The notes beneath the pieces were generated by a model. That model made no database searches and had not been told where the DNA came from. It saw nothing but the letters and a program-made list of their open reading frames with translations. From Succinivibrio sp. (lineage in GTDB: Bacteria > Pseudomonadota > Gammaproteobacteria > Enterobacterales > Succinivibrionaceae): 51,179 nt of DNA. Each line of letters opens with the position of its first letter. The first letter of the stretch is position 1. Positions 1 through 51,179 of the stretch are shown here, piece after piece. The position numbers and the translations under genes were made by a program. The stretch lies in NCBI GenBank assembly GCA_045634805.1, contig JAZRAY010000121.1, positions 1 through 51,179 of the forward strand, in the 5' to 3' direction.

Positions 1-140
1 AGTTTTAATTCTTTATAATTTTCCTTTATGTAAATATAATCTCTTTTCCAAACACCTTTACCAATCTTGTATTTGGTAACATGGATCATATTTAAATAAA
101 ACATATAAACATTTGTAAATTTTTTATACTTCTGTTTCAT
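1..140 (-). CDS. MKxKY-family small protein, truncated at window edge
   Basis: ATG at 140 overlaps the stop of the upstream gene. Reads MKQKYKKFTNVYMFYLNMIHVTKYKIGKGVWKRDY..., 43/46 aa identical to 50590..50772. Confidence 0.75.
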   Translation of the reverse strand, partial: MKQKYKKFTNVYMFYLNMIHVTKYKIGKGVWKRDYIYIKENYKELK

Positions 141-358
141 AAAGGTTCAATATTCTTTTTTACATATTTATCTAAACGTATAAGACATTTATATTTTTCA
201 CTATCTGTAATAATTCCCTGAATATAGAGAAAATCCAAATGATGAATAGTTGTAGTTGCTGTTAGTTCCACATCTTCTGATATAAATTTAAATCCCTTTT
301 TATGTAACTGATTAGATAAAGGAATACCGCAAGAATCATAATCCAACTGTAAAAGCAT
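137..358 (-). CDS. hypothetical protein, paralog of 3752..3994
   Basis: Coupled ORF with GGAG SD; shares LD..PLS.Q..G..F / LY..GI.T..E pattern with 3752..3994. Confidence 0.75.
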   Translation of the reverse strand: MLLQLDYDSCGIPLSNQLHKKGFKFISEDVELTATTTIHHLDFLYIQGIITDSEKYKCLIRLDKYVKKNIEPL

Positions 359-367
359 TTCTATCTC

Positions 368-649
368 CTAAATCGACCACCCCAATTTCAATGCTCTTGG
401 CTTTTCAGGTTTTTGCGGTATCTCTTCTTTTGAAGGTTCTTCTATATGCACAGCTTCAGCAAAGATATGTGTTTGATTAAAGTCATGACGTTTTGAATAG
501 GATACTTGATATTGTATTACTGTCACTTGATAATCTTTGTGTTGATTAATCCACTCGTTAAGCTCGTCAACTGCATTTGTTTCTCTATACCAACCTCTAT
601 CAAAAGAAGTGTCGTTATATTCAAAACTATCTTTAAATTCTAAGTACAT
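368..649 (-). CDS. hypothetical protein
   Basis: ORF abutting its neighbours in the minus-strand array. Confidence 0.7.
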   Translation of the reverse strand: MYLEFKDSFEYNDTSFDRGWYRETNAVDELNEWINQHKDYQVTVIQYQVSYSKRHDFNQTHIFAEAVHIEEPSKEEIPQKPEKPRALKLGWSI

Positions 650-823
650 TTACTCGTCCTTGCTTTCAGGTCTTAGAAAATCCTCTAACCACTCAACAAG
701 CCAGTCTATCTCTTCAATCTCTTCTTCCTTGCGGGCATACTCTTCTTTGTAGCAGTTCAAGGCTTTGAGTGCGATTCTGATTTGATTGTCATTCATAGCA
801 ACCTGGTATAGCATTCCGCTCAT
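650..823 (-). CDS. hypothetical protein
   Basis: Start moved to ATG at 823, which follows a GAGG SD; acidic helical small protein. Confidence 0.65.
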   Translation of the reverse strand: MSGMLYQVAMNDNQIRIALKALNCYKEEYARKEEEIEEIDWLVEWLEDFLRPESKDE

Positions 824-827
824 ATAT

Positions 828-1049
828 CTACCTCGTAAACTCCAGACCGTCATACTGCTTCAGTAAATCCCTGACATGTTCAAAGTCTTTTTTCTTCTGC
901 TTATGGAACTTGGTATAGTTGGCATTAAACCCTTTCTGTTCTTCCGCTTGCTCTGATGCAATCACACGCTCTAAGGCTTCAATCAGCACATCCTTATCAC
1001 GTCTGTAGAGCCTGACAATGGTAGGAATCAGAATATCTGCATTACTCAT
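828..1049 (-). CDS. hypothetical protein
   Basis: ATGA-coupled ORF in the array. Confidence 0.7.
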   Translation of the reverse strand: MSNADILIPTIVRLYRRDKDVLIEALERVIASEQAEEQKGFNANYTKFHKQKKKDFEHVRDLLKQYDGLEFTR

Positions 1050-1252
1050 TTTTTCAGCTCGTCCTCGAACATGATTTCAAACTTTCTTTTGATTGAATTT
1101 GCCTGAAATCTTTCCTCTTCCTCATGAGGTTTTAGACCTCCCTGATTAACCTTCTCAATCAGGCTTAATGATGAGAGGCTTGTATTCATTGATTTAATAA
1201 TGAATCTAGCTTCAGTGAGATTCACTGGAACGCTCTTTATATCTTCGCTCAT
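1046..1252 (-). CDS. hypothetical protein
   Basis: ATGA-coupled ORF in the array. Confidence 0.7.
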   Translation of the reverse strand: MSEDIKSVPVNLTEARFIIKSMNTSLSSLSLIEKVNQGGLKPHEEEERFQANSIKRKFEIMFEDELKK

Positions 1253-1434
1253 AGTTGCTTCCCCATTGGAACTAAACTTCCATCTGCTTTCTGATACCCG
1301 CTTATCAGCTCAGAAAACAGCTTAACTGTTCTACCGCTAAAGAAAGAAAGTTGAAATCTGACTGATGGTCCATGTGTTATAAATTCGAGATGTCTGCAGT
1401 AAGCGTCGGTGTACTTATAATATTTGCGTTTCAT
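1249..1434 (-). CDS. MKxKY-family small protein
   Basis: Starts MKRKYYKYTDAY, as do the genes at 50172-50927. Confidence 0.7.
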   Translation of the reverse strand: MKRKYYKYTDAYCRHLEFITHGPSVRFQLSFFSGRTVKLFSELISGYQKADGSLVPMGKQL

Positions 1435-1712
1435 TCCTCACCCTTTTCCACTTGTACATTCAAAACTTCTTTGATAACGACAGAATCTACACCTAAATTA
1501 TCTGCCATCCATGAATCATTCTTGTTTATTGGAAATTGTTTTTTGAAGTATTCAATTACTTCTTCATCTGTTCTAAGCTTATGTTTCTCTTTAATTTTCT
1601 CAAATGTTTCTAAATCAATTTCATCCTCAATTTCTAATCTCATTTCAACTTTGATTTTCATAACCTTTACAAGCTCCCACACATCTTTATTCTTATTAAA
1701 TCTAAGTAACAT
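1431..1712 (-). CDS. hypothetical protein
   Basis: Coupled ORF; start could alternatively be 1661. Confidence 0.7.
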   Translation of the reverse strand: MLLRFNKNKDVWELVKVMKIKVEMRLEIEDEIDLETFEKIKEKHKLRTDEEVIEYFKKQFPINKNDSWMADNLGVDSVVIKEVLNVQVEKGEE

Positions 1713-1714
1713 TT

Positions 1715-1972
1715 CTATTCCTTTAAAACCACTCTTAGATCTGCGTCATCAAAAGGTGGATGTGATTCATCAACATTGTGACTATTGAACTTACGAATAT
1801 CGGCAAATTCGATTTCTTTATCCAGCCAAATCTCTTCATTAAAAATCTTAGCTACATCCCCACGATATTCGTCAATAGGTGCAAGCGGTTTGAGCTTTGA
1901 AGCGTTTTTATCTATGACTAAACAAACTCTAACATTCAGAGAAAATTGTTTAAGAAATTCTTTAAGTATCAT
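1715..1972 (-). CDS. hypothetical protein, paralog of 50940..51158
   Basis: LKEFLK...RVCLVIDKN vs LKDFLK...RVCLNIGKN. Confidence 0.75.
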   Translation of the reverse strand: MILKEFLKQFSLNVRVCLVIDKNASKLKPLAPIDEYRGDVAKIFNEEIWLDKEIEFADIRKFNSHNVDESHPPFDDADLRVVLKE

Positions 1973-2163
1973 TCCTTATCCTCTTTCTCTTTAATTTCTT
2001 TATCAACCTTGTTTAAATCATAAATTAACCTTGTCAGTTCTTCGATTCCACTCAGAAAACGGATGTTGTCTTTTGTGGTTTTAATCTCATGGATGGTCAA
2101 AGTAATTAAACAACCGATTAAGAAAATGTTTAAAAGAATTGAAATTACTATCGTTGTTTCCAT
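1969..2163 (-). CDS. small membrane protein
   Basis: METTIVISILLNIFLIGCLITLTI hydrophobic N-terminus; start at 2163 follows the upstream stop. Confidence 0.7.
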   Translation of the reverse strand: METTIVISILLNIFLIGCLITLTIHEIKTTKDNIRFLSGIEELTRLIYDLNKVDKEIKEKEDKE

Positions 2164-2164
2164 T

Positions 2165-2371
2165 TTATTTTTCAGCCTCCTCAGCCTCTTCAAAATCCTT
2201 TCTGTGTAGAAGATTCTTAACTTTACAAAGCGCTTTCTCACAAATAATTTTGCGATTTCTAAACTTAGAATCATCCCTTGTATATTTCATTTTTCGGTCC
2301 AGAATGTCGATTTCATCAATCAAAGACTGGTGTATTGCCACTAATTCTCTTGAAGATAGATCTACGTTCAT
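2165..2371 (-). CDS. hypothetical protein
   Basis: ATGA-coupled ORF with GGAG SD. Confidence 0.7.
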   Translation of the reverse strand: MNVDLSSRELVAIHQSLIDEIDILDRKMKYTRDDSKFRNRKIICEKALCKVKNLLHRKDFEEAEEAEK

Positions 2372-2640
2372 TCCTCATACTCCGCAACATAGTCTTGAAT
2401 GATTTCATTGTTAGACATATCGAAGTATGTGTCTTTTATGTAAATTTCACCTGAATACTCTATATTGTGTCCGTTAGGTAATTTACCCTCATACCGGTAA
2501 GTAACAAGTGAATCAACCACATCTTGCTCAATATTTTCAATGAATAATTTTTCAATCTCTAAATGGTCTTCATGTTCAATTAGAATTGTCAGGATTCTTT
2601 TTAAGTTATTAAAGAAGTCAATATTTTGTTCTAAAATCAT
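2368..2640 (-). CDS. hypothetical protein
   Basis: ORF with GGAGTTGAGGAATG start context. Confidence 0.7.
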   Translation of the reverse strand: MILEQNIDFFNNLKRILTILIEHEDHLEIEKLFIENIEQDVVDSLVTYRYEGKLPNGHNIEYSGEIYIKDTYFDMSNNEIIQDYVAEYEE

Positions 2641-2652
2641 TCCTCAACTCCA

Positions 2653-2862
2653 TTAACCAAGTTTTAATTCCTCTAAAGTTGAAATTTCCTTTATTAACCG
2701 TTCTGTTTTTTCGTAAGTTGTATCTTCTATTTCTACTCTTTCTTTAGGTCTGAATGGTTCTTTATTATTCCAATCTAACTTCCATTCAACATAATCACGA
2801 TATACTTCAAGAGCACGTATTATTAGATTAAGCGTTTTTGTATCTGCTATTCTTACTTTCAT
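2653..2862 (-). CDS. hypothetical protein
   Basis: ATGA-coupled ORF in the array. Confidence 0.7.
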   Translation of the reverse strand: MKVRIADTKTLNLIIRALEVYRDYVEWKLDWNNKEPFRPKERVEIEDTTYEKTERLIKEISTLEELKLG

Positions 2863-3071
2863 TCTTTTAACTCTCTTGCATAAATGTGATCGATAGTTAC
2901 ATCCGCATCGTTACTACTTCCAATTTCATCAAGTAAAACTTCAGATAATTCATCTTCAGAATATTCACTCTTAAATTTTTCTAAAGCTTGTTCTTCTGTT
3001 TCTGCTTCAATTTCATATTTTCCATGTGCTAAGTATTCAATCCTACCAACAACATTTATTTCATATTTCAT
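2859..3071 (-). CDS. hypothetical acidic protein
   Basis: Start at 3071 (MKYEINVV) after GGAGTGAAAGA. Confidence 0.7.
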   Translation of the reverse strand: MKYEINVVGRIEYLAHGKYEIEAETEEQALEKFKSEYSEDELSEVLLDEIGSSNDADVTIDHIYARELKE

Positions 3072-3268
3072 TCTTTCACTCCAAACATAAACCATTGAAC
3101 TATTGATAAGCCAGCTACAATAAAGCAAGCAATAACAATCATAGTTATAGCTATATCTTTTGCACTTTTAAAAGCCTCTTCCCAATCAATATCTAATGAC
3201 ATAAACCACAGAACAGTGACTATTAAACAAACAATTAGGCAAGGTATAGCTAACCATAGAGGAATCAT
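3068..3268 (-). CDS. small two-TM membrane protein
   Basis: Two hydrophobic segments; start at 3268 after GGAGTGGAGGA. Confidence 0.7.
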   Translation of the reverse strand: MIPLWLAIPCLIVCLIVTVLWFMSLDIDWEEAFKSAKDIAITMIVIACFIVAGLSIVQWFMFGVKE

Positions 3269-3765
3269 TCCTCCACTCCAAATGGTTGCCAAACACCATC
3301 TTTATTTAATTCAAGTTCAAAAAATAATTTTTCCATACTGTAATTAACCAAACCTAAAGTGATACATGATTCTTCTTTATTGCTAAAAACATTGATTATC
3401 AAAGCTTGTCCTACAGTTATGCCATTACCTTTATTTCGCCAAGTTATCTTAGTTCCTATTAAGGATTTAGTTTCTATTCCAAGAGTTTTAGCTAACTCTT
3501 CATGATTATTAAAAGCTCTCCACTTCTTTTCTTCAACTTCCTTAACCTTGTCTGCTGGGAGGAAAAATAAACTTCCTTTACCACAAGTAATAAAAGGAAA
3601 GTCATGAAGTTGATTCACATCATCTAATATTTCAAAGCAATTTTGACGCACTAATGCATTTAAATAACTTAATGTATCTGCGAAAAAGCCATCTTTGTTT
3701 ATATAGCTTCTTGCTTCTTCAGCATTTAGAACTGAATAAACGTCTTTTCTATCAAATGTTTTCAT
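3265..3765 (-). CDS. hypothetical protein ending WQPFGVEE
   Basis: 166-aa ORF; its C-terminal motif recurs at the extreme right end of the window (QPFGVKE). Confidence 0.75.
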   Translation of the reverse strand: MKTFDRKDVYSVLNAEEARSYINKDGFFADTLSYLNALVRQNCFEILDDVNQLHDFPFITCGKGSLFFLPADKVKEVEEKKWRAFNNHEELAKTLGIETKSLIGTKITWRNKGNGITVGQALIINVFSNKEESCITLGLVNYSMEKLFFELELNKDGVWQPFGVEE

Positions 3766-3994
3766 CGTTCATCCCCATTGGCTTAACACACTTTTCAATG
3801 AGATCATAAAGTTTTGAGAAGGCCTTATCTCTTTCCTTCTCCGTCAGGATTCCACAGCAATACAAGTCACAAATTTCTATATGTAGGTTATTAATGCGAT
3901 TTTTCGCTTCTTCTTTTTTAAATTCATATCCTGCTAAACGAATCTGAAAAGATAGAGGAACAGCCGTATTTTGAAAGTCCAATAAAATAACCAT
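3752..3994 (-). CDS. hypothetical protein, paralog of 137..358
   Basis: Shared motif pattern with 137..358. Confidence 0.75.
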   Translation of the reverse strand: MVILLDFQNTAVPLSFQIRLAGYEFKKEEAKNRINNLHIEICDLYCCGILTEKERDKAFSKLYDLIEKCVKPMGMNDENI

Positions 3995-3995
3995 T

Positions 3996-4352
3996 TTATT
4001 TTTCCTCTCTGTCCATGACGGCCATACTGGAGAGCTTGTCTTTGAGAATATTAAGCATTTCTATCTTCATCTTAGATTCTTCAGACATTCTCTGTTCTTT
4101 GTCCATAAAGGCCAGTTGCAAGGTTTTATCTGTTAAATCTAGCATCCGTTTAGGACATAGGAAGGCATGTGTTACAATCGCTTTTTGAAGTTCTGATTTA
4201 GGTTCATAGCCTTTAGCTCTTTGTTCTAATTCATTGCTGATAGCCTTCAAGCTGAATCGTGCCGTTTCTACGTATTCCCTGATGTCTTCAATCTGTTCTT
4301 CAAGCTTTTTAATCTTTTGTAAAGCCTGCTGATATTCTTCCAGTAATTCCAT
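3996..4352 (-). CDS. coiled-coil hypothetical protein
   Basis: 118-aa ORF with GAGG SD. Confidence 0.7.
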   Translation of the reverse strand: MELLEEYQQALQKIKKLEEQIEDIREYVETARFSLKAISNELEQRAKGYEPKSELQKAIVTHAFLCPKRMLDLTDKTLQLAFMDKEQRMSEESKMKIEMLNILKDKLSSMAVMDREEK

Positions 4353-4364
4353 ATAAGACCTCTT

Positions 4365-4434
4365 AAAAAAAACTAGCCTATGCTGTGAATTTCAGATGTG
4401 TTTTTGGGTTCTCGAACAAATAAACATAGGCTAG
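4365..4434 (-). terminator. long-loop hairpin followed by U-tract, possible intrinsic terminator
   Basis: CTAGCCTATG 4373-4382 pairs with CATAGGCTAG 4425-4434; A8 on the plus strand gives U8 on the minus strand. Confidence 0.45.
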
Positions 4435-4505
4435 GAAAAAACTATTTACTGCTACCTAGTAAATCTCTTAAATATTCCTCAAGAATCTCGTCGTCTCTGT
4501 TTGAT

Positions 4506-5233
4506 TTAGTCGCCATTATTAATCTCACTTTCAAATCTCTTCTCTAAGGCTTCCAATGAATAATCGGGTCTAAATAGGATTGATGTCTTTTGCTGCATTC
4601 CCTTTAATATTTCCCAATATTCAGGAAGATTGTTATAAATTGCTTCTAATTCTTTCAGGTTCTTGTTTCCGCAACAGTAGCAGGAGACTCTATCAAGCAC
4701 CTGATACAACTGCACTCCGTTATCTTCCAGATATGTAAATCCGTTTTTGTAGCACTTAACTAGGCAGTCATTTTCAGTCATGCCCCATAAAATCAGGGGA
4801 TAGATTTTGATGTTTTTGCCTCTTTTAATACGAACTCTGTCAAGTTCATCCTTGGCGATTCCAACATATTCACATACTGGCTCATCGCCGAAAGTCTCTT
4901 TGTAGAAGTTGTTGATTAACTGCTTTTTAAGCTCGGTTCCCCAACGCGCTCTACCTCCGCACCATGAATAACCTTTCTTTATGCTTTTGTCTCTTGTCTT
5001 GATTTCATGCTCGCAAAAGTAATAATCAAAAGGTTTTGATAGTGTCAGCCGTTTATGCTTTACCCCCCCCTACACAGAAGGGCAGACAAGCGGTCCCAAG
5101 CCTTATAAATGCTTTTAAACTCTTTGCCTAAATCAACAAAAATCACATAATCCAATGGAAGCTTCTTTTCGAGGAGGGTTAATACCATTGCCAGGCTGTC
5201 CTTTCCACAAGAGCAACTTGCTACGTATTTCAT
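4506..5233 (-). pseudogene. PAPS-reductase-like (PP-loop, Cys-rich) protein, frameshifted at a G8 tract
   Basis: ATG 5233 reads MKYVASCSCGKDSLAM (PP-loop SxGKDS) and stops at RGG* directly after G8 (5063-5070). Adding one G continues GYSWCGGRARWGT...YVGIAKDE...YPLILWGMTENDCL...RVSCYCC to 4506 (242 aa). Confidence 0.85.
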
Positions 5234-5236
5234 TAT

Positions 5237-5401
5237 TTAGTCACCATCTCGCTCAATCTTTTCCCATTCCTTCTCAAGCTCTCGAACATAACCATGGGGA
5301 TCACCTTTCTCAAGTTCCTCTCTTATCATTCGCTGTTGCAGTGTTTCGTATGGTTGCTGCACAAAGTAATCATCTGCATTTTTATTTGTTTCGTTGGTCA
5401 T
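5237..5401 (-). CDS. small hypothetical protein (54 aa)
   Basis: ATGA-coupled to 5398..5781 with GGAG SD; MTNETNKNADDYFVQQPYE...; below the ORF-track cutoff. Confidence 0.6.
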   Translation of the reverse strand: MTNETNKNADDYFVQQPYETLQQRMIREELEKGDPHGYVRELEKEWEKIERDGD

Positions 5402-5781
5402 CTTTTTTCTCCTTTCTTTAGTGGTTTATCAATGTATATATAAAAATTGTGAGATAGTCTGTCGTAGTCACGATCACTTTCGGGATATTGCTTTCCAGTG
5501 TTTAAATCAAGCCCCCACTGACCGCCATTAGACATACAGCCTGTATATAAGTAGGTGTTTATACCCAGCACTTCATACTCTAAAAGTTCTAAAATGCGGT
5601 CTTGGGTATAATCACTGTCTTCATGATCTCGAAACCAGAAGCTCTTAAAGTCTGAAGTAACACATCTGTGATGCACCATTTCGCTTGGATGCTTGTTGAA
5701 GTTATCATCTTCATCCATGATGCACAGCACGAACTCTGTTGGATTCGGCATAATCTTGATTAAGTCCTTAAATTTAGTCAT
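5398..5781 (-). CDS. hypothetical protein
   Basis: 127-aa ORF with GAGG SD. Confidence 0.7.
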   Translation of the reverse strand: MTKFKDLIKIMPNPTEFVLCIMDEDDNFNKHPSEMVHHRCVTSDFKSFWFRDHEDSDYTQDRILELLEYEVLGINTYLYTGCMSNGGQWGLDLNTGKQYPESDRDYDRLSHNFYIYIDKPLKKGEKR

Positions 5782-5797
5782 TTGTATATGTATATCC

Positions 5798-5853
5798 TCA
5801 ATGCATCAGATTCTGACTTTTCAATGCATCAAATTAAGATTTTTCAATGTATC
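5798..5853. repeat. three direct repeats TCAATG(C/T)ATC with exact 23-bp period
   Basis: Copies start at 5798, 5821 and 5844 in an intergenic gap. Confidence 0.75.
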
Positions 5854-5865
5854 TGTTTTTTGTGT

Positions 5866-5997
5866 TTAAGGAAGTCGCTCTTCCATCAGGTCTTTAAGTT
5901 CTTCAATCTCATTTAAAACCTGAAAGACAAGATAGATTGCAATGCCGACAGTGGTCCCGAGTAAGCACAAAACAATCAAGATTAAGATTTCAGTCAT
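5866..5997 (-). CDS. small single-TM protein (43 aa)
   Basis: MTEILILIVLCLLGTTVGIAIYLVFQVL...; ATGA-coupled. Confidence 0.6.
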   Translation of the reverse strand: MTEILILIVLCLLGTTVGIAIYLVFQVLNEIEELKDLMEERLP

Positions 5998-6125
5998 TCT
6001 TCTATGTCCTCATCATTCTTTAGTTCTTTATAGAGCTTAAAAGACACCCAGACGACACCAATCAGGAAGCAGATTAGGAGCGCGCACTCAATCTCAATTA
6101 GGTAAGGGAAGTCTAGTTTTTCCAT
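5994..6125 (-). CDS. small single-TM protein (43 aa)
   Basis: MEKLDFPYLIEIECALLICFLIGVVWVSFKLY... Confidence 0.6.
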   Translation of the reverse strand: MEKLDFPYLIEIECALLICFLIGVVWVSFKLYKELKNDEDIEE

Positions 6126-6128
6126 TTT

Positions 6129-6314
6129 CTATTCCATCCACCTAACATCGTTGGAAGGAAAATTTCGGTCATCAGTTTCTCTGTAATTTTCTTCCGGCTC
6201 ATCGTCATTTGGCTCTCGTCCAAAATCGTCGTATTCTTTCTCACTCTTACCGCTCAGATAATCGTAGTACTCGTCAGCACTGTCGAAGTCATAACATGTT
6301 TTATAACGTGCCAT
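6129..6314 (-). CDS. acidic hypothetical protein
   Basis: GGAG SD, 61 aa. Confidence 0.65.
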   Translation of the reverse strand: MARYKTCYDFDSADEYYDYLSGKSEKEYDDFGREPNDDEPEENYRETDDRNFPSNDVRWME

Positions 6315-6500
6315 TTTGTTTCTATTACTCCAGTTAAGGCTTTATTTAAAAAAAGAGCTTCTGTACAAAAATCAGAGCACTCATAAAGAACAGTGCAACG
6401 ATTGAGCCCTGAATCAAATCACAGATAAAAAAACGTCTGCGGAGCTTTCTGATTTCGTCTTCTACTATGTCTTTTGTCATGATTAACAAGCCTTCTATGT

Positions 6501-6782
6501 CTATTTGATTTCAACCGTCGGACACATAACTCCGGCGCTTTCATTAAGTGAAAAATGTTTCATTGCAGCACCCAGTCTGCTATAATCTTCAACTCTGTTA
6601 CAGGATAAGGCCTCTGTATGAATGATTAGGGCTAGAGAATCATCTGAAAAGACCTTGATAATACTGCGACAGTTATTGTCCTTTTTATTTCGTAGGATTA
6701 AAGGGATTGCACTCACCCAAGGGATAGATTTGGCTAGAATCTCACTCCCTTGGAGGGTGTCACACACAACATCTACTTTCAT
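6501..6782 (-). CDS. hypothetical protein
   Basis: ORF in the early-left operon with AGGA SD. Confidence 0.55.
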   Translation of the reverse strand: MKVDVVCDTLQGSEILAKSIPWVSAIPLILRNKKDNNCRSIIKVFSDDSLALIIHTEALSCNRVEDYSRLGAAMKHFSLNESAGVMCPTVEIK

Positions 6783-6820
6783 TCTTGTTTACGTCCTTAT
6801 CTAAAGAAAAAAATAACTAA

Positions 6821-7168
6821 CTAAAAAAGAATTCTGTCCCGATACTTCTTTGCAGAGAAAAGAATGATTTTTCTTAAATCCTGCTGAGATATGGAGAGGG
6901 CCTGAGCTACTTCTTTGAAGGTGAATTGATTAAACAGTCTGGATAACATTTCTTCTATTGTTTTCTTATGAATCTGCTCAAGTCTTGCAATCAGCTCTTT
7001 AATGCGCTCCCTATTGGTTTTCTTGGAACGGCCAGAGCTAGTCTTGTATCTTTTCCCTGGTACCGCTTCTTTGGCGATTCTCTCATCTGACCATCCACAC
7101 TCAATCAGTCGTCTGACAGTCCGGCGCGATATCTTCTTCTGCCTTGCAAGCTCCCTGATTGCTGTCAT
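6821..7168 (-). CDS. putative HTH DNA-binding protein
   Basis: N-terminal IRELARQKKISRRTVRRLI and C-terminal TFKEVAQALSISQQDL, both HTH-like. Confidence 0.6.
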   Translation of the reverse strand: MTAIRELARQKKISRRTVRRLIECGWSDERIAKEAVPGKRYKTSSGRSKKTNRERIKELIARLEQIHKKTIEEMLSRLFNQFTFKEVAQALSISQQDLRKIILFSAKKYRDRILF

Positions 7169-7178
7169 GAAAGTATCT

Positions 7179-7484
7179 CTATCCTCTTACTTCCAGGTGT
7201 GCGTTGTACCAGTTAATCAAATCCTCACGATAGAACTGTCTCTTACCGCGATTTATACTTATCATGCGGACTCCGGTTAGTCTTCCTGACTGTACCAGTC
7301 GTCTTAAGCTTGGAACACTGATAAAAAGCATTTGCGCTGCTTCTTTTACATCCAGCATTAACTTCCCTTTGAAAGCAAAATCAGACTCAGGAATGCTCTG
7401 AATTTCACGAGGAGAGTCTGATGTAGAGACAACCTTGCGCGGAGTCAGTTCTTTACCTAATAACTGTTTATAATCTGCTTTCAT
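7179..7484 (-). CDS. excisionase-like HTH_17/AlpA-type DNA-binding protein
   Basis: MLDVKEAAQMLFISVPSLRRLVQSGRL...FYREDLINW. Confidence 0.75.
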   Translation of the reverse strand: MKADYKQLLGKELTPRKVVSTSDSPREIQSIPESDFAFKGKLMLDVKEAAQMLFISVPSLRRLVQSGRLTGVRMISINRGKRQFYREDLINWYNAHLEVRG

Positions 7485-7515
7485 TTCTGCTTTAATTCCT
7501 TATTCTTGTCTCTTA

Positions 7516-7554
7516 AAAAATCCCCCTCAAAGAAACGGCAGATCATGAGGGGGC
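7516..7554 (-). terminator. possible intrinsic terminator
   Basis: CCCCCTCA...TGAGGGGG stem followed by a U run on the minus strand. Confidence 0.5.
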
Positions 7555-7569
7555 CAAAGTTTCACACAT

Positions 7570-8667
7570 TTAGAGTTCTGAAGTCAGCTCATCAACCTTT
7601 TTATTCAATGCTTCGTGCAGAGCTGATTTCTCTTCCACTGAGAGAGAACCATCATTGTTAATCATGGTCTTTAAGCCCTCCGCATCAAAATCAGCGGTCA
7701 TGGTCTGAATCAGATTCATGGTCTTTTCAAATAGAGGATTAGCCTCAGCTTTCTTGGTCTTCTTTGATGACTTTGCAGGTGCTGTCTCCTGAGCGGTTGG
7801 CATTCCGATTGCTGATGCAAATGCATCACTCTCAGACTGAGCTACTTGCTGAGACTGTGGAGCTGATGGGGCAACTGTGAAATAATCCTCAACCTTACCC
7901 ACTCCGTCATTCAGTGAAACATAAATCTGACGAAGCTGTAAGAACTGTGCAGGAAGGATTGTTTCGATACGACGCTGAATTCGCTCCTCAATCATTTCCT
8001 TGGTTACATGGAACTCAGCAAAAGCTCCTAGAAGCTTCTTAATCGATTCAGGAGAGGTATCCACCTGAGCCTGCATGGTGATGTTACACTGACGCACAGC
8101 CTGTTCGATGATATCACCAGGAAGAATTGCCTGAAGACATGCTCTCACACGACGAGCTGCGTTGTTTGCTTCAAGCTCATAGATATCGCGTGGGTCGGTC
8201 AGCTTATAAGAGCCTTTCTTGGTATAGCGCTCTAATGGTACTGAGAAAGTTCTTTCCTCACGAGCATTAGTCTCTACATCCCAAGCGTAAGCCTGAAGGA
8301 CAGCTACATTTCCGTCATTTGAAAGCTCTCTCCATCCAGACTGAATATTTCCCCATTGAGCCTTAATAATTTCCATCAGACGAATAGATGGACCTGAGAT
8401 AGAAGTACCACCTCTTGCATACTGATAAACAGCTACAGAAGCTAGAGTAGGGCGTGTACAAGCATTCAGAATGTTGTCACAAGCCTTAACTGGGTCTCTA
8501 GGGAACATCTTGGCAATCTGAAGAGATGCCTGAACCTCGGCAATATTCTTCTGCACTTCGGAGGTCCCCATGACACTCATATTTGTATTTGCGCCCTGAC
8601 GAAGAGAAGGCATATTATTCTGTGAGAAGGGATTATCTAAACGTTGAACGTTATATGAATCTGTCAT
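7570..8667 (-). CDS. putative single-strand annealing recombinase
   Basis: AKMFPRD...YARGG..ISGPSIRL motif family; lies immediately downstream of a YqaJ exonuclease. Confidence 0.65.
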   Translation of the reverse strand: MTDSYNVQRLDNPFSQNNMPSLRQGANTNMSVMGTSEVQKNIAEVQASLQIAKMFPRDPVKACDNILNACTRPTLASVAVYQYARGGTSISGPSIRLMEIIKAQWGNIQSGWRELSNDGNVAVLQAYAWDVETNAREERTFSVPLERYTKKGSYKLTDPRDIYELEANNAARRVRACLQAILPGDIIEQAVRQCNITMQAQVDTSPESIKKLLGAFAEFHVTKEMIEERIQRRIETILPAQFLQLRQIYVSLNDGVGKVEDYFTVAPSAPQSQQVAQSESDAFASAIGMPTAQETAPAKSSKKTKKAEANPLFEKTMNLIQTMTADFDAEGLKTMINNDGSLSVEEKSALHEALNKKVDELTSEL

Positions 8668-8712
8668 TTTGTTAAATCCTCATATTTTATCTGTTTTGGA
8701 TTGGGTGATTTT

Positions 8713-9867
8713 TTACAACTTCACCTTATTGGAGAATCTTCTTTCACGGTATGAAAGCTCTTTATAGATATCAGGCTGCTCCGTTTCCAGACGCTTCACA
8801 TCAAGCTCATGCTTAACGATAGTGTTGTAAGCTTCATACACTGATGGATACTTGCTTAATAGTGTCTTGGAATCGAATTTAATGGTCTTTGTTGCCTTAT
8901 ATGTGGCGACCAGATTTCCGCTATTGTCTTTAATACCCTCATGTCCTGCAATCATGTCCTTAAGCTGCAGCTGATAGGAGTCTTTAAGGCTGTTTAGTTC
9001 TTTTATCTGCTTATCAAGTTCAGCGCACTTGGTTGCGAGGGATAAAGCCATATTGTCTTCATTGTCACTGATATAATCACCCTCGATAGTTGCTTCATGA
9101 GCATATTTCTCTGCAAGAGAACCAAGCTTCTTAGGCTCTGGAGGAATCTCGGGAATCAGATGATTGAAGAGGAAATCCTCTCCCACTGAAACAAGGTGAT
9201 TGAAGATATCCTCATTATGATGAATCACATACAGACGAGGCTCTTCCTCAAGTCCGATTAATGCTGATAAAATTGCGGTTTTAGGGGCCTTATCCTTAAA
9301 CAGACGGTTAGCAATACCCAGTCCCCAATAAACCTGACATTTATAATCAAAAGGGATCTTGTAGTCTTCAATTACGATATGACCGCGGTCATCAAACTCA
9401 GAACCATTGCCCCATACACCTCTAGCTGGTCTCTCAATGCGCTTGCATTCAATATTGATTGGACCATACTGCTCAGTCACCGCAGTAGCGTCAATCTGAG
9501 CTGAGATATAAGGCTTCTCAACATCATTTAAATCACAGCCTTCAAGAGGAGAAGTTCTCATCAGAGCACATGCCTCACGAGCAATCTCTGCCTCTAACGC
9601 AGCTCCTCGACGAGTTTTATTGTTTCCTTCCCATGGTTCAAAGTAACAGAGCATATCCTGAAAAACATCAAGCGAATCGGCATACTTTGAAGCTCCCACA
9701 ATTGCTCCAATGCGGGAACCTGACAGACGTATGCAGTGATTTGCTAGCCATTCAGGAGACTTGTCCAGATTAGGATATTCTCGAAAATGATTTACGGCTT
9801 TGCTGTAGTGGTTAGGAGACCATTCACCGTAGATTTCATTCATTTGAGATTGAGTTAAGTTATTCAT
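8713..9867 (-). CDS. YqaJ-like phage recombination exonuclease
   Basis: GSRIGAIVGASKY, RGAALE, SAQIDA, IECK and YKCQVYWGL motifs. Confidence 0.85.
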   Translation of the reverse strand: MNNLTQSQMNEIYGEWSPNHYSKAVNHFREYPNLDKSPEWLANHCIRLSGSRIGAIVGASKYADSLDVFQDMLCYFEPWEGNNKTRRGAALEAEIAREACALMRTSPLEGCDLNDVEKPYISAQIDATAVTEQYGPINIECKRIERPARGVWGNGSEFDDRGHIVIEDYKIPFDYKCQVYWGLGIANRLFKDKAPKTAILSALIGLEEEPRLYVIHHNEDIFNHLVSVGEDFLFNHLIPEIPPEPKKLGSLAEKYAHEATIEGDYISDNEDNMALSLATKCAELDKQIKELNSLKDSYQLQLKDMIAGHEGIKDNSGNLVATYKATKTIKFDSKTLLSKYPSVYEAYNTIVKHELDVKRLETEQPDIYKELSYRERRFSNKVKL

Positions 9868-9910
9868 AACGTAATAAATATATATTGATAAATAAATAAA
9901 AAATAACGAT

Positions 9911-9944
9911 ACGATAATTATATCTGTTACGATAATATTATCAA
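9911..9944 (-). promoter_or_regulatory. leftward early promoter (PL-like) with candidate operator half-sites
   Basis: -35 TTGATA (9944-9939), 16-bp spacer, -10 TATAAT (9922-9917). ACGATAAT at 9911 and 9929; TCGATAAT also at 10891 upstream of cro. Confidence 0.6.
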
Positions 9945-10119
9945 CTATATTTAGCTAAAATAAACAATAAAAATAATTAAATTGAGGTTTTGTGAATAAA
10001 ATCACCTTTTATTAAGAATGAGTAAGAAATATTAAATTTGAGTAATAAATGATAAATATGGCAGGTTTTTGGATATTTTTATATACAAGTTCGATATAAA
10101 AATATCTAATTTTATAGAC

Positions 10120-10147
10120 AAAAAAAAGATGTTGCCGCGGCAACATC
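10120..10147 (-). terminator. intrinsic terminator after the repressor gene
   Basis: Palindrome GATGTTGCCGCGGCAACATC followed by U8 on the minus strand. Confidence 0.8.
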
Positions 10148-10178
10148 CTTGTCAAATATTCAGTTTAATCTGATATAG

Positions 10179-10814
10179 TTAAATTAAAGAAGAAAACTTT
10201 CCTATAACAACTCCAATTATTTTTATGCTTGAATCAAGATCGGTATATTTTGGTTCCCAATCTGGGTTAATAACTTTTAATCGAGGCTGACCGTTAAATT
10301 CACGAATAAAGACTTTCATGGTTATATAAGCCTCAGGCTGCTTAGTATCTTCTACCACGACCACACATCCAGAATGCAGTTCCTGATCAGGATCAATATA
10401 GATAATATCGCCCTCCTGAAATTTCGGCAGCATACTTTCACCAGACACTCTAAGACAGAACACATCTGTTCCCGCAGGGACAGGGCACATATACCACTCT
10501 TTAACGTCATCAGCTCTGATTTCTCGATATATTCCGGCCTGTTCTGGTGTTAATAAAGGAGCTTGTTTGAATTCTCTAAAGGTATTAATCGCACTTATAT
10601 TGGTATCACCCTGAAGAAAGGTTAAAACAGAGACTCCTAAAGCCTTTGAAAGAGCTTTTACAGTTGTTAGTGATGGGTCTTTAGTTCCGCCTTTTACAAG
10701 CTTCTGAAGTGATGATTGAGCAACACCTGCTTTTATAGCAAGTGCATTAACCGTCAGATTCTGTTTTTTCATTAACCGCTGAAGTAATTCAGGGTAGTCA
10801 ACATCGTTATTCAT
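10179..10814 (-). CDS. cI: CI-like repressor (XRE HTH + S24 autopeptidase)
   Basis: HTH LAIKAGVAQSSLQKL; S24 motif VSGESMLPKFQEGD and catalytic Lys in TMKVF; divergent from a Cro-like gene. Confidence 0.9.
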   Translation of the reverse strand: MNNDVDYPELLQRLMKKQNLTVNALAIKAGVAQSSLQKLVKGGTKDPSLTTVKALSKALGVSVLTFLQGDTNISAINTFREFKQAPLLTPEQAGIYREIRADDVKEWYMCPVPAGTDVFCLRVSGESMLPKFQEGDIIYIDPDQELHSGCVVVVEDTKQPEAYITMKVFIREFNGQPRLKVINPDWEPKYTDLDSSIKIIGVVIGKFSSLI

Positions 10815-10942
10815 TTTTCATCCTTAACTCACATTTTTGAATGATAACAAAATGAATTAATAAAAAAAATGTTGATTAAATACCGCCGTTTCGATAATAA
10901 TAAATAGACTATTCAATATTTAAATTCATCAAGGGATATAAA

Positions 10943-11206
10943 ATGCTAAAAACACCAAATGAGTGTGCTCGTATTCTTAGGGACCACGGTCTGAGTCAAA
11001 ATGAGATAGCCTGCCTTGTTGGTCTTTCACAAAGTACCGTCAATACTCTTCTTAACAATGAAAATCATGTCACCACTTATCTAGTCGCAGATAAGCTTAG
11101 AGAATGCGTCAGAATCGTTAATAAGCAGATGGGAGCCTTAGTTATTAAGGCTAATGCAAGAAATATAAGAAAACAAAGATCTTCTTCTTTGGATAAGAAC
11201 TTATAA
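10943..11206 (+). CDS. cro: Cro-like HTH regulator
   Basis: GLSQNEIACLVGLSQSTVNTLL; divergent from cI. Confidence 0.75.
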   Translation: MLKTPNECARILRDHGLSQNEIACLVGLSQSTVNTLLNNENHVTTYLVADKLRECVRIVNKQMGALVIKANARNIRKQRSSSLDKNL

Positions 11207-11242
11207 GAATAGTTTTTTTTAACTTAACTAATGGAGAAAACA

Positions 11243-11389
11243 ATGCAAATCAACCTTAAAAAGACTCGTCAGTTCAATATCCCTTCATCATCTGCCAATC
11301 GTCTAAATACAAAAGAGCTTCTTCTTGTAGGAAGAGTAATGGCTTTAATTTCAAGAAAGAATAAAGAACAGACAAGTCATGACTTATAA
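11243..11389 (+). CDS. 48-aa protein resembling the N-terminus of the replication initiator
   Basis: GGAG SD; FNIP...RLN...VGRVMAL vs YKIP...KLN...LGRIMVL in 11435..12544. Confidence 0.6.
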   Translation: MQINLKKTRQFNIPSSSANRLNTKELLLVGRVMALISRKNKEQTSHDL

Positions 11390-11434
11390 AAGAAATAAAT
11401 ATTTAATTCACCGCAAAACATAAGCGAGTCAAGA

Positions 11435-12544
11435 ATGAACTACTCGGACAATATAACCTACAAAATCCCCCGTGAACTTGAAGGAAAGCTAAATCAGACT
11501 CAGGAGCGTATCTTGGGTCGAATTATGGTTTTAACAAAATTGGGGGAGAAGGGTTATTGCATCCTTTCAAGTTCAGACTTAAAAAAAATGGGAATTTCCA
11601 AGAGTGGACGAACCAATCAGTCAATACAAGAGCTGATTGATATGAAGCTTATTCACAAAAAGGTATGTGTGAATAAAAAATCAAAAATAAAAGAAACTCG
11701 TTATTGGCTGAATTTTGAAAAGAATACAGCTGATTGGCTAATTAAGAAGCAGTCAGGAGAGGAGCAAGATTCCCAATTAAATAACGAAGAACTTCCAGAG
11801 GATAATTCAGAATCTCTATCTGATAATGATGAAAGCTTTATTGAACAAGGTGAACAATGTTCGCCTTACCAAAGTGAACAATGTTCACAATCCCAAAGTG
11901 AACAAAGTTCACGTTGCTTTAATGAGCAAGGTGAACAAAGTTCACCAACCAAGGTGAACAATGATCACATACATGGTGAACAAAGTTCACCTTCTACCTT
12001 TATTAATATATGTGATCCTAGTGATATTAATATGTGTGAAGGGGACACACACAAAAAAACTGCCTCTAATGATCAGGATTTTTTATCAACTTCGGAAGAG
12101 AAAAAATCTGAAGATTCTAAGCCTAAAACTCTCGCAGATTTAGTCAAATCGAAAGAGCCCTATAAATCTACTCAGACTCCAGATTCCAATATATTTTCAT
12201 TCCCAAGGTCTGAAGTTTTAGCCCAAGAACCTGCGTGTTATGAGGAGGTCTATGAGTATCTCGATGAATATAAAACCAACTTTAAGACTCAATTTCCTGC
12301 AGGTACTTTTGACAAGGTGGATGTATCGGAGGTTGCAGGTGTGTTCTGGAGAAAGAACTCCGCAAAAAAGTGGAGAAACAAGAATGACTGGAGAACTGAG
12401 GCGATTAACTGGTTTGAGCGTCAGAGAAGGTACATAGCAGAACATCCTGAGAAGTTTAAGGAAAAATCCAATACACTTGAAATCGACAAGGATCTTCTTG
12501 ATGAAATCGCCAACATAGACAAGAGGCCATCTTATGGTTCTTGA
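11435..12544 (+). CDS. replication initiator (lambda O-like)
   Basis: N-terminal winged-helix-like region, internal iterons, position upstream of loader and helicase. Confidence 0.8.
   Translation: MNYSDNITYKIPRELEGKLNQTQERILGRIMVLTKLGEKGYCILSSSDLKKMGISKSGRTNQSIQELIDMKLIHKKVCVNKKSKIKETRYWLNFEKNTADWLIKKQSGEEQDSQLNNEELPEDNSESLSDNDESFIEQGEQCSPYQSEQCSQSQSEQSSRCFNEQGEQSSPTKVNNDHIHGEQSSPSTFINICDPSDINMCEGDTHKKTASNDQDFLSTSEEKKSEDSKPKTLADLVKSKEPYKSTQTPDSNIFSFPRSEVLAQEPACYEEVYEYLDEYKTNFKTQFPAGTFDKVDVSEVAGVFWRKNSAKKWRNKNDWRTEAINWFERQRRYIAEHPEKFKEKSNTLEIDKDLLDEIANIDKRPSYGS
11850..12040. repeat. replication origin: six palindromic iterons GTGAACAAWGTTCAC plus AT-rich flank
   Basis: Copies at 11850, 11874, 11898, 11931, 11954 and 11976, followed by two TATTAATAT repeats. 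Confidence 0.85.
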
Positions 12545-12791
12545 TGTTTTAAAAGACTTACAGCCGGAGATTGATTCTCTTTTTGATAAAGTCAGGTCTG
12601 AAAGTCCAATGGCTCAGAGACTGTCAAAGACTGAGTGGAATAAAGTCAGGCAGGAGGTATCTGTGCCACTGATTCAGGGTTTTAAAACGGGCAGGGTGAA
12701 AACTCAGGAAGAACACGACAAAATGTTCAAGATGGCAGAAGAACTCGCACACATACAGATTATTTTAATTAGCCATAGCAAATGGAGGTAA
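12534..12791 (+). CDS. hypothetical protein
   Basis: Overlapping ORF in the replication operon with GAGG SD. Confidence 0.65.
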   Translation: MVLDVLKDLQPEIDSLFDKVRSESPMAQRLSKTEWNKVRQEVSVPLIQGFKTGRVKTQEEHDKMFKMAEELAHIQIILISHSKWR

Positions 12792-13210
12792 AACAAAATA
12801 TGCAACAGAAAGACTTTGAGGATTTTAAGCAAACATGGAAGCTAGTATTTTCATACTACAACCCTGATAGACGAGAATTTGATAGAGATTCAGATATATA
12901 TTTCAAATTCATGCCTAAAGAATTCACTCTTGATGATATCAAAGCCGGTGTTAATTATGTAATTCAGCATTACAAGTATTATCCGATGCTTAGTGAGTTT
13001 ATTGAAGCTATAAATCAAGCAAACTTTTTTAAATTTGCTCGTAGAAAACTAGAAAAAGAAGATCGTCTCAGAAAAGAATATGAGCAACAGGAAGAAGAAC
13101 GTCGCAGAGTATGGGAATCCATGACTCCTGAGGAGAAAGCGGAAGATAAACGTCGCTGTGAGGAAGCTATTGATAGATTAACTGAAAAACTGTCTAAGAG
13201 TCAGTTGTGA
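12782..13210 (+). CDS. putative helicase loader (P/G39P-like)
   Basis: YYPMLSEFI motif; lies between initiator and DnaB. Confidence 0.55.
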   Translation: MEVKQNMQQKDFEDFKQTWKLVFSYYNPDRREFDRDSDIYFKFMPKEFTLDDIKAGVNYVIQHYKYYPMLSEFIEAINQANFFKFARRKLEKEDRLRKEYEQQEEERRRVWESMTPEEKAEDKRRCEEAIDRLTEKLSKSQL

Positions 13211-14670
13211 TTATCATGGAAAAGAAAATTTATACTTCAAGACTAAATCAGGAATCTCATGAGAGGGATTTTTTATCGACTCTGATAGTTATGCCTTGGG
13301 AGATGAAGCGTGTTACTGAAGAACTGATGATTGATGAGTCCTGCTTTAACAGTCCTATGCATCAGGAAATTTTTAAGGGAATTGATGGTTATGTTGGAGC
13401 TTATGGGGATGATATCTACATGGTGGATATTTCATCTCTCAGACAGAGGATTCAGGGGAATAATCCAAATACTTTCGTAACCGAGATTTATCTTAAAGAG
13501 CTATTCACAAGAGGTGAACAGACTCGTGATACTGCAAAAGACCCTATCAGGTTCTATTCAGAAAAGCTGAGATTTCATAATCAGAAATTAGCCATTTCCC
13601 AGATGGCAGAATCTCTTGGAGAGATTTCATTAAATCCTCAGATTAACAATGCCACTGAGCTTTATTCAGAATCAAGACAGACTTTTGAAAAATATATCGG
13701 AACACTTGAAACTACTGAGACTCTTTTCTGCAATGGGATTGAGTCAAAAATTCAGGATATGTTTTTAAAAATGCGCGAGGGGGAGGATGTTCATCTTCAG
13801 CCTATAGGCATAAAAGCACTTGATAAGCGTGTAGGAGGTGGTTTTGCTCCTGGTTCTATGGTTGTTATAGCTGCTCGTCCCGGTTGTGGTAAGACAACGC
13901 TTATGCTGAATATTGCGGAGAATCTGATTGAGGACCAAAGTACACAGAATAGACCTGTAGTGTTCTTTTCTCTGGAAATGACCACAGAAAGACTTATCGA
14001 AAAAATTCTTAATTCCTACACTGAAGCATCATCCTTTGACATCAGAAATAGAACAAATGGGAATATGCTTAACAAGCTTGAATCTCATCTGAACAAGGCT
14101 TTTTTTCGTGATGGAAAATCTGTTAATAGCTTACTGATTTCTGATAAAGGGGCACTTTCACTTGCACAGATGCGTCAGCAGCTTAAGAAAATTCACAATG
14201 AACGAGGGGGAATCACCGCTGTATTTATCGACTATCTGCAGCTTATGAAAGCTCCTGGCAAGTTTGATTCCAGAAATTATGAACTTGCTGAAATCTCGAG
14301 AGCATTGCGAGAAATGTCAAAAGAATTTGAGACGACTTTTATCGTTGCTGCACAGTTAAACCGTCAGATTGAGGCCAATAACAAATCCATGAATGGAACT
14401 GAAACTCCCAAGAATTCATACCTGAGAGATTCTGGTGCTATTGAGCAGGACGCTGATTTAATCATGTTTCTGACACCTGATGTAATAATTTCTGAGTCAG
14501 TTAAGACTGTGAAACTGCATATCACCAAAAACAGATTCGGAGCTGTTACTGGAGAGAATCCGATAGAGCTGCAGTTTAACGGTGCTACATCGCTCTTTTC
14601 TGAACCGGTTAAACATGCATTAAGCGGATATTATAACCGCAAAGGCCCATCAGAATATCAGGGTAACTAA
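13207..14670 (+). CDS. dnaB: replicative DNA helicase
   Basis: AARPGCGKT, FFSLEM, IDYLQLM, AQLNR, LRDSGAIEQDAD, KNRFG. Confidence 0.95.
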   Translation: MIIMEKKIYTSRLNQESHERDFLSTLIVMPWEMKRVTEELMIDESCFNSPMHQEIFKGIDGYVGAYGDDIYMVDISSLRQRIQGNNPNTFVTEIYLKELFTRGEQTRDTAKDPIRFYSEKLRFHNQKLAISQMAESLGEISLNPQINNATELYSESRQTFEKYIGTLETTETLFCNGIESKIQDMFLKMREGEDVHLQPIGIKALDKRVGGGFAPGSMVVIAARPGCGKTTLMLNIAENLIEDQSTQNRPVVFFSLEMTTERLIEKILNSYTEASSFDIRNRTNGNMLNKLESHLNKAFFRDGKSVNSLLISDKGALSLAQMRQQLKKIHNERGGITAVFIDYLQLMKAPGKFDSRNYELAEISRALREMSKEFETTFIVAAQLNRQIEANNKSMNGTETPKNSYLRDSGAIEQDADLIMFLTPDVIISESVKTVKLHITKNRFGAVTGENPIELQFNGATSLFSEPVKHALSGYYNRKGPSEYQGN

Positions 14671-14713
14671 TTGATTTATAAGAAGATTTTATAAAAAAAT
14701 TAAACAAACATAA

Positions 14714-15685
14714 ATGAAAACGACAAGAAAAAAGCACCCACAATGCAAAGCTTCTGATGAAGAAATTATAAGAGTTTACAAAGAAACCAATAGTATTTGG
14801 AAAGCTGCTAAATCATTAAATATGTGTGGACAAAGCATATATGAAAGACTGGCTCGTTTAGGAGTAATTCATAAAATGAATGTTTTTACTGAAGAAGAAT
14901 TTAAAAGGCTAAAGGAATTTTATGAAACACATAGTCTGAAAAGAGGAAGTGGGGAGCTTGAGCAAATAGCTAAAGAATTAGGGAGAACAAAGCAATTTAT
15001 TTCTCGTAAGGCTAAAGAACTTGGATTAACAAAAAATAATAGAGAATTAACAGATAAAGCTTCCAAGAATATTTCTTATAGAGCTAAGGCTCAAATAGAA
15101 CAAAATGGACATCCTAAAGGAATGCTCGGAAAACATCATTCAATAAAAACCAGAGAACATCTGAGCAAAACTTCTGCTGCTTATATGAATGGTCTATCTG
15201 AAGAGCTTAAACAGGAGCGAACTAGACATATTTTAGAAACTCGTTTTAAGAATGAAAAACAGTCTTCGGATACCAGGACTAAATCACGAGAGAAAGCAAG
15301 TTGGAAACAAGGTTATCGAGAGGTAGGAGGTAAGAAAGTCTTTTTTAGAAGCAGTTGGGAATATAACTACGCTTTATATCTTCAATATCAGAAGGAACTA
15401 GGAAAAATCCTTGATTGGTTTTTTGAATCTGATGTGTTTTGGTTCGATGGAATTAAAAGAGGATGTGTCAGTTACAAACCTGATTTTAAAGTTATAAGAC
15501 CAGATGGTTCGGTTTATTTCATAGAAATAAAAGGTTGGATGGATAAGGCGAGCAAAACAAAGCTCAAAAGAATGGCTAAATATCATCCAGAAGTAGAATT
15601 AGTTTTGATTGATTCAAAGAAATATCGAATTTTTGAAAAGGATTGGCAATTTAAGTTAAAGAATTGGGAGTTTAAAAAGAAATGA
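14714..15685 (+). CDS. HTH/NUMOD3-like + PD-(D/E)XK endonuclease
   Basis: GMLGKHHSIKTREHLS (NUMOD3-like); FRSSWE...YKPDF...IEIKG nuclease motif. Confidence 0.75.
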   Translation: MKTTRKKHPQCKASDEEIIRVYKETNSIWKAAKSLNMCGQSIYERLARLGVIHKMNVFTEEEFKRLKEFYETHSLKRGSGELEQIAKELGRTKQFISRKAKELGLTKNNRELTDKASKNISYRAKAQIEQNGHPKGMLGKHHSIKTREHLSKTSAAYMNGLSEELKQERTRHILETRFKNEKQSSDTRTKSREKASWKQGYREVGGKKVFFRSSWEYNYALYLQYQKELGKILDWFFESDVFWFDGIKRGCVSYKPDFKVIRPDGSVYFIEIKGWMDKASKTKLKRMAKYHPEVELVLIDSKKYRIFEKDWQFKLKNWEFKKK

Positions 15686-16035
15686 AAAGAGATTGGAGTG
15701 TCATAAAGCATATTTTATCTTTAATCGAAGAAGAACAACTGCTTATTTTCTTAATAACAATGAGAGAGGATATAAAAGGCACCCCTCTTAATTACAACTG
15801 CGACTTAGAAAGTCTTAACAAAAGAGCTATCTACCTAAAACATATTGATTTAATGATTGATGAAAATTTATTGAAAAGCCCTAGAAAAAAGCCTTTCTAT
15901 GATAATCAGTTTCCTTCTTTGGATAATTTTGCCCCAATAAGAATGACCTTTAAGGGATATGAGTTTTTAGATAAGTTAAGACAAAACAAAGTTCCGCATG
16001 TTGATGTGCGAGTCCGATGGGGAGAGGAAGATTGA
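15682..16035 (+). CDS. DUF2513-like protein
   Basis: MKRDWSVIKHILSLIEE...MTFKGYEFLDKLR. Confidence 0.6.
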   Translation: MKRDWSVIKHILSLIEEEQLLIFLITMREDIKGTPLNYNCDLESLNKRAIYLKHIDLMIDENLLKSPRKKPFYDNQFPSLDNFAPIRMTFKGYEFLDKLRQNKVPHVDVRVRWGEED

Positions 16036-16234
16036 TCGTAATCGATAAGGTTTCAATAACACAGCAAGACAAGAGTTTTTTCTACCACCTGCTTTATCGC
16101 GACAAGGAATCAGGTGTTGTGGGTGGAATGACCGGAGTATTTAAAACCGGCACAAACAGAATCCCAAGAGAGGGCTCAATATGGGAGTCAGTCAGTGACC
16201 TTGAGAGCTTTGTGATGAGTCAGGAGGATGAGTC

Positions 16235-17212
16235 ATGAAGTATATATCTCTGTTCTCGGGAATCGAAGCTGCTTCATGTGCATGGTCAAAACTTGATGGA
16301 TGGAAGCCTATAGCCTTCAGTGAAATTGAGAAGTTCCCATGTAGCGTATTAAAACACCATTTCCCTGATGTTGCGAATATGGGAGATATAACAAAAATAA
16401 ACAGACAGACTATTGAGGAAGTCACAGATGGACAAGCAATCGACCTTGTTGTGGGAGGAAGCCCTTGCCAAGACCTGTCAGTCGGGGGGGGTAGAGCAGG
16501 AATACATGGAAAGCGTTCTGGACTGGCCTTCGAGTATCTTAGACTGCTCGCTATTATCCGACCTGAATGGGTGCTGTGGGAAAACGTCCCCGGAGTACTA
16601 TCGTCAAATCAGGGACGAGACTTCAAAGAACTCCTCAAGGCATTTAATGACGCAGGGTATGGTTGTGCATGGAGAGTGCTTGACTCAAAATACTTCGGAG
16701 TCGGTCAACGGCGCAGAAGAGTCTTTCTTGTGGGACATTTTGGAGACTGGCGACCTTCCGCAGCGGTACTATTTGAGCGCGAAGGCTTGTCAGGGAATCC
16801 TGAGAAGAGCCGAGGAACACAGAAAGATTTTACCCGATTCTCTGAAGAAAGCACTGGAGAAACAGAGTCAGATATAACCCATGGTTTTCACTGCTTCGGG
16901 GAGGGGAGTTTTTATACCTTCAGGGAACAGAATCAGGCTTCAACCCTTAAGGCAAGCGGTGGAAATCTTGGAGGAGGTTCTGAGAATTTCGTCTTTAGAA
17001 GCGGTGAACATCCTACTGATTTGAGAAAGCTTACTCCTAAAGAGTGTTTAAGATTGCAGGGGTTCCCGGATGACTGGTTTGACGGAGTGGAAGGATATTC
17101 GGACACTGCAGCTTATAAGGCAATAGGAAATTCAATGGCCATTCCCTGCATGTACTGGATTGGAAGAAGAATTCAGATGGTTGCTGATATTCTGAGAGAG
17201 AGGGGATATTAA
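16235..17212 (+). CDS. C5 cytosine DNA methyltransferase 1
   Basis: Motifs I SLFSGIEA, IV GGSPCQ, VI WENVPG, VIII QRRRRVF, IX LTPKECLRLQGF, X AIGNSM; G8 tract at 16484-16491. Confidence 0.95.
   Translation: MKYISLFSGIEAASCAWSKLDGWKPIAFSEIEKFPCSVLKHHFPDVANMGDITKINRQTIEEVTDGQAIDLVVGGSPCQDLSVGGGRAGIHGKRSGLAFEYLRLLAIIRPEWVLWENVPGVLSSNQGRDFKELLKAFNDAGYGCAWRVLDSKYFGVGQRRRRVFLVGHFGDWRPSAAVLFEREGLSGNPEKSRGTQKDFTRFSEESTGETESDITHGFHCFGEGSFYTFREQNQASTLKASGGNLGGGSENFVFRSGEHPTDLRKLTPKECLRLQGFPDDWFDGVEGYSDTAAYKAIGNSMAIPCMYWIGRRIQMVADILRERGY
16428..16877 (+). CDS. alternative-frame beta polypeptide nested in the methyltransferase (M.EcoHK31I-beta type)
   Basis: +1 frame open for about 150 codons; GAGG SD 9 nt before ATG 16428; C-terminal LWDILE..LPQRYYLSAKACQGILRRAE..K.LP..L..AL signature. 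Confidence 0.7.
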   Translation: MDKQSTLLWEEALAKTCQSGGVEQEYMESVLDWPSSILDCSLLSDLNGCCGKTSPEYYRQIRDETSKNSSRHLMTQGMVVHGECLTQNTSESVNGAEESFLWDILETGDLPQRYYLSAKACQGILRRAEEHRKILPDSLKKALEKQSQI

Positions 17213-17216
17213 AAAC

Positions 17217-17300
17217 ATGAACTTCGATAATGCGGTATTCATTATCGCCCTGATAGGCTTATTAGCAGTCTTTCTATATGACTGGTATGACAACAGATAA
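17217..17300 (+). CDS. 27-aa membrane peptide
   Basis: MNFDNAVFIIALIGLLAVFLYDWYDNR; fills the gap between the methyltransferase and GT2 genes. Confidence 0.5.
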   Translation: MNFDNAVFIIALIGLLAVFLYDWYDNR

Positions 17301-17328
17301 ATTAAATAAATCATAAGGACAAACAAAC

Positions 17329-18735
17329 ATGAGTGAACAGAGGAAAGTCACAGTAGTTCTTACCGTGCATGATGTCAAGCTCGGTTATCTTGTTGCGTGT
17401 CTGACTTCATTGGCTTTTCAGAAGTATAAAAATTTTGAAGTTTTGATAATTGATGACTGCAGCAAAACAGATTACTCCTTCCTGAAGAAGCCTTTTAAGC
17501 CTCTCCTCAGTCATCCGGCTCTAAATATTCGCTATGTCAGGAATGAAACTAATCTCGGTCTAAATGCTTCAGTGAATAAAGCTTTCTCTATGATTCAGTC
17601 TGAGTATGTAATCCGTCTTGGCTCAGATGATCTTTTTCATGAGGATATGCTCCTGAAGGAAGTCACTTTCCTTGATAAGAATTCTAATTACATCGCATGC
17701 TGCTGCGGTCTTCAGATGTTCGGTAGGAAGGATAATTACATCCATCGAGACAGAGAATGGACCTTAAACTGTAATCTGAGATTTAAGGCTAATGACTACG
17801 GCTATGGCGGTGGTATGCTATTCCGTTCTTCTGCCTTAGCTTACTGCAGGATTGATTCAAACCTTAAGATGTGTGAAGACTTCGACTTCCATCTCACGTT
17901 ACTAGAACATGGAAAGATTCATGGAATTGATGAGCCTCTGTATCAGTATCGACAGCATGAAAGGAATCACTGCAGAACAATCTCCAATACCGAGAGAAAG
18001 CAGTTCCTGGTATATATCTTCAATAAGCACCATGTGAACGATGATCTGATTTCAATTCTAATGCCGGTCCATAACACGAATCCGATGTTTGTCTCTGACT
18101 GCCTAGAATCACTTAAGAAACAGACCTACAAGAAATTTGAGATTATTTTCTACGATGATGGCTCATCAGTGGATTATAAGCACCTCTCAGCCTATAAGTC
18201 TCTCAGAAAGTATATTCGATACTTCCGAAACGATGTGAAGCAGGGAATCTCCAATACTCTGAATTTAGCATGTGAGAGGGCTCATGGCGAGTATCTGGTC
18301 AGAGTTGATTCTGATGATATCTGTGACAAGGAATTCCTTGAGAGGGAGATTAACTTCCTCAAAGAAAATCAGGATTATATCGGAGTCTGCTGCAATCTTA
18401 AGCAGTTTGGCTTAAATGACGAGATTATCTATCGTCCTTCAGTATTCGATATCAATTCGGTTCATGACCGCAAGAGCGCGCATGGGTATGGTTACGGCTG
18501 CGGAATGATGTTCAGAAGAAAAGCTCTGGAGTCATGTTTCTTTGATCCCGCCTTTGTTGTCTGTGAAGACTTTGATTTTCATCTTCAGCTTCTTAAGGTT
18601 GGAAAAATCAAAGGTCTTGGAGTGCTTTACTACTATCGACAGTATGAGGCCAGCACTATCCATCAGTACAACAACAAGCAGCGCTTTGAGCTGATAAATA
18701 AGATTTTAAAAAAACATAATTTACTTAAGGAGTAG
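17329..18735 (+). CDS. tandem double GT2 (GT-A fold) glycosyltransferase
   Basis: Two repeats, each with DD(C/G)S, RLGSDD/RVDSDD and CEDFDFHL motifs. Confidence 0.9.
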   Translation: MSEQRKVTVVLTVHDVKLGYLVACLTSLAFQKYKNFEVLIIDDCSKTDYSFLKKPFKPLLSHPALNIRYVRNETNLGLNASVNKAFSMIQSEYVIRLGSDDLFHEDMLLKEVTFLDKNSNYIACCCGLQMFGRKDNYIHRDREWTLNCNLRFKANDYGYGGGMLFRSSALAYCRIDSNLKMCEDFDFHLTLLEHGKIHGIDEPLYQYRQHERNHCRTISNTERKQFLVYIFNKHHVNDDLISILMPVHNTNPMFVSDCLESLKKQTYKKFEIIFYDDGSSVDYKHLSAYKSLRKYIRYFRNDVKQGISNTLNLACERAHGEYLVRVDSDDICDKEFLEREINFLKENQDYIGVCCNLKQFGLNDEIIYRPSVFDINSVHDRKSAHGYGYGCGMMFRRKALESCFFDPAFVVCEDFDFHLQLLKVGKIKGLGVLYYYRQYEASTIHQYNNKQRFELINKILKKHNLLKE

Positions 18736-18740
18736 AAAAC

Positions 18741-19256
18741 ATGAACGGAATTAACGAGGTTACTCTATTAGGCAATCTGACCGACGAACCACAGATAAGA
18801 GCTACCTCAAACGGAAAGAAAGTCGCAAGCTTTACCATTGCAACCAATGAATCCCATAAAGACCAGAGTGGTAACTGGGTGAGTGAGGCGGAGTATCACA
18901 GAGTTATTGCATGGGAGGGATTAGCCAATACAGTCGAGAAGTGTCTTCATAAAGGCTCTCCGGTTTTCGTTAAAGGCAAGATTAAGACCAGACAGTATCA
19001 GGGCAAAGATGGTCAGAATCGTTATGTGACCGAGATTCTGATTAACCAGATTGTGCTGATTGGAGATAGACCCAGGCCTCAGCAGGTAAATGGTAATGCA
19101 TATCCACAGAAGGGTAATGTAAAACCAAGCTACAACCGCAGAGCGAATAATGCTCAGTCAGACTTCAGCGGAATTCAGGCCAGGTATGACGAAAACGGGA
19201 GACCTTTGAATCAGAATAACCAGGAAGAACCAATAGACGACGAAGTGCCTTTCTAA
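18741..19256 (+). CDS. ssb: single-stranded DNA-binding protein
   Basis: INEVTLLGNL OB-fold start; acidic DDEVPF tail. Confidence 0.95.
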   Translation: MNGINEVTLLGNLTDEPQIRATSNGKKVASFTIATNESHKDQSGNWVSEAEYHRVIAWEGLANTVEKCLHKGSPVFVKGKIKTRQYQGKDGQNRYVTEILINQIVLIGDRPRPQQVNGNAYPQKGNVKPSYNRRANNAQSDFSGIQARYDENGRPLNQNNQEEPIDDEVPF

Positions 19257-19281
19257 TCTAATTAGACATAATCTCTCACAT

Positions 19282-19316
19282 AAAAAAGCCTGAGTAGGTA
19301 AGACCTCAGGCTTTTT
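19282..19316 (+). terminator. bidirectional intrinsic terminator
   Basis: AAAAAAGCCTGAG-loop-CTCAGGCTTTTT. Confidence 0.8.
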
Positions 19317-19490
19317 GCGTATTAGTGATCAAAAGTTTATTTTATGCAGTTCTTATTTTACACAAAAAATGTGATGAATTCACATGAATGTGACTGCTAT
19401 GCCTTTCTTTAACGTGTTTAACCCCTAAAATTAGAATCAGATAACAAAAAAACAACAAACAATCAAACAAACATTCTATTGGAGGAAAAC

Positions 19491-19922
19491 ATGTCACCGG
19501 TCTTGAATGAGGCTATTCAGAGCTATGACTCGTATTATCCATACGTGATGTCTTGGGGAGCATGGGCGAGACAAAACAAGGAGATTCCGAAAAATTACCG
19601 CTGCAGTCTTGGAAGATTTGTTCCTCCTGAAAGTAAAACCAATCTTTATCCAATCATCACTCAGGAAGTTGCTCAAGAGATAGACAACGCTTTTGCAAAG
19701 TCACGTCATACTCCCAAGAGTGGCAAGATTTCTGATTCAATAGATTTTCAATTAACTCAGTGGATGTTGGTGGCAGGGAATGACTCACTGGATGTTTTCT
19801 GCACTGCAAAATACCTCAAAAGGCTATTCAGAGAGAATAATCTCAAGTTTGACCTCCTGACAATCGAGTGGAAAATTCGTGATATCATTGAGAGGTCGAG
19901 AGGATATCTTCTGGCACTTTAA
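19491..19922 (+). CDS. putative late antiterminator Q
   Basis: SWGAWAR motif, size, and a pR'/tR' pair upstream of the lysis genes; ATG 19491 follows GGAGG. Confidence 0.55.
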   Translation: MSPVLNEAIQSYDSYYPYVMSWGAWARQNKEIPKNYRCSLGRFVPPESKTNLYPIITQEVAQEIDNAFAKSRHTPKSGKISDSIDFQLTQWMLVAGNDSLDVFCTAKYLKRLFRENNLKFDLLTIEWKIRDIIERSRGYLLAL

Positions 19923-20208
19923 ACCACCCTGAAAACACGTATAAAAAAATAAACAAAAATCACGAAGTGGTTAAAAGAGTGGTTAAAACAAGTTGCTTAT
20001 AGAATTAACTTATTGATTTTAAGTGAAATACAACATAAGGAAAGATTATGCAGTAATTTTTCCAAAAACCTCAATAAAAGCCTTTATAAATAAGGCTTTT
20101 TGCTTGTTTTTAAGCGGTTTTTTATCTTATCAAAATTTAATAAAACTTGTCAAAAATCGCTTAAAGTGGTTAAATATAACAAAATAAGTGGTCAAATAAG
20201 TGGTCAAA
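19918..20208. mobile_element. putative intact attP: arm-type repeats and IHF site
   Basis: RAGTGGTYAAA at 19965, 19977, 20164, 20186 and 20198; IHF consensus TAACTTATTGATT at 20006-20018; directly upstream of the integrase. Confidence 0.75.
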
Positions 20209-20219
20209 AAATTTAGTTT

Positions 20220-21428
20220 ATGCAAAACGGTTACAAGAAGGTATCCGACAGGATTCTTCGCACTCTTGTCCCTCCTGAAGGTAGGACATCAATCAACGTC
20301 CCTCTGTCAAAAGGTTTAAGCTTCAAAGCTATCTCTTACGATTACAAGGGTGAAACAAAAGTCACAAGGTCTTATATTTTCCGCTATACGCTCAACGGTA
20401 AGAAGTACAATCAATCTTTAGGCAAGGTTGAGGATTATACCATCGCCGAGGCAAGAGAGATTGCAGAGCGTTGTCAGGAGATTGTCTCAAAGTACAAGGT
20501 CAAACCCTCAGACTACATGCAGATGGAAGAGCTGAATCAGTCAGCTAAGACCCTTGAGGATTTGATTGAGACGTTTTTTGAACATCGGAAAAATCTTGCT
20601 CAGAACACTGTTGAGACATACAGACGCTCTGCCAAGGTTTTAGCTCCGCTATACGGTCAGCCAATCAATGAGCTTAAGGTTGCGGACTTCTCTGAGATTC
20701 TCTTGGAAGTCGGTCATGATAGACCAGGATTATCGAGATATGTCTGTGTGTTTATAAAGACGCTTTTCAATTTTGCTGTTTCAATCGGTCTACTCGAAAG
20801 TCATCCCTTCAACCGCCTAAGAGAGATGCAATACACTCCCAAGCATTTCAAAACAATCCCCATGAAGGACTATCAGACCGAGATAGCAGATGTCTTTGAG
20901 GTATTCGCAGACAAGGATATTCACAGAGTTAAGTCTCTGTTTGTTGCTCTTGGGTTCTTCACACTGCTTCGACCTGCCGAGGTGCAGAGTCTTAGAATCG
21001 AGGACATAAACCTGACTGAGAAATATATCTGGTGCCGTAAGACCAAGACCCTCAAGAATGGATTCAATGTACCTCTGACTGCTCCGCTGATTGCTTTGCT
21101 TGAAGTGATTCGTGACGGCAGAAAAGAGGGAGAATTCTTCCCGACCATTAAAATCAGGACTCTTGCTGTATTTCTCAGGAATCACAAAGTCCCTTTCAAT
21201 CTGCATGGATGGAGAGCTGCAGGAGCGTCATGGATGGTCCGCAATAAGATTTCCCTGCATATCGCTGATGCATGCTTATCCCATAAAATCGGAGATAAGG
21301 TCACTCTAGCCTATGTACGAGGCGATTTACTTGAGGAGCGCAGAGAAGCTATGGAACAGTGGCATCGCTTTTTATGCGGTGTTTTCGCTAACACTAAAAA
21401 CCTAGAATTTTTGTCTAAATATCAGTAA
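20220..21428 (+). CDS. int: tyrosine integrase (P4-like, arm-binding N-terminus)
   Basis: Catalytic R (LLRPAE), HGWR, LSH, Y (LAYVRG), RREAMEQW tail. Confidence 0.93.
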   Translation: MQNGYKKVSDRILRTLVPPEGRTSINVPLSKGLSFKAISYDYKGETKVTRSYIFRYTLNGKKYNQSLGKVEDYTIAEAREIAERCQEIVSKYKVKPSDYMQMEELNQSAKTLEDLIETFFEHRKNLAQNTVETYRRSAKVLAPLYGQPINELKVADFSEILLEVGHDRPGLSRYVCVFIKTLFNFAVSIGLLESHPFNRLREMQYTPKHFKTIPMKDYQTEIADVFEVFADKDIHRVKSLFVALGFFTLLRPAEVQSLRIEDINLTEKYIWCRKTKTLKNGFNVPLTAPLIALLEVIRDGRKEGEFFPTIKIRTLAVFLRNHKVPFNLHGWRAAGASWMVRNKISLHIADACLSHKIGDKVTLAYVRGDLLEERREAMEQWHRFLCGVFANTKNLEFLSKYQ

Positions 21429-21443
21429 GTTATAAAGAAAAAT

Positions 21444-21472
21444 TTGACAAAAAATGTGACCCACCTTATACT
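21444..21472 (+). promoter_or_regulatory. late promoter pR'-like
   Basis: TTGACA-17 bp-TATACT upstream of the lysis genes. Confidence 0.8.
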
Positions 21473-21510
21473 GAATTTAGTAAGATGGACAAATTGTCAA
21501 TATAGAGAAA

Positions 21511-21540
21511 GCCGTGAACCGATGAGGACACGGTTTTTTT
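21511..21540 (+). terminator. tR'-like terminator
   Basis: GCCGTG/CACGGT stem plus U-tract about 35 nt after the promoter. Confidence 0.75.
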
Positions 21541-21666
21541 GTTTCTATAAAAAAATTTCTAGTTGTTGAAAGTGTTCAAACCTTGTATGTAAAACATGAG
21601 ACGTGTCCGCCCCTTCCGGGAATAAATCCCCCTGAAGGGGTTTTCTTTTATGAGGGTGTGTAAAAA

Positions 21667-21981
21667 ATGCTGAAAGAATGGTTCAATGACGGGGGAGGAA
21701 TCTATATGACTATCGGTGGACTGACCTCTTTTGTGATGGCACTTCTCAGAGCCAAACATACCAAAATCGTTGACCGTCTGGGTGAAGCTGCCACATGCGC
21801 TCTACTTTCAACCGGCCTGATTACACTGGCTAATATTTACTATCCCGAGTATCCTCAGTGTTCAATCTTGATTGGAACCTTTGTCGGCTTCCTCGGCTCA
21901 GACTATCTGACTGAAATCATTAAGAACATCATCGGTTTTTTAGTTGATAAGCTTACCAATCGCGGAGGTTCATCAAAATGA
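21667..21981 (+). CDS. holin (lambda S-like)
   Basis: Three hydrophobic segments, IGTFVGFLGSD motif; precedes the lysozyme. Confidence 0.8.
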   Translation: MLKEWFNDGGGIYMTIGGLTSFVMALLRAKHTKIVDRLGEAATCALLSTGLITLANIYYPEYPQCSILIGTFVGFLGSDYLTEIIKNIIGFLVDKLTNRGGSSK

Positions 21982-22427
21982 AAATCAGTGACAACGGCAT
22001 TAACCTCATCAAGCAGTTTGAAGGCTTAAGACTTACTGCATATAAGGCTCATTACTCAGAGAGGCATTTTTCGATTGGTTACGGCCATTTTGGTCCTGAT
22101 GTCAAAGAGGGGGATACTTGCAACGAGCTTTACGCAGAAAACCTCCTGAAGAATGACCTTAAGATTTTTGAAAAGAGAATCAACAAGGGCCTAGAAGAAG
22201 ATCATATCGCTGTAAATCAGAATCAGTACGATGCGCTGATTTCTTTTGCTTACAACGTCGGTTCTGAGAATCTCCTTTCCTCGACCTTATGGCGCAAGCT
22301 TAAATCAGGGGATTATGAGGGTGCAGCCAATCAGCTCCTCCGTTGGAATAAATGCGGAGGTCAGATTCTTCCTGGTCTTGTAAACAGACGCGATAAAGAG
22401 CGCGCTCTGTTCCTTAAAAAGATTTGA
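21978..22427 (+). CDS. endolysin, GH24 lysozyme
   Basis: IKQFEGLRLTAY, IGYGH, NQNQYDALISFAYNVG, GLVNRRDKERALF. Confidence 0.93.
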   Translation: MKISDNGINLIKQFEGLRLTAYKAHYSERHFSIGYGHFGPDVKEGDTCNELYAENLLKNDLKIFEKRINKGLEEDHIAVNQNQYDALISFAYNVGSENLLSSTLWRKLKSGDYEGAANQLLRWNKCGGQILPGLVNRRDKERALFLKKI

Positions 22428-22449
22428 ATATAGTCTAAAAGTGAAAGAA

Positions 22450-22715
22450 TAGCTTTTCTCGGTTTTTCGGCGATTGGCACATCTTATGGCATGTGAAAAA
22501 ACCGAGACCACTTCATCGAAAATCGCAACCCTAAGGGCGCATAGTTCCCTATGTGATTTAAGTATCTTTTGACATCGTTATTGCCGTAACGGTACTGGTA
22601 CCTAAGACCTTATTTCATACGAATAAGCTATGCAGAGACGGCGACCATGTACATATCAGACATGATCCGCCCTCCGTCAGTTTTGTATTCCTGATGTCTC
22701 GACCTGAATACAAAT
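22450..22715 (+). ncRNA. candidate structured non-coding RNA (multiple stems, possible pseudoknot)
   Basis: Dense run of inverted repeats, e.g. 22457-67/22497-507, 22520-27/22552-59, 22637-41/22674-78, 22682-90/22706-14; no convincing ORF. Confidence 0.45.
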
Positions 22716-22719
22716 TATT

Positions 22720-22867
22720 ACCGACATCGGATAACGGGAGTCCATATAAGCGACTGACACATGATTGCTTAACGTTTTTTCTATCTGCAAATAAGAAAAA
22801 AATCTTTTTTGTTACTCAATCGTTATGAACTTATAGAGCGGTGGTTCAACTCCATCTGTCGGTACCA
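22720..22867 (+). tRNA. tRNA-like RNA with a 72-nt insertion in the anticodon arm
   Basis: Acceptor ACCGACA/TGTCGGT + A + CCA; D arm GGAT-AACGGGA-GTCC; anticodon stem ATAAG/CTTAT; T arm GGTGG-TTCAACT-CCATC. Confidence 0.7.
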
Positions 22868-23077
22868 CAACTAAAAAAATAATAAAACAGACATCTGGGA
22901 CGTTATAAAAATGGCTTTCTTAATCGAAAAACTGATCAAGGATTATACGCTTGAGTCTGGCTATAAGAATCACCGTTTCTGCGCTCCTCCTTGCAGTTAT
23001 AGTCGCGATACAAAAATCAACCGTAACAACAGCTCAACAGCACGTGTTGTGCTATGGCATAAGCTATGGAGAGACAA

Positions 23078-23581
23078 ATGCTACCCTTTAAGTCACATCT
23101 GATTGTAGGAGCCGTCTCTCTGATAATCGGTCTTGGTGCCGGTTATTCAATTCGAGACGAGAAAGCTCATATCAAAGATTTAGAAAACATTCAAAGCGCA
23201 TTGGAGCTTGAACGGGATAATTTGATTAAACAGCTTGAGGTCGAACATGAGTACCAGAAGGCAGCGCAAGCAACAGCTGAACAGGCGCAAGCGGATTTGG
23301 AATCGCTTGAAGCAAGCTATGCTGATGCTATCAATGAGCTTAATGATTTGCAGCTGTTCTACAGCACCCAAGATTATCAAGACGAATCAGCACTGTCCGA
23401 CGATTCCGAGTCTACCGGCTCAGTTCCAGAAGAGGGAAGTCAAAGCACTTCAGGCAACGAAAGAGAATTTCAAAAACTATATGAGGAACAGCTCAAAATC
23501 GCAAAAGACTGCGACATCACAACCTCATACTACAACCGAATTTTAGAGCTTTATCAGTCAATCGAGCAGAATCAGCAGTGA
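23078..23581 (+). CDS. inner-membrane spanin (Rz-like)
   Basis: N-terminal TM segment then coiled coil; hosts a nested lipoprotein ORF. Confidence 0.75.
   Translation: MLPFKSHLIVGAVSLIIGLGAGYSIRDEKAHIKDLENIQSALELERDNLIKQLEVEHEYQKAAQATAEQAQADLESLEASYADAINELNDLQLFYSTQDYQDESALSDDSESTGSVPEEGSQSTSGNEREFQKLYEEQLKIAKDCDITTSYYNRILELYQSIEQNQQ
23307..23546 (+). CDS. outer-membrane spanin lipoprotein (Rz1-like), nested in +1 frame
   Basis: Likely TTG start; MKQAMLMLSMSLMICSC lipobox followed by Pro-rich CPTIPSLP. Confidence 0.7.
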   Translation: MKQAMLMLSMSLMICSCSTAPKIIKTNQHCPTIPSLPAQFQKREVKALQATKENFKNYMRNSSKSQKTATSQPHTTTEF

Positions 23582-24297
23582 TACAGAAAAAAATAAGCGT
23601 AATTCTTACACTCTTCAATGTTCCGTCAGAATATGTGAGAGAGTGCTTCAATTCCTTGAAGTGTCAGACTTTCAAGAATTTCAAGATCATTGTGATTGAT
23701 GACTGTTCCGAGATTGATTACTCATGGATTAAGAGTTCAAATCAGTTTCAGGATTTAGAGATTGTCTATATCAGGAACAAAAAGAATTTAGGCTTATGTA
23801 AAACCGTCAACAAGGCTTTTGATCTCGTTGATACTGAATACTGCATCCGCTTAGGTTCGGATGACGTCTTTAACAGCGATCTTCTGCGCAAAGAGGTTGA
23901 ATTCCTTGAGCGTAATAGATTCGCTATTGCGGTATGCTGCGAGTTGCAGAAGTTCGGATGCTCCAATACGCTGATAAAAAGGCCTCTGTTATGGAATCCG
24001 GTTAAAATCAGACTCGCTGAAGAATTTATTCCCCATTATCACGGATGGGGATATGCGGGATCAATGCTTTTCAGAAGCTCCGCTCTTGAGATATGCCGGA
24101 TAAATGAGAATTATCCCATCTGTGAGGATTTTGATTTCCACTTACAGCTTTTAGAGCTTGGAGAGATTCACAGCATCCATGAACCGCTGTACTTATACCG
24201 CTCTCATGGGGATAACTACTGCAAGCAGTTCAAACGGGCAGACAAGAATCAGATTCTAATACAGATTATGAGAGAGCATGGACTTGTACTTGAATGA
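23578..24297 (+). CDS. GT2 glycosyltransferase
   Basis: VIDDCS, RLGSDD, CEDFDFHLQLL; closely resembles domain 1 of 17329..18735. Confidence 0.9.
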   Translation: MIQKKISVILTLFNVPSEYVRECFNSLKCQTFKNFKIIVIDDCSEIDYSWIKSSNQFQDLEIVYIRNKKNLGLCKTVNKAFDLVDTEYCIRLGSDDVFNSDLLRKEVEFLERNRFAIAVCCELQKFGCSNTLIKRPLLWNPVKIRLAEEFIPHYHGWGYAGSMLFRSSALEICRINENYPICEDFDFHLQLLELGEIHSIHEPLYLYRSHGDNYCKQFKRADKNQILIQIMREHGLVLE

Positions 24298-25058
24298 GCG
24301 GTTATGACGTAGTAATTCCGGTTAGGCCGGGGGAGAGAAATGAGGATTTGCGATTCTCTCTGCGCTCATTGGATAAATTTGGATTTAACATACGCAAAGT
24401 CTGGCTAGTTGGGTATCGACCTTCATGGGTCAGAAATGTTGAGATTTTACCCACTAGCCAACACCTCGACAAATGGCTTAACACTCGAAAGAACATTGAA
24501 TCTGCCTGTAGGTGTAAAGAAATTACGGATGATTTTATTCTGATGAATGACGACTTCATCCTTACTCAGCGAACCTCAGACTGGAGACATTTCAACGGCT
24601 ATCACCGAGGCACACTTTTTGAAAAGGAGTGTTTTTATAGCAGATTTCCTGACGGCAATGTCTGGAGAGAAGGATTCCATTTTAACCGTCAGATTCTGAT
24701 TCTTGCAGGATATGGCAAAGGGGAGTTTGAACCGCTCAATTATGAAGTTCACTTTCCAGTTGTCCTTAATCGTGAGAAGCGTTTAACACTGTTTGACCGT
24801 CCTGAATTCAGGAAGTACAAAAACGAATCAGACCCGCTTCTCTTTCAGCGGTCCATATACTTCAACCTTTACCCTCATGAGTTCCAGAGACAAATCTCAG
24901 ACGGTAAGATATTCACTGACGTTAAGAACTTTGACTATTTTAGACAGCACGAAGTTATCTCTGTCGCTGACAATGTAATCGGTGACAGAGATAAAGCCCC
25001 AATACTTCATCAATGGCTTGATGAGAATCTTTCTGAGAAGTCATGCTTTGAAGCCTGA
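24294..25058 (+). CDS. Stealth-family-like (hexose-1-phosphate transferase-like) protein
   Basis: DLRFSLRSLDKF, IRKVWLVG.RPSWV, ITDDFILMNDDFIL resemble Stealth conserved region 2. Confidence 0.7.
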   Translation: MSGYDVVIPVRPGERNEDLRFSLRSLDKFGFNIRKVWLVGYRPSWVRNVEILPTSQHLDKWLNTRKNIESACRCKEITDDFILMNDDFILTQRTSDWRHFNGYHRGTLFEKECFYSRFPDGNVWREGFHFNRQILILAGYGKGEFEPLNYEVHFPVVLNREKRLTLFDRPEFRKYKNESDPLLFQRSIYFNLYPHEFQRQISDGKIFTDVKNFDYFRQHEVISVADNVIGDRDKAPILHQWLDENLSEKSCFEA

Positions 25059-25111
25059 TAAAAATCAATAAAACAAAATACTCTAAATCAATAAAACGGA
25101 CGTTCTTCAAA

Positions 25112-25645
25112 ATGAAATTTGTACAGCATATCGAGATGCGGAGTACGGATTCACTAATCCCTTATGCCCGCAATTCTCGAACCCACAGCAAGGAGCAGGT
25201 CTCACAGATTGCTGCTTCCATTAAAGAGTTTGGATTTAATGCGCCTATAGCGGTTGATTCTGATGGCGGTATCATTGCCGGTCACGGTCGAGTTCTTGCA
25301 GCGCAACAGCTCAAACTTAAGGAAGTTCCGGTTGTTGTCCTAGACCATCTGACTGAGGCTCAGAAGAAAGCTTATATCATTGCTGATAACAAACTGGCCT
25401 TAAATGCTGATTGGGATTATGAACAGCTGAAGATTGAACTTGAAGAATTAAAGGAATCTGATCTCGATTTAAGCCTTATCGGGTTTAATGACAAAGAACT
25501 GACAAACATCTTGAATGCCAATGATTTCAAGCCTTCCGAGCTATCGGGGGGGGTAGAACTAGACACAGAAGATTATAGCGAAGATAAGTTTGAACATAAG
25601 TGTCCTCGTTGCGGAATGTTGTTTAATGACAATGAGGATGACTAG
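25112..25645 (+). CDS. ParB/Srx-like domain protein with C-terminal CxxC (methyltransferase-associated)
   Basis: PYARNSRTH, SIKEFGF..PI, IIAGHGR, IADNKL, HKCPRCG; G8 tract at 25546-25553. Confidence 0.85.
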   Translation: MKFVQHIEMRSTDSLIPYARNSRTHSKEQVSQIAASIKEFGFNAPIAVDSDGGIIAGHGRVLAAQQLKLKEVPVVVLDHLTEAQKKAYIIADNKLALNADWDYEQLKIELEELKESDLDLSLIGFNDKELTNILNANDFKPSELSGGVELDTEDYSEDKFEHKCPRCGMLFNDNEDD

Positions 25646-25648
25646 CTT

Positions 25649-26668
25649 ATGTTTGACTGGAAATGGAATCTATCCGATATAAATCAGAATAAACCTCTCA
25701 AGGTATTTACAATCTTCAGCTGTGGCGGTGGTTCCTCAATGGGCTATAAGAAAGCCGGATTTGAGGTCATTGGAAACTGTGAGCTAGACCCTCGCATTAA
25801 CAAGGTTTATGTAAAGAATCACCATCCAAAGTATAACTTCCTGATGGATGCAAGAGAGTTTGCGGGATTAGACAAATATCCTGACGAACTGATGAATCTT
25901 GATATTCTTGACGGTTCTCCTCCATGCAGTACCTTTTCAACCTCAGGCAAACGTGAGAAAGCTTGGGGAGTAATGAAAAAATTTGCAGAAGGACAGAAGC
26001 TCCAGAGACTTGATGATCTGTTTTTCGTCTATCTGGAGATAGTCAGAAAGCTAAGACCTAAGGTATCTATCGCTGAGAATGTAACAGGCTTAGTCAAAGG
26101 AAACGCAAAAGGCTATGTAAGTGAAATTATTAAAACTTACAGAGAGCTTGGTTATGAAGTACAAATCTTCAAGCTAAACGGTGCCTTCATGAATGTTCCT
26201 CAGAAAAGAGAGCGAGTATTCTTTATCGCTAACCGTTGCGGATTCCCTAAGTTAAAGCTGAATTTTAACTATAAGCCTATTCTCTTCGGTGATGTTCGTT
26301 CCGAGCATGGAAGTACATCAGGAATCAATCCTGGTACTGAGACTTATAAGTTAATAAGTCAGATTCAGATTCAGGACCATGATTTATCAGATGTCTGCAA
26401 GAGACTTAAGGGTAAAGAAAGTCACTTCAGTTCCAAGATAAATCATGACAATGAAGTCGCTTATACCTTGGATGCAGGTTCTTTAATGCTCAGATACTGC
26501 GACAAGCTGGCTCTGTCAAAACAGGACATAATCAATATTTCGAGCTTTCCTCAGGATTATGACTTTTTAGACCAGAGTCCACAGTTTATCTGTGGAATGA
26601 GCGTACCGCCTAACATGATGGCTAATATTGCCTCAGAGATTTATAAACAATGGTTTGCTAAAGGGTAG
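25649..26668 (+). CDS. C5 cytosine DNA methyltransferase 2
   Basis: FSCGGGSSMG, GSPPCSTFS, AENVTG, PQKRERVFF, GMSVPP. Confidence 0.92.
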   Translation: MFDWKWNLSDINQNKPLKVFTIFSCGGGSSMGYKKAGFEVIGNCELDPRINKVYVKNHHPKYNFLMDAREFAGLDKYPDELMNLDILDGSPPCSTFSTSGKREKAWGVMKKFAEGQKLQRLDDLFFVYLEIVRKLRPKVSIAENVTGLVKGNAKGYVSEIIKTYRELGYEVQIFKLNGAFMNVPQKRERVFFIANRCGFPKLKLNFNYKPILFGDVRSEHGSTSGINPGTETYKLISQIQIQDHDLSDVCKRLKGKESHFSSKINHDNEVAYTLDAGSLMLRYCDKLALSKQDIINISSFPQDYDFLDQSPQFICGMSVPPNMMANIASEIYKQWFAKG

Positions 26669-26732
26669 ATATTGTTTTTATGTTTTATCAAAGATTTTTA
26701 TCGTCATGAATAAGAAATAAAAGGTGACAGCT

Positions 26733-27104
26733 ATGGCTAGAACGAAAATACCTATCAGCACTGAAATGGTTGAAGCCCTAGCGTCCCAAGGTCTAACCCT
26801 TGAGCAGGTCGCTGACAATCTGAATATGGATAGAAGAACCTTCTATCTGCGCAGAAAAGAAGAACCTGAGATTGAAGAAGCCTATAACCGAGGAAGGTCA
26901 AAGGGAATCAAGATAATTGCAAACGCTCTTTTTGAGGAAGCACGAAAGGGCAATACAACCGCTCAGATATTCTTCCTGAAATGTCATGGATGGAGCGAAC
27001 AGAATCGACTTGACGTAAATCTTGACGTTAAGCAGAAATCCATCAAGGAAATGAGCGACGAAGAGCTTAAAGCTGAGTTGGTGAAGTATGGTGACAAGAG
27101 CTGA
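26733..27104 (+). CDS. terminase small subunit
   Basis: HTH GLTLEQVADNL, GNTTAQIFFLK; overlaps the large subunit. Confidence 0.8.
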   Translation: MARTKIPISTEMVEALASQGLTLEQVADNLNMDRRTFYLRRKEEPEIEEAYNRGRSKGIKIIANALFEEARKGNTTAQIFFLKCHGWSEQNRLDVNLDVKQKSIKEMSDEELKAELVKYGDKS

Positions 27105-28572
27105 GACTCAGGCTGAGTATGTACGCAGACTGAAACATGAACTTCAGAGACGTGCAGCCATCAATGAACTAAGCTCTTTTATTCTGCACACAACTCCCAA
27201 TTATCTGATGGGATGGGCTCATAAGGAAATCTGTGAGACTCTTGATCAGTTCCTCAAGGATGTTATTGAGGGTAAGTCCCCAAGACTTATCATCTGCATG
27301 CCACCTCGTTCTGGCAAATCACAGATTGTAAGTCGTGCTTTTCCGGCTTATGCCTTAGGCAAGAATCCTGATTTTCAGATAATCGCTACCTCATACAGCT
27401 CGGATTTATCAAGCCGATTTAACCGAGACGTACAGAGAATTATCGATGACGACCCTTATCGTGAGATATTCCCTGATACAAGCTTAAACTCTCAGCACAT
27501 TAAGAGCAGTTCGAGCGGTTCCTATATTAGAACCTCTGATTTGTTTGAGATTGTCGGCCATAAGGGAGCTTACCGCTCAACGGGTGTCGGTGGTGGTATT
27601 ACCGGTCAGGGTGCGGATATTCTGATTATCGATGATCCCATTAAAGACCGAGCAGACGCTAACAGCTCTACTTTAAGGGATAAGGTCTGGGACTGGTATA
27701 CATCAACTGCATATACCCGATTAAGTCCGGGTGGCGGTGTGATTGTGATGTCGACCCGTTGGCACACAGATGACCTCATTGGAAGACTTCTGAAAAATGC
27801 CAAAGAGGGCAGTGGTGATAATTTCAAAATTATCAATTACCCTGCCATTGCCGAGCATGACGAACCTCATAGAAAAGCCGGAGAGCCTTTACATCCTGAA
27901 CGCTATGACCTGGCACAGTTAGAGGCTATCCGTTTGACTGTAGGCTCAAGAGACTGGTCTGCATTGTATCAGCAGCATCCTGTTCCTGAGGGCGGAGCAA
28001 TCCTCAAGCTTGACCAGTTTAAGCGATATAACTCAACCTCACTTCCTCCACAGTTTGACCAGATTCTAGGTTCTTGGGATATGACTTTCAAAGATACTAA
28101 GACAAGTGACTTTGTGGTCGGTCAGATTTGGGGACGCAAGGCACTTGACTATTATCTGCTCGACTTGGTTCGAGGACAGTGGGATTTTTCAAAAACTCTT
28201 GAGATGTTCATTTTCCTGTCTGAGAAATGGCCTAAGGTACAACGATGGCTAATCGAAGATAAGGCTAATGGAAGTGCAATTATAAGCGTCCTTAAGAAGC
28301 ATATTCATGGAATAACACCAATCAATCCTACTGAAAGCAAGATTGAGCGCGCTTATTCTGTAACTCCAATCATTGAGGGCGGATGTGTCTATATTCCTGA
28401 GAATGCACCTTGGATGCCTTGCTTTGAGGATGAGGTTATAAACTTCCCTGCAGGTGCACATGATGATCAGGTTGATTCCATGACTCAGATTCTCAACTAC
28501 ATGAGAGAACATCCATTCATGCAAATTCATCAGAGCAATATTGCTGCCTTGAAGCGTCCACGATTTAGATAG
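27088..28572 (+). CDS. terminase large subunit
   Basis: MPPRSGKS Walker A, IIDDPIK Walker B, IEDKANG and HDDQVDS nuclease motifs. Confidence 0.95.
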   Translation: MVTRAETQAEYVRRLKHELQRRAAINELSSFILHTTPNYLMGWAHKEICETLDQFLKDVIEGKSPRLIICMPPRSGKSQIVSRAFPAYALGKNPDFQIIATSYSSDLSSRFNRDVQRIIDDDPYREIFPDTSLNSQHIKSSSSGSYIRTSDLFEIVGHKGAYRSTGVGGGITGQGADILIIDDPIKDRADANSSTLRDKVWDWYTSTAYTRLSPGGGVIVMSTRWHTDDLIGRLLKNAKEGSGDNFKIINYPAIAEHDEPHRKAGEPLHPERYDLAQLEAIRLTVGSRDWSALYQQHPVPEGGAILKLDQFKRYNSTSLPPQFDQILGSWDMTFKDTKTSDFVVGQIWGRKALDYYLLDLVRGQWDFSKTLEMFIFLSEKWPKVQRWLIEDKANGSAIISVLKKHIHGITPINPTESKIERAYSVTPIIEGGCVYIPENAPWMPCFEDEVINFPAGAHDDQVDSMTQILNYMREHPFMQIHQSNIAALKRPRFR

Positions 28573-28583
28573 GTTATACAAAA

Positions 28584-30176
28584 ATGTTAGTACAAAAGAC
28601 CTCTACAACTCCTAAAGCACCAAAGGCACAGCCTAAGAAGCAGAAGAGAAAAATCAGTGCATCTGAATTTCGTTCTCAGCTTTGTATGCCACGCAGAACA
28701 GTCAATGCTCTTAAGACCTTGGAAGATGTAAAGAAAGCATTTTCTCTGCCTATCAATGCCTCAGGAATCACCAAAGAACAGCGTATGGCCATGGATTCCG
28801 CTTTTGACTGTTCAGGCGGTTACAGTGCAATCTTTGGTTCACTGACTCAGCATGGCTTTGATATGGGACAGTACCCGCTGACCTCATTTATCGGCTATGG
28901 AGTTCTGCAGCAGATTGCACAGCAGGGCTTAATCAGAGCATGTATTCAGACCGTTGCTGACGACATGACCCGCATGTGGATTGAGCTTAAGGGCGGTGAT
29001 GATACAGACGGCGATAAGCTTAACCAACTTAAGGACCTTATCGATAACAAGTACCATCTCCGTGAGGTTTTTCATAAAGCATTTGTCACAACCGGCTATA
29101 TGGGCGGAGCATTTGTCTATGTTAAAACTCAATCCGAGCAGATAAATCTTCCTCTGACCTACAACGATAAGAACAAGGAGCTTGCAAAGGGCGAGAAGAT
29201 AAGCTTTATAGTGGTAGATCCGGTTAACACTTCTCCAATGGAGTATAACTGCACCAATCCGCTTGAAGATGATTATATGAAGCCTAGACGTTGGGTCGTA
29301 CTCTCTCATGAGGTACACAGCTCACGTATGCTTCCTATTATCGATAATGAGCCACCTACTCTTCTGAAGCCTTCTTACAATTTTCTCGGAATCCCTCAGG
29401 CACAGATTCTGTGGGATTACGTAATGCACTTCAATCAGTGCCGAGTAAACGCTCAGAATCTGCTTAAGAAGATTTCTCTTCTGGTGGTTCAGACTGATAT
29501 GGATGCAATTCTATCCTCTCAGGACGGAGTGGCTAACTTTGATGAGCGCATGAACTTCCTGGCACGTTATCGTGACAATGATTCAGTCTTTGTATGCGAT
29601 AAGAGCGAGGAGGCTGTCTCCAATGTGCAGACCACTATCAGCGGATGTACAGACGTTGTGCGTCAGGCTCTTGAGATGGTTGCAGCAATCAATAGAACTC
29701 CTGCAGTCAAGTTGCTGGGAATCAGTCCTTCAGGCTTCAACGCTACTGGCGAGTCTGACATTAGAAATTACTATGACTATGTGCACAGTAAGCAGGAATT
29801 ACATCACGAACAGATACAGAGATGTATCGAGGCGATTCAGCTTGTCGAGTATGGATTCATAGACAAGTCAATCGGCTTTGATTTCGTTGACCTCAATATT
29901 GAGAACGAAACTGCAGCTGCTATGACTGCACAGACCAAGATTGCATCACTCGCTCAGTTACTTGACCGTCAGGTAATGAGTGCAGAGGAAATGCGTCAGG
30001 CTGTTAAGCAGGATGAGAGCTTGGGACTGTCTTTCCTCTCTGATGAGATTCCTGAAGATTTGAAGCTGGCTGATAACGAGGATTTCATGACTGATGATCC
30101 CGTCTCAAATGTATTTGAGCGCATGCTGAAGGAGCAGAAGAATGGCAACCAAGCCGAGAACATGCAGAGCAGTTGA
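28584..30176 (+). CDS. portal protein (DUF1073-type)
   Basis: Position after TerL; PAVKLLGISPSGFNATGESDIRNYYD motif. Confidence 0.85.
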   Translation: MLVQKTSTTPKAPKAQPKKQKRKISASEFRSQLCMPRRTVNALKTLEDVKKAFSLPINASGITKEQRMAMDSAFDCSGGYSAIFGSLTQHGFDMGQYPLTSFIGYGVLQQIAQQGLIRACIQTVADDMTRMWIELKGGDDTDGDKLNQLKDLIDNKYHLREVFHKAFVTTGYMGGAFVYVKTQSEQINLPLTYNDKNKELAKGEKISFIVVDPVNTSPMEYNCTNPLEDDYMKPRRWVVLSHEVHSSRMLPIIDNEPPTLLKPSYNFLGIPQAQILWDYVMHFNQCRVNAQNLLKKISLLVVQTDMDAILSSQDGVANFDERMNFLARYRDNDSVFVCDKSEEAVSNVQTTISGCTDVVRQALEMVAAINRTPAVKLLGISPSGFNATGESDIRNYYDYVHSKQELHHEQIQRCIEAIQLVEYGFIDKSIGFDFVDLNIENETAAAMTAQTKIASLAQLLDRQVMSAEEMRQAVKQDESLGLSFLSDEIPEDLKLADNEDFMTDDPVSNVFERMLKEQKNGNQAENMQSS

Positions 30177-31065
30177 AGCGAATATCGGAGTGCGAAACAA
30201 GTATGCAAAGACACTAAAAAATATTGAGCTTGAATTCCAATATTTTGTATTGAAGCAGATACTTGTCGCACTCGATGAGCAAAGCGTGCTCGCTCAAGAT
30301 TCTGTTTTTGACCCTAAGAATCAGCAGGACAAAGAAAAGCTTAAGCAGGTAAAGAAGAAAACTCTACAAAGCTGGCTTAAATCAGCACCTGAACAGCTGA
30401 AAAGTCGCATTGATTCAATCATCAGTGTGAATCTTGTAGACTGGCTCTCTCTTCTCACAGTTGCAACCTCGAAAGTTGCAACAAATTTCGTTAAAAGTAT
30501 CGTCGTTTCTACTTCAAACGCTCAGAAAAAAGCACTTATTGCAGCTCGATTCAATCAAGGTCTGATTGCTGAGAACTGGACTGTTCCAATTGTCAAAAAT
30601 CAGTATGTAAGTCCTGAAGCAATGAATCTTGTCGAAGAGCAGATAAAGCAGAATGTAGCACTGATTACAAAGATTAGTACAGACGATGTGAATCGTATTT
30701 CTGATGTCATAACTCAAGGCTTAATCAACGGCAACAATGAGAACGAGCTTCGAGAAGCACTGAGAAATACAAAAGGCTTTAATGACGGAAGAATAGAGCG
30801 AGTTGTCTTGGACCAGACAAACAAGCTTAATACAGCTGTGCAGACAGCAAATGCACTTTCTTTAGGTGTTACTGAGGCGATTTGGAAACATGTTGCAGGT
30901 GAGCATTCAAGCCGACCTACGCATGAGGAAATGGACGGGAAGAAATTCAACATCACAGAAGGCATATATGACAGAGCAGTCGGTTATAACGTCAAGTGTG
31001 GCGAATTGCCTTTCTGTCGCTGTCAGATGAGACTTCTCTTTAAGCGAGAACAGACAAATGAATAA
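30142..31065 (+). CDS. head morphogenesis protein (Mu gpF/SPP1 gp7-like)
   Basis: DQTNKL, W.H...RPTH, PFCRC C-terminus. Confidence 0.8.
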   Translation: MATKPRTCRAVEANIGVRNKYAKTLKNIELEFQYFVLKQILVALDEQSVLAQDSVFDPKNQQDKEKLKQVKKKTLQSWLKSAPEQLKSRIDSIISVNLVDWLSLLTVATSKVATNFVKSIVVSTSNAQKKALIAARFNQGLIAENWTVPIVKNQYVSPEAMNLVEEQIKQNVALITKISTDDVNRISDVITQGLINGNNENELREALRNTKGFNDGRIERVVLDQTNKLNTAVQTANALSLGVTEAIWKHVAGEHSSRPTHEEMDGKKFNITEGIYDRAVGYNVKCGELPFCRCQMRLLFKREQTNE

Positions 31066-32443
31066 GAGAAAACTTGTATATGACCGACAGCCGGTGGAGT
31101 CAGTCCGTCATATAGATGACAACGGCTACCTCCATGTAGATGTAAGCAACATCACACGTGAGCAGGTCGCACCTTACAAAGGAATTGAAATCCCCGACTT
31201 TGAAAAGCTTGGATTTGAGGCTGATGCATTGTATTACGGCTATCGCCCTGCATCTGAGCTTTCAAAGCCTGAGACTATCAACTCCCTTAATGGAATTCCA
31301 ATTCTTTTGAATCACAAACCCGATTCAGCCTCAGAACCGGCTTCAAACCGTGTAGGTTCAACCGGTACTGATGCAGAGTGGGACGCACCTTTCCTGAAGA
31401 ACTCACTGCACATTCAGGATGCTGACGCTATCTCCAGAATCAATGACGGCAGTATGAAAGAACTCTCAATGGGTTATTTCTATACTCCCGTTGCAAAGTC
31501 AGGAGAATGGCAGGGACAGCACTATGACTTTATCATGACTGACATCGCCTGCAACCACGTCGCTCTTGTGGAGCGAGGCAGAGCCGGACCTACAGTCATG
31601 GTTAAAGATTCAGCACTTTCATTAACAGACCTTCCTAACCGAGATGGTAAGGAAGATCATTTTTTACCATCTAATAAGGAGACTGGTATGACTAGAGAAG
31701 AGCAGATCAATGATCTACTGAAAGTTACCTCTGTTGCAGGTCTTGACCCTGAGAAAATCAAGGAAAAGATTCAGCTAATCCTAGAGGCAAAGGAAGATGA
31801 AGGAACCACTGACGGTGACACCACTGACCCTGAGAAGAAAGGCGAAGAGGGTAAAGCTGAAGGTGAGAAGAAAGCCGAGGACGGCTGTGGCAAGGATGAA
31901 GACCCAGAGAAGAAAGACGACGATAAGGTCACTCTGGACGAGGATTCAGAGAAAGCTGCAAAAGCATGCGGTCTTGATACCGAAGATCCTCTAATTCAGA
32001 AAGCCTTTGCCGAGGGGGTTAAATACGGTGAGCGTTTAGAGAAGGAAGAGCCTAAGAAGCTAGATTCAGAGCATGAATCAGAGGGCGAGAAGAGAGCTCT
32101 TGGTGAGGACACCGCTGAAAAGATTACCAAGATGATTGAAGAGCAGTACAAAGCTAAGTATTCAGCTTTTGAAGCAAAGCATGACGCTATCGAAGAGTGC
32201 GAAAAATCTTTAGGTAAGGTCAGAGCTTCAGCTTATGACTCAGCAGAGGCTGTTTATCTTGATGCATTAAAGGCAGAAGGTATCAATACCAAAGACTTTA
32301 AGAAGTCTGAGGCACGTACCGCATATCGCACCTTAATGAGTGTCAAGAAGAAGACTTCAAATACCGTCACAATGGATTCTGCAGAGAATCAGAAAGATGA
32401 CGCGCTGGTATCAATGTTAAACAACATTAAAGTAGGAGAATAA
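31058..32443 (+). CDS. prohead protease/scaffold (DUF2213-type)
   Basis: KELSMGY and NHVALVERGRAG motifs; acidic scaffold-like C-terminus. Confidence 0.85.
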   Translation: MNKRKLVYDRQPVESVRHIDDNGYLHVDVSNITREQVAPYKGIEIPDFEKLGFEADALYYGYRPASELSKPETINSLNGIPILLNHKPDSASEPASNRVGSTGTDAEWDAPFLKNSLHIQDADAISRINDGSMKELSMGYFYTPVAKSGEWQGQHYDFIMTDIACNHVALVERGRAGPTVMVKDSALSLTDLPNRDGKEDHFLPSNKETGMTREEQINDLLKVTSVAGLDPEKIKEKIQLILEAKEDEGTTDGDTTDPEKKGEEGKAEGEKKAEDGCGKDEDPEKKDDDKVTLDEDSEKAAKACGLDTEDPLIQKAFAEGVKYGERLEKEEPKKLDSEHESEGEKRALGEDTAEKITKMIEEQYKAKYSAFEAKHDAIEECEKSLGKVRASAYDSAEAVYLDALKAEGINTKDFKKSEARTAYRTLMSVKKKTSNTVTMDSAENQKDDALVSMLNNIKVGE

Positions 32444-32447
32444 TACT

Positions 32448-32960
32448 ATGCCTTTACAGAAATCAGTTGGTCTGAAATATGGTCTAGCTGTTGCAGGTCA
32501 GCAGGTAGTTATCAATCAGGCAGAATACTTACACTTTAATCCACTGTCAGACGGCACTGTTAAGGCAGGTACTTTCTGCTTTAAGAAGGCTGTCGAGGGT
32601 CAGGGCGAAGCTTTTGGCTATGCATCTTTAAAGGGTGCTAGTGCAAGTGCAGAGCCTCTAGGCTTCGTTGAGCGCGTGGTTGACACTTACATCGAGTCTG
32701 TTACAGCTGAGAGCACCGACACTTATCCTGAAGGTTCTCCTGTGACTGTCGCTGTTCGTGGTCAGTTCTATGCTGAAGCACCTGCCAATATCTCTGCAGA
32801 TGGTCTATCAGTATTCATCGATGCTACAACCGGTGCAATCACCATTGCTTCAGCTCCTGAAAGCGGAAGCACTGCAATTGATACTCACTGGAAGTGCAGA
32901 ATCCCTAATGGCGGAACCTCTGCCCAGAAGGGTGATCTTGTAATTTTCGAGAGATTCTAA
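32448..32960 (+). CDS. head decoration/cement protein
   Basis: Position between protease and capsid; Ala/Gly-rich. Confidence 0.6.
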   Translation: MPLQKSVGLKYGLAVAGQQVVINQAEYLHFNPLSDGTVKAGTFCFKKAVEGQGEAFGYASLKGASASAEPLGFVERVVDTYIESVTAESTDTYPEGSPVTVAVRGQFYAEAPANISADGLSVFIDATTGAITIASAPESGSTAIDTHWKCRIPNGGTSAQKGDLVIFERF

Positions 32961-32979
32961 AAGTTAGAGGAGTGAGAAA

Positions 32980-34041
32980 ATGAATTTAATCGAATTAGCT
33001 AAAGAGCGTGGTATTTCCGCTCCATACGCTAACGGCTTTATGGCTTATGATTCAGTGGGCGGACAGATTGTCCTAAACGCTAAGAAAACTCAGGAACGCA
33101 TTTCAATGGGCATGGACGCTGTATTAGGTGCCAATGTCGGTTTACCTGCAGAGTTCGCATCCTACATTTCACCTGAGGTTGTAAAGGTTTTAGTTGCACC
33201 AAACAATGCAACAAAACTTGCTCCTGAGGTAAAAGTGGGTGACTTTGAGAACGAGTTCTACAAGTTCCCTGTTGAAGAGATTTCAGGCGCTGTACAGCCT
33301 TATTCAGACTTTGATAATGCCGTCAGCGTTGATGTCAATTACAACTTCCCAGTTCGTGAGAATTTCAGATTCCAGGCATCCTTAAAGTATGGTGAACTGG
33401 AAGCTGCAAAGGCTGCAACTGCAAAGATTAACCTTGCATCACGTAAGCAGGTTGCTTGTGCATCTGTCATTGCCAAGGCTGGCAACTCATTCTACCTATA
33501 CGGTGTATTAGGCAAGAAGAGTTACGGTTCATTAAACGATCCTAATTTAAATGACGCTTTAACTCCTAACTCAATCAGCACTAAGACTAAGTGGGAGGAT
33601 AAGACCAACGACAATCCTGGTCAGTCTGCAAATATCGTTTACGCTGACATTGTTAAGCTGATTAACAGCGTATCAGGTCAGTTAGGTGGTTACTTCAACC
33701 CTAATGATGAGATGACCCTAGGCATTTCTAACAACAGATTCCAGTATCTGTCTTTAGCTAATACCTTCGGTGTAACTGCATTAGACTTACTGAAGAAAAC
33801 TTATCCAAATCTGCGCATTGAACAGGTCCCTGAGTTATCAACCGCTGCAGGTGACATGCTATATCTAAGCATTCCAAAGACTTTCGAGGGAGCTAACACC
33901 ATTGAGTGTAACTTCTCCGAGAAGTTCCGTCTGGGTGCTCTGATTCGTCATGAGTCACACTACTCACAGAAGGCTTCATCTGGCACCTATGGCTCAGTGA
34001 TTAAATATCCTGAGTACATTGGTACTATGGTCGGTATCTAA
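32980..34041 (+). CDS. major capsid protein
   Basis: 353 aa, strong SD, followed by a terminator; YGSLNDPNL and GSVIKYP..I..MVGI ends typical of this head module. Confidence 0.8.
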   Translation: MNLIELAKERGISAPYANGFMAYDSVGGQIVLNAKKTQERISMGMDAVLGANVGLPAEFASYISPEVVKVLVAPNNATKLAPEVKVGDFENEFYKFPVEEISGAVQPYSDFDNAVSVDVNYNFPVRENFRFQASLKYGELEAAKAATAKINLASRKQVACASVIAKAGNSFYLYGVLGKKSYGSLNDPNLNDALTPNSISTKTKWEDKTNDNPGQSANIVYADIVKLINSVSGQLGGYFNPNDEMTLGISNNRFQYLSLANTFGVTALDLLKKTYPNLRIEQVPELSTAAGDMLYLSIPKTFEGANTIECNFSEKFRLGALIRHESHYSQKASSGTYGSVIKYPEYIGTMVGI

Positions 34042-34072
34042 ACAACATAAAATAGTCCTTAAAGAAATGTTC

Positions 34073-34101
34073 AAAAGGGAGCCTTTAAAGCTCCCTTTTT
34101 T
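34073..34101 (+). terminator. intrinsic terminator after capsid gene
   Basis: AAAAGGGAGC-CTTTAAA-GCTCCCTTTTT. Confidence 0.85.
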
Positions 34102-34134
34102 AGTTGGCAAAAATTTCATGGAGATTCATTCCAA

Positions 34135-34623
34135 ATGGCTACAAAAAGAAAAACAATCAGCAAGACAACCATCAAAAAAGGCAATGGTCGAGTAGTAGGT
34201 TCAACCACTGAGACACAGAAAGAAGAGACTTTAATCGGTGCTGACGTTGTGACTCTGAGAGTATCACTTCGCCGTGCTATAAGATTTGACGATATTCCAT
34301 CAGGCAACGGCACCAAGTCAGTAAGACTTCCAAGCCTTGATGATTTATTAAGAGGCAAGAGTGAGGGAGTTTTAACTCCTGAAGGCAATGCTATCTTCTA
34401 TCAGTTACCACGCTCAGAGTGGGAAGCAATCAAAGCCATGTATGGCGATATGCAGTGCTTCCATCAGTATCAGGGCAGACCTCCATTAGTTGCTGAAGTT
34501 GAATCTGTAATTGCTGCAAGGTCAGGAGCTTACAGAGAGGATATTGAGGCAACCGACACCAAGCTAGGTCAGGCAGACCCTACCAAGCTGAATGTTAAAG
34601 AAGTCAAAGACGGCGAAGAATAA
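34135..34623 (+). CDS. hypothetical virion-module protein
   Basis: ORF with GGAG SD after the capsid gene. Confidence 0.7.
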   Translation: MATKRKTISKTTIKKGNGRVVGSTTETQKEETLIGADVVTLRVSLRRAIRFDDIPSGNGTKSVRLPSLDDLLRGKSEGVLTPEGNAIFYQLPRSEWEAIKAMYGDMQCFHQYQGRPPLVAEVESVIAARSGAYREDIEATDTKLGQADPTKLNVKEVKDGEE

Positions 34624-34636
34624 GGAAGAATAAACC

Positions 34637-35074
34637 ATGAGCGACGTTGTATTTAATTATAGTGAGTTCCTTGCAAGATTCCCTCACATTGCAACAGCAG
34701 TCAATGAGGGTAAGCTGACTCAGCAAACTATCGAAGAGACTTATAACGGCGTCGCTCAATGGCTCGGTTCAACTGATGCGACTTCGCTTTATCCTTATGA
34801 TCCTGAACATGGTGTTTATACAAGAAAAAATCTCTTGTATCTTGCTACATGTCATCTTCTAAGCCTCGGTTTATGGGGAACAGGACAGCCCGGACGTGTG
34901 GCAAGTGCAACTCAAGGCAGTGTTTCAACCTCTTTTGACTTGATTAAGACAAATTCCTTAGTCGGTCAATGGTGGTTGCAGACTCCATGCGGTTCACAGT
35001 ACTGGGTTATGTCAGCACCATTCCGCAGAGGCGGTCGTTTGTACACTGTCCCTAAATACCACCCTTGGGGATAG
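34637..35074 (+). CDS. head-tail adaptor (DUF4054-type)
   Basis: FLARFP, ATCHLL, GRVASATQGSVS, WLQTPCG..YW. Confidence 0.75.
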   Translation: MSDVVFNYSEFLARFPHIATAVNEGKLTQQTIEETYNGVAQWLGSTDATSLYPYDPEHGVYTRKNLLYLATCHLLSLGLWGTGQPGRVASATQGSVSTSFDLIKTNSLVGQWWLQTPCGSQYWVMSAPFRRGGRLYTVPKYHPWG

Positions 35075-35132
35075 GTCATATACAAACATAGACGCTCATA
35101 GACGCATTTTTTATGTAATTAGGGTAGTAAGT

Positions 35133-35735
35133 ATGTCCGTTGACGTGAAACTTGATCTGACGCATTTAGAGCAGTTTATAAGAGACTGCAAAACGGCTGA
35201 CAAAATGCGGGTGAAAGTCGGTGTAAGAGCTGACGCTGTTTACGAAAACGGCATGTCCGTTTCACAAATTGCTAAATATCTTGAGTATGGTTGGGAGCAG
35301 ACAGTCTCAGAAAGACAGTCACGTTGGCTGATGTCTCAGGGTGTCTATAACGTTAAAGAAGGCTCAACACTCAGAATGCCGGCAAGACCGACATTTCAGT
35401 CAACATTCAGCGCAAAGAGTGCAGACTGGTATGACATTGGAGCTTACTACCTGCAGGGTTTGTCAATTAATCCATTAAATAAGATAACTCAGGCACTCAA
35501 GGCAGTAGGTCAGGCAGCACAACAGGACATTGTTGATTGTATCAACAGCGGTGGTTCTTCAAATGGCAATAGTTCATTTGAACTTCGCCACCCTCTGACG
35601 CTGATTCTATATGGCAATCAGGCTTCAGCCGGAAAAAAGAAGATAAAAGGCCATAATCAGACAACAACCATGAAGCCTCTTCATAAGACTGGCGCATTTG
35701 CCCGTTCTATCGCTTACGAAATAACCAACGATTAA
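35133..35735 (+). CDS. neck/virion morphogenesis protein
   Basis: LEYG, PARPTF, PLHKTG motifs; position in the neck region. Confidence 0.65.
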   Translation: MSVDVKLDLTHLEQFIRDCKTADKMRVKVGVRADAVYENGMSVSQIAKYLEYGWEQTVSERQSRWLMSQGVYNVKEGSTLRMPARPTFQSTFSAKSADWYDIGAYYLQGLSINPLNKITQALKAVGQAAQQDIVDCINSGGSSNGNSSFELRHPLTLILYGNQASAGKKKIKGHNQTTTMKPLHKTGAFARSIAYEITND

Positions 35736-35747
35736 TAAGGAAAATAA

Positions 35748-35903
35748 ATGCTAAAAAGAGACCTCATGCCTGATGATCATACTGGCTTAATTCCTTTAAT
35801 AGCCATCCTCATGATAGCGATGGTTTGTGCTTGTCTGTGCATTGTCGGAAGCTACATAGAAAGCAACTCCGATTGTCCGTGTACCTGCGAGGTTAAGAAA
35901 TAA
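35748..35903 (+). CDS. 51-aa Cys-rich membrane peptide
   Basis: AAGG SD; TM segment LIPLIAILMIAMVCACLCIVG and CPCTC tail. Confidence 0.5.
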   Translation: MLKRDLMPDDHTGLIPLIAILMIAMVCACLCIVGSYIESNSDCPCTCEVKK

Positions 35904-35983
35904 TGACTAATTGCCTGCTTGTCGCATTTCTTGGCCTAATCTTAATTGCTTTCATCTGGGATGATTTTGACTTTTTTGATTAA
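35903..35983 (+). CDS. 26-aa membrane peptide
   Basis: TAATG-coupled; MTNCLLVAFLGLILIAFIWDDFDFFD. Confidence 0.45.
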   Translation: MTNCLLVAFLGLILIAFIWDDFDFFD

Positions 35984-35997
35984 AAGAGACTCTAAAC

Positions 35998-36447
35998 ATG
36001 AGCTTAAATCTTCATGACATAGTCAGAGGAGCGATTACCGCCAACCTCGAGGACCAGCCTTTCACGCTGATACGCTCCTGCGGTCAGGGAACTGACGATT
36101 ATGGAATCGCTAACTCCTACTATGAAAATGTTCCGGGACTTCATGGCAACTTCCAGAGCGAGGGAGATGCAACCCTAGACCATGCAGAGATGGCTGCACA
36201 GAATTCCATAATCAGGAGACTTTATTTATACGCTCCTGATGACCGTAAGAACCGAGCATGGTCAATCTTCCGTCCATTGGCACGAAGCGGTGATTTTATT
36301 CTGGATAAAAACGGAGACTATTGGCTTGTGATAGCAGTTCTCGAAGATTTCTCAGAGGCAGGATGGGAGAGCTTACGTATACAGCTACAGACCACACCGC
36401 CAAGTATCACTTACAGACCGGTTGAAAGCGGAGATGAGAGCGAATGA
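35998..36447 (+). CDS. head closure/head-tail joining protein
   Basis: MSLNLHDIVRGAI start and WLVIAVLE motif; position. Confidence 0.6.
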   Translation: MSLNLHDIVRGAITANLEDQPFTLIRSCGQGTDDYGIANSYYENVPGLHGNFQSEGDATLDHAEMAAQNSIIRRLYLYAPDDRKNRAWSIFRPLARSGDFILDKNGDYWLVIAVLEDFSEAGWESLRIQLQTTPPSITYRPVESGDESE

Positions 36448-37052
36448 ACGAAGTCGTATACTTTGACTATGCAGAGCTTACAAAAGCGGTAAAAGCCTTT
36501 TTAAAGCAGTATCTACAGCCTTCAATCAATCCCAATGCAATCTTATGGGGAAATCAGAATAATCTCGCTCTCCCCGCCGGCACTAATGAATACTGCATTT
36601 TTTACATAATGAATCAGATAAGGCACGGGACCAATATTGAGAGATATGATCCCGATGAGGAAACGCTTAAAGTCTCTGAAAGCTCGGAGATAATCGTTAA
36701 GGTTGACTGCTATGCTTCATCTGAGAATGGTAAGTCAGGACTCAACGCTCAGATAAGGGCGCACAATCTGGAGCTTATGACACGTTCCTCTGTTGCATGC
36801 GAGTTCTACAAGAAATTTGGACTATCTCCGCTCTATGCTGACAGTCCGATGGACACAACAATCGTAAGCGACAGCAATAACTATCTTCACCGTTGGACTG
36901 TGAATCTGCATCTGAATTTCACAAATAGTCTGACAGTTAAGCAGGAAGGCTTCACGGAAGTTAAACCTCTAAAACCTAATTCCATTGCTTCATCACCTGA
37001 AGATATCGGGTTACACATCTGCAACCCTGATGTTAAGTTTTCAAATAATTAA
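36444..37052 (+). CDS. tail terminator/completion protein
   Basis: Position immediately before the sheath gene. Confidence 0.55.
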   Translation: MNEVVYFDYAELTKAVKAFLKQYLQPSINPNAILWGNQNNLALPAGTNEYCIFYIMNQIRHGTNIERYDPDEETLKVSESSEIIVKVDCYASSENGKSGLNAQIRAHNLELMTRSSVACEFYKKFGLSPLYADSPMDTTIVSDSNNYLHRWTVNLHLNFTNSLTVKQEGFTEVKPLKPNSIASSPEDIGLHICNPDVKFSNN

Positions 37053-37077
37053 CCAAAATCCCATATAGGAGTCAATC

Positions 37078-38595
37078 ATGGCAATCAGTGCAAATCAGAT
37101 TGTGCAGGTTCTGCCACGTGTCGTAACAGGCACTGGTTCAGATCTTGTTTTTCACGGTATGGTTCTGGATAAGAACCCAGTAATTCCAACCGCAACACCA
37201 ATTTCTTTCGTTTCAGCTGAAGACGTTGGCGAATATTTTGGAACAGAATCAGATGAGTATAAATTCGCTTCAATCTACTTTGGCGGTTTTGAAGGCTCTC
37301 AGCTAAAGCCATCACTCTTATACTTCTACAAGTTATGTCCTGCCGGAGCAAAGCCATTTGTACGTGGCGCAAGCTTAAAGCCAGCTGACGCTCTTGTAGC
37401 AATCAAGGCTATTTCTGCAGGTACTATCACCGTTAAGCTAAACGGTACCGAGTACACCGCAACTGGAATCGATTTAAGTGCTACCACCTCACTAGATGAG
37501 GCTGCCTTAACCGTACAGAATGCTTTAAATGGTGTTATGAGTGCTGAATCAGGCTCAACTGCTGCAGTGACTGTCACCTTCTCATCGATTACAAATACCT
37601 ATACCATCACCAGTGCTACTGCCGGAGTGGAGCAGTCAATTGAGAAGCCATCAGGCGACGTTGCAGACGCTCTGGGCTTATCTGATGAGGTTGCTGTTGT
37701 ATCAGCCGGTGCCAAGGTTATGACCGTAATCGATACCATGAATGAGCTGACCAACAAGTTTACCAATTTCGTCACTTTCACGACTCTACACGAACCTGAT
37801 GATCAGGACGCAATCATGCTTGCTCAGTGGTCAACCACTCAGGCAAATGCCGGCACAATGTTCCTATACGTATGCCGAGACAGCGCAAAGGGCAACCTTG
37901 ATGCAAACAGCACTTCAATTATTGCAGAGCAGTTTGAGGAGCTTGAGGTTACCGGCACATGCACATGCTATCCAGATTTAGCTAAAGCAGCCTTTATTAT
38001 GGGTGCAGCTGCTTCTATCAACTGGGAACAGAGAAACGGAACCATCACATTTAAGTTCAAATCTCAGTCCGGTCTTGGTGCTGATATTCAGGAAACTTCT
38101 GAGGCAGTCGCTCTTGAGAAACACCGTGTAAACTACATCGGCAATTTCGCTACAAGAAACGACAACTTCATCTTCCTGTCAGATGGTTCTATGCACGGTA
38201 AATGGAGATGGATTGACACCTACCTGAACGCATGCTGGCTGTGCAACAAGAATCAGGTACAGCTGATGGCTATGTTTACCTCTAACCGTCGCATTCCATA
38301 CACTGAGAAAGGCTATGCAATCATCCGTTCAAATATCCGTGACGTGATGAATCAGGCGATTAACAACGGTGTAGTAGAGGCAGGTGTTCAGTTATCCGAG
38401 GCAGTCAAGGCACAGCTAATCTCTGAGCTTGGCGGTGATTACTCAGACGAGATTTACGCAACCGGATATTATCTGCAGATTGTTGATGCAACTGCAAACA
38501 TCCGTCAGGGACGTACTTCTCCTGCATGTAACCTTGTCTACACTTACGGCGGTGCAATCCATAAGCTTGTACTTCCATCACTTGCACTGGTTTAA
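37078..38595 (+). CDS. tail sheath protein (DUF3383-type)
   Basis: 505 aa; WIDTYLN..WL, IPYTEKG, YTYGGAIH motifs. Confidence 0.85.
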   Translation: MAISANQIVQVLPRVVTGTGSDLVFHGMVLDKNPVIPTATPISFVSAEDVGEYFGTESDEYKFASIYFGGFEGSQLKPSLLYFYKLCPAGAKPFVRGASLKPADALVAIKAISAGTITVKLNGTEYTATGIDLSATTSLDEAALTVQNALNGVMSAESGSTAAVTVTFSSITNTYTITSATAGVEQSIEKPSGDVADALGLSDEVAVVSAGAKVMTVIDTMNELTNKFTNFVTFTTLHEPDDQDAIMLAQWSTTQANAGTMFLYVCRDSAKGNLDANSTSIIAEQFEELEVTGTCTCYPDLAKAAFIMGAAASINWEQRNGTITFKFKSQSGLGADIQETSEAVALEKHRVNYIGNFATRNDNFIFLSDGSMHGKWRWIDTYLNACWLCNKNQVQLMAMFTSNRRIPYTEKGYAIIRSNIRDVMNQAINNGVVEAGVQLSEAVKAQLISELGGDYSDEIYATGYYLQIVDATANIRQGRTSPACNLVYTYGGAIHKLVLPSLALV

Positions 38596-38604
38596 CAGCT
38601 TAAC

Positions 38605-38630
38605 AAGCCCTGCATTGTCAGGGCTTTTTT
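38605..38630 (+). terminator. intrinsic terminator-like hairpin
   Basis: AAGCCCTG-CATTGT-CAGGGCTTTTTT. Confidence 0.7.
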
Positions 38631-38646
38631 AATGGAGTTTTAGAAA

Positions 38647-39093
38647 ATGGCAGATTCAAACGACTTAAACATCACCTCCGCCAACAGTGAGATTATCCTG
38701 ACAGTAGAAAACCTCTATCCAAGCGGAATCAAGCTCGAAGGCTATTCAACCGACACCGCATGGGCATCTGAGGACGTAACTCTTGCAGATGCTCGCATGG
38801 GTGTCGATGGAAAACTGGCTATCGGTATGACACCAAGTCCAAAGACCGTTACCTTGACCTTTGAAGCTAACAGTCCATCTCTGCAGCAGCTTGAAAATAT
38901 TGCTGCATGCATGGAATTAAACATGACTATTTATAAGAGTGACCTGCAAATCACTATTCCTTCACGCAACAAGGAATACAGCCTGACTAAAGGCTCTCTG
39001 ATGAGAGGTCGTCTGCTACCTGATGGAAAGAAGGTATTAGACCCTCAGGCATTCACCTTTGTATTCGAGAAGATTAAGCGTAGCTCAATCTAA
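38647..39093 (+). CDS. tail tube protein
   Basis: 148 aa after the sheath gene; MGVDGKL, ANSPS motifs. Confidence 0.75.
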   Translation: MADSNDLNITSANSEIILTVENLYPSGIKLEGYSTDTAWASEDVTLADARMGVDGKLAIGMTPSPKTVTLTFEANSPSLQQLENIAACMELNMTIYKSDLQITIPSRNKEYSLTKGSLMRGRLLPDGKKVLDPQAFTFVFEKIKRSSI

Positions 39094-39184
39094 TCTAACT
39101 CTAAACAATTGCCAACTTAAAGAACGTTCTTCCCTTATTTGCGCTTGTTGAATAAGGGCTTTTTATTTTATGAGGCTCAGAAAA

Positions 39185-39676
39185 ATGAGATTAACCAAAG
39201 ATATTACAATCGAAGAAGATGGCACTTCATACAACTTTCGACTAAGACAGGTATCAGCCTATGACCTCCAAAGATGGGGATTCAAGGTAGGATGCGCTCT
39301 TGCAGAATCAGGACTTTTCACATTGCCAGGAAAGCTCTTAGTCGACCTCAACATCGATAAGCTTTTAAAAGCTATTGCTGAGAAAGGCACATCCTTTCTG
39401 CAGAATCTTGACCCTGAGAAGGCAAATGAGCTTATATCAGAGCTTATCTTCAAGACCGCAAGTCGTGTTAATGGAAATGCGGTAATCCCTCTCAATGAGG
39501 CGGAGCTTGCAAGTATCTTCTATGACATCCGCTCCCTAGTACAGCTAGAGAAGGAGGTCATCTCCATAAATTTTCAGAAATACTTGGGAGAGTTCCAGTC
39601 GAATATCCCTACATCCCCTCAGATGGAAAAAAGTACATCGAAACGAGGAATTACGGTCGAGGCTTTGCCCAACTGA
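39185..39676 (+). CDS. tail assembly chaperone (G-like)
   Basis: Lies between tube and tape measure; contains a slippery heptamer. Confidence 0.7.
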   Translation: MRLTKDITIEEDGTSYNFRLRQVSAYDLQRWGFKVGCALAESGLFTLPGKLLVDLNIDKLLKAIAEKGTSFLQNLDPEKANELISELIFKTASRVNGNAVIPLNEAELASIFYDIRSLVQLEKEVISINFQKYLGEFQSNIPTSPQMEKSTSKRGITVEALPN

Positions 39677-39801
39677 TTCAGCACCATTACGCAACCATGA
39701 GAGAGCTTGAGGAGTACTACTCCTACAACGACTATCTGAATCTTATGGAGTGTTGGGCTGTCGCTCAGACTAATCAATATATAGCTTCAAAACAGAAATA
39801 A
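39568..39801 (+). CDS. -1 frameshift extension of the tail chaperone (GT-like)
   Basis: A-AAT-TTT at 39568-39574; the -1 frame stays open to TAA 39801 (…YATMRELEEYYSYNDYLNLME…). Confidence 0.7.
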   Translation, partial: KFSEILGRVPVEYPYIPSDGKKYIETRNYGRGFAQLIQHHYATMRELEEYYSYNDYLNLMECWAVAQTNQYIASKQK

Positions 39802-39819
39802 ACTTTAGGGAGTGTCTAA

Positions 39820-41445
39820 ATGGCTGGCACAATTGCAGACGAACTCTTGATTAAAATCGGCATAAATCTTGATGATTTGAAAGCCGGCTTGAATCAGGCA
39901 GTCAATCAGATCAAAAACAAAGCCAAAGACTTAGGCACTCAGTCTGAGGATATTTCAAAGGGTGTCGCTTCAGGTCAAAAGGCTGTCTCAGAAGGGATAA
40001 AAAACACTGCTTTAAATACTGAGAAAGCCATTGCATCAGCACAGAAAGGCTCTCAGGCATTCGGGCAGATGACCTCTATGTGGAGCGGAGCTGTGACAGC
40101 CATGCTCCGTACTGTTGCTGCACCTTTAGCCGGAGCTTTGTCTTTAGGCTCTGTTATGAAGTCCTACTTTGGCGGTGTTGCTCAGGTCGCTCAGATGACC
40201 GGTCAATACTCGCAGAAGATGGAGGAGTGGCAGAAGAAACGTGCGCTACTTGCACGTGTAAATCGTGAAGACATCGAACTCTACAGAAAAGGAAGGGAAG
40301 CTACACTCAAGTTTCAGATATCTATGGCAGACCTCTCAACTACAATTATGAGGGCTGCTTCTCCTGCAATCAAATGGCTGATTGAGGGACTGACCAACTT
40401 TGCCAACTGGATAGATAGAAATCAGAATAACATTGTCCGCTTCTTACAGATAACGGCAGGAGTTATCACAACTCTTCTGATTCCGGCTTTCATTAAATTG
40501 GCAGCTGCTATCCTGATGAATCCTCTTACATGGATTATCGGTCTTATTGTAGGTCTAATCGGTGTAATCGATGATTTAATCGTATGGCTTCATGGCGGTG
40601 AATCTGCACTTGATAGCTTCTGGGAGCAGTTTGGAAGTAGAGAAGAGGTTCTCAGGAAGATTCAGGACGGCATTCAGTGGCTGTCTGATACCTTTGATGA
40701 ACTGTCAGCAAGTCTTATCTCGGGCATTTCTACCATTGTTAAATGGTTCTCTGATTTCTGGTCCTCTGCAGATGGAACTGCCAGAGTTGTAGATTCCCTG
40801 AAAAATGCCTTTAAAGCATTAGGCACCGTCTTTGATGATATCAAGATAATCTGGAATGAACTTGTCGCAATGTTAAGCGACAACGGATTCCTAGATGATC
40901 TAAAAGATGCATTTGACAATGCTCTAACCGTAATACTCGGAGCTTTCAATTTATTCTTTGCTGGTATTCAGGCAATCTTCGGACTGATTAAAGGAGTTTT
41001 AACCGGTGACTGGGACTCCTTCACGAAGGCTGCTGACAAAGCTATCGAAGCCGTTAAGGATATTTTCCGAGGTCTTTGGAATGTCGTAAAAGATGTATTT
41101 AATCAGATATGGGAATTCACAAAAGACATTTTTGGAAAAATTGCTTCACGAATTGCTGAAGCCCTGACTCCTGACTTCCTGAAATCCACAGAGAAAAACC
41201 GAGAAGCTCTCAAAGGATATGATCCAATGTCAGCTTCACCTCCAAGTGCATACGAAGCCGGTACTGCTGCTTCAAATGTAACCAACTCAAGCAAATACTC
41301 ACGAAGCGATTCACGCTCAACCGTCAATAACATAACGGTAAATACCAACAGTAAGGAAGTAGGACGTGAAATCGTTCGAGAAGCGCAGGAATCAGCTGAT
41401 CATGACTATGACATCTCACAGTCAGCAATGGCTGTAAATCCATAA
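39820..41445 (+). CDS. tape measure protein
   Basis: 541 aa, helical, Ala-rich, with hydrophobic segments and periodic W/F residues. Confidence 0.85.
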   Translation: MAGTIADELLIKIGINLDDLKAGLNQAVNQIKNKAKDLGTQSEDISKGVASGQKAVSEGIKNTALNTEKAIASAQKGSQAFGQMTSMWSGAVTAMLRTVAAPLAGALSLGSVMKSYFGGVAQVAQMTGQYSQKMEEWQKKRALLARVNREDIELYRKGREATLKFQISMADLSTTIMRAASPAIKWLIEGLTNFANWIDRNQNNIVRFLQITAGVITTLLIPAFIKLAAAILMNPLTWIIGLIVGLIGVIDDLIVWLHGGESALDSFWEQFGSREEVLRKIQDGIQWLSDTFDELSASLISGISTIVKWFSDFWSSADGTARVVDSLKNAFKALGTVFDDIKIIWNELVAMLSDNGFLDDLKDAFDNALTVILGAFNLFFAGIQAIFGLIKGVLTGDWDSFTKAADKAIEAVKDIFRGLWNVVKDVFNQIWEFTKDIFGKIASRIAEALTPDFLKSTEKNREALKGYDPMSASPPSAYEAGTAASNVTNSSKYSRSDSRSTVNNITVNTNSKEVGREIVREAQESADHDYDISQSAMAVNP

Positions 41446-41456
41446 AGGAGTGAATC

Positions 41457-42116
41457 ATGGCTAAAAATCAGGAAGGCGGATGGAGTACAGACCCTTTCAC
41501 TGACAGAGCGATTAAGAAAACCGTCAATTATGGCTCAAAATTCCTTAATTCAAAGCTAAATTACGGTATTAACTACCTCGAAAATTATGCCCGTCAGTAT
41601 GATCCCCTAGGTGTATTTCCGGCACGTTGGACTATCTTGAACGAGGAAGCCGAGGAAGCCTTTGATTTTGATGTTTTCTTCCGTCAGAACATCAAATCAG
41701 AGAGCAAAGTCACTCAAATGGCGGTCGAGCAGGGCTCTTTTGTTGATTACAACATCGTTAAGACTCCTCTGCTATCAAACTGTGTTCTTGTCAAGCAGGG
41801 CTTTCCTCAGGATTTAAGGGTATATGTCGACGCTCTGCTTGCTCTGGTGGATTCAACCGACTTGGTAAGCATAATCACTCCTGAAAAGGAGTATCTCAAC
41901 ATGAAGCTTATCAAATGTGAGATAGACCGTACTACTGACAACGGTGTTGACATTATTTATGCGGACTGCTCATTCATCGAGATTCGTCAGGTCACATCCC
42001 AGTACACCAACGCACGTGTGGCACGAAAGGTCTCACGAGGCAGACAGCAGCCAAAAGAGACATCTTTCTTCAGCGGTATTAAATCAGGTGCTAAAAAATA
42101 CATAGGAAGGCTCTAA
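41457..42116 (+). CDS. baseplate/tube-initiator protein
   Basis: VEQGSFVDYN motif; follows the tape measure gene. Confidence 0.65.
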   Translation: MAKNQEGGWSTDPFTDRAIKKTVNYGSKFLNSKLNYGINYLENYARQYDPLGVFPARWTILNEEAEEAFDFDVFFRQNIKSESKVTQMAVEQGSFVDYNIVKTPLLSNCVLVKQGFPQDLRVYVDALLALVDSTDLVSIITPEKEYLNMKLIKCEIDRTTDNGVDIIYADCSFIEIRQVTSQYTNARVARKVSRGRQQPKETSFFSGIKSGAKKYIGRL

Positions 42117-42446
42117 ATGGTAGAAGTCCCTCTAATCAATCAGCCAAATCAGGAATTCAACATTGTCCTAGATGATCAGAATTGCACGATTCAGGTACGA
42201 CAGCTAGGCTCTTATGTCTATTTCTCACTTTGGCTTGACGATACGCTGATAAGACAGAATGCTATCTGCATGATAGGACAATTTATCTTGCAGGGTGTTA
42301 AGACCGCATTCAATGGAAACTTTGTATTTGTTGATACTACAGCTCCCTCAGATAATCAGTCACAGCCTGATTACAACGAATTTGAGAACCGCTATAAGCT
42401 TTACTACCTGACAGACAGCGAGGTCGAGGAAATTGGCACTGATTGA
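42117..42446 (+). CDS. small baseplate protein
   Basis: VPL..PNQEF.IVLDDQ, GNFVFVDT; position. Confidence 0.6.
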   Translation: MVEVPLINQPNQEFNIVLDDQNCTIQVRQLGSYVYFSLWLDDTLIRQNAICMIGQFILQGVKTAFNGNFVFVDTTAPSDNQSQPDYNEFENRYKLYYLTDSEVEEIGTD

Positions 42447-43377
42447 AATCAAGGATTTTGGTAGAAAAGCCTTTTCTCTGCCTTCCTACAATACCTCCTT
42501 TCGTGAGCGCAAGCTGATAATTCAGCTTACTCTGTCAAAGGGTGAATTTAAGGGAGGAGAAGGTAATTCCTACCGCATATCAGACCTTGCTATGACCTGC
42601 AAAGTTGATAAAGTGGGACCTCCTGACTTCGGCAAGGCAAGTGCAACCATTTACGGTCTGCCTTTGGAAGTTATGGAGCAGTTAAGCACATTAAACATGC
42701 ACCCGCTTTTCGTCAAAAGAAACTACATGAACATCTTTGCAGGAGACGATATCAGCGGTTATACGCAGATTTTTGCGGGCTCGATTACCAAGGCAAGCGC
42801 AGACTTCAACGGTGCTCCTGATGTCCCTTTCCATATCGATGCAAGACTGGGATTCTTTGGCTCTGTTACCGCTCAGGGAGATAACGTTGTCAGCGGTTCT
42901 CAGCCGGTCGCTAAGTTTATTGAATCTCAGGCTAAGAAAGCCGGTATGACCTTCAAAAACGAAGGTGTGACAACCTCGATTCAGAATTCAGTCTTTACCG
43001 GTTCTCCTATTGAACAGGCTCGTCAGGCTGCACAACAGATTGGAGCAGAGCTTATTATCGATGACGAGCAGATGATTCTCGTTAAAAACGGAGCTTCACG
43101 CAAGGGGAATGTACCAGTTCTGAGTGCCGAAAGCGGATTACTAGGTTATCCGACCATGACTCAGAATGGTATCGAGTGCAAAGCAATCTTCAATCCTGAC
43201 TTTAGATTTGCGGGACTGATAGAAATCAAATCGATAGTGCCTAAAGTCTCAGGACAATGGAGAATTATCAAGCTCTCACACTCTTTAAGCTCCAATATGC
43301 CTAATGCGGGGCAGTGGGAGAGTTCAATCACTGCTTACTATCCACATCTTTCAGGTTCAGTCGGCAAGTTCATTTAG
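42433..43377 (+). CDS. baseplate hub protein
   Basis: IFAGSI, SGLLGYP motifs; precedes the spike gene. Confidence 0.7.
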   Translation: MALIEIKDFGRKAFSLPSYNTSFRERKLIIQLTLSKGEFKGGEGNSYRISDLAMTCKVDKVGPPDFGKASATIYGLPLEVMEQLSTLNMHPLFVKRNYMNIFAGDDISGYTQIFAGSITKASADFNGAPDVPFHIDARLGFFGSVTAQGDNVVSGSQPVAKFIESQAKKAGMTFKNEGVTTSIQNSVFTGSPIEQARQAAQQIGAELIIDDEQMILVKNGASRKGNVPVLSAESGLLGYPTMTQNGIECKAIFNPDFRFAGLIEIKSIVPKVSGQWRIIKLSHSLSSNMPNAGQWESSITAYYPHLSGSVGKFI

Positions 43378-43556
43378 AAAATACGCAAATTTATTTTGCG
43401 TATGTTTCCAAAATAAGCTCCAAAAAAAAAGCCGTTTTTTTGGCACTTAGTGACAGTTAAGCTCCAAAATTCGTGGTTTTTGGAGCTTATTTCATTCATA
43501 AAAACGTGAAATCTGTTTTTACGGAATAAATTACGGTTTAAATTACGGAATAAAAT
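43378..43556. repeat. repeat-rich intergenic segment
   Basis: 16-bp perfect inverted repeat 43411-26/43477-92; third copy at 43458; TTACGGAATAAA twice. Confidence 0.7.
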
Positions 43557-43557
43557 C

Positions 43558-44313
43558 ATGGCTTCAGATGAGATCAACGAGAATAATAAGCGAAGTACGC
43601 AGACTCCGTATGCCGGAACGACCCAGTACAATGCAAATGAAGCTCAGATTGAGAAAGCACTTGCCAAGATGAATACTATCTTTCTTGCAAGGATAGTCTC
43701 ATGCTCTTCAAGCGGTGCAAACGGCTCTAAAAAGGTCAAAGCAATTCCTCTTATTGCTAAGACCGACGCAAACGGAACCGCTCAACCAACACCAACCTAT
43801 GAAGAGCTTCCTCATTATCGCATTCAGGGCGGAGTTGCGGGCTTCATTGCTGACCCTCAACCAGGAGACATAGGTGTTTTTGTAGTCTGCACCCGAGATA
43901 TTTCAAAGGTGAATTCTCAGACTACCACTCCTCAGGTTCCTAACTCGTTCAGGTCTTTCAGCCCTGCAGATGCGGTCATGATTGCAACGATTCATACCAA
44001 AGACCCGACAACCTATGTTCACTGTAACCCTATAGATTTCACCATCAAGATTGTTGGTCCTGCAAGTGTTACGGTCAATACTCCTCAGGCAATCATCAAT
44101 GCAACTGAATCCATGACGGTGAACAGTCCTGAATCAACCTTCAACGGTCATGTGACCATTAAGGGCGGTCTTGATGTTTCAGGAGGCTCTGGAGCTGTGG
44201 TTGACGGTTCTCTGACTACTACTGGCGACGTGGTTGCTAATGGAATCAGCTTAGATACCCATAAGCATGGCTCTGTTCAGCCGGGAAGCGGTACTACTGG
44301 AGGTCCACAATAA
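43558..44313 (+). CDS. baseplate central spike (gp138/gpV-like)
   Basis: PQPGDIG..V...RDIS; C-terminal THKHG iron-binding HxH motif. Confidence 0.85.
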   Translation: MASDEINENNKRSTQTPYAGTTQYNANEAQIEKALAKMNTIFLARIVSCSSSGANGSKKVKAIPLIAKTDANGTAQPTPTYEELPHYRIQGGVAGFIADPQPGDIGVFVVCTRDISKVNSQTTTPQVPNSFRSFSPADAVMIATIHTKDPTTYVHCNPIDFTIKIVGPASVTVNTPQAIINATESMTVNSPESTFNGHVTIKGGLDVSGGSGAVVDGSLTTTGDVVANGISLDTHKHGSVQPGSGTTGGPQ

Positions 44314-44684
44314 TGACAGATAAAGCACATACCCTCTTCCTCGAGGATGACTGGGACATCCACACTGATATATCAGGCAATCTTTCAAGAACATTTGAGG
44401 ATTACTCCATAGCTCAGAATGTAGCAAATGCCTTCCGCCTTTTTACGGACGACGCTTGGTACTTCCCTGAAAAAGGTATTCCTCACTTTGCATTGGAACT
44501 AAACCGTCACCCAAAGCTTGCTGTTCTCAAGTCAAAACTCAAACAAGCAGCAATGCAAATCGAAGGTGTTAAGGATTGCGAGATTATGTTCCTCAATCTT
44601 GAAACCCGAGAGTTATCAGGAACCGCTGTTTTAACGCTTGAAAGCGGTCAAAAAATGAAGCTTACGATTGGTCAAGGGAGCTAG
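44313..44684 (+). CDS. baseplate wedge protein (gp25/W-like)
   Basis: IAQNV...LF....W.....GIP motif; position. Confidence 0.7.
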   Translation: MTDKAHTLFLEDDWDIHTDISGNLSRTFEDYSIAQNVANAFRLFTDDAWYFPEKGIPHFALELNRHPKLAVLKSKLKQAAMQIEGVKDCEIMFLNLETRELSGTAVLTLESGQKMKLTIGQGS

Positions 44685-44690
44685 AAACAG

Positions 44691-45923
44691 ATGTTAGATT
44701 TTGACGAAAAAACCGGCTTTTCAGTCTCAGAAGTTGAGGACCTGCGAGAAGAAGTTGCTCAAGACTGGATTGACGCAATGAAAGAAAACGGCAAACCTGA
44801 CCTTAATACAGCCCCTGAGACACCTCAGGGACAGCTGATTGATTCTCAGGTAGCCTCTATCCATCAGAAAGATTCTGAGCTTGCTTTCCTTGCACAGCAG
44901 TTCAATCCAAAAACCGCCTCAGGAATCTGGCAGGACGCTCTGGCAAAGATATATTTCATCACCCGTAAACCTGCTATATCATCGAGTGCAGTCTGTACCT
45001 TAACCGGCTTACAGAATACCGTAATTCCTCAGGGTGCACAAATCAAATCGACCTATGATCAGACACTCTGGACCTTAACTGAGGATGTCACCATTGGCGC
45101 AGATGGAACCGCTCAAGCTACTTTCACTTGTGATACAGAGGGACCTATTCAGGCAGGAGCAAATACTCTGACTCAGATTGTAACAACCGTTCCTAACTGG
45201 TCAACTGTAACCAATCAGGCAGCTGCAACCGTCGGCTCTTATGAAGAATCTCAGGCTGCATTTGAGGCAAGACGTTATCAGTCTGTGGCATTAAATTCCC
45301 GAGGAACCGACGCAAGCGTCTTCGCTAGAGTTGCTCAGGTTGACGGTGTAATTGCTACCTATGTTGTATCAAATAGAACAAACGCAGTTAAGTCTATTGA
45401 TAATTATCCATTAGCACCTCACTCGATTTATGTCGCTGTTTTAGGTGGAAATGACAAGGACATCGCAGAGGCTATCTATAACTCTATTTCTGCAGGGTGC
45501 GATTACAACGGAAATACTGAGATAGAAGTAACCGACCCTAATACAAAAGCCGTAGAAAAGGTCAAATTCATGCGACCTCCTGAGTATGACGTTTATATCA
45601 GAGTCAACATCATTGATAACGGTTCTCTACCTGACGGTTACGCAGATATTATCAAGCAGGCAGTTGTAGATAATTTCTACGGAAATGATTCCAGTGTAAC
45701 CATTGAAGGCGAGGCAGTATTGCGTGTAATCATGAACTCGGATATTTACGCAAGTCGATTCCTGTCATCAATCTTAAATGTCGGAATTGAATCTCTTCTG
45801 AGTGTTCAGCTATCAACCGACGGAGTAACCTGGAAAGATTATCTTCATATTCCGATCAACGGTTCACCAACTTTAACCAAGAATCATGTCTTAATCAATT
45901 TCCCTGAAGCGGAGAGCGAATAA
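44691..45923 (+). CDS. baseplate J-like protein
   Basis: ETPQGQLID, ASGIWQDAL, EESQAAFEARR, PHSIYVAVLGG. Confidence 0.85.
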   Translation: MLDFDEKTGFSVSEVEDLREEVAQDWIDAMKENGKPDLNTAPETPQGQLIDSQVASIHQKDSELAFLAQQFNPKTASGIWQDALAKIYFITRKPAISSSAVCTLTGLQNTVIPQGAQIKSTYDQTLWTLTEDVTIGADGTAQATFTCDTEGPIQAGANTLTQIVTTVPNWSTVTNQAAATVGSYEESQAAFEARRYQSVALNSRGTDASVFARVAQVDGVIATYVVSNRTNAVKSIDNYPLAPHSIYVAVLGGNDKDIAEAIYNSISAGCDYNGNTEIEVTDPNTKAVEKVKFMRPPEYDVYIRVNIIDNGSLPDGYADIIKQAVVDNFYGNDSSVTIEGEAVLRVIMNSDIYASRFLSSILNVGIESLLSVQLSTDGVTWKDYLHIPINGSPTLTKNHVLINFPEAESE

Positions 45924-46583
45924 ATGACTGAAGAATTTCACATTGACGCAACGATTCAATCTCAGTACGCAGCTTCTCCACATTTAAGGGCTCTCGTAGA
46001 AGCCTTTTGGGAAGCTATGAATCCTGAGGCTGATATAAAACAGATCTACGACAAAATGGTGAATCTCGACACTGCTGTAGGTTTTGGCTTGGACGTATGG
46101 GGACGAATTGTTGCAATCGGAAGGGAATATATTTCTATCGACGAAGACGAAAAATATTTCGGATTTGAACCTCTCGAAGGAGTGGAGAACGAGCGTCTAG
46201 ATACATTCGACAACGCTCCTTTTTATGTAGAAGTAAACGGAAAAGTCAGACTTACCGATGAAGCCTACCGCACATATATCCTAATTAAAGCAATGATCAA
46301 TATCGGAGACTCAACGCTTGCAAGTATAAACAGAATGATGGCTACCTTATTCCCTGAGGTTGACATCTGTTGTATTCACGTTGACACGATGGTCCTCCGA
46401 ATAGTTATTGAAAGTGAAATTTCTGAAGCTGACAAAGCAGCATTATTAAAACTTCCATGGCTTCCTGCCGGAGTTAATCTCGAACTTTATCAGGTTGAAA
46501 CTCCAACCTTTGGTTTTGACGGTTCCGGGCTTCACCCTTTCGATTGTGGAACCTTTGCTACTTACGACATTATCAATCTATAA
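45924..46583 (+). CDS. baseplate protein (DUF2612-type)
   Basis: SQYAASP, DTAVGFGLDVWGRIV, LTDEAYR, PAGV. Confidence 0.8.
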   Translation: MTEEFHIDATIQSQYAASPHLRALVEAFWEAMNPEADIKQIYDKMVNLDTAVGFGLDVWGRIVAIGREYISIDEDEKYFGFEPLEGVENERLDTFDNAPFYVEVNGKVRLTDEAYRTYILIKAMINIGDSTLASINRMMATLFPEVDICCIHVDTMVLRIVIESEISEADKAALLKLPWLPAGVNLELYQVETPTFGFDGSGLHPFDCGTFATYDIINL

Positions 46584-46606
46584 AAACAGATTAGAGGATC
46601 AAACAA

Positions 46607-47974
46607 ATGGCTGTATTCAATGAACCTACCCAGTGGGATCACCCACTTGGAAACAATGCAGAAGTGAATGATATTCCTGATGATACCAGCGCAGGCTCAG
46701 GTGACGCTTCTCTTCAGAAACTATTTCAGGTAATCAATCAGACTCCATTAAAAGCTGGCGGTAAAGCTCCAAAGCGTAAAGATATTAATGCCTTATTCAA
46801 GATTCTAGGCGATTATATCTACTACTCTATGAACGGTGGTGTACCAGCTTATAACAACACTTATGATTATGTTGTCGGACGTTTAGTTTTATTTACTGAC
46901 GGTAACATTTACAAATGTATTCAGGCGAATGGAGCTTCTAGCACTGTTGTCACACCTGATAGCACTGCTCCTAATCCTGAAGGTTCAGATTACTGGAAAC
47001 GTATTGACGAACCAAGTGCAGCTCTAATCCCAAATCAATTAGTGATTTCACCTACTCCACTAACTGACGCTAATCTGCATCTGTTAGACGGTGCTCTATT
47101 AGGCGGTTCAGGTGTTTATGCTGATTATGTCACCATGATGGCGGATCTATACAATGATGATCCTACTGCAAATATATGGACTGATGAGGCAACATGGCAA
47201 GCAAGCGTTACAAATACGGGTTCATGTGGTAAGTTTGTTTATGATTCCGTAAATAACACTTTACGTTTGCCAAAATATGATGCACGTTATCTAAAATCAA
47301 CTCTTTCAGCAAGTGATCTTGGTGATTTAGTTGAAGCTGCAGCACCTAATATTAAAGGTGTTTTCTCAATTAAATCAAATTGCCAATTTGTTGGTGCTGA
47401 AACTGGGGCTTTTTATGTAAATAACCCTGGAGCTGTAGAAAGTCAAGAACTGGTTACTGCGCAATCAACTTATAATTATGCAATGAATCTTACTAATTTT
47501 GACGCTAATAGGTCAAATCCTATCTATAAAGATTCAGCTACAACAATTGATACAGATGCAGTTAAGGTCTATTACTATATTGTTCTAGGAACAGTAACCA
47601 AAACTCAGATACAGATTGATATTGATAACGTCTTGACTGACCTTGCTAATAAGGCTGATAAGGATTTCAGCAACGTATCTGCACCCGTTCAGGCTTTTAA
47701 GAATATGTCAATTGGTTGGGTAGTGCCTGACTATACTGCTGGTATATCTATTTCTTCAGGCTTTACCGCACCGTCAATTGGATTTATTGCATTTCTTCCT
47801 TTTGATAATTCAGGAAATATCTATATTAATGGGATTGATGTTATGTATTTTTCGGATGTTGGTGCAGGTGGTAATGGTCAAACAGGATATTTACTGGTTG
47901 ATAAAAATGATGTTTTTACTGCTACTGGAGATTGGTCTTACTTTAAATTTTATCCATGCAAAGGAGTAAATTAA
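46607..47974 (+). CDS. tail fiber / receptor-binding protein
   Basis: Follows the baseplate genes; GGKAP N-terminus, APNIKG...FDANRSNPIY collar-like segment, AT-richer C-terminal tip. Confidence 0.8.
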   Translation: MAVFNEPTQWDHPLGNNAEVNDIPDDTSAGSGDASLQKLFQVINQTPLKAGGKAPKRKDINALFKILGDYIYYSMNGGVPAYNNTYDYVVGRLVLFTDGNIYKCIQANGASSTVVTPDSTAPNPEGSDYWKRIDEPSAALIPNQLVISPTPLTDANLHLLDGALLGGSGVYADYVTMMADLYNDDPTANIWTDEATWQASVTNTGSCGKFVYDSVNNTLRLPKYDARYLKSTLSASDLGDLVEAAAPNIKGVFSIKSNCQFVGAETGAFYVNNPGAVESQELVTAQSTYNYAMNLTNFDANRSNPIYKDSATTIDTDAVKVYYYIVLGTVTKTQIQIDIDNVLTDLANKADKDFSNVSAPVQAFKNMSIGWVVPDYTAGISISSGFTAPSIGFIAFLPFDNSGNIYINGIDVMYFSDVGAGGNGQTGYLLVDKNDVFTATGDWSYFKFYPCKGVN

Positions 47975-47976
47975 TT

Positions 47977-48501
47977 ATGTATAAATACGTAAAATTTAAC
48001 GAAGATACAGGCTTATGCACTGAAGTAGGCGAGGGTACAAATACCGAGTTCTACAAATCCATTGGCATGGTAAGAAAAGACGTTGAACAATCAGAGATTG
48101 ACGGGTGCTGGTACTTAAAAGCTAAATGTCCTCACTATACTGACGAGGAGAAAGCAGAGCTTGAACAGATTGAAACTGATAAACAATCACAATTAGATTT
48201 GCAATCTCAGTTATCAATGGTCAAAGCTGATATTGAGACAGCTACCATATTAGAAAATGAGGATTGGCTCAAAGAGTTAAAAGCTGCATACAGTAAGCTA
48301 ATTAACAACAGCGGAAAGACCCCTTACGTTTACACCCGCACTCGTTGCTCTTACTGCGGTTCTGATAAGCTGACCGAAAAATATGAGCAAAGCTGGTGTA
48401 AAAACTGCGAGGCTGGCAAGCTTGATCTTAAACTCTACGAAGAAACTCATGAAGTCGACGAAGAAACTAAAGACGAGGACGAAGAAGTTAACGAGAAGTA
48501 G
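47977..48501 (+). CDS. putative tail fiber assembly protein with C-terminal zinc ribbon
   Basis: GGAG SD; DVEQSEIDGCWYLKAKCP; CSYC...CKNC. Confidence 0.55.
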   Translation: MYKYVKFNEDTGLCTEVGEGTNTEFYKSIGMVRKDVEQSEIDGCWYLKAKCPHYTDEEKAELEQIETDKQSQLDLQSQLSMVKADIETATILENEDWLKELKAAYSKLINNSGKTPYVYTRTRCSYCGSDKLTEKYEQSWCKNCEAGKLDLKLYEETHEVDEETKDEDEEVNEK

Positions 48502-48519
48502 AACCTAATTTCTAAAGAA

Positions 48520-48554
48520 ATTCCCTCACGTAAAAGTGAGGGATAATTTTTTTT
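48520..48554 (+). terminator. late operon terminator
   Basis: TCCCTCAC-GTAAAA-GTGAGGGA followed by a T run. Confidence 0.75.
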
Positions 48555-48768
48555 GTTTTTAGCGTATTAAAACGGATTTTCTGTTTTATTCGACAGTTTT
48601 TCGTCCAATAAACCCAAATTAAGCACTTTATAACGGAAAAATACCGTTTATCTTTTGATTTGTGTCAATTTGCGCTATATGAACGTTTTCCTGATGTTTC
48701 TATACAGAACTACTTTAAAAGCATTTATCGCGCTCTATGGCTCGTTATATTGCAAATATGACGGTATC

Positions 48769-49020
48769 TCATATATCAGAGAATATCTGTCCCTGCATGT
48801 CAGTAGGTTCTGTATGATAATCTCTGCATAATCCAGACATTTCTTCCTCTGAATCTATCTCAGTCATTGGGTTATCATCGTCGAAAACAGTGTCATAGAC
48901 TTTGTCACCAATCACTCTAAAATAGTGACGTATTCCCTTCATATCACAGAGCTTATTGATATATTCAGCCATTCCGACAAGGTCAAGCTTCTTAAAATCT
49001 GCATATTTAAGCAATTCCAT
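48769..49020 (-). CDS. hypothetical protein
   Basis: GGAGGG SD, 83 aa. Confidence 0.7.
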   Translation of the reverse strand: MELLKYADFKKLDLVGMAEYINKLCDMKGIRHYFRVIGDKVYDTVFDDDNPMTEIDSEEEMSGLCRDYHTEPTDMQGQIFSDI

Positions 49021-49031
49021 AAGAGCCCTCC

Positions 49032-49388
49032 TTACTTTGAGAGTATCATTCTCTGAACTGTTTCATTCTCAAGACGGTTGCGTTCTAAATTCGTTAGCAT
49101 GGACCAATTATCGACATCCATTTCGTTTATCTCGTCACCATTGTCACATGCAATCAACCAGACACTCCATGAGCGCGCCCATCCAATATTCTGAATAAAT
49201 GAATTTCCTCTTATGCGATTGAGTTCTAGCTTGATATTGGTAGTAAGCTCAATATGTCTGATACGTTCCCCATCCTGAAAGAGATCTAAATGAGTATCTG
49301 TAATTTCAAAGGTCTTGCCGTCGAAAGCTTCAGTACATTTCATGAAGTAATTCTCGCGGGAGGTCCTAAGTTTTAGAATCTTATTCAT
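49032..49388 (-). CDS. hypothetical protein
   Basis: Coupled downstream of the HicB-like gene. Confidence 0.7.
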   Translation of the reverse strand: MNKILKLRTSRENYFMKCTEAFDGKTFEITDTHLDLFQDGERIRHIELTTNIKLELNRIRGNSFIQNIGWARSWSVWLIACDNGDEINEMDVDNWSMLTNLERNRLENETVQRMILSK

Positions 49389-49391
49389 ACG

Positions 49392-49826
49392 TTATCCCTC
49401 GCTTTTAACTAAGCTGACATTGATGTCATATCCCAATACTTCCAAAGCTTCCTCAAACTTCTCAACGGAGACATTATCAGTAATGAAGAACTGATTCATA
49501 TAGGCTCTTGAGATACCTAATTTTTCAGCTAATTGAGTCTGAGATACATGCTTGTCTAACATGGCATTCCACAGAAGAATTCTCAGCTGTAATTTAATTG
49601 GAATCTTAAAGCCATATTCACCGTCCTTAAGGTTAGGAAGGGGAATAGGCTGTTTCTTCTTTCTATATTTAAGCTCAATTGCTCCTGCAAAACCTTCCAT
49701 GAAAGCCTGACAAGCCATTTCTTCTGTTTCCTGAGGATTGGTCTCGATATCTACATCAGGAATATAAGCGATATAACCTTCATCGGTTTTCTTGATTTCA
49801 AATACGTATATCATATAATTCTCCAT
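49392..49826 (-). CDS. HicB-like antitoxin with C-terminal HTH
   Basis: GYIAYIPDV...TEEMA...PIPLP N-domain; VSQTQLAEKLGISRAYMNQ HTH. Confidence 0.75.
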   Translation of the reverse strand: MENYMIYVFEIKKTDEGYIAYIPDVDIETNPQETEEMACQAFMEGFAGAIELKYRKKKQPIPLPNLKDGEYGFKIPIKLQLRILLWNAMLDKHVSQTQLAEKLGISRAYMNQFFITDNVSVEKFEEALEVLGYDINVSLVKSEG

Positions 49827-49879
49827 AGGGTGATAAGTGTGTCGAAGAACCGCCCCTCCTAGAGGCGGTGTGGTTTAGG

Positions 49880-50011
49880 TTATCGGGATTTCTTTCTGCG
49901 GTGACCCTTGGTCCGCTCTTGCTTATGAGGTTCAAGTTCCAGTTCCATCTCAACCACGATCAGGTTAACTTTTACTTTTACCTTTTTAAGCTTCAGTGTT
50001 TTCTTCAACAC
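49880..50011 (-). CDS. 43-aa basic peptide leading the moron
   Basis: SD AAAGGAGGTGA then GTG; MLKKTLKLKKVKVKVNLIVVEMELELEPHKQERTKGHRRKKSR. Confidence 0.65.
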   Translation of the reverse strand: MLKKTLKLKKVKVKVNLIVVEMELELEPHKQERTKGHRRKKSR

Positions 50012-50037
50012 CTCTTATCACCTCCTTTCTTATTCTA

Positions 50038-50065
50038 ATTATAGTATATTTCTAAACAATGTAAA
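50038..50065 (-). promoter_or_regulatory. sigma70 promoter of the HicB-like moron
   Basis: TTTACA-16 bp-TATAAT; palindrome TATACA-AA-TGTATA at 50075-50088 just upstream. Confidence 0.7.
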
Positions 50066-50109
50066 GTATTTTTATATACAAATGTATAAAAAAGGGGATA
50101 TTTAAAGAC

Positions 50110-50132
50110 AAAAAAAACAGCATTTAAGCTGC
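50110..50132 (-). terminator. terminator ending the leftward mini-gene array
   Basis: GCAGC-TTAAAT-GCTGT followed by a U-tract on the minus strand. Confidence 0.65.
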
Positions 50133-50171
50133 TTAACTGGAGAAAAGAGGAATAGAATTATTCATTTCTCT

Positions 50172-50324
50172 TTAAATTAAATACATCACAATGTCTTTGT
50201 AGATAGGCTTAAAATGCCATAGTCCCTGATGTAAGCTGTCTCTCAATTTCCATGCATTTCTTCTGTGCTGAACGGTGAGATATAACATGTATGCGCTAGT
50301 GTATTTTCTATACTTCCGTTTCAT
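50172..50324 (-). CDS. MKxKY-family small protein (50 aa)
   Basis: MKRKYRKYTSAYMLYLTVQH...; 40/50 aa identical to 50775..50927. Confidence 0.75.
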   Translation of the reverse strand: MKRKYRKYTSAYMLYLTVQHRRNAWKLRDSLHQGLWHFKPIYKDIVMYLI

Positions 50325-50593
50325 AAAACGTTGCTCCAATATTCTTCTCTTAATTCTTGGTATTGTATTTCCATATCTTCAGATATATCAATATACCCTT
50401 TGCGAGCATTGTGCGCCATTTGATTTGCAATTCTGGCATCTCTTTGAATATCACAAAAATGTTTTGAATATCTTTGTAAACTTATCCTCTTCTGGCAAAG
50501 AGCTAATTGAAAACCAGGTGAGCTATAGTCAGGAACTCCCCACTTTGCACAGCTTCTAATATATCTATCCCATCTCCTATACTTCTGTTTCAT
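50321..50593 (-). CDS. MKxKY-family small protein
   Basis: MKQKYRRWDRY start; ATGA-coupled. Confidence 0.7.
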   Translation of the reverse strand: MKQKYRRWDRYIRSCAKWGVPDYSSPGFQLALCQKRISLQRYSKHFCDIQRDARIANQMAHNARKGYIDISEDMEIQYQELREEYWSNVL

Positions 50594-50772
50594 TTTTTAG
50601 ATTCCAGTAACATTTTTAATAGGTCATTACTTAGTTTTAATTCTTTATAATTTTCTTTTATATAAAGATAATCTCTTTTCCAAACACCTTTACCGATCTT
50701 GTATTTGGTAACATGTATCATATTTAAATAAAACATATAAAGGTTTGTGAATTTTTTATATTTCCGTTTCAT
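50590..50772 (-). CDS. MKxKY-family small protein
   Basis: Near-copy of 1..140. Confidence 0.75.
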   Translation of the reverse strand: MKRKYKKFTNLYMFYLNMIHVTKYKIGKGVWKRDYLYIKENYKELKLSNDLLKMLLESKK

Positions 50773-50774
50773 AT

Positions 50775-50927
50775 TTAAATTAAATACTTCGCAATGTCTT
50801 TGTGAATAGGTTTAAAACGCCATAAACCTAAATATAAGCTATCTCTTAACTTCCATGCAGTTTTACGGTGTTGAACGGTGAGATATAACATGTATGCGCC
50901 AGTGTACTTTCTGTATTTAGCTTTCAT
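50775..50927 (-). CDS. MKxKY-family small protein (50 aa)
   Basis: MKAKYRKYTGAYMLYLTVQH...; GGAG SD. Confidence 0.75.
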   Translation of the reverse strand: MKAKYRKYTGAYMLYLTVQHRKTAWKLRDSLYLGLWRFKPIHKDIAKYLI

Positions 50928-50939
50928 TCTCCTGCCTTT

Positions 50940-51158
50940 CTATGTTTTGTCATTGCTATACTCTAAGAAAAACTCAGGAAAAGAAAATCTTAAGTCAATA
51001 CTATTTACTTTGTAATTTAAATATACTGATTTATTATCAATTAAATCTTTTATAGTAGCCGTTCTAGTCTGTTCGTAAAAACCATTTTTACCAATATTTA
51101 GGCATACACGGGTATCATCATCATACCCTTTTAAAAAATCTTTTAATGTCTTTTTCAT
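50940..51158 (-). CDS. hypothetical protein, paralog of 1715..1972
   Basis: LKDFLK...RVCL motif; GGAGTTAAAGAATG start context. Confidence 0.75.
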   Translation of the reverse strand: MKKTLKDFLKGYDDDTRVCLNIGKNGFYEQTRTATIKDLIDNKSVYLNYKVNSIDLRFSFPEFFLEYSNDKT

Positions 51159-51179
51159 TCTTTAACTCCAAAAGGTTGC

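Follow-up and report, generated by a model that had tools for sequence, protein, structure and literature searches.

Why would a phage genome with a GC content of 40.3% carry three runs of eight guanines, each in a gene with a possible link to DNA modification? The stretch of DNA we analyzed (the window; 51,179 nt, contig JAZRAY010000121.1 of Succinivibrio sp. assembly GCA_045634805.1) is not a clean circle, and belongs to a phage that is temperate by gene content (repressor, integrase). Its assignment to a Succinivibrio host comes from binning alone, as blastn found no DNA shared between the window and the rest of the bin. An initial reading of the sequence had proposed that the three runs are the only long G/C runs present, that they are confined to DNA-modification genes, and that they act as phase-variable switches.

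Three G8 runs and their rarity

A homopolymer count confirmed that the three G8 runs stand apart: the window contains no G/C runs of 6 or 7, and 12 of length 5. Run 1 (5063–5070, minus strand, C8 on the forward strand) is followed by TAA and lies in a PAPS-reductase-like gene that is out of frame (OFF). Run 2 (16484–16491, plus strand), followed by TAG, encodes Gly84–86 of a C5 cytosine methyltransferase (MTase1, 325 aa), six codons past the catalytic Cys. Run 3 (25546–25553, plus strand), also followed by TAG, spans codons 145–148 of a ParB-like gene (177 aa). The stop codon noted directly after each tract is present, as is the noted arrangement of one gene out of frame and two in frame, and frame analysis shows that a length change at any of the runs flips the reading frame. 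A general rule of a stop directly after the run was considered and rejected, being absent from the 32 runs outside this genome.

Three or more runs of at least 8 were obtained in 0/200 order-2 and 0/200 order-4 Markov simulations, placing the three runs far outside chance expectation. Extending the count to the remaining 2.06 Mb of the bin yielded one G7 and one G8. GGG makes up 52 of 807 glycine codons in 52 open reading frames (ORFs), and GGG-GGG occurs at 2 of 54 Gly-Gly pairs, both of them at the G8 runs. There are eight A/T runs of 8–9 in the window, seven of which fall between likely genes.

An identical 14-mer was found at two of the tracts (16482 and 25544), as had been noted. It is shared because of Gly-Gly-Val-Glu and Gly-Gly-Gly-Arg codons; a role as a mobile or recognition element was rejected, since the 54 loci in viruses that carry it fall into 32 unrelated contexts and have only the 14-mer itself in common.

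The run-bearing genes sit in the early-left, replication and pre-terminase regions, and among them MTase1 alone is a methyltransferase by Pfam. A second C5 methyltransferase (MTase2) and three glycosyltransferase/Stealth-like genes lack a run.

Genes and reading frames at the runs

MTase1 (16235–17212, plus strand; PF00145, E 2e-58; TIGR00675 over cut-off) and MTase2 (25649–26668, plus strand; PF00145, E 8e-39), the latter directly before the terminase genes, both pass the C5 DNA methyltransferase family profile and contain the catalytic Pro-Cys. At the first run-2 codon, glycine is present in 0/119 other MTase1 homologues, all 119 having Ala or Ser. A 257-aa protein sequence that is 90% identical to MTase1 (P0249) changes frame inside run 2: it starts in the window's +1 frame and enters the main frame within the run, matching the prediction for a G6 allele. 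This +1 frame contains a conserved overlapping ORF (16413–16877, plus strand; start candidates 16413, 16428 and 16506) that hits phrog_16143, "DNA methyltransferase" (E 3e-9), and has tblastn matches in 18 other loci; a search for solved structural relatives of its product found none. The ORF is open across run 2, which therefore sits in two conserved frames. A similar layout is described for the two-chain methyltransferase M.EcoHK31I, in which a second conserved ORF lies in another frame inside the C5 gene and the beta chain provides motif IX (PMC2836561). MTase1, in contrast, appears to keep its own motif IX–X region, and the likeness drawn here is one of gene layout.

The ParB-like gene (25112–25645, plus strand; PF02195, phrog_620) is in frame, and alignment reveals a conserved C-terminal acidic/CPxC tail. 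Run 3 is placed just ahead of this tail, such that a slip there deletes it, and Gly-Gly is found at the site in 3/120 ParB-like matches. One protein sequence (P0123) is a truncated ParB-like allele whose end fits the loss of one G, and an independent assembly (L245) retains the G8 at 82% DNA identity. Modeling the ParB tail with MTase2 gave a complex score of 0.65, versus 0.28 for the best control; the mark for such models is reached by 116/157 solved pairs and 2/215 mismatched pairs. Contacts agree in at least 77% across model runs, with partner pLDDT of at least 64, and the model places the first residues of the tail against MTase2. Sixteen ParB loci encode a CPxC tail, and 12 of them directly precede a C5 methyltransferase (6) or a Mom-like gene (6). 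The conserved tail, the downstream modification enzymes and the binding model together strengthen the proposed tie between this gene and DNA modification. A phage ParB-like protein that lacks a DNA-binding domain is described as activating a T-dioxygenase, with its C-terminal part needed (PMC13229309). That case resembles ours in pairing a ParB-like protein of this kind with an adjacent DNA-modifying enzyme and in the importance, predicted here, of the C-terminal part, but its partner is a dioxygenase, whereas here we find a C5 methyltransferase, a CPxC tail and a predicted interaction.

The PAPS-reductase-like gene is split at run 1 into a 57-aa 5' part (5060–5233, minus strand; PF01507, E 6e-6), which stops at codon 58 directly past the run, and a 3' part of 185 codons in another frame (4506–5063, minus strand; phrog_424, E 1e-17) with no further stops. 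An identical 57-aa product is encoded on a 21,272-nt Logan contig. Among 673 homologues, full length is 230–260 aa, and Gly-Gly occupies the run 1 site in 1/109 that were aligned. At the protein level, the cluster that contains run 1 relatives (P0003, n = 7) has three full members, one alternative-frame member and three that are C-terminal-only. Three run-less clusters have near-full members in 15/15, 15/15 and 14/15 cases among members listed, and another run-less cluster has C-terminal-only members in 2/5. A PP-loop adenylating fold is indicated by PF01507, phrog_424 and the P0003 model (pLDDT 83). This model resembles NcsA/TtuA, APS reductase and Cap9, at the level of generic PP-loop enzymes only (E about 1e-5), and a comparison with NCBIfam placed no family over cut-off. 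In other phages the gene's neighbors are often methyltransferases. The product is likely a nucleic-acid-modifying PP-loop enzyme.

Runs in relatives and in other phages

Each of the three sites has relatives in either frame, which favors the phase-switch interpretation; for the closest relatives the OFF alleles come from protein sequences, and for sister lineages the length differences come from DNA. In sister lineages, C7–C12 runs occupy the same ParB linker and leave the gene ON in one (L253) and OFF in three (L251, L252 and L255). A G7/G8 run in motif I of MTase2 distinguishes an ON from an OFF locus (L246 vs L277) that are 96% identical with one gap. Across these lineages, run-length differences separate pairs that are 96–98% identical. 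Length differences between public contigs may partly reflect sequencing error. In further support of a switch, the glycines at the tract sites are absent from most homologues, and runs arose anew elsewhere in the same families. Searches of IMG/VR and of the GTDB family and genus returned no close relative with DNA, L245 being the sole one obtained, and Logan contigs of relatives list no indel at any of the three runs. Two contigs from sequencing run X2 (depth 5–6) stop at run 3, and were not counted as evidence.

In other phages, G/C runs of 8 or more were found in or just ahead of modification genes in 19/32 cases (G5, 3/32; A/T, 2/32). Pattern scans placed 7/32 and, in a replicate pattern with weaker enrichment, 4/60 matches in modification genes, with 0/53 and 0/60 for controls. 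The Ser-Gly-Gly-Val frame is used by 4 of the 7 matches; the first control lacked that frame, and a second control was added. Outside modification genes lay 25/32 and 56/60 of the G8 matches, the largest group being in a tail fibre. Phage G/C runs of 8 or more are thus enriched in modification genes without being confined to them: the claim of confinement holds for this genome and fails for phages at large.

Candidate contingency loci, alternatives and precedents

Genes at the runs are readable in some relatives and broken in others, and the runs are therefore likely slippage on/off switches. From the sequence evidence, we consider it probable that the three G8 runs are contingency loci that switch MTase1, the predicted partner of MTase2 and a likely PP-loop modifier. 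Slippage of the polymerase would gain or lose a G, and the resulting frameshift would turn the gene off or on. A slip at run 2 would cut MTase1 just past the catalytic Cys. At run 3, MTase2 would stay intact and the ParB tail would be lost, and methylation is therefore predicted to be lost or reduced via the missing subunit; run 1 is in the OFF state in this phage. Lineages differing in DNA marks may gain an advantage on hosts that differ in ordinary versus methylation-dependent restriction. Given a switch, we lean slightly toward such variation serving as a hedge across host restriction types. McrC-like genes are patchy among genus relatives of the bin (13/43), and none was found in the bin itself, which is 76% complete.

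Unselected decay, in which dispensable genes tolerate runs in glycine codons that then expand and break them without a selected, reversible switch, strikes us as unlikely. Dispensable genes do bear frameshifts, which alone could enrich runs there, a PAPS-like cluster (P0005) is broken without a run at the site, and depletion of simple sequence repeats (SSRs) in essential phage genes is described (PMC12633550). However, the window's other dispensable genes are free of runs, run 3 is retained over 18% DNA divergence, and the 3' part of the PAPS-like gene is otherwise intact, with the same OFF product in a relative. Moreover, the Ala or Ser of all 119 homologues has given way to glycine at run 2, and the same ParB linker gained a G run in one lineage and a C run in another.

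We regard it as improbable that the switches instead serve the lysogen, by methylating the host chromosome rather than protecting virion DNA. In bacterial phasevarions, type I/III methyltransferases are turned ON and OFF by SSR length, and such enzymes are established regulators of bacterial genes; the phage is also temperate. Gene order, however, places the three genes in regions typically repressed in a lysogen. The phasevarion enzymes are chromosomal adenine methyltransferases that regulate host genes; the methyltransferases here are phage C5 enzymes. Programmed ribosomal or transcriptional frameshifting, with a fixed product mix per genotype, would suit G_GGG_GGG as a −1 slippery heptamer, the stop at the end of run 1 and the two conserved frames at run 2. 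It is nevertheless very improbable, as two of the three genes are already in frame and run length varies among relatives, unlike a tuned recoding site. No stable stimulatory structure was detected 3' of any run (z −0.02, 0.47 and 0.47). An artefact of sequencing or assembly at homopolymers we judge least probable of all: the window is one contig and both X2 contigs break off at run 3, but run 3 recurs in the independent assembly and the truncated PAPS-like product in another, and error can alter run length but cannot place runs in these particular genes.

Slippage contingency loci have precedents in phages. In T2, a poly-A frameshift switch in the DNA-modification gene agt is described as hedging TgvAB against McrA/BC (Gomez, Barrick, Waters; PMC12633550). 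Both cases involve a homopolymer frameshift in a phage modification gene, but agt is one gene of a lytic phage with measured rates, whereas the poly-G runs here affect three genes of a temperate phage, one of them a partner gene. The hedge between restriction types has already been shown for agt, and the idea is less new for that reason. Bordetella phage BPP-1 likewise has a poly-G run within a methylase gene (Liu et al. 2004, as cited in PMC12633550); only one locus is involved, which the citing paper says was not pursued, compared with three here. Fletchervirus G7–11 runs generate phage subpopulations (Sorensen et al. 2021, as cited in PMC12633550); these too are poly-G, but they affect receptor-binding proteins rather than DNA modification.

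Three poly-G genes in one temperate phage would offer a small and testable system for combinatorial epigenetic bet-hedging and extend the single-gene agt result. More tentatively, and with somewhat less than even confidence, we speculate that G/C slippage runs have evolved again and again on the modification genes of temperate gut phages, allowing up to eight epigenotypes per lineage, with one switch removing the ParB tail as a binding subunit of the C5 methyltransferase and another controlling a PP-loop DNA modification. The predicted ParB-tail/MTase2 pair offers a direct biochemical lead. In many cases a "pseudogenised" methyltransferase of a phage may be an OFF phase, and the runs can serve as pointers, suggesting that the ParB-like and the PAPS-reductase-like genes are likely to act in DNA modification. 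PHROG categorizes PAPS-reductase-like genes as sulfur-metabolism auxiliary, a label they often carry despite a likely role in DNA modification.

Potentially frame-shifting G8 runs in probable modification genes

The original prediction that three G8 tracts are the only long G/C runs in the window was confirmed in full, with 12 runs of five, none of six or seven and three of eight. Run 1 (5063-5070) lies in a PAPS-reductase-like (PP-loop) gene on the minus strand, run 2 (16484-16491) in a C5 cytosine methyltransferase gene (MTase1) and run 3 (25546-25553) in a ParB-like gene directly upstream of a second C5 methyltransferase (MTase2). Three runs of eight or more arose in none of 200 order-2 and none of 200 order-4 Markov simulations, and the other 2.06 Mb of the genome bin holds one G7 and one G8. 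GGG is the rarest glycine codon (52 of 807, across 52 ORFs), and the only two GGG-GGG pairs lie inside the runs. The four genes concerned occupy 6.4% of the window, a post hoc figure.

As also anticipated, TAA or TAG directly follows each run, and one gene is out of frame and two in frame. The PAPS-like product is now 57 aa, against 241-242 aa in its other phase. MTase1 (325 aa) would with one added G stop at codon 86, just past catalytic Cys78, and with one G fewer join its N-terminus to an overlapping frame (213 aa). The ParB-like product (177 aa) would shorten to 147 or 155 aa, losing its conserved C-terminal tail either way. A conserved +1-frame ORF inside MTase1 (16413-16877) contains run 2, matches phrog_16143 and 18 other loci, and recalls M.EcoHK31I (PMC2836561).

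Alternative alleles in relatives

Out-of-frame (OFF) alleles of the three genes in relatives were taken from protein sequences. Among 109 PAPS-like homologues aligned over the run-1 site, only P0003 has Gly-Gly, and its seven-member cluster comprises three full proteins, one with an alternative-frame N-terminus joining at Gly-Gly and three C-terminal pieces. In three clusters without Gly-Gly, 15/15, 15/15 and 14/15 of the members listed (15 each of 63, 49 and 31) are near full length. Glycine at the first run codon occurs in none of 119 other MTase1 homologues. The other member of the MTase1 cluster (P0249, 90% identical, from a 21,272-nt Logan contig) begins in the window's +1 frame and enters the main frame within run 2, matching the prediction for a G6 allele, in which the native frame terminates at TAG. 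An identical 57-aa PAPS fragment (P0250) is encoded on a contig of equal length; if the two contigs are one and the same, that phage is OFF/OFF and the window phage OFF/ON. Three further MTase1 relatives (P0407, P0295, P0409) change frame at two other glycine sites. Gly-Gly occupies the run-3 site in 3 of 120 ParB-like matches; P0123 ends in Gly-Gly-Gln-Ser, which would be the product of losing one G before Ala-Glu-Leu-Asp codons, and locus L245 retains both G8 and TAG at 82% DNA identity.

Convergence was examined in the DNA of 39 MTase2-family loci. In another lineage the ParB linker that holds run 3 in the window has a run of C instead, in frame in L253 and out of frame in L251, L252 and L255, with pairs 97-98% identical. 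Further loci carry G7/G8 in methyltransferase motif I, where the window phage has mixed codons: L246 is in frame, its 96% identical counterpart L277 (one gap) is stopped, L269 is out of frame, and L278 and L282 are in frame. In the L246 cluster, 3 of the 15 members listed begin directly after this site.

Slipped-strand mispairing is an established mechanism and, we are fairly confident, the best fit for these runs, which are real and probably a set of contingency loci. The main rival, decay without selection, has in our estimate a small chance of being correct. C-terminal pieces by themselves are weak evidence because a fourth PAPS-like cluster lacking Gly-Gly also contains them (2/5). Programmed frameshifting at the runs is a further alternative, but the downstream structure looked for 3' of them was absent.

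Across 200 loci from other phages (2.33 Mb), 19 of 32 distinct G/C runs of eight or more fall inside methyltransferase, PAPS-like, ParB or transglycosylase-like genes or no more than 60 nt away from one, compared with 3/32 random G5 runs and 2/32 A/T runs (45/77 and 93/135 candidate frames scanned; duplicates and shorter antisense frames left out). The resulting p of ~1e-5 overstates the enrichment, because the loci were picked via modification genes, and related ones do not count as independent. IMG/VR pattern scans, not chosen in this way, placed 7/32 contexts of the 14-mer common to runs 2 and 3 (60/96 frames scanned) and 4/60 run-1 contexts (80 of at least 121 loci) in modification genes. 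Two synonymous controls gave 0/53, with one glucosyltransferase (80/108 loci, 76/100 frames), and 0/60, with two TilS-like genes (80/88 loci, 78/102 frames). The pooled p is 1e-4, or 0.011 if these three count as modification genes, with libraries and thresholds differing between sets. Across phages, then, G8 runs are enriched in modification genes without being restricted to them, and most lie elsewhere.

At 17 loci, C8-C13 runs of variable length sit in apparent hairpin leaders 30-50 nt 5' of methyltransferase or PAPS-like starts, where they could possibly tune expression instead of shifting frame. The 14-mer is matched five times in a 208-kb viral contig, several times just 5' of gene starts, and a gut-phage tail fibre gene contains G8 (16 loci).

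The ParB tail and its predicted partner

Run 3 lies directly 5' of the ParB tail, in which Glu149, Phe160 and CPxC are invariant in 20 sequences. Among 147 independent ParB loci, an MTase2-family gene directly follows all six with this tail type; 138 have neither tail nor such a gene, and three are tail-less but precede a distant C5 enzyme. The next gene after any CPxC tail (n=16) encodes a C5 methyltransferase (6), a Mom-like protein (6) or a small ORF (4). A second tail subtype, at six loci, precedes Mom-like genes; judged by gene order, tail type tracks the partner enzyme. Eight MTase2 relatives without an upstream ParB tail have an N-terminal extension, which we take to resemble a sliding-clamp-binding motif.

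A complex model of MTase2 with ParB residues 138-177 scored 0.65 (best control, 0.28), a mark attained by 116/157 solved and 2/215 mismatched pairs, counts only roughly valid here. Model runs concur in at least 77% of contacts, with partner pLDDT of at least 64, and the predicted interface centres on residues 145-150, encoded by or just after run 3. The model supports binding of the tail to MTase2. PMC13229309 describes a phage ParB that activates a DNA dioxygenase, whereas the predicted partner here is MTase2.

Matches of the P0003 structure model (pLDDT 83) to PP-loop thiolases, APS reductase and Cap9 have E values of only 3e-6 to 1e-4; the PAPS-like protein is likely an adenylating enzyme, and its neighbor genes and the run itself point to DNA as a candidate substrate.

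Phage setting and possible purpose

Gene content (repressor, integrase, DnaB, lysis, terminase, head and tail genes) marks the window as a temperate, contractile-tailed phage, with relatives in animal gut metagenomes. Its contig belongs to a 2.1-Mb bin, 76% complete; no DNA common to the contig and the rest of the bin was found, so the host link is by binning only. Both ends of the contig carry imperfect direct repeats (93% and 82%), set among small genes that run leftward (1-141, 50171-50324, 50633-50927).

McrC-like genes occur in 13/43 relatives within the bin's genus, which makes a hedge between restriction types plausible. MutS was found in 43/44 genomes, and run switching may therefore be slow. 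A restriction hedge has been demonstrated for T2 agt, according to PMC12633550, which also cites poly-G runs in the BPP-1 methylase and Fletchervirus receptor-binding proteins. We found no report of several switched modification genes in a single phage, or of a switched ParB partner, in a literature search that covered largely open-access main texts.

GATC (0.30), GGCC (0.47) and CGCG (0.50) are depleted relative to expectation window-wide, which suggests restriction-site avoidance. Two GT2 glycosyltransferase genes (one tandem) and a Stealth-like gene (17329-18735, 23578-24297, 24294-25058) flank the methyltransferase genes and are free of G runs; surface conversion or DNA glycosylation may be their role.

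Follow-up and report, generated by a model that had tools for sequence, protein, structure and literature searches.

A tRNA-shaped RNA gene with a predicted rod for its anticodon arm in the lysis region of a lambdoid-like phage, and its relatives

Among the systems closest to the locus described here is the engineered tRNA scaffold, a laboratory construct in which the acceptor, D and T arms are kept and a hairpin-closed passenger replaces the anticodon stem-loop; in E. coli, RNAs of this design are described as stable and as substrates of the cell's processing enzymes (PMC3753655, in excerpt). Phage T4 encodes RNAC and RNAD (species 1 and 2), stable RNAs of 139 and 119 nt that are expressed late and whose function is given as unknown in the excerpted text of PMC9697503. 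Some irregular tRNAs, in turn, are reported to be inactive in translation and to lie near toxin-antitoxin genes (PMC5389517, in part). The locus considered here holds a tRNA-shaped element that an earlier note had read as a possible tRNA with a 72-nt insert in its anticodon arm. Our search of the literature, with supplements outside its scope, returned no description of the family to which we assign it.

Setting and fold of the element

The window, by which we mean the whole stretch of 51,179 nucleotides analysed, is one entire contig (G000:C121) with a layout like that of a lambdoid temperate phage, including genes for a repressor, a DnaB-like helicase, an integrase, a holin, an endolysin, a terminase, a portal protein and a tail fibre. 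Its assignment to a host rests on binning into a genome (G000) of 2.1 Mb that is 76% complete. Imperfect direct repeats towards the contig ends, with 1-141 repeated at 50633-50773 (93%) and 50171-50324 at 50774-50927 (82%), suggest that the phage genome is circular or has recombined. Mid-contig (20220-21428), between the replication and late-regulator region and the lysis promoter, lies a tyrosine integrase that has an arm-binding domain; in the search for an attachment core in a tRNA, no host tRNA from the 76% complete genome matched the window at E<=0.05. At 17329-18735, 23578-24297 and 24294-25058 lie glycosyltransferase genes and a Stealth CR2-like gene, two of them within the late region from the spanins to the terminase, and two cytosine methyltransferases lie at 16235-17212 and 25649-26668.

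The element fills the gap between the end of the endolysin gene and a small ORF plus spanin-like pair that begin from 22911 (Table 1). The spanin-like ORFs matched no family in the database search; a homologue lies 3' of the element in eight of nine relatives, which makes 9 of 10 sequences with the window, the contig of L202 ending early. The only promoter-like site in 21300-23200 is likely to be the late promoter, and a terminator-like hairpin (21624-21643) stands between it and the holin; the same scan gave the element neither a promoter nor a terminator of its own. From the single upstream promoter and the hairpin before the holin we infer expression as part of an antiterminated late transcript. 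At the spanin-like start, 23060-23076 is a 16/17 copy of the ATAAGCTATG.AGAGAC motif. Runs X1 and X2 alter four bases within it, including the ATG at 23066, so this copy of the motif is not conserved and the true spanin-like start probably lies downstream.

Table 1. Features of the lysis region and of the tRNA-shaped element (positions in the window)
Feature	Position	Strand	Basis or remark
Sigma-70-like promoter, TTGACA-17-TATACT, 11/12	21444..21472	+	sole promoter-like site in 21300-23200
Holin	21667-21981	+	PHROGs phrog_126
Endolysin	21978-22427	+	PHROGs phrog_7
Rod A, directly behind the endolysin stop	22457..22507	+	fold z -3.06; rod of similar design in relatives, sequence differs
Element B/C: hairpin GGG-CGCATAGTT-CCC, loop 22539-46 can pair over 8 bp with AGCTATGC (22626-33)	22534..22633	+	predicted pseudoknot
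Element D: predicted three-way junction, GAGAC/GTCTC closing two hairpins	22635..22714	+	weakly supported
U at -1; predicted RNase P cut between 22719 and 22720	22719	+	T at -1 in 10/10 family sequences
tRNA-shaped non-coding RNA gene, 148 nt	22720..22867	+	direct reading, ARAGORN with introns, frame descriptor, syntenic relatives
Acceptor stem 5' strand, pairs with 22857-22863	22720..22726	+	pair probability 0.75-1.0
U8, D stem 22729-32/22740-43, D loop with A14 and GG	22727..22743	+	unchanged in the divergent variant
Extended anticodon arm: 6-bp base stem 22745-50/22830-35, then irregular 79-nt rod	22745..22835	+	constrained fold, arm-alone fold, variant test
Rod pairs 22755-58/22822-25, 22763-67/22817-21, 22770-74/22810-14, 22775-82/22794-801	within 22745..22835	+	predicted
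4-nt variable loop and T arm (TTCAACT loop)	22836..22856	+	direct reading
Acceptor 3' strand, discriminator, encoded CCA	22857..22867	+	A-rich trailer after CCA
Likely spanin pair with nested lipoprotein-like ORF 23235-23546	23066..23581	+	position and nesting

The perfect 7-bp acceptor stem, encoded ACCA, D arm and T arm that had been read within these 148 nt were confirmed by direct reading and by a frame descriptor. The acceptor ACCGACA/TGTCGGT forms seven Watson-Crick pairs and is followed by A73 and an encoded CCA; the D arm reads GGAT-AACGGGA-GTCC and the T arm GGTGG-TTCAACT-CCATC. The anticodon stem given as ATAAG/CTTAT is also present, but really comprises 6 bp, which leaves a variable loop of 4 nt. 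The tRNA frame is beyond chance: a strict frame descriptor returned this site alone in the window and 0/200 dinucleotide shuffles, and over the 2.1-Mb genome it returned 33 normal-length tRNAs and one long frame, this element. ARAGORN under default settings found no tRNA and no tmRNA anywhere in the window. With introns allowed it did return the parse of the earlier note, His(atg) i(32,72), at full threshold, but the same mode also called two spurious 'intron tRNAs' within coding sequences of the host. Rfam gave nothing in the window at gathering score, and only chance-level matches at 19000-23200, 22420-22920 and L176 1930-2400; its tRNA model RF00005 scores the 3' half of the element only, at 15.9 bits against a cut-off of 29. 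The whole element folds with z = -1.49. Folded alone, in a model that leaves out tertiary contacts, the cloverleaf is 1.1 kcal/mol less stable than the minimum; a hairpin at 22747-71 that competes with it has a probability of 0.7-0.8, and the D and anticodon stems have probabilities of 0.04-0.08.

The insert of the earlier note was held to be closed by pairing of its ends, CGACTGA/TCAATCG, a pairing that has a probability of about 0.01 and stands at 5/7 in a natural variant. The rod that it saw inside fared better, since TAAC/GTTA and T6CT/AGA6 both lie in the supported rod; CTGCAAA, however, falls within an 11-nt apical loop rather than a 7-nt anticodon-like one, and no 7-nt anticodon loop is found at the anticodon-arm position. 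Nor did UU-AUG-AA hold up as a canonical-looking loop, as its 5' bases (22822-25) pair within the rod and AUG becomes AAG in the variant (22826).

Natural variants of the window's own copy came from contigs of eight public DNA runs aligned to the region. X1 and X2 differ from the window by 17 and 23 listed substitutions in the flanks and by none in the element, and X6 has G rather than A as discriminator. A divergent allele occurs in X3, X5 and X7 (three runs from two studies), with 12 listed changes; it comes from contigs of depth 2-3, and 2/14 differences are unlisted. Set against a structure predicted beforehand from the window alone, its listed changes divide into one among the 59 positions of the frame and 11 among the 79 of the arm (Fisher p 0.013), and none of the 12 breaks a pair of cloverleaf plus rod, where 3.7 would be expected (P about 0.003). 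Four changes fall on pairs, all of which are kept (A-U to G.U or back), and eight fall in loops; the allele adds three pairs inside the internal loops of the rod, alters the loop around CTGCAAA and removes 2/7 pairs of the competing hairpin. This pattern indicates that 22751 to 22829, insert included, form one unbroken rod, which takes in the supposed anticodon loop. The changes in the rod that support it are one-sided, with no true compensatory pair in the window's arm.

Between the endolysin and the element lie three predicted structures (Table 1). The place of rod A, the first 80 nt behind the endolysin, is taken by rods in L009, L176, L201-L204, L281, L288 and L311, with an asymmetric internal loop and, in most relatives, TRTACCAC..GCC; in L009, L203 and L281, T|ACCG comes next, with a stem that ends in TGGTG-AG, and this resembles a degenerate second acceptor stem. 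Element B/C is present in the window and in L009, L176, L201, L202 and L281, with AGCYATRY as its downstream motif. All 8/8 pairs of its predicted pseudoknot are kept in 6/6 sequences having it, two of them by double changes in L202, and the first pair is G.U or G-C. It had no Rfam match, and its pattern, with a gap range that excludes the window's copy, matched once in 401 genomes of the order (G033); it may possibly be a separate small structured RNA. Element D has the same topology in five relatives with different sequence (for example L176:2107-2190), with one double change in the closing stem of L202, and pairing may be possible between its second loop and the tail 22706-14, which immediately precedes the 5' end of the tRNA-like part. 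Directly 5' of every member there is a structured element, either rod A (L204, L288, L311) or element D (window, L009, L176, L201, L202, L281). Two other readings of this stretch were rejected. A -10 box at TAAGCT is at odds with L202 and run X3, where the final T is C, and the motif is a pairing partner of hairpin B. Comparison by eye with the consensus of hammerhead, HDV-like, pistol and twister ribozymes gave no fit, and Rfam gave no match to any of them.

Relatives and conserved features

Nine distinct relatives, 97-140 nt long, were found in related prophages, where they occupy the corresponding position after the endolysin. The first, reached through endolysin homology, was L009, a 140-nt RNA with the same frame, and all ten sequences lie 79-523 nt behind an endolysin homologue. 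One relative is carried by G022, a genome of the window's genus, and one by G033, a single-contig genome that is 99% complete; with G000 counted, 3/98 genomes of the bacterial family have a member. Model R1, built from the six relatives with a branched arm, gave two matches over these 98 genomes, both known members. It scores the three short-arm members at 52-57 bits and ordinary tRNAs at 18-29 bits, but misses the window element at E<=0.1. Global identity of the window element to the relatives is 41-59%, and we infer its kinship with them from position, the shared B/C motif, design and descriptor matches. A descriptor that the window also satisfies matched eight contigs among all viral contigs, and 8/8 were these loci, from which the descriptor had itself been designed.

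Among endolysin loci with at least 500 nt downstream (L288, L306 and L311 left out), a T arm with CCA follows the endolysin in 8/9 loci at >=60% identity (5/6 distinct), in 0/10 at 50-60% and in 4/106 below 50%, these four being two real cases, one remnant and one chance match. Of 23 loci with a homologous spanin, 15 had no T arm plus CCA within 900 nt of the endolysin. Given its absence from so many related lysis cassettes, the element is an accessory insert.

Other searches added little. The 5' pattern gave 33 matches in viral contigs, of which 9 were family members and 24 had no 3' end and were dropped; in genomes it gave six, one on the L009 contig and five scoring <=17.6 bits with R1. For the 3' pattern, 112/120 matches had a normal-length tRNA frame. 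A blastn search of annotated phages and plasmids found no real homologue, a DNA search of 60 relatives' genomes gave 0/60, and exact or near-exact window-type patterns in viral contigs gave 0 matches in one scan and, in another, ten that had the D-arm letters alone in common and no tRNA frame. Ten near-identical viral loci (L326-L335) carry the D-arm letters GGATAACGGGAGTCC in a G/C-closed hairpin with no T arm nearby, perhaps by chance. A holin search of viral contigs found none.

In L190 the T arm, acceptor 3' strand and CCA alone stand directly behind an endolysin with an internal TGA, and this locus is a deletion remnant. In L009 a HicB/HicA toxin-antitoxin pair (Pfam; L009:4178-4648) starts about 80 nt behind the CCA, and L190, L288 and L306 have the same downstream sequence as this region; the 3' end of the element seems to collect cargo. 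An unrelated 96-kb viral contig carries two long tRNA-shaped RNAs beside a normal tRNA (L089:1396-1525 and 1668-1791), and the second, of 124 nt, has a cloverleaf whose anticodon stem opens into two hairpins as in the L009 group, so that the long-armed tRNA-like design appears to recur. Upstream of an annotated tRNA-Met in Acinetobacter phage vB_AbaM_ME3 (L346, about 544-629) a tRNA-like sequence lies unannotated; its acceptor/T helix looks like the 8/4 form, its anticodon loop has UCU and its T arm is the same as in L009, but no D arm is clear.

What the ten sequences keep is the frame. A1-C2-C3-G4 paired with YGGT, U8, A14, the D-loop GG, the encoded CCA, T at -1 and a T loop of TTCRANT occur in 10/10, and the distance from T loop to discriminator is 12 nt in 9/10. 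The acceptor-T helix has 12 bp (11 in L176), arranged 7/5 in the window and L311 and 8/4 in most others. Among the relatives, acceptor pairs vary in both of their bases, and the discriminator varies even among close ones, being A in the window, G in X6 and G or T in the relatives. The arm takes three forms, a 91-nt rod in the window, an 83-86-nt three-way junction in six relatives and a 43-45-nt hairpin in three, with hairpin loops of 11 nt in the window and 4 and 6 nt in relatives. The branched arms, from sequences 71-99% identical, share an invariant GACG tetraloop; 97.5% of 278 cells are paired, and 9/48 pairs show double changes. That number was matched in 1/500 shuffles, and slid controls gave 0-2 such pairs; the six sequences are related, and the shuffle count is therefore not a probability. 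Gathering homologues and checking them for covariation, as had been proposed, thus gave a covarying branched arm.

ARAGORN under default settings found 0/10 family members. Its intron-allowing parses of the relatives gave Ser GCU, Leu GAG, Asn GUU, Leu UAA, Cys GCA, Glu UUC and in one case none, with insertion positions spread over 28-37, and no anticodon is common to the ten sequences. Selection acts on the frame, features of the ribosome decoding site and most synthetase features are not conserved, and the sequences together indicate an undescribed, selected family of phage non-coding RNAs.

Possible functions

The explanation that we favour, with a probability of about 0.55, is a conserved tRNA-shaped RNA gene with a folded rod for an anticodon arm, excised from the late transcript as a non-decoding scaffold with an accessory role. 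RNase P prefers U at -1 and reads the 12-bp ruler of the acceptor-T helix. RNase P RNA is present in G000, and the 12-bp helix, a 3' RCCA (UCCA in one subgroup) and a single-stranded leader are all found in the family; pairing of RCCA with RNase P RNA and a role of N-1 are reported in the excerpted PMC12710915, and excerpts of PMC12710915 and PMC10424219 describe CCA-end enzymes and elbow-binding proteins that read features of the conserved set. The options of a tRNA mimic and of an RNase P processing signal, both raised by the earlier note, fit these conserved features, and the element may work as a tRNA mimic of the RNase P-substrate kind. Because the conserved set consists of features of maturation enzymes and of the elbow, and because the engineered scaffold offers a precedent, excision as a stable non-decoding RNA seems the better reading. 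Transcription would run from the promoter at 21444 by antitermination, as part of the late transcript; host RNase P would cut at 22719/22720, 3' trimming would mature the RNA to its CCA, and the released RNA would persist as a stable, non-decoding 'tRNA scaffold' RNA acting in trans late in infection. The rod is likely never to be spliced.

In trans, the RNA may be a decoy or sponge: host proteins that recognise uncharged tRNA by its CCA end, its first base pairs and its elbow would bind the RNA instead, and the arm would provide an exchangeable surface for binding. The toxSAS toxins are described as reading CCA and acceptor pairs 1, 2, 4 and 5 and as acting in antiphage defence (PMC11559606, in part); with the first four pairs and CCA fixed in the family, this selectivity would favour a decoy or binding platform, a role put forward as a guess. 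A decoy role and another arm-dependent partner would share the favoured explanation about evenly. A decoy for anticodon nucleases, as once suggested, is unlikely since no anticodon-like loop is kept. The ACCG start was found in 0/39 host tRNAs of the 76% complete genome, the nearest being tRNA-Leu(CAA) with GCCG. As for an antisense target, no significant complement turned up in G000 (best E 0.10) or G033 (best other E 3.5), and for the idea of a CRISPR-repeat mimic a simple scan of G000 returned no CRISPR array.

A doubtful alternative, though one that deserves serious attention, is that the element acts in cis as punctuation, its excision by RNase P and RNase E defining the 3' end of A, B/C and D and splitting the late mRNA into lysis genes and spanin and packaging genes; the arm would then need only to stay folded. 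The structured element directly upstream of every member, the conservation of the frame and not of the arm (down to 43-45 nt in three members) and the want of a promoter or terminator of its own are all as expected of such a handle, and RNase P is described as processing the phage M3 and C4 RNAs and mRNAs (PMC11143913, in part). Yet the long branched arm, with its invariant GACG tetraloop and double changes in six sequences, exceeds what a handle needs, and the 15/23 spanin-homologue loci without the element imply that expression of the lysis genes does not require it. We consider it unlikely that the locus is an RNA-only counter-defence module, with an invariant shell released by RNase P, exchangeable payloads and upstream pseudoknotted RNAs freed in the process; if this were true, the module would be switched on just when capsid synthesis triggers tRNA-targeting immunity.

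Decay of a once functional phage tRNA, with an Arg- or Trp-like ACCG acceptor, after an insertion is very improbable. Ordinary phage tRNAs with ACCG, GCCG or ATCG acceptors are common, the L190 locus with its interrupted endolysin keeps a T arm and CCA only, and the folding energy of the element is weak, but the frame is intact in 10/10 sequences at identities down to 41%, both bases of acceptor pairs vary, substitutions keep away from the frame and from pairs, and no normal-length allele was found at the locus. The earlier note had offered an ordinary tRNA decaying after random insertion as the outcome that would overturn its reading; the conservation pattern and the covariation among relatives contradict it, and together with the variant test largely refute decay. 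Aminoacylation by a synthetase that ignores the anticodon (LeuRS, SerRS), diverting EF-Tu or the amino acid, has an equally small chance. Most relatives have the 8/4 acceptor-T form, as in allo-tRNAs, A73 and pairs 2-4 match the host tRNA-Leu(CAA), and irregular tRNAs that are charged yet non-translating are reported in part of PMC5389517; against this, members have A, G or T as discriminator, with differences among close relatives too, and there is neither a long variable arm nor G3.U70.

Least credible of all is a tRNA whose 72-nt intron is spliced out to leave a 76-nt tRNA with anticodon AUG, the novel intron-containing tRNA of the earlier note: ARAGORN's intron mode returns that parse at full threshold, but AUG and the discriminator both change in variants, the relatives give six other anticodons or none at shifting positions, run contigs show no joints or insert-less copy, and the shortest member still has 97 nt. 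Group I and II introns have a catalytic core (P3-P8 or domains I-VI) and normally exceed 200 nt, and group I introns have U before the 5' splice site. The insert, as had been said, is too short for a group I intron, no Rfam group I/II match was found, and the base before it is G22750. A splicing endonuclease, said to be generally lacking in bacteria, was indeed not found: tRNA_int_endo (PF01974) and RtcB (PF01139) were each found in 0/5 genomes of the genus with controls positive, two of the five being single-contig and 96-99% complete and phage hypothetical proteins only partly screened. The earlier note found A34, A73 and no G-1 at odds with normal tRNA-His; that of the host is of the usual GUG/C73 type. 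Alphaproteobacterial phages do include a His lineage that has A73 and lacks G-1 (PMC5389517, in part), and introns are predicted in tRNAs of Lak phages, insert-less alleles being described for one of them (PMC6784885, in part).

Comparison with known systems

With canonical tRNA (RF00005) the element shares the acceptor, discriminator and CCA, U8 and A14, the D-loop GG, the T arm, a 4-nt variable loop and the base of the anticodon stem, but it has no 7-nt anticodon loop or conserved anticodon, and its arm runs to 43-91 nt in the family. The tRNA-like domain of tmRNA and bacterial Y RNA (YrlA) likewise join a tRNA-like body to a long RNA in place of the anticodon arm. YrlA has permuted ends, whereas the element has native 5' and CCA ends; no TROVE/Ro60 gene was found in five genomes, and no Rfam Y RNA match. 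Unlike tmRNA, the element has C3-G70 and no G3.U70, no tag frame, and no tmRNA call or Rfam match.

Allo-tRNAs and irregular polycistronic tRNAs (PMC5389517, in part) have a 12-bp acceptor branch as well, 8/4 or 7/5; of the 8/4 and 9/3 forms of allo-tRNAs, most relatives fit 8/4, the window and L311 being 7/5 and L176 having 11 bp. The HicB/HicA pair behind the CCA in L009 recalls the toxin-antitoxin neighbours described there; allo-tRNAs, however, have an anticodon loop and a long variable arm, in place of which the element has a 4-nt variable loop and no anticodon loop. The tRNA frames of Lak phages are also interrupted in the anticodon arm and found only with intron-allowing settings, but their inserts are near-identical across cohorts, one with insert-less alleles, in the excerpted PMC6784885, whereas the arms of this family differ in length and shape.

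Like the element, T4 RNAC has a long rod, and a T arm close to the 3' end, but its predicted fold shows no cloverleaf of D arm plus anticodon stem; RNAC and RNAD lie in the tRNA cluster of a virulent phage, while the element stands alone in a lysis cassette with no other tRNA in the window, and R1 matched neither rnaC nor rnaD. The element is thus not a member of the tRNA, tmRNA, Y RNA, allo-tRNA or T4 RNAC/RNAD groups. RNAC/RNAD and the 'enigmatic' tRNA introns of phages are nonetheless old loose ends on which this family bears: it suggests that what looks like an intron in a phage tRNA can be a structured arm that stays in place permanently, that selection may keep just the parts read by maturation enzymes, and that such genes escape default tRNA finders and Rfam. 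The engineered tRNA scaffold (PMC3753655, in excerpt) matches the element in design, differing in that it is a laboratory construct whereas the element belongs to a natural phage-encoded family with three arm types and predicted processing; if the arm binds a protein, the element would be a natural version of that scaffold.
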